DNA of 56,233 bases from Candidatus Latescibacterota bacterium (GCA_042572165.1 JBHPFF010000003.1:1-56233); one strand, 5' to 3'. Positions 1 to 56,233 are shown, counted from the first letter of the stretch. Notes: generated by a model from the letters alone, not told the origin. Numbers and translations: made by a program.

Positions 1-94
1 GGAAATAATAAAAAAATTGTGGGATATGGAGATTTATTGTGGGTAGCTACTTAAAAATACTTTCCGGATATTATCCCGATCTTTCCCAAGGTCA

Positions 95-145
95 TTTGCC
101 GAGATATTGTCTTGAATTGAACGATTGCGTTGCTATTCTGTTTAA
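95..145 (+). mobile_element. IS1380-family transposase C-terminal stub
   Basis: Translates FAEILS*IERLRCYSV*; closely similar to the stub at 17717-17770 (FAEILSRIERLRCCAC*). Confidence 0.7.
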
Positions 146-201
146 CTACACCGTTATTGGATTGATTCAATGGATATGTATCTATAAAATGTGATATTTC
201 A

Positions 202-346
202 CTGTTTACCAAGAATATACTTAGCAAATTTTAACGATTAGCATGCATAAAACACTTGCAAAAGAATTTGGAAGAAGTAATATTCGTTTATCAACAAGAT
301 TGCGGGGGATTTTGACTGCTCATAAATTTGATAAGGAGAATTCCGG
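202..346 (+). mobile_element. Degraded IS1380-family right end (transposase tail + IRR)
   Basis: Aligns by eye with 11731-11827 and the reverse complement of 16053-16200; terminal TCATAAATTTGATAAGGAGAATTCCGG at 320-346. Confidence 0.65.
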
Positions 347-627
347 GTATATAGGACAAATTCTACTATACCTTAGATGTGCGGGAGAGCTTGCATCAAA
401 TGACACTGGTGCGGTATTATCTATCCTTATGAAGTGATGTTGCATTATATCTTGAATAGTAGAATGGACTGATATATAACAATTTAGGTGATATTGTGTC
501 TGCCAAGGTTTTTCATGCCAAAGCGGTTGAAAGATTTATTTGAGTTGACTTCAATAAGTTTAGACTACATATTTTATTAGTATTCTATTATAAAATAACA
601 ACATAATTTATAAATTGAGGTATTAAT

Positions 628-1038
628 ATGGCATTCTTACAATGGGATGACAGTTTGAGTGTGAATATTAAAGAGATTGATAATCAACATGCTAATTTGA
701 TTGAAATGGCAAATAATCTCCACAACAGCTTAAAAGCAGGTCAAGGAAATAACATTTTGAGGCCGTTATTAAATTCTCTTGTTGAATATGCAATAACTCA
801 CTTTGCAACTGAAGAAAAGTGGATGAAAAAGTATAATTACCCTGAATTAATACAGCACAAACAGGAGCATCAAACATTTATTTCAGAAATTAAGAATTTT
901 ATAAATAAATATAAAGAAAGGACACCCTTGCTGGCTCGAGAAATACTATTATATCTTGGTAGTTGGTACAGAAAACATATCATTGAAAATGACAAAATGT
1001 TTGGAAAGTTTTTAGAAAAAAATAAAATAAATTTATAA
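628..1038 (+). CDS. Bacteriohemerythrin
   Basis: WDDSLSV..IDNQH, HFATEE, HKQEH, HIIEND di-iron ligand pattern; GAGG SD. Confidence 0.93.
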   Translation: MAFLQWDDSLSVNIKEIDNQHANLIEMANNLHNSLKAGQGNNILRPLLNSLVEYAITHFATEEKWMKKYNYPELIQHKQEHQTFISEIKNFINKYKERTPLLAREILLYLGSWYRKHIIENDKMFGKFLEKNKINL

Positions 1039-1184
1039 TTTGCAGTAATCGTCTTACCTAATAATTGGTTTATACTACTCATCTTAATTTATTTTTATTT
1101 GACTTGCCATATTATGGATGTGTATAGTCTTTTATTTTCGAGTTTATAAATGAGCTTATTTTTTTAATTAAGGATGAGTCTATT

Positions 1185-1535
1185 ATGGTACTTAGTAAAG
1201 AATTCACCCATTGTCCAAAATGTGAGACTGTTTGGAACAGGAGAATTGATTTTCTTTCTGATACTTCAACCGCAATTGTTGCTTATAATCCAGATTTTGA
1301 ATATTTAAACCAAGGCACCTTCGTTTTTAAGCATGATACTTGCGATTCAAACATTGAACTTCAGGTAATCAATTTTAATGACCTATATAATGGGCAAATT
1401 TTCACAGAGAGAAAAACAGGAACAAAAAACTGTCCTGAGTACTGTCTTAATTCATCCGAATTACGTCCTTGCCCTGAAGAATGTGAGTGTGCTTATGTTA
1501 GGGAAATAATGCAGACTCTAATACCAGTTTATTGA
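1185..1535 (+). CDS. Cys-rich hypothetical protein (putative metal-binding)
   Basis: CPKC, HDTC, CPEYC, CPEECEC motifs; SD-like AAGGATGAG. Confidence 0.7.
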   Translation: MVLSKEFTHCPKCETVWNRRIDFLSDTSTAIVAYNPDFEYLNQGTFVFKHDTCDSNIELQVINFNDLYNGQIFTERKTGTKNCPEYCLNSSELRPCPEECECAYVREIMQTLIPVY

Positions 1536-2275
1536 GTATTTAGGAATTCTTGTCAAAATTGAAGTATAACCATGATATATGTTTTTAATCTATTATTGCT
1601 TGATATATATGATCACGCTATTTCTCCGATATAACCATTCTTTCCAACAAACTGTACTCAATGTTGGATTACATCTCTGCCCTTAAACGCTCTCAGAATA
1701 CACGATAGAGATATTCATGACTATGTTTGTGATGTTATTCGAGCTATATTCTTACGCCCAATTGGAAACAAGGTAAAAACCGCTAAAATGTTAATTAGAA
1801 AACAGCATTTTCATCATCAAATTTTTCTTACCCCTATCCATAATACCTTTTTTTATTTTTTAGCTCTCGAAACCACCGTTTTGCCAGTATGTTTTCACCT
1901 CTGTTTTAAGTTCTGAATGCAACCTATTCCACCTTTTATGTATGGATTTCACCATACGAAGCACATTTTATTATTATAGTGTCTGACATTAATTACCTCT
2001 ATTACTTAATATTTTAAAAAAATCAAAATATATTTTTAACAGGCTCTGAGTTTATAGTTGTTTACAAAATATTCTCACAAAAATATATCTGTGATGTTTA
2101 ATAATAAGCAAATCAAGGAAACAGTTACATTTTCGTTTCAATCCATAGAATAAATGAGTATACTGAATGGGAAGCAGTTGAGCAATTTCCCGCAAATCAT
2201 TTATTTACTTGAGAAATAGGGAAGTCGCATATTCTGCTGTAATTAGATATCGCTTTGACCATAGGAAGGTGAGCC

Positions 2276-3016
2276 ATGAATCGACTGAATTGGCAAATGT
2301 TGATTGGGGTAGCGCTGCTAATTCTTTCAATCATTCTTTATGCCGCACACTATTTCATTTTTCACGATCTGCACCACATCTTCATTTACATGGTTGGTGA
2401 CATCGCCTTCGTACCGATTGAGGTACTCCTGGTAACCTTAATTTTGCATCGTATACTGAGTTATAGGGAGAAGCAGGTGCTTCTGAAAAAGCTTAATATG
2501 GTGATTGGGGCATTTTATAATGAGACCGGAACGGAACTCCTGGGAATGTTGACACCCTTTCTGGTGGATGCCGAGCAGGTTACTCCTGCACTCAGGTTTA
2601 ACACCACCTGGAAAGATGCCGATTTTAATCGCGCCCAGAGCACTTTCACCTACGAAACCTGCTGGATGAACAGCAAGAGACAGAACATGGATGATCTAAA
2701 GACATTTTTAGAATCACATAAAACGTTTCTCCTTCGTCTTTTGGAAAATCCTAACCTGCTCGAACACGATTCTTTCACCGATTTGCTCTGGGCAGTGTTC
2801 CATCTTGCCGACGAGCTTGTACACCGTGAACGGCTGACCGACCTCACCAACGAGGACCTTGAACACCTTTCAGGCGACATGAAACGGGCTTATATCTTTC
2901 TTGTTTCCGAGTGGCTGAAATACATGAACCACATCCGTCTTGAATACCCCTACCTTTATTCAATAGCGGTGCGCACTAATCCGTTTGATCCCTCCGCTCG
3001 GGTGGAGATAGCCTGA
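2276..3016 (+). CDS. Hypothetical membrane protein (2 N-terminal TM helices)
   Basis: 246-aa ORF, SD AGGAAGGTGA, two hydrophobic segments then a soluble helical domain. Confidence 0.8.
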   Translation: MNRLNWQMLIGVALLILSIILYAAHYFIFHDLHHIFIYMVGDIAFVPIEVLLVTLILHRILSYREKQVLLKKLNMVIGAFYNETGTELLGMLTPFLVDAEQVTPALRFNTTWKDADFNRAQSTFTYETCWMNSKRQNMDDLKTFLESHKTFLLRLLENPNLLEHDSFTDLLWAVFHLADELVHRERLTDLTNEDLEHLSGDMKRAYIFLVSEWLKYMNHIRLEYPYLYSIAVRTNPFDPSARVEIA

Positions 3017-3525
3017 AGTTCCGCGCCGAAGAAATCGGAACTGAGGCGTAACCGTAACGTAGGTAATCATGGAGATCTTGTTTTCTCACCTTTAACTCAG
3101 TACTATGTGACCATCAAAAAAACGAATGAGAAGGAAGGATAGATGTCTGCCAAGTCAGACGAATTTACCGTCAACATATACAATATATATTATCATATTA
3201 TGTCATGAATATCATAGATGATTTTGCTCTTAAATAATCCCCGTTTAATCCCGCGAGCATATGACCACTAAATGAGTTGGCTCTAGCTGATTGTTAATAT
3301 AAATATTAGAAAAACTCCAGATTGCATGGGACGCGGGAATCGAACCCGCGTCTTATGCGCATACTGTTTAGCGCAAACACCATTCTGAAGCACGAAATAC
3401 AGCCCCAGAATCCACGATCTCCGTTGAGGGAATACCTATCATGGATAGTTGGTAAACTGGACAAAACAAGGCAGTATTCTGCAATCAGAATCTCATTTAT
3501 ATCCTTAGCAAGTAAAGCCAAAACC

Positions 3526-3663
3526 CCTAAGCATCAAGCTACCCCTGTTAATCTCTGGGGATACCGGAATGTTTATGTATGTCAGGGGCGGGTTTGATAT
3601 CAAGTGAGGCGCACAGAGCATTGAAATTTTATTTTTAGACCGTGCTAATGGAAAAAGTCAGTT
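3526..3663 (-). repeat. Dispersed repeat family R, copy 1 (A + core)
   Basis: Reverse complement aligns with 13702-13838, including the core GGTRTCCCCAGAGRTTAACRGGGGTAGCTTGATGCTTAGG. Confidence 0.85.
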
Positions 3664-3740
3664 AATCTCACAATAGATGAATCGTTGCGGGAGTGGATTG
3701 TGGAAAGGAAACCCAAACCTTACGGACATTTGATGTTTTG

Positions 3741-3814
3741 GTCAAACGGATAGGGATCAGCCGACAACATGAAGCGAAGTGGAATGATGTTCGGCCTGTA
3801 TCCCTTTGTTATAC
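3741..3814 (-). mobile_element. Integron attC site of the SDR cassette
   Basis: Minus strand GTATAAC-AAAGG-GAT(A)CAG(G)CCGA...TCGGCTGATCC-CTATCC-GTTTGAC, 74 bp, 8 bp after the SDR stop. Confidence 0.7.
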
Positions 3815-3822
3815 GTTAGTCT

Positions 3823-4584
3823 TTAATGAAGATAAGAAGCTCCATTAATATCAACAATGCCCCCAGTCAAATAATCGGAGACTTTGCTAGCTAAAAACAC
3901 AACCGTGTGTGCGATTTCTTCAGTTGTTGCAGTACGCCCCAGAGGACTTTGATGGCGAATAGAGTCCCCATCAGAACCAGATAGCAATGAATCTGTCATC
4001 TCTGTATGTACAAAAGATGGTGCTATCGCGTAAATAAAAATGTTGTATGGCGCGAGAGCTTGTGCCAACGATTGGCTGAGAGCGTTTAATCCAGCTTTGC
4101 TAGCCCCATAAGCAGGGGCATTTGGTTCACCTCGAAAGGCACCTCTCGATGATACATTGACAATTTTGCCACCACCATGCTCTATCATATGCTGAATAAT
4201 ACAAAAAGATAAATTGGCTGGTCCTGTTAAATTAGTACGTATAGTCCTTTCCCATGTATCTTGCCACTTTTCATATGTACAATCAGTTGTTTGGAGTTCC
4301 TCATATATCCCCGCATTATTAACCAGAATATTAATTCTGCCAATTTTACGAATTACAGTTGTGGTCATATCTTTAACAGCAGCAGGGTTGGATAGATCGG
4401 CCTGAACTAGTAAATGAGAGTCACCAGGAAGATCAGCTAAGGTTTGCTCAGCAAGCCGATGATTCTTGTGGTAATGAACTACCACTTGTGCACGTAATCT
4501 TGCAAATTGCAGGGCAATTGCTCGTCCAATTCCGCGCGAACTACCTGTTACAAATACAACCATATTCGTAAAATCAAAGTCCAC
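3823..4584 (-). CDS. Short-chain dehydrogenase/reductase (FabG-like), gene cassette
   Basis: TGSSRGIG, NNAG, YGASK motifs; SD AAGGAGG + GTG. Confidence 0.93.
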   Translation of the reverse strand: MDFDFTNMVVFVTGSSRGIGRAIALQFARLRAQVVVHYHKNHRLAEQTLADLPGDSHLLVQADLSNPAAVKDMTTTVIRKIGRINILVNNAGIYEELQTTDCTYEKWQDTWERTIRTNLTGPANLSFCIIQHMIEHGGGKIVNVSSRGAFRGEPNAPAYGASKAGLNALSQSLAQALAPYNIFIYAIAPSFVHTEMTDSLLSGSDGDSIRHQSPLGRTATTEEIAHTVVFLASKVSDYLTGGIVDINGASYLH

Positions 4585-4645
4585 GTTATCCTCCTTCCGT
4601 AATGCTATTAAGCCATAATGTGTTTAAGAAAATGAGTCTTTAACT

Positions 4646-4724
4646 GTATAACACCGCGGTTCACCTGCCGTCACTATCAATATAGCACATAACTAAGGCA
4701 GTCAGGTGCAATCGCTTGTTAGAC
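4646..4724 (-). mobile_element. Integron attC site
   Basis: Minus strand GTCTAAC-AAGCG-ATT(G)CACCTG(A)C...GCAGGTGAACC-GCGGT-GTTATAC, 79 bp, with R/L boxes and two extrahelical bases. Confidence 0.85.
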
Positions 4725-4772
4725 ATAAAATAATTTTATCCCTTTGCTTCCTGATTAACACTATGTGGACTA

Positions 4773-4967
4773 TTATTTTTTCGAGTAAATAATATATTCG
4801 ACAATTAATAAAAACAATGGAAAAGCAATGCTTAATAAAATCTGAGTATCCAATCCAATAACACTCTCTCCTTTTATCATATTTAACGACCTAAATATTA
4901 GAAATATTATGATTCCTAGCGTCATGTTTTGAAGTGTCCCGAAAATCCAAAAATTTTTTGTGTTCAC
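4773..4967 (-). CDS. Small 2-TM hypothetical protein, gene cassette
   Basis: SD AAGGAG 7 nt before GTG at 4967 (track ORF starts at 4994); two hydrophobic helices; lies between GTTAGAT and attC. Confidence 0.65.
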   Translation of the reverse strand: MNTKNFWIFGTLQNMTLGIIIFLIFRSLNMIKGESVIGLDTQILLSIAFPLFLLIVEYIIYSKK

Positions 4968-4999
4968 GATTAATCTCCTTATGTATTCAAACACTTAGT

Positions 5000-5066
5000 A
5001 TCTAACTAGGTCTTATATAGTTTCTATGCTAAGAATCTATATATAGATATTTGAGCTATATAAGAC
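5000..5066 (-). mobile_element. Degenerate attC/attI-like hairpin ending in core site GTTAGAT
   Basis: Inverted repeat GTCTTATATAG 5010-5020 / CTATATAAGAC 5056-5066, inner palindrome 5035-5048; no recognisable R'' box. Confidence 0.45.
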
Positions 5067-5220
5067 TCCAATAAAAATTCAACAGCAATACCACAATATT
5101 ACTGTGGCTATCACGCAAAATCAAGCCGAATATGTTACCGGCACATCCACAATCACAAACATCTCCATGCCTCAGTCCAATCCGCATATATTGGGTTCAG
5201 ATTTGTGATTTTGTTTTTCG

Positions 5221-6363
5221 TCAGGATTTGTGGTCAACGCTCTTCTGCAATACCCGCAGGAAATTGTCGCCCCAAAACTTCTTTATCTCTTCCTCGGTCA
5301 AGCCGCGAACCAGCATGGCGCGCGTGAGAAGCACGAGCTGCGACACATCGGGCACTATCGGAGGATCTGAGAAACCGTCATAATCTGAGCCAAAGCCCAC
5401 CGTATCGATACCAACCAGGTCCGCCACATACAAAATATGATCCACCACGCGGTCGATGGTGGCTTTCTCCGGATCGTCGTCGATGTACCCGGGGAGAACT
5501 ACGATGCCCATGACGCCGCCTCGTTCGGCGAGAGCCTTGATCTGATCGTCCGTTAAACACCGATATTGATGGCAGAGAGAAAAGACAGCCGTGTGGCTCA
5601 TAATCGGCGGCCTCGTGGTGTGTTCGATGACATCAAAGAAGGCCTTGTCGTTGGAGTGGGAAAGATCGGTGATGATACCCATCTCATTTTCCGTCTTCAG
5701 CACCTCCATGCCGAAGGGAGTCAGGCCGACAGCGTTTTTGCGCTGCGCCTCCCGGTCTGCAAGCGTGCAGGCACCGGTGACACTCCGGGTGCCCTGCAGG
5801 AAGGTCGGGTCGCTCCCCCCCTCTCCGTGGGTGATGTGCACCGAGCGCACCCCGAGGCGATACAACAGCCGGAGGATATTCACATTCCCGTTGAGCCATC
5901 TTGCAGGGCCTTCAATTTCCATTATAATACCGACCTTGCCGGTCTTTCCGGCGCGAACCGCATCCTGTGATGAAAGAACCAGCATGAGGTCCTCGGGATG
6001 CGTATCAATCTGCTCCAGGATGAATTCGGTAATAGTCCAGAGGTCGGTGACCGCACTGTCCTCCACGAGAAAAAGCCCGACGTATTGCTGTCCACCTTCC
6101 GTCATCCGGGGTATGTCCGAATGGTAGGATGTATCTCGCTTCATCCAGCTCTTTGGATCCTCTTTACGGGCAAATCTTCTCACCGATGTATCCTGGTGGC
6201 CATCAATGATGATGCATTTTCGGTGAACGTCCCAGGCCTGCTCCATGGTGATCCCGCTTTTTGCAGCCCTTTCCTTCGCAAATGCGGGTGCCACCCCTGA
6301 TGAAATGATTGCGGCAATTCCCGCTGTCGCTGTTTCCTGCATGAATGTTCGCCGAGTTTTCAT
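5221..6363 (-). CDS. Membrane dipeptidase (peptidase M19) with Tat signal
   Basis: TRRTFM Tat motif; DGHQD, IEG, DLSH, SH, GSDYDG motifs. Confidence 0.9.
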   Translation of the reverse strand: MKTRRTFMQETATAGIAAIISSGVAPAFAKERAAKSGITMEQAWDVHRKCIIIDGHQDTSVRRFARKEDPKSWMKRDTSYHSDIPRMTEGGQQYVGLFLVEDSAVTDLWTITEFILEQIDTHPEDLMLVLSSQDAVRAGKTGKVGIIMEIEGPARWLNGNVNILRLLYRLGVRSVHITHGEGGSDPTFLQGTRSVTGACTLADREAQRKNAVGLTPFGMEVLKTENEMGIITDLSHSNDKAFFDVIEHTTRPPIMSHTAVFSLCHQYRCLTDDQIKALAERGGVMGIVVLPGYIDDDPEKATIDRVVDHILYVADLVGIDTVGFGSDYDGFSDPPIVPDVSQLVLLTRAMLVRGLTEEEIKKFWGDNFLRVLQKSVDHKS

Positions 6364-6396
6364 GTTTCCTCCCGCTGTGACAGAACAGTATATGAA

Positions 6397-6423
6397 CCGA
6401 TATTCCCCATATCAAAATCATGA
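6397..6423 (-). mobile_element. IS1380-family right inverted repeat stub
   Basis: CCGATATTCCCCATATCAAAATCATGA, 34 bp upstream of the dipeptidase start. Confidence 0.75.
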
Positions 6424-6451
6424 AAGATTATGTTTATGTCCCATTTTCCAG

Positions 6452-6529
6452 TTATTTCACCAACACCATCTTCCTCGTCTCACTAAATCCATTTGCTTTC
6501 AAAGTGAGGAAGTAAAAACCAGTTGGTAT
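6452..6529 (-). pseudogene. Orphan 3' end of a T9SS type-A/FlgD-like C-terminal sorting domain
   Basis: IPTGFYFLTLKANGFSETRKMVLVK*, no start or N-terminal body. Confidence 0.75.
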
Positions 6530-6631
6530 ATTTGCTGTATAATGCTAAATGTTGTTTAATACATACACACTAGTTATATATATGTTGTATGTATAATGTT
6601 ACTTTAACCCGCCTAAATGTACTACTGTTAT

Positions 6632-7012
6632 TCAAGTTCTTTCGAGTATGTCGGCTATTATATTGTTCACAATATCGGGTTTGAAGCCGAATTTCATGGC
6701 AACAAGCGAGCACAATTGAAATTCTTCTTCATATATTTTCCTATCGATCATCATCATACCAATTAGCGCTGCAAGTTCTTCGATTCGGTCTTTTTCGTTT
6801 TGGGGAACTTCAATCTTCGGCATCTCGGAGTTGTTAACAATATCATCTAACTCATTCCCAGAAATACCCCACTCTTCAGCCACCTCCATCAATAACGCTT
6901 TTTCGTTTATATTGAAGTCATTATCTACTGCAGCGAGTGATGATAGAATTTTGATAAATGACCTCTTCTGTTCATCTGATAGATTTTTGTTTTTATTTTC
7001 GGATTTTGGCAT
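6632..7012 (-). CDS. TerB-family (tellurite-resistance fold) protein
   Basis: Duplicated LAAVDNDFNINE / MMMIDRKIYEEE motifs; SD AAAGGA. Confidence 0.8.
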   Translation of the reverse strand: MPKSENKNKNLSDEQKRSFIKILSSLAAVDNDFNINEKALLMEVAEEWGISGNELDDIVNNSEMPKIEVPQNEKDRIEELAALIGMMMIDRKIYEEEFQLCSLVAMKFGFKPDIVNNIIADILERT

Positions 7013-7077
7013 ATGTGCTTCCTTTCAATATTATTATTTGAAGTAAAGTAGCTGCAATCTAAATCATAACTAGTGAT

Positions 7078-7215
7078 TGTATGTCGTCAAAGCATTTTGG
7101 ACACTTACAGTTAAAAATTAAGGTGTAGATTTAGTAAGAAGCAACTGCTTTTTTTAAACCTCCTTTCCCTTGGTTATATGCTCGCCTCATCTTCATCGTT
7201 ATGAACATCAACTTC
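7078..7215 (-). mobile_element. IS3-like right end stub with transposase tail
   Basis: Terminus TGTATGTCGTCAAAGCATTTTGGACAC; minus strand TMKMRRAYNQGKGGLKK; homologous to 22503 and 24114. Confidence 0.7.
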
Positions 7216-7373
7216 ACCTTGACTTTTCCTATTATTCGGATAAATTAATGGTAGGATGTTTAGAGGTTTTTACGATTTACATTACGCCCTCAACAACGGT
7301 CTGCTGACCAACACAAGAAGTGGTCCAAATAGTAGGGCAGGTCATTAAGCCGAATGGCCTGACAAAGTCTCTA

Positions 7374-8618
7374 ATGAATATTTTTGCTATCATAATTCTC
7401 TCAACATTGATTCTTGATTTTGTAATGAATCTCATTGCAGATATTCTGAATCTTAAAACACTAAGCCGCGAACTTCCAGAAGAATTCAAAGACACCTATG
7501 ACGAAAAGAAATATCGCATGTCACAGGATTATACAAGGGTGAAAATTCTCTTTGAATCCACCATATCCGTTGTGAGCCTTGCTGTACTGCTCGCATTCTG
7601 GTTTGCTGGTGGTTTTAATTTCATTGACGTCAGAGTTCAATCGTGGAACCTGAATCCGATACTGAGCGGTGTACTTTATATTGCAATTTTACTTATTCTC
7701 AGACAGATCCTGTCATTGCCCTTCAAGATAGTCACTACCTTCGTCATTGAGGAACATTTTGGTTTTAACAGGACGACTCCAAGCACTTTTATTAAGGATT
7801 TATTCAAAGGATTGACGCTTGCAGTACTTTTAGGTGGACCGTTTTTTGCTGGGATACTGATTATGTTTTCTTACGTTGGTAATTATGCCTGGTTGCACTG
7901 CTGGATAGCAGCGACACTATTTACCCTCTTTCTTCAATTTATCCTGCCCACATGGATTTTACCAATCTTTAACACGTTCAAACCCATTGAGAAAGGGAAG
8001 CTTAAAGACAGTATCCTCAAGTATGCTCGAGCGGTAAATTTTTCGATCACCGACATTTTTTCAATCGATGGCTCCAAGCGTTCAACTAAGTCAAACGCAT
8101 TTTTTACAGGATTTGGCAAAAACAAACGTATTGCCCTATTTGATACATTAGTGGCAAACCATACAGTACCCGAACTGGTTGCCATTCTAGCTCATGAGAT
8201 CGGACACTATAAAAAGGGGCATATTGTTCGGGGTATGATTGTCAGTATTCTCCACATGGGTGTTATCTTTTTCCTTCTATCGATATTTATAAGCAATGAG
8301 AAACTTTTTAAAGCTTTTTACATGGAACACATTTCTCTATATGCAGGATTTGTTTTTTTTAGCATGCTCTATACACCAGTTGAACTTTTTCTTTCGATCT
8401 TTATGAATATGCTTTCTCGCAGAAATGAATTCCAAGCTGACCTGTTTGCATCCGAAACAATAGAAAACACGAAACCTCTTATAGACGCTTTAAAAAAACT
8501 TTCGGTACATAACTTGACTAACCTCAGTCCTCACTCGTTTTATGTGCTTTTAACCTATTCTCATCCGCCGGTTTTGGAACGAATCAAAAAATTACAGAAA
8601 GTAAAACAATGTATGTAA
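7374..8618 (+). CDS. M48 family (Ste24/CAAX prenyl protease-like) membrane metallopeptidase
   Basis: HEIGH, NAFFTG, SRRNEFQAD, SHPP motifs, multiple TM; probable start 7374 (ORF open from 7320). Confidence 0.93.
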   Translation: MNIFAIIILSTLILDFVMNLIADILNLKTLSRELPEEFKDTYDEKKYRMSQDYTRVKILFESTISVVSLAVLLAFWFAGGFNFIDVRVQSWNLNPILSGVLYIAILLILRQILSLPFKIVTTFVIEEHFGFNRTTPSTFIKDLFKGLTLAVLLGGPFFAGILIMFSYVGNYAWLHCWIAATLFTLFLQFILPTWILPIFNTFKPIEKGKLKDSILKYARAVNFSITDIFSIDGSKRSTKSNAFFTGFGKNKRIALFDTLVANHTVPELVAILAHEIGHYKKGHIVRGMIVSILHMGVIFFLLSIFISNEKLFKAFYMEHISLYAGFVFFSMLYTPVELFLSIFMNMLSRRNEFQADLFASETIENTKPLIDALKKLSVHNLTNLSPHSFYVLLTYSHPPVLERIKKLQKVKQCM

Positions 8619-8827
8619 AAGTGCATATCGTCAGCGGTTTCGGCTAAGTTTCATATGCTCAGCGTTAAAAATTTCCATACTGAGTTTTTCGTGAACCCTG
8701 AGCATTGTGGTCTTCAGACATTACTGACGTATTTTCAGAAATCAAGCATGCATTTTTTATGTATCATTCTACACCCTATACCCACCCATTTTCCGCATTC
8801 TGCAAGGTATAGTAGTCACACCACACT

Positions 8828-10522
8828 TCACTCCCGCCACCTCTTCTTCTGCAGGGCAATATACCTCGGGTGCGAACGAATATTTTTATTACATAATTCA
8901 GCAAATCTGATAGATGGTCTTACGAGTCTATCAGGTTGCTCTTCATATGTCTTTTCAAACCAATCCATTGCCTTATCGAGTTCACCCCAATACGCATAAA
9001 TATGGGCTATTGTATCTGGATTAATGATTCCTTTTTTTGATTGCTCTATCAGTTCTTGGAGTATATTCTCAGCTTTCTCTTTTTCGCCTAAATCTATATA
9101 AATATATGCTATATATACCAAATACTCTTCCTTTTGTAGTTTAGCGAGTATCTGTTCCACTTTTGCTCTTTCCCCTGAGAGAGCATAGATGTTTCCCAAC
9201 GACCTTTCACCCCATGTGCTATCTTCTAAATTTTCTCTTGCGAGTTGAACCACTTCAAGAGCTTCATTATACTTACGTTGACTGATAAGTAACTCTAAAA
9301 ATTTATAATATAACCATCCATCAATTTCCGGAAATATCTCAATTCCTTTATAACATTCTTTTATGGCTTCATCATATCTGTCCAGATACAAATATGATAA
9401 TGCTATTCTATAATAATAAGATCGATCCAGTGGATCAAGCTCTTGTGCTCGTTTGAATTCTTCAAGAGCATCATTGTCACGCCCCATAATTTCTAAATGT
9501 TGGGCATAATAATATTGAGCTATTACAGAGTTAGGATTAAGCTCGACAGCACGTTTAAATTCTTTTCCGGCAGCAGGGAAATCGTTATCTATTTTCTGGC
9601 TGATCAATCCTAATGAAACATGAACCTCGGCAAGCGTGTCATCAAGATCAAGGGCTTTATCTACAGCTTCCTTTCCTTTTCTATATGCTTCTTCTATTGA
9701 CATATAGCCATAGTATCCCAATTCATGGTATGAATTGGCAATTCCTGTATAGGCAAGTGCAAAGTCAGAATCCTTTTCAACAGCCTTCTGGAAATTATCG
9801 AGACCCTTTCTTAACATTTCTTCTTGTTGCGATGAAGCACGCAGATTCCAGAAGTGACAACCCTGTAAATACAGTGCCCATGCTTCCGGATTTTCTGTTG
9901 GACGTTTTTCAATCGCTGCCTTCTCTTTTTCCAGAAGCTTAACTTTCAACGCTTCCACAATCCCCAGGGAGATTTCTTCCTGTATAGCAAACACATCTTC
10001 CAACTCACGATTATAGGCATCAGACCAGATATGGGATTCATCGGCAACATTTATAAGCTGTGCGGTGATACGTAGCTGATTGTCTGCTTTTCTAACGCTC
10101 CCTTCAAGTACAGTCTCTACGTTCAGTTCTTTCCCCACATCCTGGACTTTAACATCTTTACCTTTGAAGAAGAACGCTGAAGTGCGGGCAATAACACGTA
10201 AGCCCCCAACATTTGTTAGAGCATTAATTATCTCCTCTGCCATGCCATCACAGAAGTATTCCTGTTCCGGGTCATCACTCATGTTAACAAATGGCAGCAC
10301 GGCGATGGATGGCTTTTTTTCTATGATTTCTTCAGTAGTAGGAACAACCGTTTCAGTGAGTATTTCCTTTGTGCTATAATGCATATACAGCGCATAACCA
10401 ACAGCAATGACAGCAACAATTACTGCGACAACTAAAATAGTAATAGTGATGGTAGTAGTACGTTTTTTCTTTCTCAGCTTCAGTTGCTCAGCGGCAAAGG
10501 ATTTCTTAAGTGGTGATTGGAT
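8828..10522 (-). CDS. Membrane-anchored TolB-N-like (SIAVLPF) + TPR protein; start codon non-canonical or mutated
   Basis: SIAVLPFVNMSDDPEQEYFCDG, LEGSVRK, TPR array; SD GAGGTG 5 nt before in-frame ATC at 10522. Confidence 0.75.
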   Translation of the reverse strand: MQSPLKKSFAAEQLKLRKKKRTTTITITILVVAVIVAVIAVGYALYMHYSTKEILTETVVPTTEEIIEKKPSIAVLPFVNMSDDPEQEYFCDGMAEEIINALTNVGGLRVIARTSAFFFKGKDVKVQDVGKELNVETVLEGSVRKADNQLRITAQLINVADESHIWSDAYNRELEDVFAIQEEISLGIVEALKVKLLEKEKAAIEKRPTENPEAWALYLQGCHFWNLRASSQQEEMLRKGLDNFQKAVEKDSDFALAYTGIANSYHELGYYGYMSIEEAYRKGKEAVDKALDLDDTLAEVHVSLGLISQKIDNDFPAAGKEFKRAVELNPNSVIAQYYYAQHLEIMGRDNDALEEFKRAQELDPLDRSYYYRIALSYLYLDRYDEAIKECYKGIEIFPEIDGWLYYKFLELLISQRKYNEALEVVQLARENLEDSTWGERSLGNIYALSGERAKVEQILAKLQKEEYLVYIAYIYIDLGEKEKAENILQELIEQSKKGIINPDTIAHIYAYWGELDKAMDWFEKTYEEQPDRLVRPSIRFAELCNKNIRSHPRYIALQKKRWRE

Positions 10523-10590
10523 AATATCACCTCTTTTCGACAGGTGACTTGTGGGCAATATAGGTAAGGCGAATGTATCTATATGTGAAT

Positions 10591-10620
10591 ATAATATAGA
10601 TAGTTTATTGATTTTGTCAA
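10591..10620 (-). promoter_or_regulatory. Putative sigma70 promoter of the TolB-TPR gene
   Basis: TTGACA at 10620-10615 then TATATT (16 bp) or TATTAT (18 bp). Confidence 0.5.
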
Positions 10621-10791
10621 GCTCATAAAATAATAGTACAAATGGCTGTGATAAACACCTCTGAGGGCACGACCTCACCTTGAAGCATATCCCTTACCTC
10701 TATACACATGATAAACTTCCCTCATAAGGCGTGCAGTTTTCTCTTTACATACACTGAAAATCACGTTATATCTACATTGTGAGGGAACTGA

Positions 10792-10899
10792 AACTACTCT
10801 GTAACATGGAACGCAAAGGGAATGCCGAGCGGGCTGTATTTCTGCACTCTTAATGCGAATGGCTTCACTGAGACGAGAAAGATGGTGTTGGTGAAGTAA
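10792..10899 (+). pseudogene. Orphan 3' end of a T9SS type-A/FlgD-like C-terminal sorting domain
   Basis: NYSVTWNAKGMPSGLYFCTLNANGFTETRKMVLVK*. Confidence 0.8.
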
Positions 10900-10903
10900 G
10901 AAC

Positions 10904-10941
10904 TTTAACTGTAAGTGTCCAGAATGTTTTGACGACATACA
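10904..10941 (+). mobile_element. IS3-like right end stub
   Basis: TTTAACTGTAAGTGTCCAGAATGTTTTGACGACATACA, reverse complement of 7078-7115 with 2 mismatches. Confidence 0.7.
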
Positions 10942-11262
10942 GTTGTGACTGAAATATTATCAGATTAAACTTGAACTTATTTTATATATAAAATAGATTA
11001 TATAGTTGATTCACAGCAATATTTTTTATGTTTGACAGTTTTATTTAGGGTATATAACTTCTTTAATTGAATTTAATTCCCTTTGCAAGTGATGTGTTGG
11101 TATGTCCAATAAAAGACAGGTGTCGATTTCATTTTCGATCCATGTCATATGATTAAATATTTTTTGTTGTATTTTCTGTTGTGAAAATAATTTTACTAAA
11201 GAATCCACTTTTCACCTCACTGTATGATTAACATTTTAGAATTAAAAAGATATAAATAATTG

Positions 11263-11332
11263 TTAGGTATCACTGTGAGGTTCGAAGGAATTATTGTTTA
11301 TGTTGGTTTTCCCGAATCACAGTGATACCTAA
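11263..11332. repeat. Perfect 16-bp inverted repeat (long hairpin)
   Basis: TTAGGTATCACTGTGA 11263-11278 / TCACAGTGATACCTAA 11317-11332. Confidence 0.85.
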
Positions 11333-11618
11333 TTTATTTTACAAAATGCAAAATATGTGCCATCAGTGCTCCAAATCTTTTATACTTCCATAACATATTT
11401 AAAGACAGTGGATTATGAGATTATTATGTGAGCGATTTATTGATTATAAAAATCATGAAAGTTTTAAAATGTCAAGTTAATGGAAAAAATGTCCGAATTA
11501 TCAAACAATAATTTGATTTTTTCAGTACTTTTCGATGGACAATTAATCATACTATTCTCATGCAAACGATGGTATAAAGAGAATTGTGAAATCTATCATT
11601 GCAGAAATCTGATAAGCT

Positions 11619-11671
11619 ACTCTGGAAGCAAGTGGATTTGTGAGACGAGGAAGATGGTGTTGGTAAAATAA
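11619..11671 (+). pseudogene. Orphan frameshifted 3' end of a C-terminal sorting domain
   Basis: TLEASGF/ETRKMVLVK*; duplicate of 6452-6505. Confidence 0.7.
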
Positions 11672-11699
11672 CTGCAAAATGGTACATAAACATAATCTT

Positions 11700-11827
11700 T
11701 CATGAATTTGATATGGGGAATGTCGGTAAAAATACTTGCAAAAAGAATTTGGAAGCGGTAAGATTTGTATATCGGCAAGATAATGGAATATTATGACTAA
11801 TCATGAATTTGATATGGGGATTATCGT
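11700..11827 (+). mobile_element. Two tandem IS1380-family right ends
   Basis: IRR copies at 11700-11726 (..GATATGGGGAATGTCGG) and 11801-11827; 11731-11827 is homologous to 251-346. Confidence 0.75.
11736..11764 (+). promoter_or_regulatory. Putative outward-facing sigma70 promoter inside the IS1380 end
   Basis: TTGCAA-17bp-TAAGAT; equivalents at 256-283 (+) and 16143-16116 (-). Confidence 0.5.
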
Positions 11828-11925
11828 TTATACTAAAAAAGCCCGAATTTATACTCAGGTACTTGTTACAATGGCTTAAAAAATTAGAGTGACTACACGG
11901 AAAGTATAAGCGAGGTATGTAATTA

Positions 11926-13131
11926 ATGCTAGGGATTTTTGTTGGCAGACAACCGATCTATGACCGTAACCTAAAAGTTATTGGTTACGAGCTTCTCTTT
12001 CGCAATTACGAAACTGAACAAGCAACGATAACTGATGGTGATCAGGCAACTACCCAAGTGATCCTGAACACATTCATGGAAATAGGACTCGAACGGCTTA
12101 TTGGGAGTGGAAAGGCATTCATCAACCTGACACGTAATTTCTTTCTTGAGAAATATCCCCTTCCCTTCCTTCGGGATCGTGTAGTTCTGGAAGTTTTGGA
12201 AGATATTATCCTCGATGAAGAACTGATAGCGGGCGTTCGCGCTCTTTCGGACAGTGGCTTCACTATTGCTCTGGATGATGTCGTTAATCCTGAAGATATA
12301 ATACCGTTACTTGATATAGCCGATATTGTCAAGCTGGACATTATCGCTTTGGAACTGGACCGTCTTCATGAATACGTTAATATTCTCAGGAAACACAATG
12401 TTAAGCTGCTTGCCGAAAAGGTCGAGACGTTGGAAATTTTCAAACTCTGCAAGGAGCTCGGATTCGATTATTTTCAGGGATTTTTTCTCTCGAAACCTCA
12501 TGTGGTAAAGGGACAAAGGATACCTGAATCACGTTTGTCTATTATACGTCTCCTCTCGAAGATCAAGACTCCGGACATAACGTTCAAGGAAATAGAAGAG
12601 CTCATCAGCCAGGATGTGTCACTGAGTTATAAACTTCTCCGCCTCATCAACTCTTCTTTCTATGGGCTGCACACAAAAATTACATCGATTCACCAGGCCG
12701 TAACGCTTCTCGGTATAAAGCACATCCAGAACTGGGTACAACTGATTTTCCTGTCAAAGATAGAAGACAAACCACGTGATCTCATGGTTACCGCTATGGT
12801 GAGAGCGAAGATGTGTGAGCTCATTTCCGAGTCTCTTGAGGAAGAGCTTGCGGAGATGGGTTTTATCGTTGGATTGTTTTCTGTTTTAGATGCCCTTCTG
12901 GATATGCCACTGGAAGAGGTTATAACCTCTCTACCCTTTTCCGATGATATCACGAATGCCCTTTTACGGCATGAAGGCCCCCTCGGTAGTGTTTTACACT
13001 GCGTCCTGGCATATGAAAAAGGTGAATGGGATGAAGTTTTGTGTCCCGACAATAAACCCGAAGTAGTCAGTGACGCTTATTTGAAGTCACTTGATTGGTC
13101 CGCTGAGGTCAGTTTACTCCTGGAAGAGTGA
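11926..13131 (+). CDS. EAL + HDOD domain c-di-GMP phosphodiesterase (YuxH/PdeH-like)
   Basis: RQPI, YELLFR, ALDD, AEKVET, FQGFF; HDOD part LSYKLLRLINS, VGLFSVLDA. Confidence 0.92.
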   Translation: MLGIFVGRQPIYDRNLKVIGYELLFRNYETEQATITDGDQATTQVILNTFMEIGLERLIGSGKAFINLTRNFFLEKYPLPFLRDRVVLEVLEDIILDEELIAGVRALSDSGFTIALDDVVNPEDIIPLLDIADIVKLDIIALELDRLHEYVNILRKHNVKLLAEKVETLEIFKLCKELGFDYFQGFFLSKPHVVKGQRIPESRLSIIRLLSKIKTPDITFKEIEELISQDVSLSYKLLRLINSSFYGLHTKITSIHQAVTLLGIKHIQNWVQLIFLSKIEDKPRDLMVTAMVRAKMCELISESLEEELAEMGFIVGLFSVLDALLDMPLEEVITSLPFSDDITNALLRHEGPLGSVLHCVLAYEKGEWDEVLCPDNKPEVVSDAYLKSLDWSAEVSLLLEE

Positions 13132-13169
13132 TAAAAATACACAATTATTTATAATTGAAGTTAATGACT

Positions 13170-13439
13170 TCATATATCCTCATTTATACTGCCAAGCAAA
13201 TGAGAATCGAGGTTTTCACGCAATTCGATCTCGTTAAGCAAGGCTTTTACTGTTGCTTTTGAGGTTTTACTTTTATCAGAAAATAATTTTTCTACTAACC
13301 TTATTTTTTCAGGTTTTTCTTTAGATACAATAGTTTCAAGTGTATTTTTTAAATCAGTATGATAGAATGGGAGAGGTTTTAATTCTGGATGATTTGAAAT
13401 TTCATACAGATGTTCTGGATTATTGGAAGCATTTTTCAT
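13170..13439 (-). pseudogene. Probable truncated hypothetical gene
   Basis: 89-aa protein-like ORF with an abrupt end, next to an IS stub at its 5' side. Confidence 0.4.
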
Positions 13440-13532
13440 TCTTAAGTGGTAAATGGAGAGATTTAAAAGGTTTGTATAAGGATAGGTGAAAACAGTTGAT
13501 TCAGTTCAATGTATACCATATTTTCTAATTTG

Positions 13533-13561
13533 AAGTGTCCAAAATGTTCTGAAGATGTACA
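13533..13561 (+). mobile_element. IS3-like terminal repeat stub
   Basis: AAGTGTCCAAAATGTTCTGAAGATGTACA matches the family terminus. Confidence 0.6.
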
Positions 13562-13701
13562 GTATTCGACTTCAGCACATTTGGATTAAATTGTACATTA
13601 TGGTATTTGGCTATGGTTTCTTGCAATAACCTACTTTCAGGGGTAAAAAGTAACCGCAACCGACACCATGTTCCCCTACCTCCATGTCATTGATGTAATC
13701 G

Positions 13702-13977
13702 AACTGGCTTTTTCCTTTAGTACGACCTAAAAACAAAATTTCAATGCCGTGTGCGCTTCACTTGATATCAAATCCGCCCCACCATACATAAGCATACCGG
13801 TGTCCCCAGAGGTTAACGGGGGTAGCTTGATGCTTAGGAGTAATGGTGTTAAATCCGCATATCACATGTGTTAACTGTGAAAAGAAAAATGCCGAACATG
13901 TGAAGAATATTCTTACACTTGCCGGCAAAAAATTAAGCTGTAACCATTGGAGGATCAGAGCAAATTTACATATTAGA
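13702..13977 (+). repeat. Dispersed repeat family R, copy 2 (A + core + B)
   Basis: Shares 13702-13838 with 3526-3663 (inverted) and 13799-13977 with 16274-16465 (direct). Confidence 0.9.
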
Positions 13978-13979
13978 TA

Positions 13980-14828
13980 TTACCTCATTATCTCAGAAAG
14001 CTGCTCGGCATCATGAAATGCCACGGCTACCATCTCACGAACATTTTCTTCATTCATGCTGTATTTCTTGACACATATTCCCACGAGTTTCTCCATGGCA
14101 TCCTCATCATCACCTTTCAAATAAGATACAAGTTCAACTGCAGGTTCGATTTCCACATCTGTATCCTGACTATGGTGTCCGTAAATCGCCCTGATCAAAT
14201 ATTCGGGCAAATCCCAGTTTTCAGCTATCAGCGCTCCTGCAAATGAATGATCATATCCAAGTACATCTTTCTCTATTTCACTTAAATCGACACTTTTATC
14301 TATGTTCCAACGCTCAAAAATCATTTTGTATTCTTTCGGCCTGACCACTACAAGGATTGGCAAAGCCATATCCAGGAGTAGTCCAGTTGTAAAAGACTCT
14401 ACCTGTGTAGCAGGATGAAGCTGGTTGGCAAGAACACGTGCGAGACTGGCTCGCTGAGCGGAGATAAGCCAGAACTGCCTCATATCGAAAAACGGCATCT
14501 CAACCTTGGGAAGCGTGCTGTTAACCGCCTGAGAAAGTACAATTGTTTCCAGACGGGAACGTCCGAGAAGAGTAACAGCATGATGAACATTGCTCACCCT
14601 AGTCGTCAGGCCGAATGCAGCTGAATTAACCGTTTTAAGCACCTTAACATGTAAACCCGGATCCCCCTCGAGCTGTTTTGCCACCTCTTTCATCGAGAAA
14701 TCGGGATTTCTCAGGGCAGTCAGTATACTCATCACTGCAGAAGGGAAACTTGGCAGTTCATAATTGCCGAGTATTTCTTCGAGCTCAGCCTTCGGATTTT
14801 TTTTACGTTTACGGAAAAAACTTAGCAT
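13980..14828 (-). CDS. Stand-alone HDOD domain protein
   Basis: LPSFP, DPGLHVKVLKTVNSAAFG, GLLLDM, E..VLGYDH, WDLP, HH; probable ATG at 14828 with GAGG. Confidence 0.9.
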   Translation of the reverse strand: MLSFFRKRKKNPKAELEEILGNYELPSFPSAVMSILTALRNPDFSMKEVAKQLEGDPGLHVKVLKTVNSAAFGLTTRVSNVHHAVTLLGRSRLETIVLSQAVNSTLPKVEMPFFDMRQFWLISAQRASLARVLANQLHPATQVESFTTGLLLDMALPILVVVRPKEYKMIFERWNIDKSVDLSEIEKDVLGYDHSFAGALIAENWDLPEYLIRAIYGHHSQDTDVEIEPAVELVSYLKGDDEDAMEKLVGICVKKYSMNEENVREMVAVAFHDAEQLSEIMR

Positions 14829-14838
14829 ATGATCTGCC

Positions 14839-15864
14839 TCAATCGGCTCTACGGGCAATCTTGTTACTGAAAATAGAAAGAAGCCCTCCGAGCATCATAT
14901 ATCCGGAAATTACCTCCAGCATAGCTACAATCTGTCCTCCGAGTGATGCGGGTTGTACATCGCCGTATCCGAGCGTTGTTAATGTTACAACACTATAATA
15001 GAAAGGAGAGAGCCAGGTTGGATGATTTCCGTAATCAATCTCAACAAGTGAATAAAGCCATCCAAAGAAACATGCAAGTAATCCAATCCAGATACACCAC
15101 CTGAGCATGCTTCTCCCGCAGTCGCTTGTCAGCCACCAGAGATAATAAAGAGCACTGGTTACACGGTTTGCCTCACGGAACTCCTTGATAAAATTCTGAT
15201 CCTGTATAAACCGTCTGAGCCTGTAAGCTCCTGCAAAATTGACATTTCTAACATCAACGCCAATCCAGTTAGCTTTCTCAAAACCATGAACAGCCCGTAA
15301 TCGTGCCTCACGCATGTCAGCATTACTGAATGATGCGCCAGAAACATTGCTCAAAGATAAATCTGTAGATCGAAGATCAGCATTTGTCAGGTCGGCACCG
15401 GACAAATTTGTTTCACGAATTCTGGTGTCACGCATAAAGGCGTTGCGGAGATCAGCACCCTCAAGGTCAGCAAGGCTGAGTGTGGCGCCCTCTAAATTGC
15501 ATCGGAAAATATTTGCCTGCTTCAGATTGGCCATACCAAGTCCGACATGTTTTGCATTAGCCTCTTCGAGTACGGCCTTTGACAGATCAGCCCCTGTCAA
15601 TTCTGCACCTTCCAAGGTTGCTCTCATAAGCGTGACTTTTTGGAGATTTGACTTAAATAATTTTGCTCCGGTAAGGTTGGTTTCGGTTAAATCTGCCCCT
15701 GAAATATCTATCATTGATAAATCCATTCCGCTGAGATCCCTGCCTGCCAGGGAAATGCCGCTCAGGTCAAGGGGTTTTTGAGTGACAGATTTACGTCCCT
15801 CTTTAATATCCTTGAGCAGATTGTATACTTCATCACTTCGGTGAGGGAGTAAATTGTTTTCCAT
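14839..15864 (-). CDS. Pentapeptide-repeat protein fused to a 2-TM potassium channel pore
   Basis: Long A(D/N)LXX repeat tract; TLTTLGYGD filter between two TM helices (start 15864 or 15885). Confidence 0.88.
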   Translation of the reverse strand: MENNLLPHRSDEVYNLLKDIKEGRKSVTQKPLDLSGISLAGRDLSGMDLSMIDISGADLTETNLTGAKLFKSNLQKVTLMRATLEGAELTGADLSKAVLEEANAKHVGLGMANLKQANIFRCNLEGATLSLADLEGADLRNAFMRDTRIRETNLSGADLTNADLRSTDLSLSNVSGASFSNADMREARLRAVHGFEKANWIGVDVRNVNFAGAYRLRRFIQDQNFIKEFREANRVTSALYYLWWLTSDCGRSMLRWCIWIGLLACFFGWLYSLVEIDYGNHPTWLSPFYYSVVTLTTLGYGDVQPASLGGQIVAMLEVISGYMMLGGLLSIFSNKIARRAD

Positions 15865-16052
15865 TCCATTAACTCTTATAAACAATATGATAAGATTTTT
15901 TACTGAATTTTGACTGCGAAAGATAATCTGAAATGTATTTAATACATATAAACTAACAATTCATATAAGTTTTTTCAGCTTACTATCACCGCTTTTTTCA
16001 GGTTTACAGTGAGTTCCATTAATCACTTTACATGTGTGTGTTTTTATTTTAC

Positions 16053-16242
16053 CCTGGATTTCCCAAATTAAATTCATGAGTAGCTAAAATTCTCAACAAT
16101 CTTATTGATAAATCAATATTACCCCTTCCAAGTTCTTTTACAAGTATTTTTTGCATCGCAATCGTTCTATCCGAGACAATATCTTGGCAAACAACCTTTC
16201 GTCAATTGCAACCTCAGCCATCTGAAACGTCATGAATCTGCT
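16053..16242 (-). mobile_element. IS1380-family right end with transposase C-terminus
   Basis: SRFMTFQMAEVAIDERLFAKILSRIERLRCKKYL* followed by a degenerate IRR at 16053-16079. Confidence 0.85.
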
Positions 16243-16273
16243 AAGTCTGACTATCCTACAATTCAATTCCGCT

Positions 16274-16465
16274 GGTGTCCCCAGAGGTTAACAGGGGTAG
16301 CTTAGGGGTAGCTTGATACTTAGGAGTAATGGCGTTAAATCCCGCATATCACATGTGTTAACTGTGAAATGAAAAATGTCGCACATGTGAAGGAAAATCT
16401 TACACTTGCCGGCAAAAAAGTTATGCTGGTATCATTGGAGGATCAGAGCAAATTTACATATTAGA
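16274..16465 (+). repeat. Dispersed repeat family R, copy 3 (core + B)
   Basis: Direct repeat of 13799-13977 with an internal 11-bp tandem duplication AGGGGTAGCTT (16293-16314). Confidence 0.9.
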
Positions 16466-16480
16466 CCAGATATACAGCAG

Positions 16481-16521
16481 AAAAAAGATACGGGGCTTGA
16501 GAAAACAGATTTCCCAAGCCC
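16481..16521 (-). terminator. Putative intrinsic terminator of the DHH gene
   Basis: GGGCTTG/CAAGCCC stem followed by a T tract on the minus strand. Confidence 0.5.
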
Positions 16522-16531
16522 TCTGTACAAG

Positions 16532-17452
16532 CTATCCGTCAGCTCTTATGAGATCAACTATTTCTTTCAGAACCCGCTCCCAAACCTCGTACGGGAGTTG
16601 GCAGGTTCCCACTTTCTTATGTCCCCCACCGCCGTACTTGAGCATGAGCTTGCTGATATCTGTTTTGCTGGTACGGTTTAAGATACTGTGCCCGCAGGTA
16701 AAAACAACGTTTTGCTTTTCCTTGCCCCACATCACTCGGATCTCAATGTTCTGTTCAGGATAGAGTGCGTAAATAATAAATCGGCTGCCGCAGTAAATCG
16801 TTTCTTCGTTCATCAGGTTTGTGACGATAACATTCCCCTGAATTTGGCTGCAGCGCTTAAGCATGTCTTTATTGAGTTCTTTATGCTCGTTGTAGCGGTT
16901 TACTCGTTCCTGAACGTCAGGAACCTGAAAAATTTCTTCCACCGTCTTTGAGCGGCAGTACTGAATCATATCCTCCATTAACTTGTAGTTGCTGATTTGG
17001 TAGTCTTTGAACCGTCCAAGACCAGTACGGGGATCCATGATAAATGAAAGCAGAATAAAACCTTCAGGATTTAATATCTCTTCCCTGGTCAGGTTCCCGG
17101 AATCGCTTTTGTTTACCGCTTCAAGAAGTGGAAGTAAATGCTCACCGAATGTTTCCTTGCCGCCATAATAATCCCAGATCACCTGGGCGGCACTCGGTGC
17201 TGGACGGCAGTCTCCCTCGAAACTTAGTTTTTCAATCTCGAGGCGCTCTTCTTCGCTCGCATGGTGATCAAACCAAAGCCCACAGCCGGGGATATAAGGA
17301 ATATTGGCCAATATGTCATTGGTCGTAACCACCACTTTTCCTGCCTGGACATCTTTCGGGTGAATGAAGCTGTACTCATCAACAATACCCTTCTCGACCA
17401 GGAGCACAGCAGACGCTAATCCATCGAAATCAGAACGAGTCAAAAGTCTCAT
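16532..17452 (-). CDS. DHH-family phosphoesterase (exopolyphosphatase/nanoRNase-like)
   Basis: TRSDFDG, FDHH, GGGGH motifs; SD GGAGG before ATG 17452. Confidence 0.88.
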   Translation of the reverse strand: MRLLTRSDFDGLASAVLLVEKGIVDEYSFIHPKDVQAGKVVVTTNDILANIPYIPGCGLWFDHHASEEERLEIEKLSFEGDCRPAPSAAQVIWDYYGGKETFGEHLLPLLEAVNKSDSGNLTREEILNPEGFILLSFIMDPRTGLGRFKDYQISNYKLMEDMIQYCRSKTVEEIFQVPDVQERVNRYNEHKELNKDMLKRCSQIQGNVIVTNLMNEETIYCGSRFIIYALYPEQNIEIRVMWGKEKQNVVFTCGHSILNRTSKTDISKLMLKYGGGGHKKVGTCQLPYEVWERVLKEIVDLIRADG

Positions 17453-17516
17453 TAATCTACCTCCTTGAGGAGCTTGTGAAAAGGAATTAACATCCCTCAC
17501 CTTAAAAAGTATAAAA

Positions 17517-17870
17517 CCTACATTCCCCATATCAAAATCATGAGGGCTAATTACTTCGAATTATTCATTCAACAAGTTCAAATTATTATATTTGTACAAT
17601 TGAAACAAGCTTTTTCCTTCGAAAGAGTCGAATAAGTTGGGATACATGTAATGGATTGCTCTGAAGATCACCACTTAGAGACAGCTATCCCCAGTTTTAA
17701 TCCAAAAGACTCTATTTTAACAGGCACAGCATCGCAATCGTTCTATCCGAGACAATATCTCGGCAAATAACCTTTTGTCTATCGCAACCACAGCCATCTG
17801 AAGCGTGATATATCTGCTGTGCCTGACAACCTTCGTTCCAATTTTGATGAGCTTTACGAGCAGACTGGTG
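17517..17870 (-). mobile_element. IS1380-family right end with transposase C-terminus
   Basis: LLVKLIKIGTKVVRHSRYITLQMAVVAIDKRLFAEILSRIERLR (stop 17717); IRR CCTACATTCCCCATATCAAAATCATGA at 17517-17543. Confidence 0.88.
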
Positions 17871-17879
17871 TTGATGTAA

Positions 17880-18101
17880 ATGTTTAAATGGGATAAAGAA
17901 GAATTAGCAAAATATAATGTAATTGGTTCCGGATGGGATGAAGAAGACTTCGTAGAACGTAATCCAAACAAGGTTTTTGATATCACTGGAATGTTTTTTC
18001 AACTATATAATCCAGTGGTAGGATTCCAAAATGTATCTGAAGGATTTAAAAATTCAAAGCCAATGCCGCTTGATACAGATTGGGAAAATGCAGAGGAATA
18101 A
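17880..18101 (+). pseudogene. Probable C-terminal fragment of an unknown gene
   Basis: 73 protein-like codons, no SD, abuts the IS1380 stub. Confidence 0.35.
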
Positions 18102-18446
18102 TGACATTCAAAATTTAAGGACATCGCTTATATAATAATACTAAATATAATTAATTATTATTTTTATAATATAATAAGGCCAGAACACTGAATAAACAAG
18201 AGGCACAATTTCTCCTAAAATAAGCCCGGCCAAGAAACCTTTATTTAGAATGAGTAGAATTGATAAAACTGTAAAATGCACTATTAGTTATTTATTTTTA
18301 TTTTTTTGTATTATAATTCAGTTTAATTGTGGAGAAATGTTTTAACTACAGCAATAAATATTAATTTTAAACTGATGGACTGTCTGTATATTGCTGTAAG
18401 TTCTTTTTCTCTGATACTATCTTAAACAATCTGAAGGAGGTTCGGA

Positions 18447-19313
18447 ATGAAGCGAGTTGTTTTTCTGGTAAGTATTGTTTTCTTAATGGTGATATCGTAT
18501 ATAGCGATTGCGCAGAACCTTGATGGAAGTCCCTATACTCCGGGGAAAGATGCCAATATTGATATGTTTATAGGCAGTTGGAAAGACTCTATGCCCAGGC
18601 ATTCTCATGGTTCCCTTGTGGAAAGAGATATACTTACCAAAGGTAATGCATTAAATCCGACGCAAAAAGGAGCTGTCCTGGAATATGTCAACCGTTTCGT
18701 ATACGCAACACTTGATACACATGCAATGACGACTCCAACAACTCTCGATGGGGAACAGGAAATATTTTACATTATTTCCGGCAAAGGCACTATTAGTGCT
18801 GGTAAAGAAACAGCGGATCTTTATAGCGGTATAGCCGTGCTTATGCCGGCGCATCTTGAATTCACCATGAAAAATACCGGTGATGTACCTTTAACAATGT
18901 ACCTTGTCTCTGAACCTTATCCGGAAGGCTTTCGCCTGAACAAAGAAATGCTTATTGTTGATGAAAACACTCGACCTATTGGTAATTCACAGGCTCACTG
19001 GGTTGGGATTACAAAAGGTCTTTTTGGCACGAATGACGGTCTTGGAACCCTTCAGTCCATCCTCACCTGCTCATTCAGCCCCATGACGATGTTTCATCCC
19101 CACAGTCATGCGAAGGGGTGTGAGGAAGTATGGACTGCAGTTAACGGTGATATTTATGCCTTTCTTGGTAAGCAGATTCGCCTTCAACCACCCGGAACAG
19201 CATATATGATACCGCCGGACGGCAAAACTCCGCATGCAAACTTTAATGTATCTGATAACCTGTTAAAAATGTTTTATTTTGCCCGTTATAGTGATCGACC
19301 GGTAAGGAAATAA
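18447..19313 (+). CDS. Secreted bicupin protein
   Basis: Signal peptide; EQEIFYIISGKG and HPHSH..EE..PH cupin motifs; SD AAGGAGG. Confidence 0.88.
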   Translation: MKRVVFLVSIVFLMVISYIAIAQNLDGSPYTPGKDANIDMFIGSWKDSMPRHSHGSLVERDILTKGNALNPTQKGAVLEYVNRFVYATLDTHAMTTPTTLDGEQEIFYIISGKGTISAGKETADLYSGIAVLMPAHLEFTMKNTGDVPLTMYLVSEPYPEGFRLNKEMLIVDENTRPIGNSQAHWVGITKGLFGTNDGLGTLQSILTCSFSPMTMFHPHSHAKGCEEVWTAVNGDIYAFLGKQIRLQPPGTAYMIPPDGKTPHANFNVSDNLLKMFYFARYSDRPVRK

Positions 19314-19493
19314 TAAGTTTTTTAAAACTTCAGTTGTAATCGTCTGGGGAAATGGATGGTAAGAAAATAAACAGTATTTATCATATATTTTGGATGAAAG
19401 TACTTCAGGAGACTTTACCGTGGTTACATCTCTTTGTGAAAGATTCAATATATCTTTGGACGGTAGGATGCCGCTCTTTAGTATATAAGATTA

Positions 19494-21281
19494 CTATCCT
19501 AGAGAATCGAACGTAATGTCTTCTAATTTGTCGCCGTCGAAATCGCATATGTTTGCCGCTATTTTAACTTCCTCATTACGATCATTCAGTTTTTCTACCT
19601 CGAGAATAAATATATTTTCACCTTTGTCGATTGTGACGAACAACGAGGGCGTCGGATCATACCGGAATGATTCTGTATTATACCTGCGTTCTCTTCCCAT
19701 AAAATACACTCGAAAACGACCACCGCGCATACCCACAAGAAGTTGCCCCATCAACCCTAGTTGCTGCCCATGGACTGTGCAAGCAAGATAGAAGAAGGAA
19801 TTTTTCTCGACGTTATTACTCCCCGGAATGGCGTAGAGGAGAGCATCTTTATAACGCATTCTGTCAAGTGATGGATCATTGTCAATAACATCGTCGCCAT
19901 TTAAAAACTGCCATGGTTTCTCTTCAATATAGTCACCATTTTTCGGATTCAAAGATTTAATATCATTAATTGGCGATGTAAATGGTCCCGCCAGCAACCA
20001 GTTACGAATACCGCGAGCGACATATTTGTTTGAAGCGCGCATGTAATTGTATTTGATGGATTTTACCGATGGTCCGGAAATGAGTATATGCTCGGGACGC
20101 CATTCTCCCAGTTTCTTCATGTGGCACCAGCGCAGAAGATCAAAATCCAGGGGATTGAATCCCATCGCCATATTGGAGATAGCTTCAGCAGCGACAATAT
20201 CACCTCCAGCAATCACAACATTGTGATTAAATCCAATACCCTTTTGGCCGCTGTGATGACTCATGGATGCCCAGAAGCCCTCGGCGACTCCATAATCCGG
20301 ATGTATAGCGCAAGCCAGATCAGCGATACCTCGCGCGAGATTCAAATCGCTCCCTTTATGAATTGGGCTTTTACTAATATCACCGGTATAAGGGACGGAA
20401 TGGACACAACCAATCAAATTTTTCATGAACAACGTTGTCCCTACATTGCCATGGGTCTTCATCACCGGACAGGTAATAAGAATATCACGGTCAAGGATGG
20501 TTTTCGGAAGGTATATCCCCTTTCTCCTGGTCGGTTCTTGGTCGGAGGTTGCGTCCGGGTCACCGGGAGGAACGAACTGCAACGCACCTTGACCGGAATT
20601 ATAAGGATCATAATCGGTCACATACACTGGTTCATCCTCGTTGAGATCCACGATGTCTACGGTTGTGCCGTTTTTACCATTCAGTTCCTCGGCGATACCA
20701 ACGTATGAAAGTCGCCCAAATCCTTCAAATGCGTAATGCCAGCCATCAATGAATTCTTCCTTTTTAAATGATCCCCCTGAGGAATACCACCCGGACGGCC
20801 CTTCGGCTATGGTAATCTTTTTCGGTCCAATTCGTTCAATAAGATATTCGATTAACGCTTTTATTACCCTCAAATCAGTCACCAGAGCAAGGGCGTCAGT
20901 GTGCCTTTCGAAGTGTTCACGGAGTGCACGGTCTCCATTGAATGCAATTTCTGGCAATCCTGCAATGCGAACGATGTTAGTTTTTATTACTACCCATGAG
21001 TCCGGACTCACAATTTTTTGTAGACTTCTCGGTGAATAATCTCGATCAAGCGCAAGCCACACTATATCCCGTATCTGTTGTGTAGTGAGTGGAACATGGA
21101 GCGGCATCGGTTCCGCCAGTTCGGGATCATTCGATGCAGCGATCGCAACCACTGAATGGTATTTTTTCATTTCGGCTGCAATCGCGTTTCCTGTTTCTTG
21201 AGATGTATTTAAGGGCAAATCCATACCAGTCATGAGAGAACCTGTAATGGTTGAATTTTTCAAAAAATCTCTTCGTTTCAT
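19494..21281 (-). CDS. Tat-exported DUF362 domain protein with C-terminal extension
   Basis: KRRDFLK; VVIKTN, IAEG, CPVMKTH, MKNLIG motifs. Confidence 0.82.
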   Translation of the reverse strand: MKRRDFLKNSTITGSLMTGMDLPLNTSQETGNAIAAEMKKYHSVVAIAASNDPELAEPMPLHVPLTTQQIRDIVWLALDRDYSPRSLQKIVSPDSWVVIKTNIVRIAGLPEIAFNGDRALREHFERHTDALALVTDLRVIKALIEYLIERIGPKKITIAEGPSGWYSSGGSFKKEEFIDGWHYAFEGFGRLSYVGIAEELNGKNGTTVDIVDLNEDEPVYVTDYDPYNSGQGALQFVPPGDPDATSDQEPTRRKGIYLPKTILDRDILITCPVMKTHGNVGTTLFMKNLIGCVHSVPYTGDISKSPIHKGSDLNLARGIADLACAIHPDYGVAEGFWASMSHHSGQKGIGFNHNVVIAGGDIVAAEAISNMAMGFNPLDFDLLRWCHMKKLGEWRPEHILISGPSVKSIKYNYMRASNKYVARGIRNWLLAGPFTSPINDIKSLNPKNGDYIEEKPWQFLNGDDVIDNDPSLDRMRYKDALLYAIPGSNNVEKNSFFYLACTVHGQQLGLMGQLLVGMRGGRFRVYFMGRERRYNTESFRYDPTPSLFVTIDKGENIFILEVEKLNDRNEEVKIAANICDFDGDKLEDITFDSLG

Positions 21282-21417
21282 AACAAACCTTCCTATGATT
21301 ATATAGATTAACTGTATTTGTACTCGTTGCAATCGTTAAAATTATTAAAGCCTATCCATACTGTGCTCTGAAGTGTCGCGTCCTGAGGAGAACCAAAGTT
21401 CTCCTAAAACATAATAT

Positions 21418-21444
21418 TCGGAATTCCCCATATCAAAACCATGA
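21418..21444 (-). mobile_element. IS1380-family right inverted repeat stub
   Basis: TCGGAATTCCCCATATCAAAACCATGA. Confidence 0.7.
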
Positions 21445-21523
21445 GGATTAATAACTTTAAACCCTTATTATGTCATTTAAAAAATGAATTTTGTGTTCTC
21501 TACGTAAAATATCTACCCCTCGC

Positions 21524-22399
21524 TTACATAGGCGATAAATAGAGAAAATAGATCGGCTCTTCGGACCCATTGATATTCGAATGGGGCGTAAACCCGGATG
21601 GTGGAACCTTGTAGGCTACACCGGGACCCTGCCAACGTATTTCCTTCCCGAGAAACGCCAGGTTCTTCCCTTTAAGGACATGCCATATCTCTTCCACACC
21701 TTCGCCGTGACTGTGCGGATGTCCGATGGTCATGGGATCGTAAACGAGGAGGTTGACCTTGAGGACCGAAAGACCGTCACTGGGCACAAAGATTCTCTTG
21801 CCTTTGTGGACCCAGTGCATACTGAGAAAGCCCTGCTTACGATATGGCATGGTTGTTTCATCCTTAACCACTATGCTCTTTGACGATTTAAAGCCCTCGG
21901 GAATCGGGATATTGATGATGTACATAACAAGGAGGTCGTCCCCGGTATTTTTTATGGTGAATTCAACCTCTTCGGGGACGAGCATAAAAATACCATAGCG
22001 GAGATCGGCTGTCTTGCCGCCGGAGGTGATAGTACCGGTTCCTGAAACAAAGTAGAACACCTCCTGCTCACCCTTAAGCGTTGTCGGCGCGGTCGATACA
22101 TGAGGATCCATGGTTGCGCGAGAAAAGCGGTTTATCTTGGTGAGAACTGCGCCATCTCTGAGTGGCCTCAGCTCATCATCTCCCTCAAGCTTGGTGAGGA
22201 TTGCACGTTCCGTAATGTTGCCGTGAGAGTTGAACGGAAGCGAGTCCCTGTAGTCACCCATGAACATGTTGATGTCCGGGTCTTTTGCCGGATCGAGAGG
22301 CTTCCCATCGAGGCTGGTCTGGGCATTGACCATCCCGGTCTGCACAACCAACATGAAAACACAGAAAATAAATATCATACGGCGCATCTGATACCTCAT
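21524..22399 (-). CDS. Secreted bicupin protein (paralog of 18447-19313)
   Basis: Signal peptide; EQEVFYFVSGTG, HPHSHGEGVEE, TPH. Confidence 0.88.
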   Translation of the reverse strand: MRYQMRRMIFIFCVFMLVVQTGMVNAQTSLDGKPLDPAKDPDINMFMGDYRDSLPFNSHGNITERAILTKLEGDDELRPLRDGAVLTKINRFSRATMDPHVSTAPTTLKGEQEVFYFVSGTGTITSGGKTADLRYGIFMLVPEEVEFTIKNTGDDLLVMYIINIPIPEGFKSSKSIVVKDETTMPYRKQGFLSMHWVHKGKRIFVPSDGLSVLKVNLLVYDPMTIGHPHSHGEGVEEIWHVLKGKNLAFLGKEIRWQGPGVAYKVPPSGFTPHSNINGSEEPIYFLYLSPM

Positions 22400-22502
22400 G
22401 GTATTGACATTGAATATAACTTCTTATTAATGAAGTACTTATAATTCTTTACCTGTCCCCATTTTTTACCACTTCCAGAGTCAGTCTTTGCGCATCAATA
22501 TC

Positions 22503-22640
22503 TGTAAGACTTCAGAACATTCTGGACATATATAGCTAAAATTAAGCTGTAGTTTTCAGAAATTGCAACTGTTTTTTCAAGCCCCCTTTTCCCAGGTTGT
22601 AAGCTCTCCTCGCTTTCTGTGATTCATGCTTGATCATCTT
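22503..22640 (-). mobile_element. IS3-like right end stub with transposase tail
   Basis: MIKHESQKARRAYNLGKGGLKKQLQFLKTTA* then terminus TGTAAGACTTCAGAACATTCTGGACA. Confidence 0.7.
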
Positions 22641-22697
22641 ATACACTAATAGAAAATGGTCAACCTATTAAAATAATTTCAGAACATATTTAAATGT

Positions 22698-24023
22698 CTA
22701 TTTACTTTTGATATCATAGGTAAACAGCTTATCCACATGACGAATATATAACCGTCCACCGCACACAACCGGATGCGCCCAGTACATTCCTTCTCCCCCC
22801 TCAGGCACCTTGAATGAACTTACTTCATCATATTTTTCGTATGTGGCTTTGACCAACTTCATGGTTTCTTTTTCCTCCAGACAATATAACATATTATCTG
22901 CATAAACCAGCGAGCCTTTCCCTCGTGATTTCCACATCTGTTCTCCGGTCATGAAATCCAGGCAGAACCATCCATTCGCTTCATGTCCCGCCCCGTAAAG
23001 ATATCCTTCATGCAAAATGACTCCGCCATGATGGTTATCCATGAGGTCCGATTCCCAAACCGTTTCCGGAACGATTTTATTCTGTGAAGCTTTTAGTTTG
23101 ATCAGTTCGCTTCCTGTACCGTAACCGCTCGAGACGAATACATAACCATTATGAAATATGGCATCCGTGGCATTGACCGGTTCCCTGTTCTCAACCTTCG
23201 AGATCCATAGCAGCTTTCCCGTTTTACTGTCAATCCCGTAAACGCTGCTCGAAGACATGTTAATGATCTGCTGATAGCCGCCGAAATCTGCGAAAATCGG
23301 AGAGCTGTATCCTGCAGTTCCTGGAATATCACTGCATGTCCATATAAGTTTTCCATCCTTTTTATTCAGGCAGACCATAAATCCTTTCTTTCCCCCTGGG
23401 CTGCAGTACAGACGGTCTCCTTCGATAAGAACGGATTCGGAAAAACCCCAATCATTTAATTCCGCATCGAAAACATCACGAAGGTTGAGATACCACATCT
23501 TTTCCCCGGTTTTGTAATCGAAAGCTGTCAGCTGAATAAATTCATCAAGATGATACACAATACCGTCATCGTATGTCGGTGTGCTTCGGGAGCCGATTCT
23601 TGATTTGCCAAATCTCTTGGTTGTTTCGCTGGGAAGGCCGTTGGGTTTCTTCCAGAGCAGTGTGCCATCCATGTCATATGCAAACACGTAGGTTTGTTTT
23701 CCTATCCTGCCAGCGGTAAAGATATATCCTTTTGCGATGGAGACGGTGCTGAATCCCCTGCCCAGGCCCGAGACTGTCCATAGCAGTTCGGGGCCATTTT
23801 CCGGCCATTCCTTTAAAAGCCCGGTCTCGGCCGACTTGTTGTTACGGTACATGCCGTGAAAACATGCCCACTCGCTTTTTTCCTGCGCTGATGTTGTTCT
23901 GGAAAAAAGACAGACGAGAAGGCAAGAGATGAAACCGGTATACAGAAGGCTTTTCCAGTTTCCGATACGTGTATTACATGTACTTATGTGTCGAGAATGG
24001 AGCATACTTTTAATACTTCTCAC
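22698..24023 (-). CDS. PQQ-like (BamB-type) beta-propeller protein
   Basis: GLLKEWPENGPELLW, repeated D.KTG..W blades, WAHPVV.GGRLYIR; SD GAGGAGG. Confidence 0.9.
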   Translation of the reverse strand: MRSIKSMLHSRHISTCNTRIGNWKSLLYTGFISCLLVCLFSRTTSAQEKSEWACFHGMYRNNKSAETGLLKEWPENGPELLWTVSGLGRGFSTVSIAKGYIFTAGRIGKQTYVFAYDMDGTLLWKKPNGLPSETTKRFGKSRIGSRSTPTYDDGIVYHLDEFIQLTAFDYKTGEKMWYLNLRDVFDAELNDWGFSESVLIEGDRLYCSPGGKKGFMVCLNKKDGKLIWTCSDIPGTAGYSSPIFADFGGYQQIINMSSSSVYGIDSKTGKLLWISKVENREPVNATDAIFHNGYVFVSSGYGTGSELIKLKASQNKIVPETVWESDLMDNHHGGVILHEGYLYGAGHEANGWFCLDFMTGEQMWKSRGKGSLVYADNMLYCLEEKETMKLVKATYEKYDEVSSFKVPEGGEGMYWAHPVVCGGRLYIRHVDKLFTYDIKSK

Positions 24024-24113
24024 TTAATCCTCCTCATCACTAAAAACTTTTTTAAAATTTTAATTATATGATTATAGTAGTACTTTTAAAATGTCAACTT
24101 ATTCTGTAAAGAC

Positions 24114-24290
24114 TGTACGTCTTCAGAACAAGTTGGACACGTACAGTTAAAAATTAAGGCGTAGTTTTCAGGAATTGCAACTGTTTTTTCAAGCTTCCTT
24201 TCCAGAGGTTATATGCTCTCCTCATCTTCAATGTTTCATGTTTGATCATATCTCCCTGCGACAGACGCTCACTGTTTCGGTATATCTGGA
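24114..24290 (-). mobile_element. IS3-like right end stub with transposase tail
   Basis: MIKHETLKMRRAYNLWKGSLKKQLQFLKTTP* then terminus TGTACGTCTTCAGAACAAGTTGGACAC. Confidence 0.72.
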
Positions 24291-24313
24291 ATAGCCAAAT
24301 AAAATCCGGAAAC

Positions 24314-24363
24314 ACACTTTTTTACACTTTTTTACACTTTTTTACATCTTTTTGCATCTATTT
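24314..24363. repeat. 10-bp tandem repeat
   Basis: ACACTTTTTT x3, then ACATCTTTTT and GCATCTATTT. Confidence 0.85.
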
Positions 24364-24969
24364 GTATACTTTCATAGTAAATATACCGAACTAAAGGGAC
24401 GTTATCTTTAGCCCGTAAAATGACTCAAGTAAGCGATTTAAAGTTATTTTCACCAAATCCTGATATATATCAGTCCAATGCCCACATATGCAAAGCAAAG
24501 TCCCAGAGGCCTTTCAAAATCCCAGCAAGACAAGAGGGGGCGTGAGTTGATATTATAGAGTCGCCTGCCGAGCATAAGCCCGTCGCTGTCTCCGATGGGT
24601 CAATGAACAGGCTCCCACATAGAGTAAAATGATAACATTGAGGGGTTGTGTTAGCCTATTCTATTAAGCTAAGGACGCTGTTAAACGCCTTGTAAGCAAT
24701 TATCTTTGCATTAATAGAGTTTGGTACTACTTAAGAGAAATAGATCGTAAAGCCTGTTATTTTCACCGTTATAAATAGGTTTTAAGCAAACAATGGCAGG
24801 TTACAGCAAATGGTTGCGTATAGGGTGCAGAATGCGGTAAAATAATAGCAACTACGCTCTGTAGCAATTACCTCAAATTATATCAAGTATGTCGGGGATT
24901 AAACTGCAAAACAAAAATAAAACGGCAAAGAAATAAATCACAATACCTTGTTATTACATCATATATTAA

Positions 24970-25046
<77 letters not shown>

Positions 25047-25052
25047 GTTTGA

Positions 25053-25265
25053 TCAGTTATTAAAAAGCTCTGTTTGAGCCGGTTTTGGTTCCTTTTTCTT
25101 CATAGGTGGGTGTACAATCAACCGTATATTCCCGGTAAGCCATTCTGGAAATATCACCCTGTTTCCATCAATACGTACTTCCGGTATCCTCGAAAGTCGG
25201 TTACGCACTATTTTAGAACGCACCGTGATCCGGTACATCCCCTTTCCTATAGAAACTGGTTTCAT
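25053..25265 (-). CDS. Small basic hypothetical protein with C-terminal QTELF
   Basis: 70 aa, SD AGGTGAGGA, fills the gap between the two tRNAs. Confidence 0.6.
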   Translation of the reverse strand: MKPVSIGKGMYRITVRSKIVRNRLSRIPEVRIDGNRVIFPEWLTGNIRLIVHPPMKKKEPKPAQTELFNN

Positions 25266-25358
25266 GATTCTTTAATCCTCACCTGTAAAATAATTATATC
25301 AGCGGTGTCAGTCAAATATAAAGAGTGTAAAGAGTAAAAATACCTAACAATACAACAT

Positions 25359-25388
25359 AAAAAAAGAGCACGTTAAAAGAACGTGCCT
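25359..25388 (-). terminator. Intrinsic terminator after tRNA-Cys
   Basis: GCACGTT/AACGTGC stem followed by T7. Confidence 0.7.
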
Positions 25389-25391
25389 TAC

Positions 25392-25466
<75 letters not shown>

Positions 25467-25525
25467 GTTTCGAATGATAAAGGTATATAAATATATCTTT
25501 AAAGTCAATAAATTAATGGTTGAAC

Positions 25526-27361
25526 TCACATAGTTTTATTCAGGTGGTTGTTAATAACATGTGCCCGTTTCATGCCGATACCGGGAACTTGCGAAATAGT
25601 TCCAACATCAACTTTTTCAATCTCTGCAACTGAGCCGAAATGTTTGAGCAGAGACTGTGTCATGACCGGACCGATACCCTCGATTTCATTCAGTTTCGAT
25701 GTAATGGTTCTTTTTTTACTTAGTTTTTTCTGGTATGTAACTGCAAACCGGTGAGCTTCATCGCGTATCCGCTGGAGAAGATGCAGGGACGAGGAAGTCC
25801 GGGGTATATTCTGAGCCTCAGTAGCGCCGGGTAAAAACACCTCTTCCAGCCTTTTCGCAAGTCCTGCAACAGGTTGATTTTGAAATCCCAGGCGATTCAA
25901 CACTTCCCTTGCACTCGAAAGCTGTCCCTTGCCGCCGTCAACAAGCAAAAGATCGGGAACCTCACGGTTCTCTTTACGGCATCGTGAGAAATAGCGTTCC
26001 ACAACCTCCCTCATGCTCTTGAAATCATCAATACCTTCTACAGTTGTAATCTTATAATGACGGTACTCTTTTTTCTCAGGTTTCCCGTCTCTGAAAAAGA
26101 CAATAGAGGCTGCCGTGCCGGTTCCGTGGAGATGGGAAATATCGATACAGGCAATGGTTCTCGGGGGATTTTTCAGTTTCATGTCACGCTTTAGTGCCAT
26201 AATTGTCCGGGGGATAGCACCTTTTATACGGTCACGTTTTTCCAGGGTTTCTATCATGATCAGTTTAGCGTTTTTTGATGTCATTTTTAACAGTCTCGCT
26301 TTTTCACCACGCTTCGGATAGACAAAATTTACTTTCCCTTTTCGGCGTTCAGAAAGCAGAGACAGTATATTATCAACATCTTCCGGGATAACAGGTAGAT
26401 GAATCTCTGAGGGAAGCCAGGTCGTCCGAAGATAGTACTGTGTGAGGAATACAGAAAGCATTTCGCGTGGGGAGGTATACTGGACACCGCTCATGAGATA
26501 ATCCTTCTTCCCGAGAATGTTGCCTTCGCGTATATCCATAACAACAACACATGCCTCGCTATCGACGATGTGATAGTTTACTACATCCCAGTCACCGGTT
26601 AGCCTTGCAGTTGAAAAAGCTCTTCTTCGTGCACCGACCTTCTGTAATGCTTTGATTCTGTCTCTAAGTTCTGCTGCATGTTCATATCTCAGCGCATCAG
26701 AGGTTTTCTTCATTCGTTTTTTCAGGTCAGATATAAGGTCGTTATTGTGTCCCTGAATAAAATGGTATGCATCCTCGACATAACTGTTGTATTCACTCAT
26801 GCTGATATATCTCATACAGGGCCCGCTGCAGCGTTTTATCTGGTAATTCAGACAGGCACGCTTGACCAGTTTCGATGGAAGTTTCTGGCTGCACAACCGC
26901 AGAGGAAAAATGGACTGTACAAGCTCAAGTGTCCTGCGTACAGCCTTCACGTCCGTGTACGGTCCAAGGTATCGGGAACCGTCTTCGCGGATAGTTCTTG
27001 TCAGAAAAATACGGGGTACCTTTTCTTTGGTTATTTTTATATAGGGATATCTCTTGTCATCTTTGAGACGGACATTGTACTTAGGTTTTTTTGCGCGTGC
27101 CAGATTAGCCTCGGTTACCAGGGCCTCGATTTCGGAATCAGTCACAATATAGTCAATATCTGCTGCTTTTGACATGAGCCACGGCAACCGGTGTCTGCTG
27201 TCACCGTCATCCCTGAAATATGAGAGGACACGGATTCGAAGATTCTTCGCCTTCCCCACATAAAGAATGTTTTTATGAGAATCCAGCCAGAGGTAGACAC
27301 CGGGTTTGTCCGGAAGAAGTCCCGCTTTTTCCCGTAAAGTTTTTTTTGAGGGCTTGTTCAC
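25526..27361 (-). CDS. uvrC: Excinuclease ABC subunit C
   Basis: PGVY..YVGKAKNLR GIY-YIG, DISH, DGGKGQ, RDEAHRFA, HhH motifs. Confidence 0.98.
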   Translation of the reverse strand: MNKPSKKTLREKAGLLPDKPGVYLWLDSHKNILYVGKAKNLRIRVLSYFRDDGDSRHRLPWLMSKAADIDYIVTDSEIEALVTEANLARAKKPKYNVRLKDDKRYPYIKITKEKVPRIFLTRTIREDGSRYLGPYTDVKAVRRTLELVQSIFPLRLCSQKLPSKLVKRACLNYQIKRCSGPCMRYISMSEYNSYVEDAYHFIQGHNNDLISDLKKRMKKTSDALRYEHAAELRDRIKALQKVGARRRAFSTARLTGDWDVVNYHIVDSEACVVVMDIREGNILGKKDYLMSGVQYTSPREMLSVFLTQYYLRTTWLPSEIHLPVIPEDVDNILSLLSERRKGKVNFVYPKRGEKARLLKMTSKNAKLIMIETLEKRDRIKGAIPRTIMALKRDMKLKNPPRTIACIDISHLHGTGTAASIVFFRDGKPEKKEYRHYKITTVEGIDDFKSMREVVERYFSRCRKENREVPDLLLVDGGKGQLSSAREVLNRLGFQNQPVAGLAKRLEEVFLPGATEAQNIPRTSSSLHLLQRIRDEAHRFAVTYQKKLSKKRTITSKLNEIEGIGPVMTQSLLKHFGSVAEIEKVDVGTISQVPGIGMKRAHVINNHLNKTM

Positions 27362-27855
27362 AGTTCCACTATCTCAACATTCATTGATGAAAGATCCAAT
27401 AACACTATTGTGGCACGGTCGGCGAGCCATGAACAGCTCTCACCGGGATTTATAACCATAGGTTTTCCCTGCCTGATGTCAATTTCATGTAAATGTCCGT
27501 AAACGATCACATCTATGTCATCACGTTTGAGGTATTTTTTAACTTTCTTATGCTTATGCATCACTACGAATCGTTTGCCGTAATATTCAAATTCATGAGG
27601 TCCCTTATATATAATGCCAATTTTTGAATACTGTTCGCTCAATCCCTTTATTTCACCATCGTTATTACCAAACACTCCAATGAACGGGCAGTTAAGCTTT
27701 TCGAATTCTCTCACCGTAAATGGCGCAATAAAATCACCGGCGTGAACAACAAGAGAACATCCTGCTTCATTAAACTTTACCACTGCTTTTTTTATATTTT
27801 CCTTATGGTCATGAGTATCACTGATTATACCCACAAGGTTCTGTTTCATTCCCAT
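27358..27855 (-). CDS. YfcE/MJ0936-family metallophosphoesterase
   Basis: SDTHD, HAGD, GNND, GHLH, NPGE; start 27855 or 27849 (ORF open from 27909). Confidence 0.92.
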   Translation of the reverse strand: MGMKQNLVGIISDTHDHKENIKKAVVKFNEAGCSLVVHAGDFIAPFTVREFEKLNCPFIGVFGNNDGEIKGLSEQYSKIGIIYKGPHEFEYYGKRFVVMHKHKKVKKYLKRDDIDVIVYGHLHEIDIRQGKPMVINPGESCSWLADRATIVLLDLSSMNVEIVEL

Positions 27856-27987
27856 TCTTTCATTCTTTCCTTGAGATTTTTTATTTCTTGTGTATCTTTT
27901 ACTTGACAATTTAATTAAAATAATGCAGAATTCAAATAAGTAAAACTTAATATCAGTTTATAACACCGCAAAGTGTAATAATATCTT

Positions 27988-28992
27988 ATGTCAGAAAAAA
28001 AACACAACAACAATTCTGAATATTATTTTGAACTCGGTATCAGGGAATTGGATGCAGGCAACATAGAAAAAGCAATAGAGGCTTTTAAAAAATCCATACT
28101 GATCAATCCTGAATATCCGCGTTCGTACAATAACCTCGGTATTGCCTATGAACTCGTAAAGGATTTTGAAAAAGCCCGCAAGGCATATGAAAAAGCATTA
28201 GAACTAAATCCGGAAAATCCCTCAACGCTCAACAATCTCGCTGGTCTGTCACTACTACAGGGACAACCGCATGAAACGTTTGACCTGTATGATTCCGCCA
28301 TATCTTCGGATCCACTTTTTATTGAACCGTACCTTAATATTGCCAGACTGTTTATGGAGATGAGAAATTTTCCTTCTGCCGAATCTTATATACGAAAAGC
28401 TCTCGAAATTGAACCTGACAATGTGGAGTTACTCAACCTCCTCGGAGTTATCACTAATTCGACCGAGCGTTCAGCAGAAGCTGTCGCACATTTCCAGAAT
28501 GCTCTAAAAAAGGATGCAAATCAGGCATCTATCTTTTCCAACCTCGGTACCGCTTTAAGAAGGATCGGTGATCTGAAGCGTGCAATAATAGCTTTTGAAA
28601 AAGCAGGGGAACTAAATCCTAACAGCCTTACCATCTTGAATAATCTCGGAGTACTTAATCGTGAAACAGAGCAGCTTAACAAGGCCGAATACTTTTTCAA
28701 ACGTGCTATTAAATGTTACCCCGACAATCCGTTCCCGTATTTCAACCTGGCTGAACTTCATATTGAAATAGGTGATTACACCCTGGCACTTGAAAATTTG
28801 AAACAATATATTCTATTGGTTCCGCTTGACATGGATAATCTTTTCAAGACCTGCGGTATTGCACGAATGGCTGACAAACTCTTTTATGTTGTCAAGGAAA
28901 TGCACAGTTTCATAGAAGAAGCTGATTCTGAAGATCCGAGGGTGGAAATTGTCAAAAAATGGTTGAAAATGGCCAAGAATGCAGTACAATGA
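27988..28992 (+). CDS. Tetratricopeptide repeat protein
   Basis: About 8 TPR units (YNNLG..A..AL.L.P). Confidence 0.9.
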   Translation: MSEKKHNNNSEYYFELGIRELDAGNIEKAIEAFKKSILINPEYPRSYNNLGIAYELVKDFEKARKAYEKALELNPENPSTLNNLAGLSLLQGQPHETFDLYDSAISSDPLFIEPYLNIARLFMEMRNFPSAESYIRKALEIEPDNVELLNLLGVITNSTERSAEAVAHFQNALKKDANQASIFSNLGTALRRIGDLKRAIIAFEKAGELNPNSLTILNNLGVLNRETEQLNKAEYFFKRAIKCYPDNPFPYFNLAELHIEIGDYTLALENLKQYILLVPLDMDNLFKTCGIARMADKLFYVVKEMHSFIEEADSEDPRVEIVKKWLKMAKNAVQ

Positions 28993-29238
28993 TTTATTTT
29001 CTTCCCGCCTGTTTATTCAAGAGATATCTTTTATAGCGAATAAATACAATCGCTATCCTATCATTCCTGAAAGTGAAAAATTTATTCAATTTGTGTAAAA
29101 AATAAAATTGTTAAAAAAATAATTGTTTTATTCATTACTTTTCATTTAGTTAATCATACAACATTATACTAAAAATAGCTTGACATGCTTTTATAAACAA
29201 AGATATTGTACTAAACCCTTGAAAAGGATGGTTCAATA

Positions 29239-29790
29239 ATGCAGGAAGATTGGAATATCATATTAAGTATATTGGAATCGTCTGACAGTTCTCTTATCGG
29301 TCAACAAAAAGTTTTTTCAACATCTCCGATTACACTTGGGCGCGCGGAAACCAATGACATGGTCATTTTAGACCCTGCGGTTTCCAGAAATCATGCAATT
29401 ATTCGTGTCTCAGATGATTATACACGAGTTTTTATTACTGATTCAAGCACTTATGGAACCGAAGTTTCAGGTACAAAAGTTCCAAAAGGTCCCGGTTCCG
29501 GCTTTACTCTGACAAACGGAGATACCATCAAATTCGGGGCGACTGTACTTCGATATGAATACAAATTGAAACTGACCGCCCAAGCAACCTTTGTAGGTAA
29601 GATGGATAGAAACTTTTTAGACACTCCACCCTCTGATTCTTCCGAGATATCTCCCGAAAAAGAGGAAGAAATTATCACTGATGAAAAAATTACTGTTTCT
29701 GAAGATACCTCAAAAGGCTTAAATCCTATTTATATCGGTGTTATTATTGTATGTATACTAATCATTATCTATATTGCGTTCTTTCAATAA
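29239..29790 (+). CDS. FHA domain protein with C-terminal TM anchor
   Basis: ITLGR, VSRNHA, DSSTYGT, GDTIKFG; hydrophobic tail. Confidence 0.9.
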   Translation: MQEDWNIILSILESSDSSLIGQQKVFSTSPITLGRAETNDMVILDPAVSRNHAIIRVSDDYTRVFITDSSTYGTEVSGTKVPKGPGSGFTLTNGDTIKFGATVLRYEYKLKLTAQATFVGKMDRNFLDTPPSDSSEISPEKEEEIITDEKITVSEDTSKGLNPIYIGVIIVCILIIIYIAFFQ

Positions 29791-29824
29791 CTTATAATGA
29801 ATACTTTACGGAGAACTTACGATT

Positions 29825-30658
29825 ATGTTTATTATGAATCCTGCGGGACTATCCGACACAGGTCTAGTTCGGACTAAAAACGAAGATGCTTATGCTATTG
29901 AGCCCCCGTTGCTTATTGTAGCGGATGGTATGGGTGGTGCAGCTGCCGGTGAAGTTGCGAGTTCAACAGCAATTTCTATTATTACCAATGAACTCAAGAA
30001 TATTTCATATTTAAGCGACAACGAACTCACAAACGCCGTTCGACAAGCCATAATCAATGCGGACGATGAAATAAAAAAACAAACTAAGCAGGATACCAAA
30101 CTCATTGGAATGGGTACTACTGTCGTCTTGGCAATATACTGTGATAACCGTTTGTTAATTGGTAATGTCGGTGACTCAAGAGCATATCTAATAACCAACT
30201 TTTATCGTACTTCGCCATCACCATCAGATTCCACACCTCTTCCAAGCGATGCCACAGCCCAAACCGCTATACTTCAAACAATTAAAATCAGCGATTCAAA
30301 AGAAACAGGAAGCATCAGCCGTATAACCGAAGATCATTCCCTTGTCATGGAAATGGTTCGTTCAGGCGTTATTAAAGAGGAGGATATTCGCACACACCCC
30401 ATGCGCAATCGAATAACAAAGTGTGTCGGCAGCCTGCGTGATGATTTTGGAGATTTTACTTGGCTGGACATTCATGATGGTGATATTTTGATTATGTGCA
30501 GTGATGGGTTGTGGGAGCTGGTTCACGAGGATTTGATTTTTGCTATTGTTAGTTCTTCAAAAAAACCCGATGAAATGTGTAAAAGACTCATAGAAGCCGC
30601 AAACAATGCAGGAGGTTTCGACAACATCACTGTAATAGCCGCAGAGTTTAAAAAATAA
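29825..30658 (+). CDS. PP2C-family Ser/Thr phosphatase (Stp1/PppA-like)
   Basis: NED, VADGMGG, GMGTT, GDSRAY, CSDGL, GGFDNIT. Confidence 0.95.
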   Translation: MFIMNPAGLSDTGLVRTKNEDAYAIEPPLLIVADGMGGAAAGEVASSTAISIITNELKNISYLSDNELTNAVRQAIINADDEIKKQTKQDTKLIGMGTTVVLAIYCDNRLLIGNVGDSRAYLITNFYRTSPSPSDSTPLPSDATAQTAILQTIKISDSKETGSISRITEDHSLVMEMVRSGVIKEEDIRTHPMRNRITKCVGSLRDDFGDFTWLDIHDGDILIMCSDGLWELVHEDLIFAIVSSSKKPDEMCKRLIEAANNAGGFDNITVIAAEFKK

Positions 30659-30855
30659 ATAACTTCTTTTTATTTTTCCCTCAAATTAAGTGGAATTACA
30701 AGAATTATTCAATTAATTTCCGCAGGATGTTTGTGAATTAAAATTACATCACTCATTGTTACCCATCTTCTGAAAATAGAGGGGGGTGCTATCCATCTTA
30801 TCCTCCATTCGCCCGGCAAGTGAAGTGGTCAGGGGATAAGTTGCGTATGAAAAGA

Positions 30856-33270
30856 TTACCTTCTATCTCGAGCAATCCGAAAACCAAAATTTGCTCTTTT
30901 CTCGTCTGGACCACTGGGACCGCGAATTGCATTCCTTAATTGGTCAGGATTTGAGTTCCAGGCGCCACCTCGCACAACCCTTGTGTTTCCGGTTGAAGCT
31001 CCAGCCGGGTTTATTCTCAAACCAGATGAATAAGGGCCTAACAAGTCAGCACACCATTCCCACACATTCCCGTTGATATCGTTGAGACCGAATCTGCTTG
31101 CCGGAAACATTCCCGCTCTTGTCAGATATTTTTTCCATCCGTTACCATCCTCCCAGGGATGACTGAAATTTGCACGATTATTAGGATTATTACTTCCCCA
31201 TGAATATTTTTGTTTTTCAAGTCCACTTCTTGCGGCGTATTCCCATTCAGCTTCAGTCGGCAGCCGTGCATTCAACCATTTGGCAAATGCGGCAGCATCA
31301 TACCAGGAAACAAAAACTACCGGCCATTCAGGATGCATCAATTGAGTCTCCCATTCGTCTGGTTCGGGATGACCGGTAGCGCGAAGAAATACACCATAAT
31401 TTCCAACTGTAATTTCATTCTTTGACATTTCGAAGGATGAAACTGTAACACGATGAACAGGTCTGCTCATAAACTGTTCAGGCAAATCACCTATGAAATC
31501 TCCCATTTCAAAAGTTCCACCGGTAATAGGAACCCATGTAATGGTAACCGCTTCTTTTTGAGTTACAGGTTCTCGCTCACGAATAGTCTCCTTTATGGGA
31601 ATTTCAGGCTCGACTCTTGAGGCAATTTGAGAACTTTCAGGCTGAACTGAGGGTTTTTCTTCCCTTGGCGGGGTAATTTTAGAAGGGATAATAGCTTTTG
31701 GAGTTTCTACCTTATCCTGGACTTCCTCAGTTATACCAACTCTTGTCTCAGGTGAACGTGCTGCCCGTAACGGCTCTTTTGGAATTGGCTCCTCAGTTTT
31801 TGTTTGACGCACAGGAGCTTTTTCTTTTCGAGGTTCTATAACCGGAGGCTCTTTTCTGGCAGTTTCTTCCGTTCTTTGAGATCGAGTCTCTACGGGAGTG
31901 ACTTTTTCTTTTTCAGGAACTTTCCGAGTAACCTCGGCCCTGTCTCTAATTGATCTTTCTTCGATTGGTGGGGTGCGACGAGCACTTTTGGGCGCTATTT
32001 TTAAAACGTTTAGCTTCCAAATTGCAATCAATGCCAATAAACCTATAACTACAAGGCCGGCAACCCATATTGGAATTTCCATCCCTTCCTTTTTTTCAGG
32101 CTCAGATATTTTCTTTGATTTTTTCTTAACCTTTTTCATAATAGATGTATCACCGGTTGAGCCGGCAGGTACAGATTCGGGTTTCTTAGTTTTTGGGGTA
32201 CCAGACATAATTATTGTCTTATCACTATCCGGAGGCTCTTCCACTGATTTGGAAACTTTTTCTTTTTGTTCTTTTATTGGAGTTTTATCTGAGGGATCGG
32301 CAAGTATAGTATCATGGAGTGATTTCCCAAGTTCCATTGCACTCTGGTAACGTTTGTCAGAATCTTTATTCAGTGCCTTCATTATAATTTCTGACAGGGG
32401 AACCGAAACATCCTTATTAACCTCGTGTGGTAAAGGTGGATCAACATTTACCTGATTATACATCAGGGCAGCTTGATCAAGACCAGAGAATGGCGGATTC
32501 CCAATCGCCATTTCATATAGTACACATCCCAAACTATAAATATCAGATCTACCATCAACATTTCCGGTTTTGATTTGTTCCGGGCTCATATATTGGGGAG
32601 TTCCGATGAACATCCCTGCCTGTGACAACTGTGTGCCGTGCATTGCTTTTGCAATTCCAAAATCCAATACTATTGGCACGCGTTTTTTATTGATGAGAAT
32701 ATTTTCCGGTTTGATGTCACGGTGTATTACACCTTTTTCATGTGCATGCTGGAGACCAAAACATATTTGGATCGCCGTCCTTGCGATTATTTTAGGAGGA
32801 AGGGGGGCGCTTTTATTGATTATCTGGGAAAGTGAAACGCCCTCAATATACGCCATTGAATAGTAAGTGAACTCATCCTCTTTGTAAACATCATGAATTT
32901 GAATTATATTTGGATGCGACAGTTTTGCTGAAATTTTTGCTTCATGAAGGAACCTTTTTGCAAAATTTTCATCGTGTGAGAACTCCTGAGGTAAAAGTTT
33001 CAAGGCAACTTTACGTTCAAGTCGTTTATCCCAGGCAAGATAAACTATAGCCATTCCACCCCTTCCCAACTCCCGTATTATCTCATAACGATCAGAAACA
33101 TATCTTTTAAAACTTTCGGTATAGTTATTCATCATATCAACACCTGAGGATTCACCTGCATCCTGTTTTTTTGAAACAGATGTCTTTATATCCTTAGGTA
33201 AATCTAAACCGCAGTTAATACAGAATTCAGCTCCATCCCTGTTTTGCGAACCGCATTTATCACAAAACAT
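30856..33270 (-). CDS. Hanks-type Ser/Thr kinase: zinc ribbon - kinase - TM - Pro-rich linker - FGE/sulfatase-modifying domain
   Basis: CDKC..CINC; GRGGMA, VALK, HRDIKPEN, DFG, GTPQYMSPE; RLPTEAEWEYAAR, GNVWEW, GFR; ATG 33270 after GAGGTG (or GTG 33279). Confidence 0.95.
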   Translation of the reverse strand: MFCDKCGSQNRDGAEFCINCGLDLPKDIKTSVSKKQDAGESSGVDMMNNYTESFKRYVSDRYEIIRELGRGGMAIVYLAWDKRLERKVALKLLPQEFSHDENFAKRFLHEAKISAKLSHPNIIQIHDVYKEDEFTYYSMAYIEGVSLSQIINKSAPLPPKIIARTAIQICFGLQHAHEKGVIHRDIKPENILINKKRVPIVLDFGIAKAMHGTQLSQAGMFIGTPQYMSPEQIKTGNVDGRSDIYSLGCVLYEMAIGNPPFSGLDQAALMYNQVNVDPPLPHEVNKDVSVPLSEIIMKALNKDSDKRYQSAMELGKSLHDTILADPSDKTPIKEQKEKVSKSVEEPPDSDKTIIMSGTPKTKKPESVPAGSTGDTSIMKKVKKKSKKISEPEKKEGMEIPIWVAGLVVIGLLALIAIWKLNVLKIAPKSARRTPPIEERSIRDRAEVTRKVPEKEKVTPVETRSQRTEETARKEPPVIEPRKEKAPVRQTKTEEPIPKEPLRAARSPETRVGITEEVQDKVETPKAIIPSKITPPREEKPSVQPESSQIASRVEPEIPIKETIREREPVTQKEAVTITWVPITGGTFEMGDFIGDLPEQFMSRPVHRVTVSSFEMSKNEITVGNYGVFLRATGHPEPDEWETQLMHPEWPVVFVSWYDAAAFAKWLNARLPTEAEWEYAARSGLEKQKYSWGSNNPNNRANFSHPWEDGNGWKKYLTRAGMFPASRFGLNDINGNVWEWCADLLGPYSSGLRINPAGASTGNTRVVRGGAWNSNPDQLRNAIRGPSGPDEKRANFGFRIARDRR

Positions 33271-33647
33271 ATATTTCACCTCATTTTCAGGGCAATTTTA
33301 AAAATATTTTCGATCCGATATAAAAACAATTATCTAATGTAATATTTATTCATAATTTTTTATGAAGTCAATATATTTTTAATATTATTAAAAAACTTTT
33401 ACTTCTTATGAATATAATAAGAAACTTTTTCCTCTATTAAGATTTTAATTTCTTAGAAATATGAAAATATTTTATAAGAATTAATATTAATAATTACTTT
33501 ATATATACTCCATAACATATTGTATTCCAACATATAATATGATTAAATAACAAAATATTGAATAAAAATTATTATTTTGGCAAATATATTGCTTATCTTA
33601 ACAAATATACTTTATATAGTATATTTTAAACAATTCTTGAGGCTTTT

Positions 33648-34985
33648 ATGAATACATACACTTTCCGTTATTTTTGTTTACTATTTCTGGTGTCATGTTC
33701 CTTTGGATTTGCATCCATTTCATCAGCTCAGGAAGATAGACCCTCAGGAAGTATCGTAAGTATCTCCGGGAAAACTGTTATCGCACAATTCAAAGATGCT
33801 GATATCAGCGTGGGTGACGAAGTCGAAATTGAGCGAAGTAGTGAAATCGTTGATCCAATATCTGGTATAGTACGCGGTGGTAGTACAGAAATAATTGCCA
33901 GAGGTGTTATAGAAGATTTCGGTCTTGGAAAGGCGCAAATAAAAATTCTTGAAGAACTTACCGATCAAAAGATAACCAAAAGCGATGTGGTTGTTCTTAC
34001 CGGTTCAGAGAAAAGTATAACAAGAAGTGCAGAATCCATAGATCAGGTGCTGAATGATACATCTTTTGAGCCGCCCACTTACGGTGATTTAGAGGAAGTT
34101 GACGTTGAAAATGATGAAATTGTCACATCTCTCGGAGCAGATAATAATATCAGCGAAGGTGATTTTTTCCTAATTCAGCGTACTGAATCTACCTATGATC
34201 CCGAAACAAATGTGATTACCGGCACAACCGAAATTAATGTCGGACGAGGCATTGTGAATTCAGTAACTGAAAAATCAAGTGTGATAAAGAATCTAGATTT
34301 GAAAATGGAGCCTAAAGATTCCGATAAGGTTGTAAAAGAATCTGAGTATTTGGAATATCAGGAAAAAATACATTCTGATGCCGGAAAAATACACCAGTTA
34401 CTTGCCGAAGTGGATGAATTGAAATTCGAAGTGCAGACACTTAAAACGACACTTGACAGCCTTGGTTATAATCACAGCCAACACTTAAATGATTTCGAAA
34501 CATTGAAAACTGATATTGAAACTGTACTCACTCAACTTATGTCCGGTGATATCAGGGGATCAAAAATCATCATTAAAAATGATGAACCGATAAATTTAAA
34601 TGATACTTCAAACCTGTTCAAATATTATCAACAGGCATTGGATAAGTGTCTTGATCATAAATTTCAGGAAGCCATCCGGGAATTTGAATATATTATTGAG
34701 CAATTCCCTGATTCCAAGCTTACCGAAAATTGCAGATACTGGAGAGCCCAGTCGTTTTTCTCTATGAAAGATTATCCCAAAGCAGAAGTTGGTTATAAAG
34801 AGATTATTGATGACACCCGCTTTACACATAAGGATGATGATTCATCAATAATGCTGGGAATCACCTATTATCTATTGAATAATCACTCAGAGGCACTCAC
34901 GGAATTCAAAAAGTTCATTCAGATGTACCCTGAAAGTGAATATAATAACAAGGTTATTTACTGGATCAATCGGCTTTCTTCATAA
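33648..34985 (+). CDS. Exported protein: two FlgT-C-like repeats, coiled coil, CpoB/YbgF-like TPR
   Basis: Signal peptide; EIVDPISG and TYDPETN repeats; FPDSKLTENCRYW, YPESEY. Confidence 0.7.
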   Translation: MNTYTFRYFCLLFLVSCSFGFASISSAQEDRPSGSIVSISGKTVIAQFKDADISVGDEVEIERSSEIVDPISGIVRGGSTEIIARGVIEDFGLGKAQIKILEELTDQKITKSDVVVLTGSEKSITRSAESIDQVLNDTSFEPPTYGDLEEVDVENDEIVTSLGADNNISEGDFFLIQRTESTYDPETNVITGTTEINVGRGIVNSVTEKSSVIKNLDLKMEPKDSDKVVKESEYLEYQEKIHSDAGKIHQLLAEVDELKFEVQTLKTTLDSLGYNHSQHLNDFETLKTDIETVLTQLMSGDIRGSKIIIKNDEPINLNDTSNLFKYYQQALDKCLDHKFQEAIREFEYIIEQFPDSKLTENCRYWRAQSFFSMKDYPKAEVGYKEIIDDTRFTHKDDDSSIMLGITYYLLNNHSEALTEFKKFIQMYPESEYNNKVIYWINRLSS

Positions 34986-35005
34986 TAAATGAAAGGTTAT
35001 ATGGT

Positions 35006-36151
35006 ATGAAATGGCGATTAGTTACACTAATTATAATATTTTCAATGATTATTTACGGATGCGGTTCAACGGTGTCATATTACAAACGTGGTGTTCAATA
35101 TGAGGTTGAAGGGAAATATGCTAAAGCGATTGAAGCATATAATAAATCCCTTAAACACGATACATCATATGCCCTCTCCTATTTTGGATTAGGGAACGTT
35201 TACGCAAAAAACAAACGATGGGATGAGGCACTGAGTAATTTACTTGAGGCTGAACGTCTTGGAATAGACGATCAGGAATTTCACATGTTGCTCGGCTCAG
35301 TGTATGAAGCCCTCAATCAAATAGAGCTTGCAGCTGAAGAATATGGAAAAGCCATCAAAAACCGACCCGACGATGTATATGCTCATCTTACACTAGGTAA
35401 AAACCTTGAAAAAACCGGTAATTATGAAGGGGCACTCAATGAATACAATGCCGCCATCGCCATATCGATAGATTTTCATGAAGCTTATTTTCACAGTGCG
35501 CGTATACTGTATAAATTAAACAGGTTAAAAGAAGCGGAAGAAACTTATTTTCAGGCAATAAATTTTAAAAAACGATATCCACAAGCACAGAATAATCTCA
35601 CCGTTCTTTATCTGAACACAAATCAGATCATGAAAGCATATGAATCTGCGCTGAAGACGCTGGATATGAATACGGGATATGTCCCAGGGATTGTCAATCT
35701 GGGTGTGGTACATGAAATTATGGGAAATAAGAAAACTGCTGAGCGCTGTTTCAAAAATGCAGTTGAGCGGGATAATGAATATGCCATGGGGCATTTTCGC
35801 CTCGGGATGCTGATGATAGAGGACGGCAGAAAAGAAGATGGCCAACGTGAGCTCGAAATGGCAGTTATGGCCAATCCGGATTTTGCTCAGCCATATAATG
35901 AACTTGGACTGCTGTTACTTGAAAACGGAGACTATAAGAAATCACTTGAACTGCTAAATAATGCCGTACACATCGACTCAACCTATGCTAATGCGTATTA
36001 CAATATGGCTGGCATCCTCGCCAACACCAGCGAATACCTTAAAGCTGCAGAATCTTATAATAAATACCTCAGATACGCAAATTCACCAGAAGATACAGAG
36101 GATGTTGTTGCACGCATCAAAATACTTATGGCTGCGGATAAGAATAAATAA
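35006..36151 (+). CDS. TPR lipoprotein
   Basis: Lipobox IYGC; about 9-10 TPR units. Confidence 0.88.
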   Translation: MKWRLVTLIIIFSMIIYGCGSTVSYYKRGVQYEVEGKYAKAIEAYNKSLKHDTSYALSYFGLGNVYAKNKRWDEALSNLLEAERLGIDDQEFHMLLGSVYEALNQIELAAEEYGKAIKNRPDDVYAHLTLGKNLEKTGNYEGALNEYNAAIAISIDFHEAYFHSARILYKLNRLKEAEETYFQAINFKKRYPQAQNNLTVLYLNTNQIMKAYESALKTLDMNTGYVPGIVNLGVVHEIMGNKKTAERCFKNAVERDNEYAMGHFRLGMLMIEDGRKEDGQRELEMAVMANPDFAQPYNELGLLLLENGDYKKSLELLNNAVHIDSTYANAYYNMAGILANTSEYLKAAESYNKYLRYANSPEDTEDVVARIKILMAADKNK

Positions 36152-36249
36152 CTCACATATTCTTGAAATATGCCAAATTTGGGGAAGAATTGATTGTAGT
36201 ACTACATAAAAAAATATCTCTACTTTATTAGTTATAAAGAGGTTAATAA

Positions 36250-36627
36250 CTATAGTGATGCCATAATTTCATCAATTTTGGCATTAAGTGTTTTTGCATC
36301 AAAAGGTTTGACTAAATAGCCGTTAACCCCTGATTTAATTGCGTTTACAATATCTTCTTTCATATTTCTTGTCGATACCATAAGGATGGGAATATCTTTC
36401 AATTCATCATCAGCACGAATGGCTTGAGTCAGTTCAATACCATTCATGTTCGGCATATTCCAATCGGTCATAAGGAAATCAAAATCTCCTGCCATCAATT
36501 TCGCCAAAGCATCTCTTCCATCTTCAGCTTCTTTAATATCTGAATATCCCGCTTTCTGTACCGTATTGATAAGTATACGACGCATAGTTGGGGAACCGTC
36601 CACGACTAATATTTTAAGATTAGCCAA
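36250..36627 (-). CDS. cheY: CheY-like single-domain response regulator
   Basis: DWNMPNMNG, IPILMVS, YLVKPF; VVDG in place of VVDD; TTG start with AGGAG. Confidence 0.85.
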   Translation of the reverse strand: MANLKILVVDGSPTMRRILINTVQKAGYSDIKEAEDGRDALAKLMAGDFDFLMTDWNMPNMNGIELTQAIRADDELKDIPILMVSTRNMKEDIVNAIKSGVNGYLVKPFDAKTLNAKIDEIMASL

Positions 36628-36660
36628 GGCAACTTCTCCTTTCTACTGAATTATTCGATA

Positions 36661-38067
36661 TTATTTTGAAATTCTTACTATTTCACCTTTGCTTATTTTA
36701 AAAATTGAAGGTCCTGTTTTATCATCAACAACAATAAATTGTTGACCGATATAAATTTTTACTTTAGGATAGACAGCAATGTTTGCAGTTGCAATTGCCT
36801 TTTCTACATCTTTCAGCTGTTCCTGCAGTTTTTCATGTTTTTTCTCTAATAATTGCATTTTTTCAGGAATAGCTTCTTTTGCTTTCTTAAGTTTTTCAAG
36901 AAGAGCCTCTTTTTCCGGAGGGAGTTTACTGTTTCCATCAATCTTTTGCTTATAAAGAAATACTATACTCTTTTCAAGTTTTTCCTCTGATTCTCTTGTT
37001 TGTTCTATTTCATTCTCGACATTTTTAATATTTTTAGCAAGTTTAGGATCGATACCCACAGAAATGAGCGTTGAAGTATAAGCTTCTGAACCGAATTTGT
37101 AAGCTTCAATGGAAACTTTTGCTTCGCAATGTCCCCCAACTATCGTGCCTTTTCGTCCTTTTGAAATTATCGAACGACCCGCGCTAAGATTTGAATGATA
37201 AGACTCGCCGTTAATGGTAATATCGCGATCTGCCACTATTTTCTGGTTTTCCACAAATTTAACGAACACATCATTTTTCGCACTAACAATACCCTGACCG
37301 CTTCCGGCAAAACCACCCATAATAACTACATCATTCCCAGCAATTATTTCCGCATCTTCGACATTCCCTTTAATTTCAATATCACCATTCGCTTCTGCTT
37401 TGAATCCTCCTTTTACAGAGCCATGTATTTTTATTGACCCGTCAAATTTAAGATTACCGGTAGAATAATCAACATCACCGTTAACTATATGAACCTCTGA
37501 TATTTGTACACTTCCTTTTATTACAAGTATCTCACCCTCGCGACTAGCAATCACAAGATTTTTATCGTTTTTATCGAACTCAGTTCCAGAACCTAATACT
37601 ATTTTCAAATCTCTTCCCAAAATTCCGGGTATTTCATTACCCAGAACGTCAAAACCAGATTTGCCTACAGTCGGTGGAATCCTTTTATAAAGTTTCTGTC
37701 CTTCTTTTGCTGAGGGAATTTCTCCTAGATTGCGGAAATCAATACTTCCATCTTCTTTTTCAATAGCTATACGGTTTTTCTTTATTTCAAAATATGATTC
37801 AATACGTGCTTTCGTTCCCTGTTCAGGTGGTATCGCTTCAGCTAAAATAATAGTTCTAAGGAGTTTTTGGCTTTGACACATCCTTTCAATTATTTCTTTA
37901 TTAATACCTGTATTTACACCTTTGGATTCTAAATTTGATAAAACTTCTTCAACACTTAGATTCTTTCCTTTACCCTGTGCAGGTGCAAAATTTGCTATTA
38001 CTTTTAAATTTTTGCCTGAAATTTTATAATCAAATTGAGCATCTCTATCTCGCATAATAATACCCAA
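36661..38067 (-). CDS. DUF342/FapA family protein
   Basis: DGSIDFRNLG, GDVDYSTGNLKFDG, beta-helix and coiled coil; start 38067 or 38055. Confidence 0.92.
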   Translation of the reverse strand: MGIIMRDRDAQFDYKISGKNLKVIANFAPAQGKGKNLSVEEVLSNLESKGVNTGINKEIIERMCQSQKLLRTIILAEAIPPEQGTKARIESYFEIKKNRIAIEKEDGSIDFRNLGEIPSAKEGQKLYKRIPPTVGKSGFDVLGNEIPGILGRDLKIVLGSGTEFDKNDKNLVIASREGEILVIKGSVQISEVHIVNGDVDYSTGNLKFDGSIKIHGSVKGGFKAEANGDIEIKGNVEDAEIIAGNDVVIMGGFAGSGQGIVSAKNDVFVKFVENQKIVADRDITINGESYHSNLSAGRSIISKGRKGTIVGGHCEAKVSIEAYKFGSEAYTSTLISVGIDPKLAKNIKNVENEIEQTRESEEKLEKSIVFLYKQKIDGNSKLPPEKEALLEKLKKAKEAIPEKMQLLEKKHEKLQEQLKDVEKAIATANIAVYPKVKIYIGQQFIVVDDKTGPSIFKISKGEIVRISK

Positions 38068-38120
38068 GCATTAATAATCTAATATATTTAGTATATCATG
38101 ATAACGTGGATTATAATTAT

Positions 38121-38356
38121 TTATTTTTTTTCCTTTTTTAACTGATTTAATATTGAGGTAACATCGGATTGACCGTCCTCACCAAATATACCTTTCTCAT
38201 CTATTTCTGTTATTTCCGCATCAAGTGAATCATCTTTCGTTTTGTCTTTAGAAGAAGGAGATCCATCTTTTATTTTGCTTCTTTTGTCTTCTTGGCTACA
38301 AATGAATCATTATCGGCGATATCTTTCTGATTTATTTCTATTCCATTTTAATTCAT
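38121..38356 (-). pseudogene. Disrupted small acidic gene upstream of FapA
   Basis: ATG AAT TAA, a frameshift, then ..DSLDAEITEIDEKGIFGEDGQSDVTSILNQLKKEKK*. Confidence 0.45.
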
Positions 38357-38844
38357 TTTAATATAAAAAAACAAAGCAATTTTTGCCAATAATAATTAAT
38401 ATTTTGTTAAAAAAAGCACCCTATGAAAAATCTTTTAATTATAAATTAAATATTATAAATTTTTAATGATTACACAATAATTTTTTTAAGTTTAAATAGT
38501 GTATTTACTATTTGACCTTTAAACGTCATATCATATAAAATCTCTCTCGCTTTTCGGTTATATAATGTGATATTTATATATTTACAGGAATAATAAGCAG
38601 TTAAGTTCTGAAGTATTACACAAAATAATCCGAAACCTACATGACTGATATCTGTAATTTTCATTGACCACTCCTACCATGTTTTTTATATTAACATATA
38701 GTATGAAATTTTCTCTGACAAATTTTCATTCTCTTTTTTATTATTATTACTATTTAAAATTAAGCTACTATATGCCGGATAATACCGACAGTTTTTATGT
38801 TTATAGAAAAATTTAAAATCTTCTAAAGCTATTTTGGGGGAACC

Positions 38845-39723
38845 ATGCTTAAGCTCCAAGGTACGTATACCGCAATGGTCACGCCATTCAAGGAAGGCCA
38901 TATAAATGAAGCAAAACTACAAGAGATGGTTGAATTTCAGATCAAGAACGGTGTTTCGGGTCTGGTGCCCGTGGGTACAACCGGTGAATCGCCGACACTC
39001 AGCCATGATGAACATCGAAAAGTCATTGACATTGTCATAAAAACTGTAAATGGCAGAGTTTCTGTAATAGCGGGGACAGGCTCCAACAATACGACCGAAG
39101 CCATAAGTCTTACTCAATTTGCCCAAAAAGCGGGTGCAGATGGGGCTCTACTCATTACTCCCTATTACAACCGGCCATCACAAACCGGTCTAATAAACCA
39201 CTACAGGGCTGTTGCCGAAAACTGCGATCTTCCGCTTATTATATACAATTGTCCGGGACGCACTGCTGTCAACACCTCTGCCGAAACAATTGTTAAATTA
39301 TCTGAAATACCTACAATTATCGGAATAAAAGAAGCTTCCGGTTCCATAGATCAAATCTGTGAAATTATCAATCGCACATCCTATGATTTCTCTGTTCTTT
39401 CGGGTGACGATTCGATGACAGTCCCAATTATATCAGTGGGTGGTAAAGGTGTGATCAGTGTTACTTCAAATATTGTGCCTAAAAAGATGTCTGATATGGC
39501 CGATGCTGCCCTGAAAGGTAATTTCCATGAGGCGCGTGATATCCATTCGGAGCTTTTCCCCCTCATGAGACTTCTTATGAAAGCCGAAACGAATCCCTCT
39601 CCGGTTAAATCAGCTATGAATATACTGGGAATGGATGTCGGACCTGTTCGACTTCCACTGACAGAACCCTCAGATGAAAATAAAAAACAGATTGAAAAGC
39701 TGTTGAAAGCTATTGATTTTTAG
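38845..39723 (+). CDS. dapA: 4-hydroxy-tetrahydrodipicolinate synthase
   Basis: GTTGES, PYYNRP, YNCPGRT, GIKEASG, SGDD, ETNP. Confidence 0.98.
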   Translation: MLKLQGTYTAMVTPFKEGHINEAKLQEMVEFQIKNGVSGLVPVGTTGESPTLSHDEHRKVIDIVIKTVNGRVSVIAGTGSNNTTEAISLTQFAQKAGADGALLITPYYNRPSQTGLINHYRAVAENCDLPLIIYNCPGRTAVNTSAETIVKLSEIPTIIGIKEASGSIDQICEIINRTSYDFSVLSGDDSMTVPIISVGGKGVISVTSNIVPKKMSDMADAALKGNFHEARDIHSELFPLMRLLMKAETNPSPVKSAMNILGMDVGPVRLPLTEPSDENKKQIEKLLKAIDF

Positions 39724-39764
39724 TCACAGTTAAAAGTTGAAAAATAAATTTAAGTAAAACAGAA

Positions 39765-40580
39765 ATGAATGAGAAGAAACACATAAAGCTTGTGATGAAC
39801 GGGGCTCTTGGAAGAATGGGCAGAAAAATTATTTCTCTTGCCTCCAAAGATCCCGATATTGCAATAACCGGCGCTGTCGACCTTAACGATGAACTCGTTG
39901 GTCAGGATATTGGTCAGATAATCGGTATCGGCACATTGGGAGTTTCCCTTGTCAACGACCTATCCAGAGCTATAACACGGGATAATGTTGTGGTAGATTT
40001 CACAGGGCCAAAAACAACTCTAGCCGCTGCCTCCCTGTGCAAAAAAACCAAAACACCCCTGGTTATCGGAACAACCGGTTTAAATAGCGAGGAATATAAA
40101 GAATTAAAAAGACTGGTCTCTTCAATTCCATGCGTCTTTGCGCCTAATATGAGTGTTGGAGTCAATCTCCTCTTCAAGCTTGCAGGAGTAACTGCAAGAA
40201 TTCTCGGAAATGAATACGATGTGGAAATAACTGAGACTCATCACAGATTTAAAAAGGACGCACCGTCAGGCACAGCTCACCACCTTGGAGAAATCATCGC
40301 TGAAACACTTTCGAGAAACCTCGACGAGCAGGCTGTCTACGGGAGGCATGGTATTATCGGGGAAAGAACGACCGGCGAAATCGGGATTCACTCTCTGCGT
40401 GTGGGTGATGTGGTTGGTGAACATACTGTTACGTTCGGTACTCCAGGTGAACGCATAGAACTTACACATAAAGCACAATCGCGTGATGCTTTTGCACGCG
40501 GAACCATCAGAGCTGTAAAATTCGTCTTTAATGCAGATCCGGGATTGTACGATATGCAGGATGTTCTCGGATTGAAATGA
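39765..40580 (+). CDS. dapB: 4-hydroxy-tetrahydrodipicolinate reductase
   Basis: GALGRMG, GTTG, ETHHRFKKDAPSGTA. Confidence 0.98.
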   Translation: MNEKKHIKLVMNGALGRMGRKIISLASKDPDIAITGAVDLNDELVGQDIGQIIGIGTLGVSLVNDLSRAITRDNVVVDFTGPKTTLAAASLCKKTKTPLVIGTTGLNSEEYKELKRLVSSIPCVFAPNMSVGVNLLFKLAGVTARILGNEYDVEITETHHRFKKDAPSGTAHHLGEIIAETLSRNLDEQAVYGRHGIIGERTTGEIGIHSLRVGDVVGEHTVTFGTPGERIELTHKAQSRDAFARGTIRAVKFVFNADPGLYDMQDVLGLK

Positions 40581-40747
40581 TTATTCACAGTTAATGCCTG
40601 CCCTGTTTATATTTTTTTAATAGCCCATTAAGTTAAAACCGCAAATAAGACTTTTATTAAATACAGTCCCCCTCTGGGGGATTTGCTGAGCTAAATTTAT
40701 AAGCATATTTTATTATCTACTCTGATTTTGAATAAAGGAGGTAGTTG

Positions 40748-41843
40748 ATGTCACCTGCAATACAAAGAATTGAAGAATTACGCAGCAAACTCGATGAACT
40801 CAGGAGGCATCTTTGACATAGACAAGAAAAAAGAAGAACTTAATATACTCTATGCAAAAAGAGATGCTCCCGATTTCTGGAATGATCAACGTTCCGCACA
40901 GTCAGTGATCGACAAGATCACCCTCATGGAAAAACCGTTAAAAACATTGGAAATGCTGCAGTCATCACTGGAGGATATTTCTGTCCTCAACGAGCTTGCA
41001 GAAGAAGAACAGGACGAAAAAACTTTTACTGAGGTTGCCTCCACACTTGACTCCATCGAAAATGATATTGCCGATTTCGAGTTCCGCCTTATCCTCGGCG
41101 GACCCGATGATAATAAAAATGCCATTGTTTCAATAAACTCAGGTGCCGGCGGCACCGAAAGCCAGGATTGGGCGCAGATGCTTTTGAGAATGTATCTCCG
41201 CTGGATAGAAAGAAAGGATTTTGACTATAAAGAACTCGACGTTCAACCGGGTCAGGAGGCAGGGATCAAAAGTGTGACCATTCTCGTTAAAGGAGAATAT
41301 GCGTACGGCTACCTGAAAGCCGAAAACGGAGTCCATCGCCTTGTTCGAATCAGTCCTTTCGACTCCAACGCACGGCGTCACACATCGTTTGCATCAGTCA
41401 CAGTCCTTCCAGAAATAGAAGACGATGTTGAGATTGAAATCGACGAAAAAGACCTCAAAATCGATGTGTACCGAGCCTCGGGCGCAGGCGGTCAGCATGT
41501 CAACAAAACCTCATCGGCGGTACGTATCACCCATGTGCCGACGGGCATTGTAGTTCAGTGCCAGAATGAGAGAAGCCAGTTCAAAAACAAGGCTTTTGCA
41601 ATGAAAGTGCTGAGATCGCGGCTATACAAGCTACATCTCGAGGAAGAAGAAAAGAAAATGGCGGAATATACCAAGGATCAGAAGAAAATCGAATGGGGCA
41701 GCCAGATCCGCTCTTACGTCTTCCATCCATATAACATGGTAAAGGACCTGAGAACCGAGGTTGAGACATCAAACATCCAGGCTGTAATGGACGGTGATAT
41801 TGATCAGTTTATTAACTCGTATCTCACCAATAGTATTCATTGA
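40748..41843 (+). CDS. prfB: Peptide chain release factor 2 (programmed +1 frameshift, 364 aa)
   Basis: SD AAGGAGG + ATG 40748; AGGAGG-CAT-CTT-TGA-C at 40802-40817; SPF and GGQ motifs. Confidence 0.98.
40802..40817 (+). promoter_or_regulatory. RF2 autoregulatory frameshift site
   Basis: Internal SD AGGAGG, 3 nt, CTT TGA C. Confidence 0.97.
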
Positions 41844-41869
41844 TAATATTAAGAGATTTTTCTTTTATT

Positions 41870-43315
41870 TCAATTCCATGGTGCGTTCTCTAATTTTTTC
41901 GTTTTTGGGGCAAGGTTAAAAATACGCTTGGCATTTCCATGCATCAGTGGATCGACCAATTCTAAAGCATTGTCCATACTCATCCACCCCTCTTCAACTA
42001 ATTCCGACAAAGCCAGGGCAATACCCCGTCTTGCGATAACTGCATGTCCAAGAACCGGTTCCACAGGAATATAATCCCCGCCGAATGTCACTATTTTATT
42101 TGCCGGTGCGGTAAAAAGATATTTCTTTAAAAAGTCTTTTGCAGCAACGGGATTTATTATCCATGACCAGCACATGTCAACATGAGCATTGGTATATTGT
42201 TTTGCGATAGAGATCATCTCTTCGTAATAAGGATAACAGATATGCATAAACACAAATGTCGTTTCCGGCGAAACAGCACACAAATCCGTGGCGGAGCCGG
42301 GATTGTTGATTAGCCGTGAAAGTGGCATCCGGTTACATCCGGCGTAATATCCGGTATGTAATTTAACCGGCAGCCCGCTTTCGGTCGATTTTCTCACCGC
42401 ATACCAGAATAAATGATCCTCAAGCGCCTTCTGTTCTTCAGCGGTGAGAGAGTCGCCGTTAAGTCTTATTTTGAAAATGGATTCCACTTTTTCTGCGGGA
42501 ATATCCTCATAGTTAATGTCCCGACTGTACGCATTTTGTGATTTAGCTGCAACGGCATAAGCACTGTAGGTATTGAACCACCAGTCAATGACTCTGTGCC
42601 AGTCTTCAAGAGAACTAACGTTAATACCAGTGGGTTCTCCGAATTGTTTAAATCCCGGACCGGCAAACATTCCAACAATACTTATATCCTGCATGAGAAG
42701 AGAGGGCATGGAGGATTCCATGAAGGGAGTGCCCTCGAGGCTGTTCACCTGACATGATTCGATATTTGCAAGGTCACATAAAATGTGCTTATAGAATCCC
42801 GCACGGCGGACTTTTTCATATCCGGTTTGTACTTTTCGGATTGTTTTTCCAGAAAGCTCATCAACACCATACAGTTCCTTTATCGCAATGCGAACTGCCT
42901 GCCCATAAGCCGTGTTCTTTATCGCAGGCCAATATGGTTCAAGCAACGGCCACTTGTCAATCGGTTCAATTTCAGGAGAGAAAAACCTGTCGTAATCCTT
43001 TCGGGACATACCAGCTGTTAGCATATCAGAATCAAGATAATGGCATAAAACCATAGTCCAATCGTCACTTTTTACCCTATTGTGTGATGTTCCGGCAAAA
43101 CGCCCCTTTTCTTCAATCAGGTGCTCATGAGTGTCAATAAACGGTGTTTGTAAAACCTTGCGAAAAAGTTCTTTTCGAACATCATTCATTTCCAGAGGAT
43201 TTGCGATGGGTTCTTCTTTACTATAAACACTTTTCGCACCCATAACAGTCAGAGCGCCGGCAGCGCCAATTCCTTTCAGGCCGGATCTTCGCGGTATCCC
43301 TTTTTTACTCTTCAT
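41870..43315 (-). CDS. Amidohydrolase superfamily protein (uronate isomerase-like), possible Tat signal
   Basis: IDTHEH, KLHTG, FMH, FGGD; PRRSGLK leader. Confidence 0.85.
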   Translation of the reverse strand: MKSKKGIPRRSGLKGIGAAGALTVMGAKSVYSKEEPIANPLEMNDVRKELFRKVLQTPFIDTHEHLIEEKGRFAGTSHNRVKSDDWTMVLCHYLDSDMLTAGMSRKDYDRFFSPEIEPIDKWPLLEPYWPAIKNTAYGQAVRIAIKELYGVDELSGKTIRKVQTGYEKVRRAGFYKHILCDLANIESCQVNSLEGTPFMESSMPSLLMQDISIVGMFAGPGFKQFGEPTGINVSSLEDWHRVIDWWFNTYSAYAVAAKSQNAYSRDINYEDIPAEKVESIFKIRLNGDSLTAEEQKALEDHLFWYAVRKSTESGLPVKLHTGYYAGCNRMPLSRLINNPGSATDLCAVSPETTFVFMHICYPYYEEMISIAKQYTNAHVDMCWSWIINPVAAKDFLKKYLFTAPANKIVTFGGDYIPVEPVLGHAVIARRGIALALSELVEEGWMSMDNALELVDPLMHGNAKRIFNLAPKTKKLENAPWN

Positions 43316-43389
43316 GGCTTCTAACCTCTTTACCAACTGAAGAAAACGCTGAGATGCACCTAGCACCTTTTCTTATCAGATATATTCAT

Positions 43390-44520
43390 TCATTTTTTTC
43401 TATCTTCCAGAAACTGACGTGAAATATTTATCATATGATCTATACGTTCATTTTCGGCGGCTTTCCCGAAATGGGCTACACGGAAAGAAACTGTTGTTTC
43501 CTCATTATTTTTCCGGAAACCCCACCCCACCATGGTGTTGTGTTTTTTTATGAAATAGGTGCGAGCGTCATCAGCGGGGATATTGTCTGGAGCAATAATT
43601 TCTGTCACCACGGGTGATGCATATTTCGGATCTGCAGGCACTGTGAAACCAAGTTCAGCCATTCCTTTTTTGAGGCGCTCTCCCGCGCTACGGAAACGCT
43701 CCTGGCGATTTTCAATGCCCTCTTCGGTGATACGGTCGACTATCCAGTCCAGTGCATACAGCATAGTAGTGGCTCCGGTTACCGGCTGTGGGTGAAAGTC
43801 GTGCATCTCGATAAATGCTTTCTTCCATGTCTGAAAATCGAGAACCCAGGGGATACGGCGGTTTTTCATGGTGTCCATGTATTCCCAGGCACGCCTGCCG
43901 ACTGCCACCGGTGCAAGACCGGGAGGAAGCTCGAGACACTTCTGTGATGCGCCTGCGACAACATCAGCCCCCGCATCGTCCATGTCGATGACAACGCCGC
44001 CAACACCCGATATCGAGTCGACAAGCAGCAGCGCATCAAATTCACGTGCGATTGAACCGATCGGCGGTATCGGATTCACTATTGCGGTTGAACTCTCGTT
44101 ATGCGTCATATAAATGAACTGATGACGTTTCCTTTTCATTTCATCAAGGACTTTATCCGGGTCTATTGCTGCACCCCATTCTCCTTTAACAAGTGTATAG
44201 GGCACACCTAAATTTTTCAGGTTTTTTTCAGCATATCCGCCAAAGAGACCGTTATCAATGACCAGCACTTCATCCTCAGGCGTGCAGAGGCTTGCCAGCA
44301 TCATGTTTACAGCACAGGTACCGCTGCCGTTCGGGATAAATACGTAACCGTCATTAATCCCGAAAACATACCTGGTCTTATCAACCAGTATGTGGTAAAA
44401 CTCAGGAAAATCATAATCATAATGGGGAAAAACCGGCATACCACACCTTCTCAGCACCTCATCGGGAGGATCCATCGGTCCGGGAATCATTAAAAGAGGT
44501 TTGTTCATAGAATTCGACAT
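43390..44520 (-). CDS. Class V PLP aminotransferase (serine-pyruvate/alanine-glyoxylate type)
   Basis: LMIPGP, THNESST, VDSIS, ASQKCL..PPG. Confidence 0.92.
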   Translation of the reverse strand: MSNSMNKPLLMIPGPMDPPDEVLRRCGMPVFPHYDYDFPEFYHILVDKTRYVFGINDGYVFIPNGSGTCAVNMMLASLCTPEDEVLVIDNGLFGGYAEKNLKNLGVPYTLVKGEWGAAIDPDKVLDEMKRKRHQFIYMTHNESSTAIVNPIPPIGSIAREFDALLLVDSISGVGGVVIDMDDAGADVVAGASQKCLELPPGLAPVAVGRRAWEYMDTMKNRRIPWVLDFQTWKKAFIEMHDFHPQPVTGATTMLYALDWIVDRITEEGIENRQERFRSAGERLKKGMAELGFTVPADPKYASPVVTEIIAPDNIPADDARTYFIKKHNTMVGWGFRKNNEETTVSFRVAHFGKAAENERIDHMINISRQFLEDRKK

Positions 44521-44540
44521 ACATTTTCTCCTCATCAGAG

Positions 44541-46019
44541 TTAGATGTTATCCAGAGGAAATACAGGACGTTTTATCTTATTAAAGGTGAAATTACGCAA
44601 ATTAGAAGAGGAATATCCCGGAGTATCACTCTGAATATAGCTGTTAACAACCGGCGGCTTGTAAGCCTCTCTGAACGCAAGCCCTCCCTTGCATACGGTC
44701 ATACGGTAATCCTCGGGATATACACCAATGGAATTAGCATGCATAATGTTGTTCGGTGAAAATCTTTCCGATGTAACAACAATCGTGATACCACCGGAAT
44801 CAATCCGGGCAGACAGGCCGTTATTTTCAACTACTCCGGCAGAATAACCACCCCATGCGCGGTTCAGATAGATACCATCGGTAAGAGCCCTGACATTACC
44901 TGTAATTGTCACCGGCGGACCGTAGAGGGAATCGGATTTACCGCCAACTTCGAGTGTTACCTGTGCACCTATGCCAGCCTCCGCTGCCTTTAAAGCCGCC
45001 TCAGGATCGCAGAGCTGAACAAATGCGCTGTCAACACCCTGTTTCAGTATTTCATGGAGCAGCGCTGACCCATCACCCGGCGTACCTCCACCTATGTTGT
45101 CACCTGAATCGGCAATAGCTACAGGTGGATTTTCCGATGCCATCGCAAGTCTCACAGTTTCCGCAGGATCGGACAAATCCACAAGATATTCCTTCCTGAA
45201 TGAAAACAGCATATCCGCAAGTTCTTCTGCACATTTCTGCCCCAGTTCCCGGTCGTTATCAGTTGTAACTGCAACTCCAACACCCGCAAACGGCACATCC
45301 TGCTGCATGAAACCTTGGGCAGGGCATGCGGCGATTACTCCCGCGATTGTTTCTTCCATTTCCCTCGCACGTTCCATAACACGTTTCATGGGCATGTCAA
45401 CTGGCAGAACGTTCTGGGGAGGTCCGATAAGAAGCGGTCTCTTTGCGATACTTACAACGGATTTTATTTCACCCTCAAGAATCCTCAACATGATAGATGC
45501 AGCCTCATGACCGCGTTCCGCCATATCCATGTGCGGATAGGTACGGTAAACAGTCATCGCATCGGCGTTTTCACCCATTAAAGGCGTAAGTGTAGCGTGC
45601 AGATCGAGTGTGATGACTATGGGGATTGAGGAGCCTGCTTTCTTACGAATACTTTTAAGGATGAATCCCTCACCATCATCATGTTCCTGTGAAACCATCG
45701 CACCATGCAGCGACAGGAGAACACCATCAACCTGTGTCGTATCCAGCGTATCAAGAATGCAGGAAAGAGCTATTTCAAGAGCCTCGGTTGTGACAAGTCC
45801 TGATGGATACGGGGAGGCATGTACAGTAGGGATGATCTTAACGTTGTTTCTTTCAAGGATATCAATAAAACCGCCAATTTCTGTTGCTGTATGACGTCGT
45901 TTTTCTACTATTTCATCTCCAAAGAGCATTCCTCTCAGTTTAAATTCCTCTAATCCTGTCGGATTGGGATTAAAAGTATTTGTTTCATGTAACAGGGAAC
46001 CGACCAAAATCCTTTTCAT
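44541..46019 (-). CDS. MlrC-like M81 metallopeptidase
   Basis: HETNTF, LHGAM, DLHA, YRTYPHMD, DNIGGG. Confidence 0.93.
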   Translation of the reverse strand: MKRILVGSLLHETNTFNPNPTGLEEFKLRGMLFGDEIVEKRRHTATEIGGFIDILERNNVKIIPTVHASPYPSGLVTTEALEIALSCILDTLDTTQVDGVLLSLHGAMVSQEHDDGEGFILKSIRKKAGSSIPIVITLDLHATLTPLMGENADAMTVYRTYPHMDMAERGHEAASIMLRILEGEIKSVVSIAKRPLLIGPPQNVLPVDMPMKRVMERAREMEETIAGVIAACPAQGFMQQDVPFAGVGVAVTTDNDRELGQKCAEELADMLFSFRKEYLVDLSDPAETVRLAMASENPPVAIADSGDNIGGGTPGDGSALLHEILKQGVDSAFVQLCDPEAALKAAEAGIGAQVTLEVGGKSDSLYGPPVTITGNVRALTDGIYLNRAWGGYSAGVVENNGLSARIDSGGITIVVTSERFSPNNIMHANSIGVYPEDYRMTVCKGGLAFREAYKPPVVNSYIQSDTPGYSSSNLRNFTFNKIKRPVFPLDNI

Positions 46020-46252
46020 GGCAATCCTTCTTTTTTTTAAATGAAATAATTCATAAAAAACATGAAGCTGTGGTTTAGATAAATAAACACACAGCTCAAT
46101 AAAAACCCTGAACGCCTCCCTTAATCCCTTCTCTTTTTTAGAGAGGGTTGCAGAGGGATTGAGTTGGATTTTTCGAGTTTAAAATTATATTGGATTAAAA
46201 TTCTTAAATAATTCTGGTTAGATTGAACACCCGTTAAATATTTGTCAAATAT

Positions 46253-46918
46253 CTAAAGTATACCATATTTATCAAACGTTTTAACAACACTTGCACCGGA
46301 ACGCAATTCCTCGCGGACCGTATTTTCTCCCTTTACTTTCTCCCATGCCCTGGTAATAACCTCGTCCGAAATTTCCTCTGGAACAACAACCACTCCATCG
46401 ACATCACCATAAATGAGATCTCCCGGACACACTCTTATTCCCCCACAGATTATTGGAATGTTTCGTTCCTTACCATCCATTCTTCCCTGTGAATCATACG
46501 GAGTAAGTCCTGCGCAAAATGTCGGAAAATTCAACCCGACAATCTCATTGTAATCACGAGCGCCGCCATCCATAACAGCACCGGCGGCTTTTCGACCTAC
46601 CGCAGCATTACTTAAAAGACCGCCCCAGAAGGCAGAGAGTTCGGAAGCACTGCACTGAGCAACAATAACCTGCCCTTCCTTTATATCATCAAGAACCTCC
46701 ATTTCAAGCTGGAATGGCTTTTCCGGCACCTCGGTCACCGTTTCAACATAAACAGTCACAGCCTCGCCCCATGTCTTCATTGCAGGGATGAGAGGCTTAA
46801 TCGCAGGATTCATGCACTGGGTACGGACATTCATGGAATCCATTACATCCATGATAACCGCACTGTAGAGCCTGTCAATCTTATCATTATATTCGAGATA
46901 TTTCATTGTGCTACTCAT
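46253..46918 (-). CDS. RraA-like / HMG aldolase family protein
   Basis: AFWGGLL, DGGARD, PGDLIYGDVDGVVVVP. Confidence 0.9.
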   Translation of the reverse strand: MSSTMKYLEYNDKIDRLYSAVIMDVMDSMNVRTQCMNPAIKPLIPAMKTWGEAVTVYVETVTEVPEKPFQLEMEVLDDIKEGQVIVAQCSASELSAFWGGLLSNAAVGRKAAGAVMDGGARDYNEIVGLNFPTFCAGLTPYDSQGRMDGKERNIPIICGGIRVCPGDLIYGDVDGVVVVPEEISDEVITRAWEKVKGENTVREELRSGASVVKTFDKYGIL

Positions 46919-47714
46919 AACTTTCTTTTTCAGATGGGAATTTCCCTGACCTTACATCATCACAGTACCGTTTCAAACCTGTCAGGGCACTTTCAGACAG
47001 TTCTGCATACCTTCGCACGAATGAGGGTTTATATTGACGGAATAAGCCGAGCATATCCGCAGTAACAAGAATTTGACCGTCACAATATCTTCCGGCACCG
47101 ATACCTATTGTGGGTATCGAGAGCTTTTCAGTTATCTCACGACTGAGGCTTTCAGGTATCTTCTCCAGAACTACGGCAAACGCTCCGGCTTCCTCAACTG
47201 CGAGAGCATCGTCTATAACTCTCTGGTGATCGTCCCTGCCCTGAACGCCATATCCGCCGAATACATGAACTGATTGCGGGGTCAGACCGATATGTCCCAA
47301 AACCGGGATACCAATTTCTACTGTGCGTTGAATGATGGATTTGATTCTGACTCCTCCCTCAAGTTTTACTGCTTTGCATCCCGTGTTTTTGAGTATGTAT
47401 CCGGCATTTTTCAATGACTCCTCAAGGCTGACCTGAAAACTCATGAACGGCATGTCAACCACGACGAACGAGCGTTTTACCAACCTTGCCACAATTTCCC
47501 CGTGATAGACCATTTGGTCAATCGTTACCGGTAGTGTTGTTTCACGTCCCTGGAACACATTGCCAAGAGAATCACCGACAAGTATCAGGTCTATACCGGC
47601 TTCGTCCAAAAGCGATGCAAAAAGAAAATCATAAGCTGTAAGAGCCGTGATCCGGATACCTTCTTTTTTCATACGATAAAAATCTTTTATAGTCATCGGT
47701 TTTCCCGTCATCAC
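46911..47714 (-). CDS. panB: 3-methyl-2-oxobutanoate hydroxymethyltransferase
   Basis: LTAYD, LVGDSLG, VKLEGG, GHIGLTPQ, TIGIGAG. Confidence 0.98.
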   Translation of the reverse strand: MMTGKPMTIKDFYRMKKEGIRITALTAYDFLFASLLDEAGIDLILVGDSLGNVFQGRETTLPVTIDQMVYHGEIVARLVKRSFVVVDMPFMSFQVSLEESLKNAGYILKNTGCKAVKLEGGVRIKSIIQRTVEIGIPVLGHIGLTPQSVHVFGGYGVQGRDDHQRVIDDALAVEEAGAFAVVLEKIPESLSREITEKLSIPTIGIGAGRYCDGQILVTADMLGLFRQYKPSFVRRYAELSESALTGLKRYCDDVRSGKFPSEKESYE

Positions 47715-48421
47715 ATACCTCTCGGATGATAAAAATATATTCCGCTGTGGGATTCAACAAGCTTGGAAATCAAATCAGATATATGTTCCTTGTTTTTCAT
47801 AAAATCAACATCATCGGTATTTAAAATAAAAACCGGTGCCAATGAATAGTGGAAAAAGAACTCGTTATAGGCATTATTTAACGCCTCAAGGTATTCATAT
47901 GAAATATTCTGTTCATAATCCCTGCCTCGTTTCCTTATTCGTTCGAGAAGTACTTTTGTTGAAGCCTGTAAATATAAAACAAGATCAGGGGGATTTACTT
48001 TCGGTTCCAGAACATTTATGACAGTATTATAGAGTTCAAGTTCATCATCATCAAGAGTAACAGAAGCAAATATCCGGTCTTTTTGAAAAATAAAGTCCGC
48101 AACAAGCGGTGAGTGAAAAAGATCTGGTAAAGGCATCTCAAGCTGTTTTTTAAAACGTGAAATCAAAAAGTAAAGCTGTGTCTTGAAAGCGTTGGCACGT
48201 TGAGCACTATAAAAATCCCTGATAAAAGGATTGGATTCAAAATCCTCAAGATACGGCCTCCCGCCAAGCTGTTCAGCAATAAGGGTGCATAAACTCGTTT
48301 TGCCAACACCAATGACACCTTCAACAGCAATATAATGATAGGGACATTTTATCTTTTTTTCTTCCACGTTTTTCAAAATCCTTTTGTAAATATAACTCCT
48401 TTTTACCCTGAAAACGTTCAC
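47711..48421 (-). CDS. Deoxynucleoside kinase family protein
   Basis: EGVIGVGKTSL P-loop, RGRDYE, YLEAL. Confidence 0.92.
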   Translation of the reverse strand: MNVFRVKRSYIYKRILKNVEEKKIKCPYHYIAVEGVIGVGKTSLCTLIAEQLGGRPYLEDFESNPFIRDFYSAQRANAFKTQLYFLISRFKKQLEMPLPDLFHSPLVADFIFQKDRIFASVTLDDDELELYNTVINVLEPKVNPPDLVLYLQASTKVLLERIRKRGRDYEQNISYEYLEALNNAYNEFFFHYSLAPVFILNTDDVDFMKNKEHISDLISKLVESHSGIYFYHPRGM

Positions 48422-48915
48422 AAATTAATATTAAGGAAATGCGTTCTTTTTACTCCTGATTCCCCAACCCTTTCCAGAAGCTCGTTAATTGTCAGTCCCA
48501 TGACGGGATGAATAAAATCCGGTATAATATCTGTAAGCGGTTTTAAAACAAACGCCCTCTTGTGCAGTAACGAATGAGGGATAGTCATCGAGGGTGTAGA
48601 TATAATCATTTCACCGTAAAATAATATATCTATATCAATTATCCTTGGTCCCCAATGAACTTCTCTCACTCTGCCCATATCCTTTTCTATAGCCAAACAG
48701 ACATATAATAATTCTTTAGCCTCAAGTCCTGTCTCAATCTCTACCGCCATATTAAGAAAATCAGCCTGTTCATGACCGCCTACAGGCATTGTCTCATATA
48801 CACCGGAGATATTGATCACCCCGATTTGGTCGGTATGTTTCAGACGATTAACCGCTTCCTTCAAATGTACTGTTCTCTCACCCCTATTAGAACCAATCCC
48901 CAGATATGCCCTCAC
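48418..48915 (-). CDS. folK: HPPK (dihydropteridine diphosphokinase)
   Basis: YLGIGSN, FLN, WGPRIIDIDIL, RAFVL.PL. Confidence 0.97.
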   Translation of the reverse strand: MRAYLGIGSNRGERTVHLKEAVNRLKHTDQIGVINISGVYETMPVGGHEQADFLNMAVEIETGLEAKELLYVCLAIEKDMGRVREVHWGPRIIDIDILFYGEMIISTPSMTIPHSLLHKRAFVLKPLTDIIPDFIHPVMGLTINELLERVGESGVKRTHFLNINL

Positions 48916-49307
48916 CGGTTTATCTCGCGCCGCAATTCAACCTCAATCGTCTTAAACGGAATGTCAATCGGAGCACGAGGTTTGCGAATACGGACAATCA
49001 ACTCACCCTCATGCACGATGTCACTCAGCTCCTCAATAATAAGTGCTGCCAGCTTTTCAATAAGGCGGCAGTGTTCTCCGTATATGACTTTCCTGACAAT
49101 ATCAACTACAGTAGAATAATCAATTGTATCATCAATCCGGTCGCTTTCAGCGGGACCTGACAAATCCTTAATGATCTCAACATCCACCTCAAAAGGCTGA
49201 GTTAGAGTTTTTTCCTCCGGACGAACGCCATGACGTGCATTGAACATTAAACCTATAATCCGCAGCGTATCTTTCAAAACATCCTCGCGACTTATATCAT
49301 TACTCAA
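48912..49307 (-). CDS. folB: Dihydroneopterin aldolase
   Basis: HGVRPEEK..QPF, DTIDY, LIEKLA, KP.AP. Confidence 0.95.
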   Translation of the reverse strand: MSNDISREDVLKDTLRIIGLMFNARHGVRPEEKTLTQPFEVDVEIIKDLSGPAESDRIDDTIDYSTVVDIVRKVIYGEHCRLIEKLAALIIEELSDIVHEGELIVRIRKPRAPIDIPFKTIEVELRREINR

Positions 49308-49338
49308 ATTTTAATTACAACTTCTGGCCTTTTACTAT

Positions 49339-50088
49339 TTAGTGATATTTCGGTAAAATACCGATAGTTATCCCCAAACCATCAAGGACAAGATAAGGTA
49401 TATGAATCATCTTAAACGGAAGACATTTCAGTAACAGTTCAGCATCTCCTCCGGTTATTACAATCCTTTGAAGAGAACCGGCAGTCTCTGCGGCTTTTTC
49501 GACAAGCTTGGTGATCGCACCCGAATAACCTGTTGAAATTCCGGAAAAAATACATGATTCGGTACTGTTCCCAATTTTCCCGCATGTAACTGATTGAGAA
49601 ACCTCAGGCAAATCAGTTTTTTCGCCGAGTGACCGGAAAAGGACATCAATACCCGGAAATATTAAACCTCCTAAAACAGCTCCACTTTCTGAAACCACAT
49701 CAACTGTCACTGCGGTGCCTGCATCAATAACAACACACGAATCGTTGAAAAAACAATAAGCGGCATGATCAGCGAGTGCACGATCGATTCCCAGAGTTTC
49801 AGGTTTATCATACCGCACATCAAGCCCAATATCATAAGCGTTACGGGCAACAACGAGCTTCCCGGGTGCACAGGAATCCAGAGTCTCAAATAACGGTTCC
49901 CTCCATTGAGAAGCAACAGAGCAAGCAGCAATTTTCTTTAGAGTTCTTCCTCCCAGGAGTTCAGAAATAACATCCGGGAGTGAATCGGTCGATTCCGGAT
50001 ACGGTATGGTTACCGCATCTTTGACCTTTTCGCCATCCCACCATGCAAAATGAAGCTTTGAGTTTCCACTGTCAAAAAGAGCAATCAC
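49339..50088 (-). CDS. coaX: Type III pantothenate kinase
   Basis: DSGNS, LGIDR, VIDAGTAVT, GGLIFPG, TGGD. Confidence 0.93.
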   Translation of the reverse strand: MIALFDSGNSKLHFAWWDGEKVKDAVTIPYPESTDSLPDVISELLGGRTLKKIAACSVASQWREPLFETLDSCAPGKLVVARNAYDIGLDVRYDKPETLGIDRALADHAAYCFFNDSCVVIDAGTAVTVDVVSESGAVLGGLIFPGIDVLFRSLGEKTDLPEVSQSVTCGKIGNSTESCIFSGISTGYSGAITKLVEKAAETAGSLQRIVITGGDAELLLKCLPFKMIHIPYLVLDGLGITIGILPKYH

Positions 50089-50273
50089 GTTTTTTTGAAG
50101 AGCACGAGACCTTATGTTTTTTACTAAGAATTTTCAATCATTATTACAGAAAGCTATCCAAAAAAAACAATAACTTATAAAGGTAACGATGTCAAGATTT
50201 ATAATTGTAACATATTTAAATTTCCTTGCAATACCATAATATGTACACAAAAAACAGTTATAACGCAGATTAT

Positions 50274-50894
50274 TCAGCATAATTTCTCATATGTTTTTTT
50301 AAATCGCTTAAGGAAAGAAAATATGAGCCGTTCACGATCAGGGACAAATCCAGCTTCACAAAAAAGAGAGATAGCATCAGGCAAACCTGAATTCATGAAT
50401 TCTTCTCTGGTTTGGTACAGGTTGATTCCCATGCCAAGAATAAGCGATAAAACGTTTTCTCCGCAGGATACAGATTCGTACATTATGCCGGCGAGTTTTC
50501 TGCCCCTCAAGATGATATCATTTGGATGCTTTATTTTAAATGGAAGGTCAAAATATTCGTTCAAACATTCAATGAGAATTCCGGCTGTAAGTGTAGATAA
50601 ATCCTCAAGACAACGGGGCTTATCCGGCAGAGGAACAACGAGTGATAATAAAAGACCTTTACCGCATGGTACAATCCAATCACGACCGTGAGTACCGCGT
50701 CCTTCATTTTGATGGTCTGCTGTAACAAGTGTCCAGCTCGAACATCCGTTTTTTGCCAGTTCGACAGCAGCATCTATTGTGGATGATACCTGAGAAAGAT
50801 CATACCATAAAAAACTATCACCGTCAATCTTAATAGTATCTATTTTTTTTATAATGCTTTGAGATATTGTTTCCGCTTTATCGGGGTCTGTCAT
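50274..50894 (-). CDS. birA: Biotin-protein ligase, compact (no HTH, C-terminal domain apparently absent)
   Basis: SSTID, QNEGRGTHGRDW, KHPND, KLAGI, GMGIN. Confidence 0.85.
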   Translation of the reverse strand: MTDPDKAETISQSIIKKIDTIKIDGDSFLWYDLSQVSSTIDAAVELAKNGCSSWTLVTADHQNEGRGTHGRDWIVPCGKGLLLSLVVPLPDKPRCLEDLSTLTAGILIECLNEYFDLPFKIKHPNDIILRGRKLAGIMYESVSCGENVLSLILGMGINLYQTREEFMNSGLPDAISLFCEAGFVPDRERLIFSFLKRFKKTYEKLC

Positions 50895-50906
50895 TTATAC
50901 ATCTTT

Positions 50907-51779
50907 TCAAAGTTCATCAAATAATAATGTAAAATCATGATTCACCACAGAATGGGTTAAAGAACCGACAGAAATGTAGTCAACTCCGGTTTCTGCAATT
51001 TCCCTTACATTATCCAGTTCGATGTTCCCGGAAGCCTCGATGCGAATATTCTTCCCGTTTTCAGATGAGGCTTCTTTTATAACTTTTACCGATCTTTCAA
51101 TTTCTGAAATATCCATATTGTCCAGCATAATTATGTTAACAGGTCTGTAAACAGCCTCGATGACTTCCTCGTATGACTTGCATTCAACCTCGATTTTCAT
51201 GTCATTCTTCTTCTTTAATAGCGACTTAACGCGGTCTACAGCAAGCCGAATACCGCCGGCAATCGCAATATGGTTGTCTTTTATCAACACCATGTCATAC
51301 AAACCGAAACGATGATTGAACCCACCACCGATTTTTACGGAATATTTATCAAGATGCCTCATTGTAGGTATGGTTTTCCTTGTATCAAGTATTTTTGCAT
51401 GACATCCCTGGATTTTTTTTACATAATCCGCAGTAACGGAAGCAATCCCTGTCATACGTCCGAGAAAATTCAAAGCTGTGCGTTCAGCTTTTAATATCGA
51501 GAGAACTGAACCGTTTATCTCAGCGATTTTCTGTCCCTTGGTAATTTTTGAGCCATCCTTGAACAGTACATCGGTTTCAAGGGATTGATCAATCATGTGA
51601 AACACCTTCATTGCAACATCAATACCGGCGAGGACTCCAGCATATTTACTGAAAAGAAATGCGGTGGAAATAATATCCCCGGGTACCGTTGCTTCGGATG
51701 TTATATCACCATCGCCAAGATCTTCTGCTAAAGCAGTTTCAATTAATACATCGGTTAGTTTTGCCCATGTTCTTTCCAT
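50907..51779 (-). CDS. nadC: Quinolinate phosphoribosyltransferase
   Basis: GDITS, AERTALN, DTRKT, HRFGL, KDNH, MLDN, EASG. Confidence 0.97.
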   Translation of the reverse strand: MERTWAKLTDVLIETALAEDLGDGDITSEATVPGDIISTAFLFSKYAGVLAGIDVAMKVFHMIDQSLETDVLFKDGSKITKGQKIAEINGSVLSILKAERTALNFLGRMTGIASVTADYVKKIQGCHAKILDTRKTIPTMRHLDKYSVKIGGGFNHRFGLYDMVLIKDNHIAIAGGIRLAVDRVKSLLKKKNDMKIEVECKSYEEVIEAVYRPVNIIMLDNMDISEIERSVKVIKEASSENGKNIRIEASGNIELDNVREIAETGVDYISVGSLTHSVVNHDFTLLFDEL

Positions 51780-51814
51780 GTTATGTTATTCACCTTTGAT
51801 TTAAAACTTTATTT

Positions 51815-52411
51815 TCATTGTTTCCATTGTTCGGCAAATCTATGAATAGTTTCCGGATATATCTCATGCTCTTTAACAAGTACTCGTTTCTGAAGAGTTT
51901 CAGGAGTATCATCAGGATATACCGGGACTTTAACCTGCGCCAAAATTGAACCGTGATCGTATTTACTGTCAACAATATGTACAGTGACTCCGCTTTCTTT
52001 TTCGCCTGCGGCTATCACCGCCTCATGAACATGTATCCCATACATATCTTTTCCGCCGAATTTCGGCAGAAGTGCCGGATGGATGTTAAGAATTCTACCT
52101 TCGTACGCCTCAAGCAAAACCGGACCGATCTTTTTCATGTAACCGGCAAGTACGACAATATCAATATTTCTGGAAACCATTTCATCAGTGATTCTTGCAT
52201 CCACAGTTTCAGCGCTGCCTTCAATTAAAGCACTGATATGCAATGCATCGATTCCATGTTTACGCGCCCGTTCGAGCGCTCCCGCCCCCGAATTATTTGA
52301 AATAACAACAACCACATCAGCCATAAGCGACCCGTCAAGGCTCCTGTCGATAATACTCTGTAAATTTGTGCCCCCTCCGGAAGCAAGAACACCGATCCTC
52401 AATCGTTTCAC
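51815..52411 (-). CDS. purN: Phosphoribosylglycinamide formyltransferase
   Basis: ASGGGTN, LAGYM, NIHPALLP, GVTVH, YDHG. Confidence 0.97.
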   Translation of the reverse strand: MKRLRIGVLASGGGTNLQSIIDRSLDGSLMADVVVVISNNSGAGALERARKHGIDALHISALIEGSAETVDARITDEMVSRNIDIVVLAGYMKKIGPVLLEAYEGRILNIHPALLPKFGGKDMYGIHVHEAVIAAGEKESGVTVHIVDSKYDHGSILAQVKVPVYPDDTPETLQKRVLVKEHEIYPETIHRFAEQWKQ

Positions 52412-52469
52412 ATTATTCTCCCCTGGCAGTCATGTTTCCTTTTCATGACATTTAGGTTATTTTAAAAAA

Positions 52470-53768
52470 TCATTTCGCGAGCACTCCTCCAAGAGCATAA
52501 GGCCCCATAAGATATTTCTTCCCCGCATTTAGAATATCAAGGGCTGTAATTGTTTCAATACCTTTATTATATTCATCGACAAATTCATAACCGATACCAA
52601 GAATCTCATAATGCCCGTACTGGGATGCCTGACCGGCGTTAGATTCCTGCGACATGATATGCATCCCCTTGAGAAAACTCTTTGCATCCTTGATTTCTTC
52701 CGGAGTTGGCTTCTCGTGTGTCATGCGTTTTATTTCGTCAATAAGCACCTGCTTGGCCTCTTCATACGAAGAAGGCTTTGTACCAATATAGGCTACATAT
52801 ATTCCTGCCTTCATCCGGGCATTTACAAAAGACGACACCTGATATGCAAGACCGCGTTTCTCCCTGACAGCCACAAAAAGCCTCGAATTCATCGAACCTC
52901 CCGTAATGGCATTTAGCACATCCATCGCATAGAAATCCGAATCGGCGAGAGTGGCTGATGGCCATGCGAGTCCAAACCAGCTTGCGGCAATATCGCGCGT
53001 TTCAATCTTCTCTACAGGAGATGAATAGTCTGCCTTTTCTCCGGGAACACCCGTCGGAACAGTACCCTTCGAAAGACCATTGAGTTTTTCGGTAATGTCG
53101 GCGATAAAGCGTTTTTCATTGAAATTACCGACCGCTGTTATCACAATATTGTTCGGGCTGTAAATCTTACGGTAAAGATCAACAATATCATCCCTTTTGA
53201 GCCTCTCAATTGTCTCACTATACCCCGATCTGGGCTTATGGAAAGGATGCCTGCCATAATGTGCTTCCACCATCAAATCAATGGCATGATATAACGGCTG
53301 GTCCTTCCTGATGAGGATGCTTCGCGTTTGAAGTTTTTTCTGAAGTTCCACAAAATCCTCGGGGAAAGTGGCATTGAGAAGTATGTCATAAAGTATGTCG
53401 AGGCTCCTGTATATGCTTTCTGATGTCGATTTCAATGCAATGGTGCCGTATTCACGGTCTGCAGAGGTTGAAATGTGTGTGCCCATGCTTTCAAGTTCAA
53501 GGGCGATCTGTTCAGATGTTCGGGTAGTGGTTCCTTTCAGGAGGGTATCCTGCATGAGAGTTGACAGTCCGGCTTTATCGTCTGTCTCGTATAGACTCCC
53601 CATTTTCAGGGTTACCACTACGGAAACTATATTGTTTGAGGTAACCGGTTTCGTGAGAATCACGAGTCCGTTTGGTAAAGTGGTCCGTTTCACCGCCAAA
53701 GCCTCCCCTGGGGACAGAAGATTAAGAATCAATATAAAAATTGGAGTAAACAATCGTATATTTTTCAC
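52470..53768 (-). CDS. M16 peptidase, non-catalytic subunit
   Basis: TLPNGL; lacks HXXEH; SRLF..VREKRGLAY; signal peptide. Confidence 0.9.
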   Translation of the reverse strand: MKNIRLFTPIFILILNLLSPGEALAVKRTTLPNGLVILTKPVTSNNIVSVVVTLKMGSLYETDDKAGLSTLMQDTLLKGTTTRTSEQIALELESMGTHISTSADREYGTIALKSTSESIYRSLDILYDILLNATFPEDFVELQKKLQTRSILIRKDQPLYHAIDLMVEAHYGRHPFHKPRSGYSETIERLKRDDIVDLYRKIYSPNNIVITAVGNFNEKRFIADITEKLNGLSKGTVPTGVPGEKADYSSPVEKIETRDIAASWFGLAWPSATLADSDFYAMDVLNAITGGSMNSRLFVAVREKRGLAYQVSSFVNARMKAGIYVAYIGTKPSSYEEAKQVLIDEIKRMTHEKPTPEEIKDAKSFLKGMHIMSQESNAGQASQYGHYEILGIGYEFVDEYNKGIETITALDILNAGKKYLMGPYALGGVLAK

Positions 53769-53783
53769 CGGAAACCTCCTTTA

Positions 53784-55151
53784 TTATTCAGGAATACGCT
53801 GGTTGATAATTCCTATTGAATACGAAAGAGGATTCAAAACCTTCGAAACATATACGGCAACATCTTTACTTGAAACTTCTTCAATTAAACTCTCGTATTT
53901 TGTTATATAATCAAGCAAGCCGACAGTATTGTAATAGCCGATAGTATGAGCTATATTTTCTCCCGTTTCGTTAGAAAACTGAAAATCCGCTTTTAACATA
54001 GTCTTCACTTTTTGAAGTTCTTCCTTACTAACAACCTCATTTCGTAGTTTTTCAATTTCTTCAATAACAGCTTTCCTGAAATCCTGTACGTCGTGGCGAT
54101 CCATAGTGGCAAAAATTACGAATAACCCCGATTGATTCAACGGATAAATAAAAGCCTGAACTGAATGAACAATCTGATCCTTTTCAACAAGCCGTTGATA
54201 GAGACGGGAGCTTCTTCCCTCTCCCAGAACTGAACTTGTGATATCAAGAACGACATTTTCTTTCAAATCTTTATAGCCCGAGGTTTGAAAAGCCATCATT
54301 ACATAGGTCATATTGACATCTTTTTCCAGTTCGAACCCATTTATGCCTTCACCGTCAGGGGTATTAAATCTGACAAAGCGGTCTTTAACCACAGGGTTGG
54401 GAATCCAATCAGCAGTTATCCGTTCAATTTCTCTGATCACAGCTTTTGTTTTAATATCACCGACTACGACAGCGGTCATATTATTTGGAACATAGAACTT
54501 TGCAAGGTATTTCCTGAAATCATCCCGAGTCAATGATGACACGCTTTCTTTTATCCCCAGTACAGGATGTGCATACGGAGTTTCGGGGAAAATAATCTTG
54601 AAAATCTCCTCATATAATTTGCCTGACGGATCATCCTCTTTGCGATTGATTTCCTCTTTTATAACACCGAGTTCCTTTTGTATTTCCTGCTCGGGAAAGT
54701 TTGAGTTTCGGATAGCATCTACAAGTATATCAGCAGCCAATGAAAATTCCCCGGACGGCAAAACCACATAATATGCCGTGTATTCTTTTGAGGTAAACGC
54801 ATTATTGTAACCGCCGAGGCTTTTTATTGCTCGGTCGATTTCCCCTACGCCGCGTTTTTCGGTTCCCTTGAAAAACATATGCTCATAAAAGTGTGAAATA
54901 CCGTGTTCACGTGAATTTTCATTGATGCTGCCGGTGTTGCACCACAGGTAAACAGCTACAATAGGAGTTGAATGAATCTCTTTGACAATAACATCCAGAC
55001 CGTTGTCAAGTGTCACTTTGGTAAACGGAACTAAAGTGGAATTTGACTTTATAGGATGATTCGGAGAAACCATACGGTTTCCGGAACAGGACTGTAGTAC
55101 GCTCATAAATATAATAACCACCGTTATTAAAAAAAATTTTTGTCTTAACAT
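53784..55151 (-). CDS. M16 peptidase, catalytic subunit (lipoprotein)
   Basis: HFYEHMFFKG, NAFTS; lipobox LQSC; SD GGAGG before ATG 55151. Confidence 0.92.
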   Translation of the reverse strand: MLRQKFFLITVVIIFMSVLQSCSGNRMVSPNHPIKSNSTLVPFTKVTLDNGLDVIVKEIHSTPIVAVYLWCNTGSINENSREHGISHFYEHMFFKGTEKRGVGEIDRAIKSLGGYNNAFTSKEYTAYYVVLPSGEFSLAADILVDAIRNSNFPEQEIQKELGVIKEEINRKEDDPSGKLYEEIFKIIFPETPYAHPVLGIKESVSSLTRDDFRKYLAKFYVPNNMTAVVVGDIKTKAVIREIERITADWIPNPVVKDRFVRFNTPDGEGINGFELEKDVNMTYVMMAFQTSGYKDLKENVVLDITSSVLGEGRSSRLYQRLVEKDQIVHSVQAFIYPLNQSGLFVIFATMDRHDVQDFRKAVIEEIEKLRNEVVSKEELQKVKTMLKADFQFSNETGENIAHTIGYYNTVGLLDYITKYESLIEEVSSKDVAVYVSKVLNPLSYSIGIINQRIPE

Positions 55152-55314
55152 TAATCTACCTCCAAATATGAAAAAAACATAGTATATTTCAATTGTTTTA
55201 TGATAAAGTCTAATAGTATAACGATGTTCGAACCGACATTTCAAATAACTTGAAAAAGTAGGGCTTAAAATTGGTGATTTAGATAATAATTACTTTCAAA
55301 TAAATTTACTTTAA

Positions 55315-56232
55315 TTAACCTTCAAACTCTATTTTTCGTAATTGATTTTCTTCGTCAGCTCTCTGTCGTTCGCTTTTTGCGCTTTTCTGAAAATTATCAA
55401 TCATTTTATTCACAAATTTTTTGACTTGGGGATTTTTCTCTTTTTTATATTTTACTAAGGATTTTGCTTTACCTTCAAAAGCGTTTGCAAGACCGTACTC
55501 TCCTGCAACCATACCAGTTGAATACATAATACCGCTTACTCTGTCTAATATATTTTTATTATCTGACCTCTTAACTATTTCAATACAAAGATCAAAATCA
55601 CAACCTTCAAAAGAATACATTATACGAATAGCTCTTATGAGATTTGTTTCATCGCCTTTTTTGATAATAGACATTATAATTTCATTTAATGGACTACCAA
55701 TTCTCTGTAAAAAATTAATTACATTCCAATTATATAAACTCCCATCCTTTGTCATTTTATCAACTAAATCTATTGCACATTTTTTATATTCTCTATGTTT
55801 TGCTATATAGCCACTTAAAGCTGGGTTGAAGTGATATGGTATTACTTTATAATTCTCAATACCGAACTGTCGCTCACCTTGTTTTTTTATGTTCTCGTCC
55901 TTTTCAATTCTTCCATTGAATACATCCATTATAGTATTTAAGTTATCTTTTCCAATTTCAAGAAGGAGGCCTTGAACATGCCAATCTAAATCCGGAAGTT
56001 CAATCATCTTTTGCTTTATGAACTCAACAGTACTTGTACTTAAGCTTTTAATATTAATCCACTTATATTGTGTTGCCATTGGCAATTGCTTAAAGTACAT
56101 GACAATGTATTGAGGATTCTTCCTTATTTCTTGAACTATTAAAGGCTCGATAATCTTTGGGCTTTTGATATAATTTCTTGCCAATGTATTTATGAGTGAA
56201 TAGTGAAGATCAATATCTTTTTCGCCTTTTAA
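55315..56232 (-). CDS. C-terminal part of a large AT-rich hypothetical protein (runs off the window)
   Basis: Frame has no stop from the window edge to 55315; helical composition. Confidence 0.75.
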   Translation of the reverse strand, partial: LKGEKDIDLHYSLINTLARNYIKSPKIIEPLIVQEIRKNPQYIVMYFKQLPMATQYKWINIKSLSTSTVEFIKQKMIELPDLDWHVQGLLLEIGKDNLNTIMDVFNGRIEKDENIKKQGERQFGIENYKVIPYHFNPALSGYIAKHREYKKCAIDLVDKMTKDGSLYNWNVINFLQRIGSPLNEIIMSIIKKGDETNLIRAIRIMYSFEGCDFDLCIEIVKRSDNKNILDRVSGIMYSTGMVAGEYGLANAFEGKAKSLVKYKKEKNPQVKKFVNKMIDNFQKSAKSERQRADEENQLRKIEFEG

Positions 56233-56233
56233 A

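Follow-up and report, generated by a model that had tools for sequence, protein, structure and literature searches.

Why do short repeated sequences stand in front of so many accessory genes at this locus, and do they record how the genes arrived or how they are transcribed? The window, by which we mean the whole 56,233-nt stretch analyzed here, comes from one contig of a 68%-complete, 231-contig Latescibacterota MAG (G000). An earlier note had proposed that seven copies of one terminus (type 1) and five of a second (type 2) are insertion sequence (IS) ends, and that the island was built by repeated one-ended capture or the ends were kept as portable promoters. We searched for type 1 with a 27-mer at up to 3 mismatches against 100 shuffles, then with a 22-nt core at up to 4 mismatches, and for type 2 with an nhmmer profile. 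The 27-mer finds four window copies (6397, 11700, 11801 and 17517; 0/100 in shuffles) and the core finds all seven (320, 6402, 11700, 11801, 16058, 17522 and 21423), those at 320 and 16058 with 4 mismatches each, while nhmmer recovers all five type 2 sites (7078, 10941, 13561, 22503 and 24114, of the form TGTA...TGGACA; E 1e-8 to 6e-7). All twelve proposed sites are thus recovered, within 1-24.9 kb of the window and all intergenic. Genes were called with our own ORF and codon-usage caller across the 231-contig MAG, in which one contig is palindromic and a few loci occur twice. Pfam backs the gene labels in the window with the exception of "DHH," which has no Pfam match at E <= 0.001.

Judged by sequence, the window repeats are eroded right ends of two insertion sequences, and the motifs were rightly read as IS termini, with IS1380 (PF13701, NF033539) and IS3 matches. 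For type 1, the IS1380 family had been guessed correctly. A near-full copy at the end of contig C1 scores 415.7 bits against PF13701, with one internal TAA, and the genome holds 22 PF13701 fragments; on NF033539 (cut-off 180), an N-terminal ORF on contig C43 reaches 278.4 bits and a copy in the relative G012 315.5 bits, placing DDE transposases of genome copies above the curated cut-off of the family. The window itself keeps only the last ~46 aa of this transposase, and its tie to IS1380 runs through one stub that matches the C1 copy (86% DNA identity over 357 bp). IS1380 elements are marked by terminal inverted repeats starting with CC, and so are those of type 1: IRL is CCCGTATTCCCCATATAAAAC and IRR, reading inward, is CCGACATTCCCCATATCAAAATCATGA. 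The element is ~1.63 kb long, homology between copies ends abruptly at the tips, and insertion sites are TTAA-like and AT-rich, often in or beside promoters (flank consensus nTtAaA; T at +2 in 91%, A at +4 in 72%). The earlier remark that neither a left end nor an intact transposase was recognized stands for the window, but the genome has the near-full copy, 15 IRL-type termini and nine two-ended copies. Eight of the nine pair an IRL with an IRR, and the other is bounded by IRR-type termini on either side. One of them (on C77) lies within a clean TTAA direct repeat, the rest having TTAA-like, unequal flanks. Two-ended internal-deletion derivatives span 248-955 bp with junctions of the microhomology type, and stubs of every length between 24 and >450 bp make up a continuous erosion series.

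Type 2 corresponds to the right terminus of an element of the IS3 family, one still live in the relative G004. The element there has an OrfA (PF01527, 55.5 bits), an OrfB with an rve domain (PF00665, 80.7 bits) and TG-type tips starting TGTA. Its 351-aa HTH and rve ORF belongs with IS3 by NF033516 (168.7 bits, cut-off 160), and scores higher on the IS481 model, 202, yet under the cut-off of 224. Type 2 window stubs align to the right ~140 bp of this element and to its C-terminal 41 aa. The G000 genome yielded no intact IS3-type copy; the pieces found there comprise 42 right ends and 7 left ends.

Starting from the left of the window, a class A2 type 1 right-end stub (88..346, plus strand; terminus 320-346, tip 346) retains, at 89-133, a 15-aa trace of where the transposase ended, followed by the 3' tail, and faces the hemerythrin gene (628-1038) across 282 nt. 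A terminus with a class X interior (6397..6531, minus strand; tip 6397) lies 34 nt from the M19 dipeptidase start at 6363. Two copies stand in tandem before the EAL-HDOD gene (start 11926): a class X terminus (11619..11726, plus strand; tip 11726) at 200 nt and a stub with an A2-like tail (11741..11827, plus strand; tip 11827) at 99 nt. The stub at 16053..16272 (minus strand; tip 16053) is 168 nt from the pentapeptide/ion-channel start at 15885; its terminus has decayed to 4 mismatches, with TTAATT replacing TTGATA, and its transposase C-terminal remnant (16153-16263) gives the weaker PF13701 match, E 0.018 over 16138-16266(-). The class A1 stub at 17517..17867 (minus strand; tip 17517) faces the DHH-like gene at 62 nt, with the start taken for a 307-aa protein. 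It supplies the 86% identity to the C1 copy (positions 1275-1629) and carries a remnant at 17726-17866, with 17717-17986(-) covering positions 389-434 of the 435-position PF13701 model at an E-value of 5.6e-8 (31.9 bits, slightly short of the 34.7 cut-off). Finally, a stub of ~40 bp (21418..21457, minus strand; tip 21418) lies 140 nt upstream of the DUF362 start (MKRRDFL). Beyond the two C-terminal remnants and the trace, we found no pieces of the type 1 transposase in the window, and the terminus search gave no IRL-type terminus there. With 7/7 copies one-ended, these are not MITEs, which have two termini, no transposase, a short length and a target duplication.

Three type 2 right-end stubs, all on the minus strand, also face gene starts: 7078..7268 (tip 7078), 66 nt from the TerB-like start at 7012; 22503..22639 (tip 22503), 104 nt from the cupin start at 22399; and 24114..24250 (tip 24114), 91 nt from the PQQ-propeller start at 24023. 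The last carries a transposase C-terminal remnant (ORF 24154-24315, minus strand) that matches the end of the G004 transposase with 51% identity across 41 aa. The tips at 10941 and 13561 have no gene start close by in the facing direction. The former ends an IS3-type terminus (10904..10941, plus strand) joined to a class X piece at 10735-10899, a junction found again on contigs C130 and C21; the latter ends a right-end stub (13489..13561, plus strand) whose outer side is toward the 3' end of an HDOD gene (13980-14858, minus strand). The nine capped units of the earlier note therefore hold up, at tip-to-start distances of 34-282 nt and with "DHH" as a label lacking a Pfam match, and the transposase C-termini reported in several stubs are real (17717-17986, 16138-16266 and 24154-24315), which makes those copies right ends.

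Did the genes come with the stubs? Under serial capture, an ISEcp1-like element would have picked up the accessory genes one after another by one-ended transposition, thereby assembling the island and leaving a right end before every one of them. ISEcp1 and ISPme1 do mobilize 3'-adjacent DNA, according to a review (PMC9330008). In G020, a closed genome from another family that carries a live sister IS, two IS copies are followed on the right-tip side by at least 4.2 kb of DNA with 100% identity. This G020 stretch may be a captured unit, or it may stem from segmental duplication or from a repeat in the assembly. Against capture, orthologues of the dipeptidase and the DHH-like gene in relatives have a native promoter, no stub and the same TATACT box. 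For the dipeptidase, the G012 orthologue has TTAACA-N17-TATACT where the window has TTGATA(IS)-N17-TATACT; for the DHH-like gene, the G002 orthologue has TTGACG-N17-TATACT where the window has TTGATA(IS)-N16-TATACT. At both loci, the TTGATA of the IS end occupies the native -35 position and with the host-flank TATACT forms a predicted hybrid promoter (6387..6415 and 17508..17535, both minus strand; spacers of 17 and 16 nt), as expected of insertion inside an old promoter. On contig C120, a dipeptidase paralogue has the same 5' leader, the likeness reaching to within 9 nt of the tip, and has no terminus match, and a cupin paralogue on C156 has a type 1 stub where the window cupin has type 2; gene-plus-stub junctions common to paralogues were not found. 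Because orthologues lack stubs and paralogues have none or a different one, we conclude that the stub came to the gene. An ISEcp1- or ISPme1-type transposition unit would consist of a complete IS, a captured segment and an alternative IRR-like end, the whole within a target duplication, and around the window genes there is no IRL, intact transposase or alternative right end; the inner edges of the stubs are ragged and adjoin other repeats; and stubs stand before 84 genes on 56 contigs rather than in one array. For the window serial capture is largely refuted, and as an account of the stubs we give it very little credence.

The strongest signal is orientation. Genome-wide, 87/91 IRR-type tips point toward a gene start (null 0.53, p 1.7e-19), as do all 71 of the termini with up to 3 mismatches, and the downstream genes of the start-facing termini belong to 70 families. 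Among IRL-type ends, 7 face stops and 3 face starts. Stubs precede about 3.5% of called genes. Type 2, run through the same pipeline, faces starts in 25/45 cases (p 0.77), and since this is chance, nothing can be read from the three type 2 copies that face genes in the window. The idea of portable promoters is plausible for type 1. Promoter selection cannot explain the excess of right over left ends in the unbiased IS3 type (42 vs 7). Could the bias come from our gene caller, by extension of ORFs into the ATG of the terminus, or from redundant contigs? The calls are home-made, several ORFs begin at the ATG of ATGGGGAAT, and the palindromic contig and duplicated loci are real. However, the same pipeline gives no bias for type 2, the count is decided by strand and not by start position, and flanks carry ribosome-binding sites and signal-peptide starts. 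The duplicated half of contig C16 was excluded from the counts, removal of identical flanks shifts the result only to 86/90, and a separate tally in three other genomes (G002, G007 and G012) gives 17/18 right ends codirectional with the first long ORF. An artefact is scarcely credible.

The explanation we prefer overall, to which we give a probability of about 0.6, is that these are eroded IS stubs whose orientation has been filtered by selection, and not a capture device. A type 1 element would land at a TTAA-like, AT-rich site, often in or beside a promoter; its left-end promoter would fire unterminated through the whole element, and the right-end TTGATA would serve as a -35-like hexamer. 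With the right end facing a gene start, transcription of the gene would be kept or raised, sometimes by replacement of the native -35, while a right end facing a gene tail would expose that gene to antisense or ectopic transcription, and the copy would be purged. Start-facing copies alone would persist over time, eroded by internal deletions from the transposase side. The IS3-family right end, which is unbiased in orientation, would not act outward in this way.

Transcription from the stubs and selection on their orientation are what we infer; the sequences establish element identity, counts, orientation, the erosion series and the two hybrid promoters backed by orthologues. Host upstream regions have a sigma-70 signature, with TTGACA at 147 sense vs 63 antisense and TTGACn-N16-18-TAnnnT at 140 vs 29. 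In type 1, TTGATA is present in 77/93 copies as a -35-like hexamer 13 nt from the right tip. The left end of the C1 copy has a predicted near-consensus promoter (TTGATA-17-TATAAT, 11/12) pointing through the element, and a scan of both strands of this copy gave no terminator-like site. A flanking -10 (TAnnnT, 16-18 nt from TTGATA) is found at 15/93 copies vs 8.7% in controls, or 27/93 vs 12.6% on a looser score, so that hybrid promoters account for a minority of copies. Some tips are only 17-40 nt from the start codon, and in stubs without the left-end promoter the RNA start must therefore be inside or upstream; the stub interior has no consistent sigma-70 promoter (2 predictions in the right 500 bp vs 1.2 in shuffles).

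A different source of the bias would be oriented, promoter-targeted insertion, in which the transposase reads an asymmetric promoter feature such as the RNA polymerase open complex or an extended motif, and selection is minor. Several observations agree with it: tips cluster 20-100 nt ahead of start codons (median ~63), convergent spacers hold 2 termini vs 12.8 expected, and TAnnnT is enriched within 6 nt of the tip (50 in total over spacers 14-19 in 93 copies, ~2x background). The bias extends to all distances, with 25 starts vs 0 stops at 100-500 nt, and two-ended copies already have the IRR toward a start in 8/8. The flank preference, however, is short, palindrome-like and TTAA-type, with no asymmetric motif further out, and one of four recent contig-end copies in G002 is wrongly oriented. 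The live sister IS of G020 has ~60 near-identical right ends and an intact 465-aa transposase in 3/3 copies checked, yet these young copies are codirectional in just 8/16 sampled. In this comparison the IS is of another subfamily, with GTGATA in place of TTGATA, the ORFs were called roughly and some of the flanks are duplicates. This lack of bias, the hybrid promoters, the stubless orthologues and the unterminated through-element promoter lead us to favor selection, and we regard oriented insertion as unlikely. If insertion were both promoter-guided and oriented, this way of choosing targets would be new among piggyBac-related transposases.

The shared ~22-bp terminal block might instead be the binding site of a transposase-derived protein that coregulates the capped genes. 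All five interior classes face starts with only the last ~25 bp in common, variation is lowest at TTTGATAT and AAT (96-99% invariant), and the stop-free 368-aa N-terminal transposase ORF on C43 is a candidate DNA-binding protein, although expression and DNA binding of this truncated ORF are hypothetical. Conservation of the block is confounded by the hit-finding procedure, and a simple operator would not require orientation. The mismatch spectrum (7, 18, 21, 27 and 20 copies at 0 to 4) rises to the cut-off and looks neutral, and hence gives no hint that purifying selection still acts on the stubs, a point that also weighs against the explanation we prefer. Such a regulon seems to us improbable. 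A further step from selective filtering, which we put forward tentatively and with considerable doubt, is that type 1 is, in this Latescibacterota family, a mobile promoter cassette that inserts into promoters and whose right end takes over as the -35 or source of transcription for the gene downstream, the worn stubs being domesticated promoter parts, mostly of lineage-specific accessory genes. If so, a sizeable share of accessory-genome promoters would be transposon-derived, with stubs serving about 3-4% of genes.

The gene-start-facing type 1 stubs would be a variation on known outward-promoter effects of ISs. The review cited above describes strong outward promoters at the 3' ends of ISEcp1 and ISPme1 (PMC9330008). 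Type 1 resembles these in its transposase family, in a right end upstream of a codirectional gene and in plausibly supplying transcription. It differs in that the window holds only eroded one-ended stubs, the IS came to the gene, and ~90 chromosomal loci of an uncultured lineage are involved rather than single resistance genes on plasmids. For IS481 in Bordetella pertussis, one study (PMC6161684) reports six copies with hybrid (fusion) promoters, the -35 being in the inverted repeat, and outward transcripts reaching same-orientation genes at 70 copies and opposite-orientation genes at 150, figures that indicate no sense bias. The likeness lies in the two window loci with an IS-end -35-like hexamer 16-17 nt from a host -10; the differences are that here 87/91 copies have the sense orientation, dead stubs make up the majority, and a well-spaced -10 is found in only 15/93.

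The window has other repeats too. A block of mosaic repeat modules without assignment at 3227..3764 includes a tRNA-like 3' half at 3322-3371 (minus strand); elsewhere, this block is joined to a left end of IS3 type on one side and a right end of IS1380 type on the other. The non-coding repeat at 24250..24899 has an IS1380-like inverted repeat at its 24899 end, 70 nt 3' of tRNA-Arg, with copies 3' of five further tRNA genes. No terminus of either type follows the tRNAs, where the earlier note had noticed none, and dispersed repeats stop at 24899, the sole small exception being 40616-40672.

We found that nearly all spacers between positions 1 and 24,899 of the window, which is an entire contig of a 3.08-Mb assembly (231 contigs, 68% complete), are dispersed repeats, present in 5-45 copies at 70-90% identity when the window is searched against its own genome with BLAST. 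The same search shows that the repeats do stop after the tRNAs in general, as the earlier note had remarked, with a single exception at 40616-40672. The 27-bp motif on which that note was built was confirmed in all seven copies, each of which matches a 22-nt core with at most four mismatches, and the consensus originally proposed, allowing three mismatches, finds four copies in the window versus none in 100 shuffles. The five TGTA...TGGACA sites were all recovered as well, by profile search with E values of 1e-8 to 6e-7; we call the two kinds type 1 and type 2 termini. Pfam agreed with the gene labels given to the region, except for “DHH”, which had no match at E <= 0.001, and an Rfam scan of positions 1-26000 at E <= 1 returned nothing beyond two tRNAs. 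A cupin, DUF362, cupin trio occupies 18447-22399. The layout had suggested an integron-like cassette array, an idea that was dropped after the repeats turned out to be IS ends.

The type 1 termini belong to the IS1380 family. The suggestion that some stubs (eroded IS right ends before genes) still carry transposase C-termini is borne out by the ORF at 17717-17986(-), the end of which matches PF13701, the IS1380-family transposase model, over its final 46 residues (389-434, E 5.6e-8). Among the 22 PF13701 fragments of the genome are one that is near-full and sits at the end of contig C1 (415.7 bits, one TAA) and an N-terminal ORF of 368 aa on contig C43. The element on C1 spans 1,629 bp or more, with the left end CCCTATTCCCCATATAAAA and the right end ...TTTTGATATGGGGAATATCAG, and its positions 1275-1629 are matched at 86% identity by the window stub at 17514-17867. 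Two-ended internal-deletion derivatives of 248-955 bp lie on contigs C20, C77, C145, C32 (two), C43, C30, C93, and C16. Type 1 flanks are TTAA-like (T at +2 in 91%, A at +4 in 72%), and a check for target duplications found a clean TTAA duplication at one two-ended copy. All-against-all ORF clustering combined with Pfam left IS1380 as the sole multi-copy transposase family, the Pfam-less candidates being antisense ORFs of real gene families. The possibility that two dispersed mosaic repeat modules, B and M3, are diverged IS1380 transposase coding sequence gained no support from tblastn.

The identity of the type 2 termini comes from a relative, G004 (10 contigs, 96% complete), in which the terminus stands at the head of an element of ~1.6 kb, present in identical copies and encoding OrfA (PF01527) and a 351-aa ORF with HTH and rve domains. 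Against NCBIfam, this element scores above the cut-off for IS3; the IS481 score is higher, yet under that model's own cut-off. At least six copies (e.g., C8:1434150-1435700 of G004) are identical over the aligned ~700 bp, and three copies compared also at element positions 1001-1551 show three single-base differences. This IS3-family element represents the parent type, still live, of the window's TGTA...TGGACA stubs. Because its transposase reads toward the TGTA tip (the outermost base), the type 2 window copies are right ends; the ORF at 24154-24315(-) retains 41 aa of the transposase C-terminus. The genome holding the window has 42 right-end and 7 left-end pieces of this type, with the interior represented by one fragment only. 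In another genome, G002 (locus L105, contig C602), an rve-type transposase C-terminus lies directly upstream of the ion-channel orthologue and co-directional with it, and thus a different IS sits at a place equivalent to that in the window.

The central result concerns orientation. Using 2,452 gene calls from an ORF and codon-usage caller, each terminus was scored for the end of the next gene, start or stop, toward which its outer tip points. After dropping the duplicated half of the palindromic contig C16, there were 98 type 1 termini of right-end type (IRR), of which 5 were left out for lying within called genes and 2 for lying at contig ends. The gene-directed orientation that the earlier note had proposed to test against a null holds genome-wide for type 1, with 87 of 91 termini facing a start (p 1.7e-19 vs 0.53), 86 of 90 when identical flanks are removed, and 71 of 71 at three or fewer mismatches; every one of the four stop-facing copies is a 4-mismatch match. 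These loci are spread over 56 contigs and 84 downstream genes in 70 families, with a median tip-to-start distance of ~63 nt, and only 2 termini fall in convergent spacers versus 12.8 expected. Genes on the inner side (58 co-directional, 25 divergent) follow the base rate of the genome. Left-end-type (IRL) termini face stops in seven cases and starts in three, and in two-ended copies the right end is start-facing in 8/8. Type 2 termini, taken as a control, are at chance level (25/45, p 0.77). In the relatives G002, G007, and G012, the first long ORF reads in the same direction as the right end in 17 of 18 cases (20 were fetched, one lacking a terminus and one lacking an ORF being excluded). Contig C16 itself is a near-perfect self inverted duplication, in which matches at x recur near 35365-x, and is probably an assembly palindrome.

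It had also been noted that left ends were missing. The window has no IRL-type terminus, but the genome has 15, beside 101 of IRR type, so the absence holds for the window and not for the genome. With the C1 copy as BLAST query, its own subfamily proves to be balanced, left ends numbering ~15 and right tips 12-15, and the right-end excess stems from other interior classes. Grouping termini by the sequence inward of them, the transposase 3' region was recognized by eye at ~43 (classes A1 and A2), and a further ~40, of classes X, Y, and Z, are alike only in the last ~25 bp and may come from either side of their parent. The orientation-unbiased IS3 type also has a right-end excess. Several observations speak against serial one-ended capture of genes, the reading first offered for the island. 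The orthologues compared have no stub; a dipeptidase paralogue on contig C120 can be aligned to within 9 nt of the tip, yet lacks the terminus; a cupin paralogue on contig C156 carries a type 1 stub in place of the type 2 stub of the window copy. Finally, stub lengths are continuous for both types, and the stubs adjoin other repeat pieces in a mosaic.

Host promoters are canonical sigma-70. A Bacteroidetes-type promoter (TAnnTTTG) in the terminus was considered and rejected, because this motif has no strand bias in host upstream regions (116 vs 110), where TTGACA does. Of 93 terminus copies, 77 have TTGATA at a distance of 13 nt from the tip, and a promoter scan predicts TTGATA-16/17-TATACT spanning the IS/host junction at two window loci. 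Stub-free orthologues of these two loci, the dipeptidase (flank -10 at 6387 in the window) in G012 and the DHH-like gene (flank -10 at 17508) in G002, keep TATACT behind a -35 of their own, TTAACA in G012 and TTGACG in G002. At these loci the IS inserted into the promoter spacer, and its own TTGATA took the place of the native -35. Across all copies, TAnnnT occurs 16-18 nt from TTGATA in only 15 of 93 (control 8.7%), so a hybrid promoter is not a general explanation for the stubs; -10-like boxes at spacers of 13-19 are enriched only about twofold. The left end of the near-full element carries TTGATA-17-TATAAT (11 of 12) directed through the element, no terminator-like site was found on either strand of it, and by eye the deletion derivatives show similar -10 boxes (TATTAT) in their left ends. 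Given these features, complete or two-ended copies would be predicted to transcribe outward past the right end. ISPme1 and ISEcp1, members of the same IS family, are reported to have a strong outward promoter (PMC9330008). Orthologues of five more stub-capped genes yielded no additional pre-insertion sites: three queries had no match at E <= 1e-40, one had a match at 31% identity, and one had a 55% homologue with an upstream region that could not be aligned. The relatives' DUF362 (~60% identity) and EAL-HDOD (~40%) homologues are paralogues and uninformative. No RNA run was listed among the sequencing runs containing the locus, and the DNA runs listed there have word shares of at most 0.10.

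How the orientation rule arose can be approached through younger copies. The 22-nt terminus pattern is present in 12 of 41 genomes (reversed control, 0). One of these, G020, a closed 4.54-Mb genome from another family, has 60 matches, almost all of a single identical variant, with an intact 465-aa IS1380 transposase (428.5 bits) on the inner side in 3/3 copies checked; the relative G012 has a stop-free ORF of 411 aa. In the 16 G020 copies with the lowest coordinates, the first long outward ORF runs in the same direction as the IS at 8 (~7 vs 5 with shared flanks collapsed), in a small sample of a different subfamily with rough ORF calls; the other eight comprise Lon_C (2), TIG-domain (3), NHL (1), and unnamed (1) ORFs and one ambiguous case. 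The rule is therefore absent from these young copies, which favours filtering over time. Beyond the right tips of two live G020 copies, C1:1852-6082 and 620227-624457 share 100% identity over at least 4.2 kb, with two one-base indels. This stretch contains BFN-nuclease and BamD-like genes (by Pfam) and then ~3 kb of further DNA, and could stem from ISEcp1-type mobilisation of 3' DNA, from segmental duplication, or from a repeat in the assembly.

IS elements that activate their neighbours are known case by case, chiefly at resistance genes. Here, a single IS family follows a near-absolute rule across a whole genome, which is repeated across three related genera and lacking in the young expansion in another family; the contrast between 17/18 and 8/16 offers a natural before-and-after series of selection sieving transposon insertions. 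It permits a direct test of what share of a bacterial promoter set can be derived from transposon ends, and it calls for caution in annotation, where such stubs are better read as promoter marks than as captured cassettes. In the literature on IS1380 orientation, promoters, TTAA insertion, and remnants, we found no comparable orientation rule. A large survey gives only a modest excess of IS1380 between co-directional genes (PMC9208149), and in B. pertussis the outward transcripts of IS481 are reported to run into genes of the same orientation at 70 copies and into genes of the opposite orientation at 150 (PMC6161684).

Further repeats are associated with tRNA genes or tRNA-like sequence. A non-coding repeat of ~650 bp at 24250-24899, with at least 8 copies at 76-88% identity, terminates in an IS1380-like inverted repeat; on six contigs (the window and C8, C31, C54, C105, and C1) it follows a tRNA gene at a distance of 45-70 nt on the 3' side. 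The tRNAs preceding it differ in identity (Arg-tct, Arg-cct, Met, Glu, Lys, and Gly), and it may be a non-autonomous element targeting tRNA flanks. Within it, three to four tandem copies of the decamer ACACTTTTTT occupy 24314-24353. A tRNA-like 3' half (T-arm and acceptor strand) at 3322-3371(-) sits inside a repeat module at 3227-3354 that has 6-7 dispersed copies; ARAGORN made no call for this half, and an Rfam scan of 3000-3900 returned a T-arm-like fragment only. A chimera that joins, in order, an IS3-type left end, the tRNA-like piece, module B, and an IS1380-type right end occurs in at least four copies with the same junctions and mismatched ends, the related loci being C167:2494-3279, C75:4191-3520, C164, and C75:1085-494 of the same genome, and 3333-3749 of the window.
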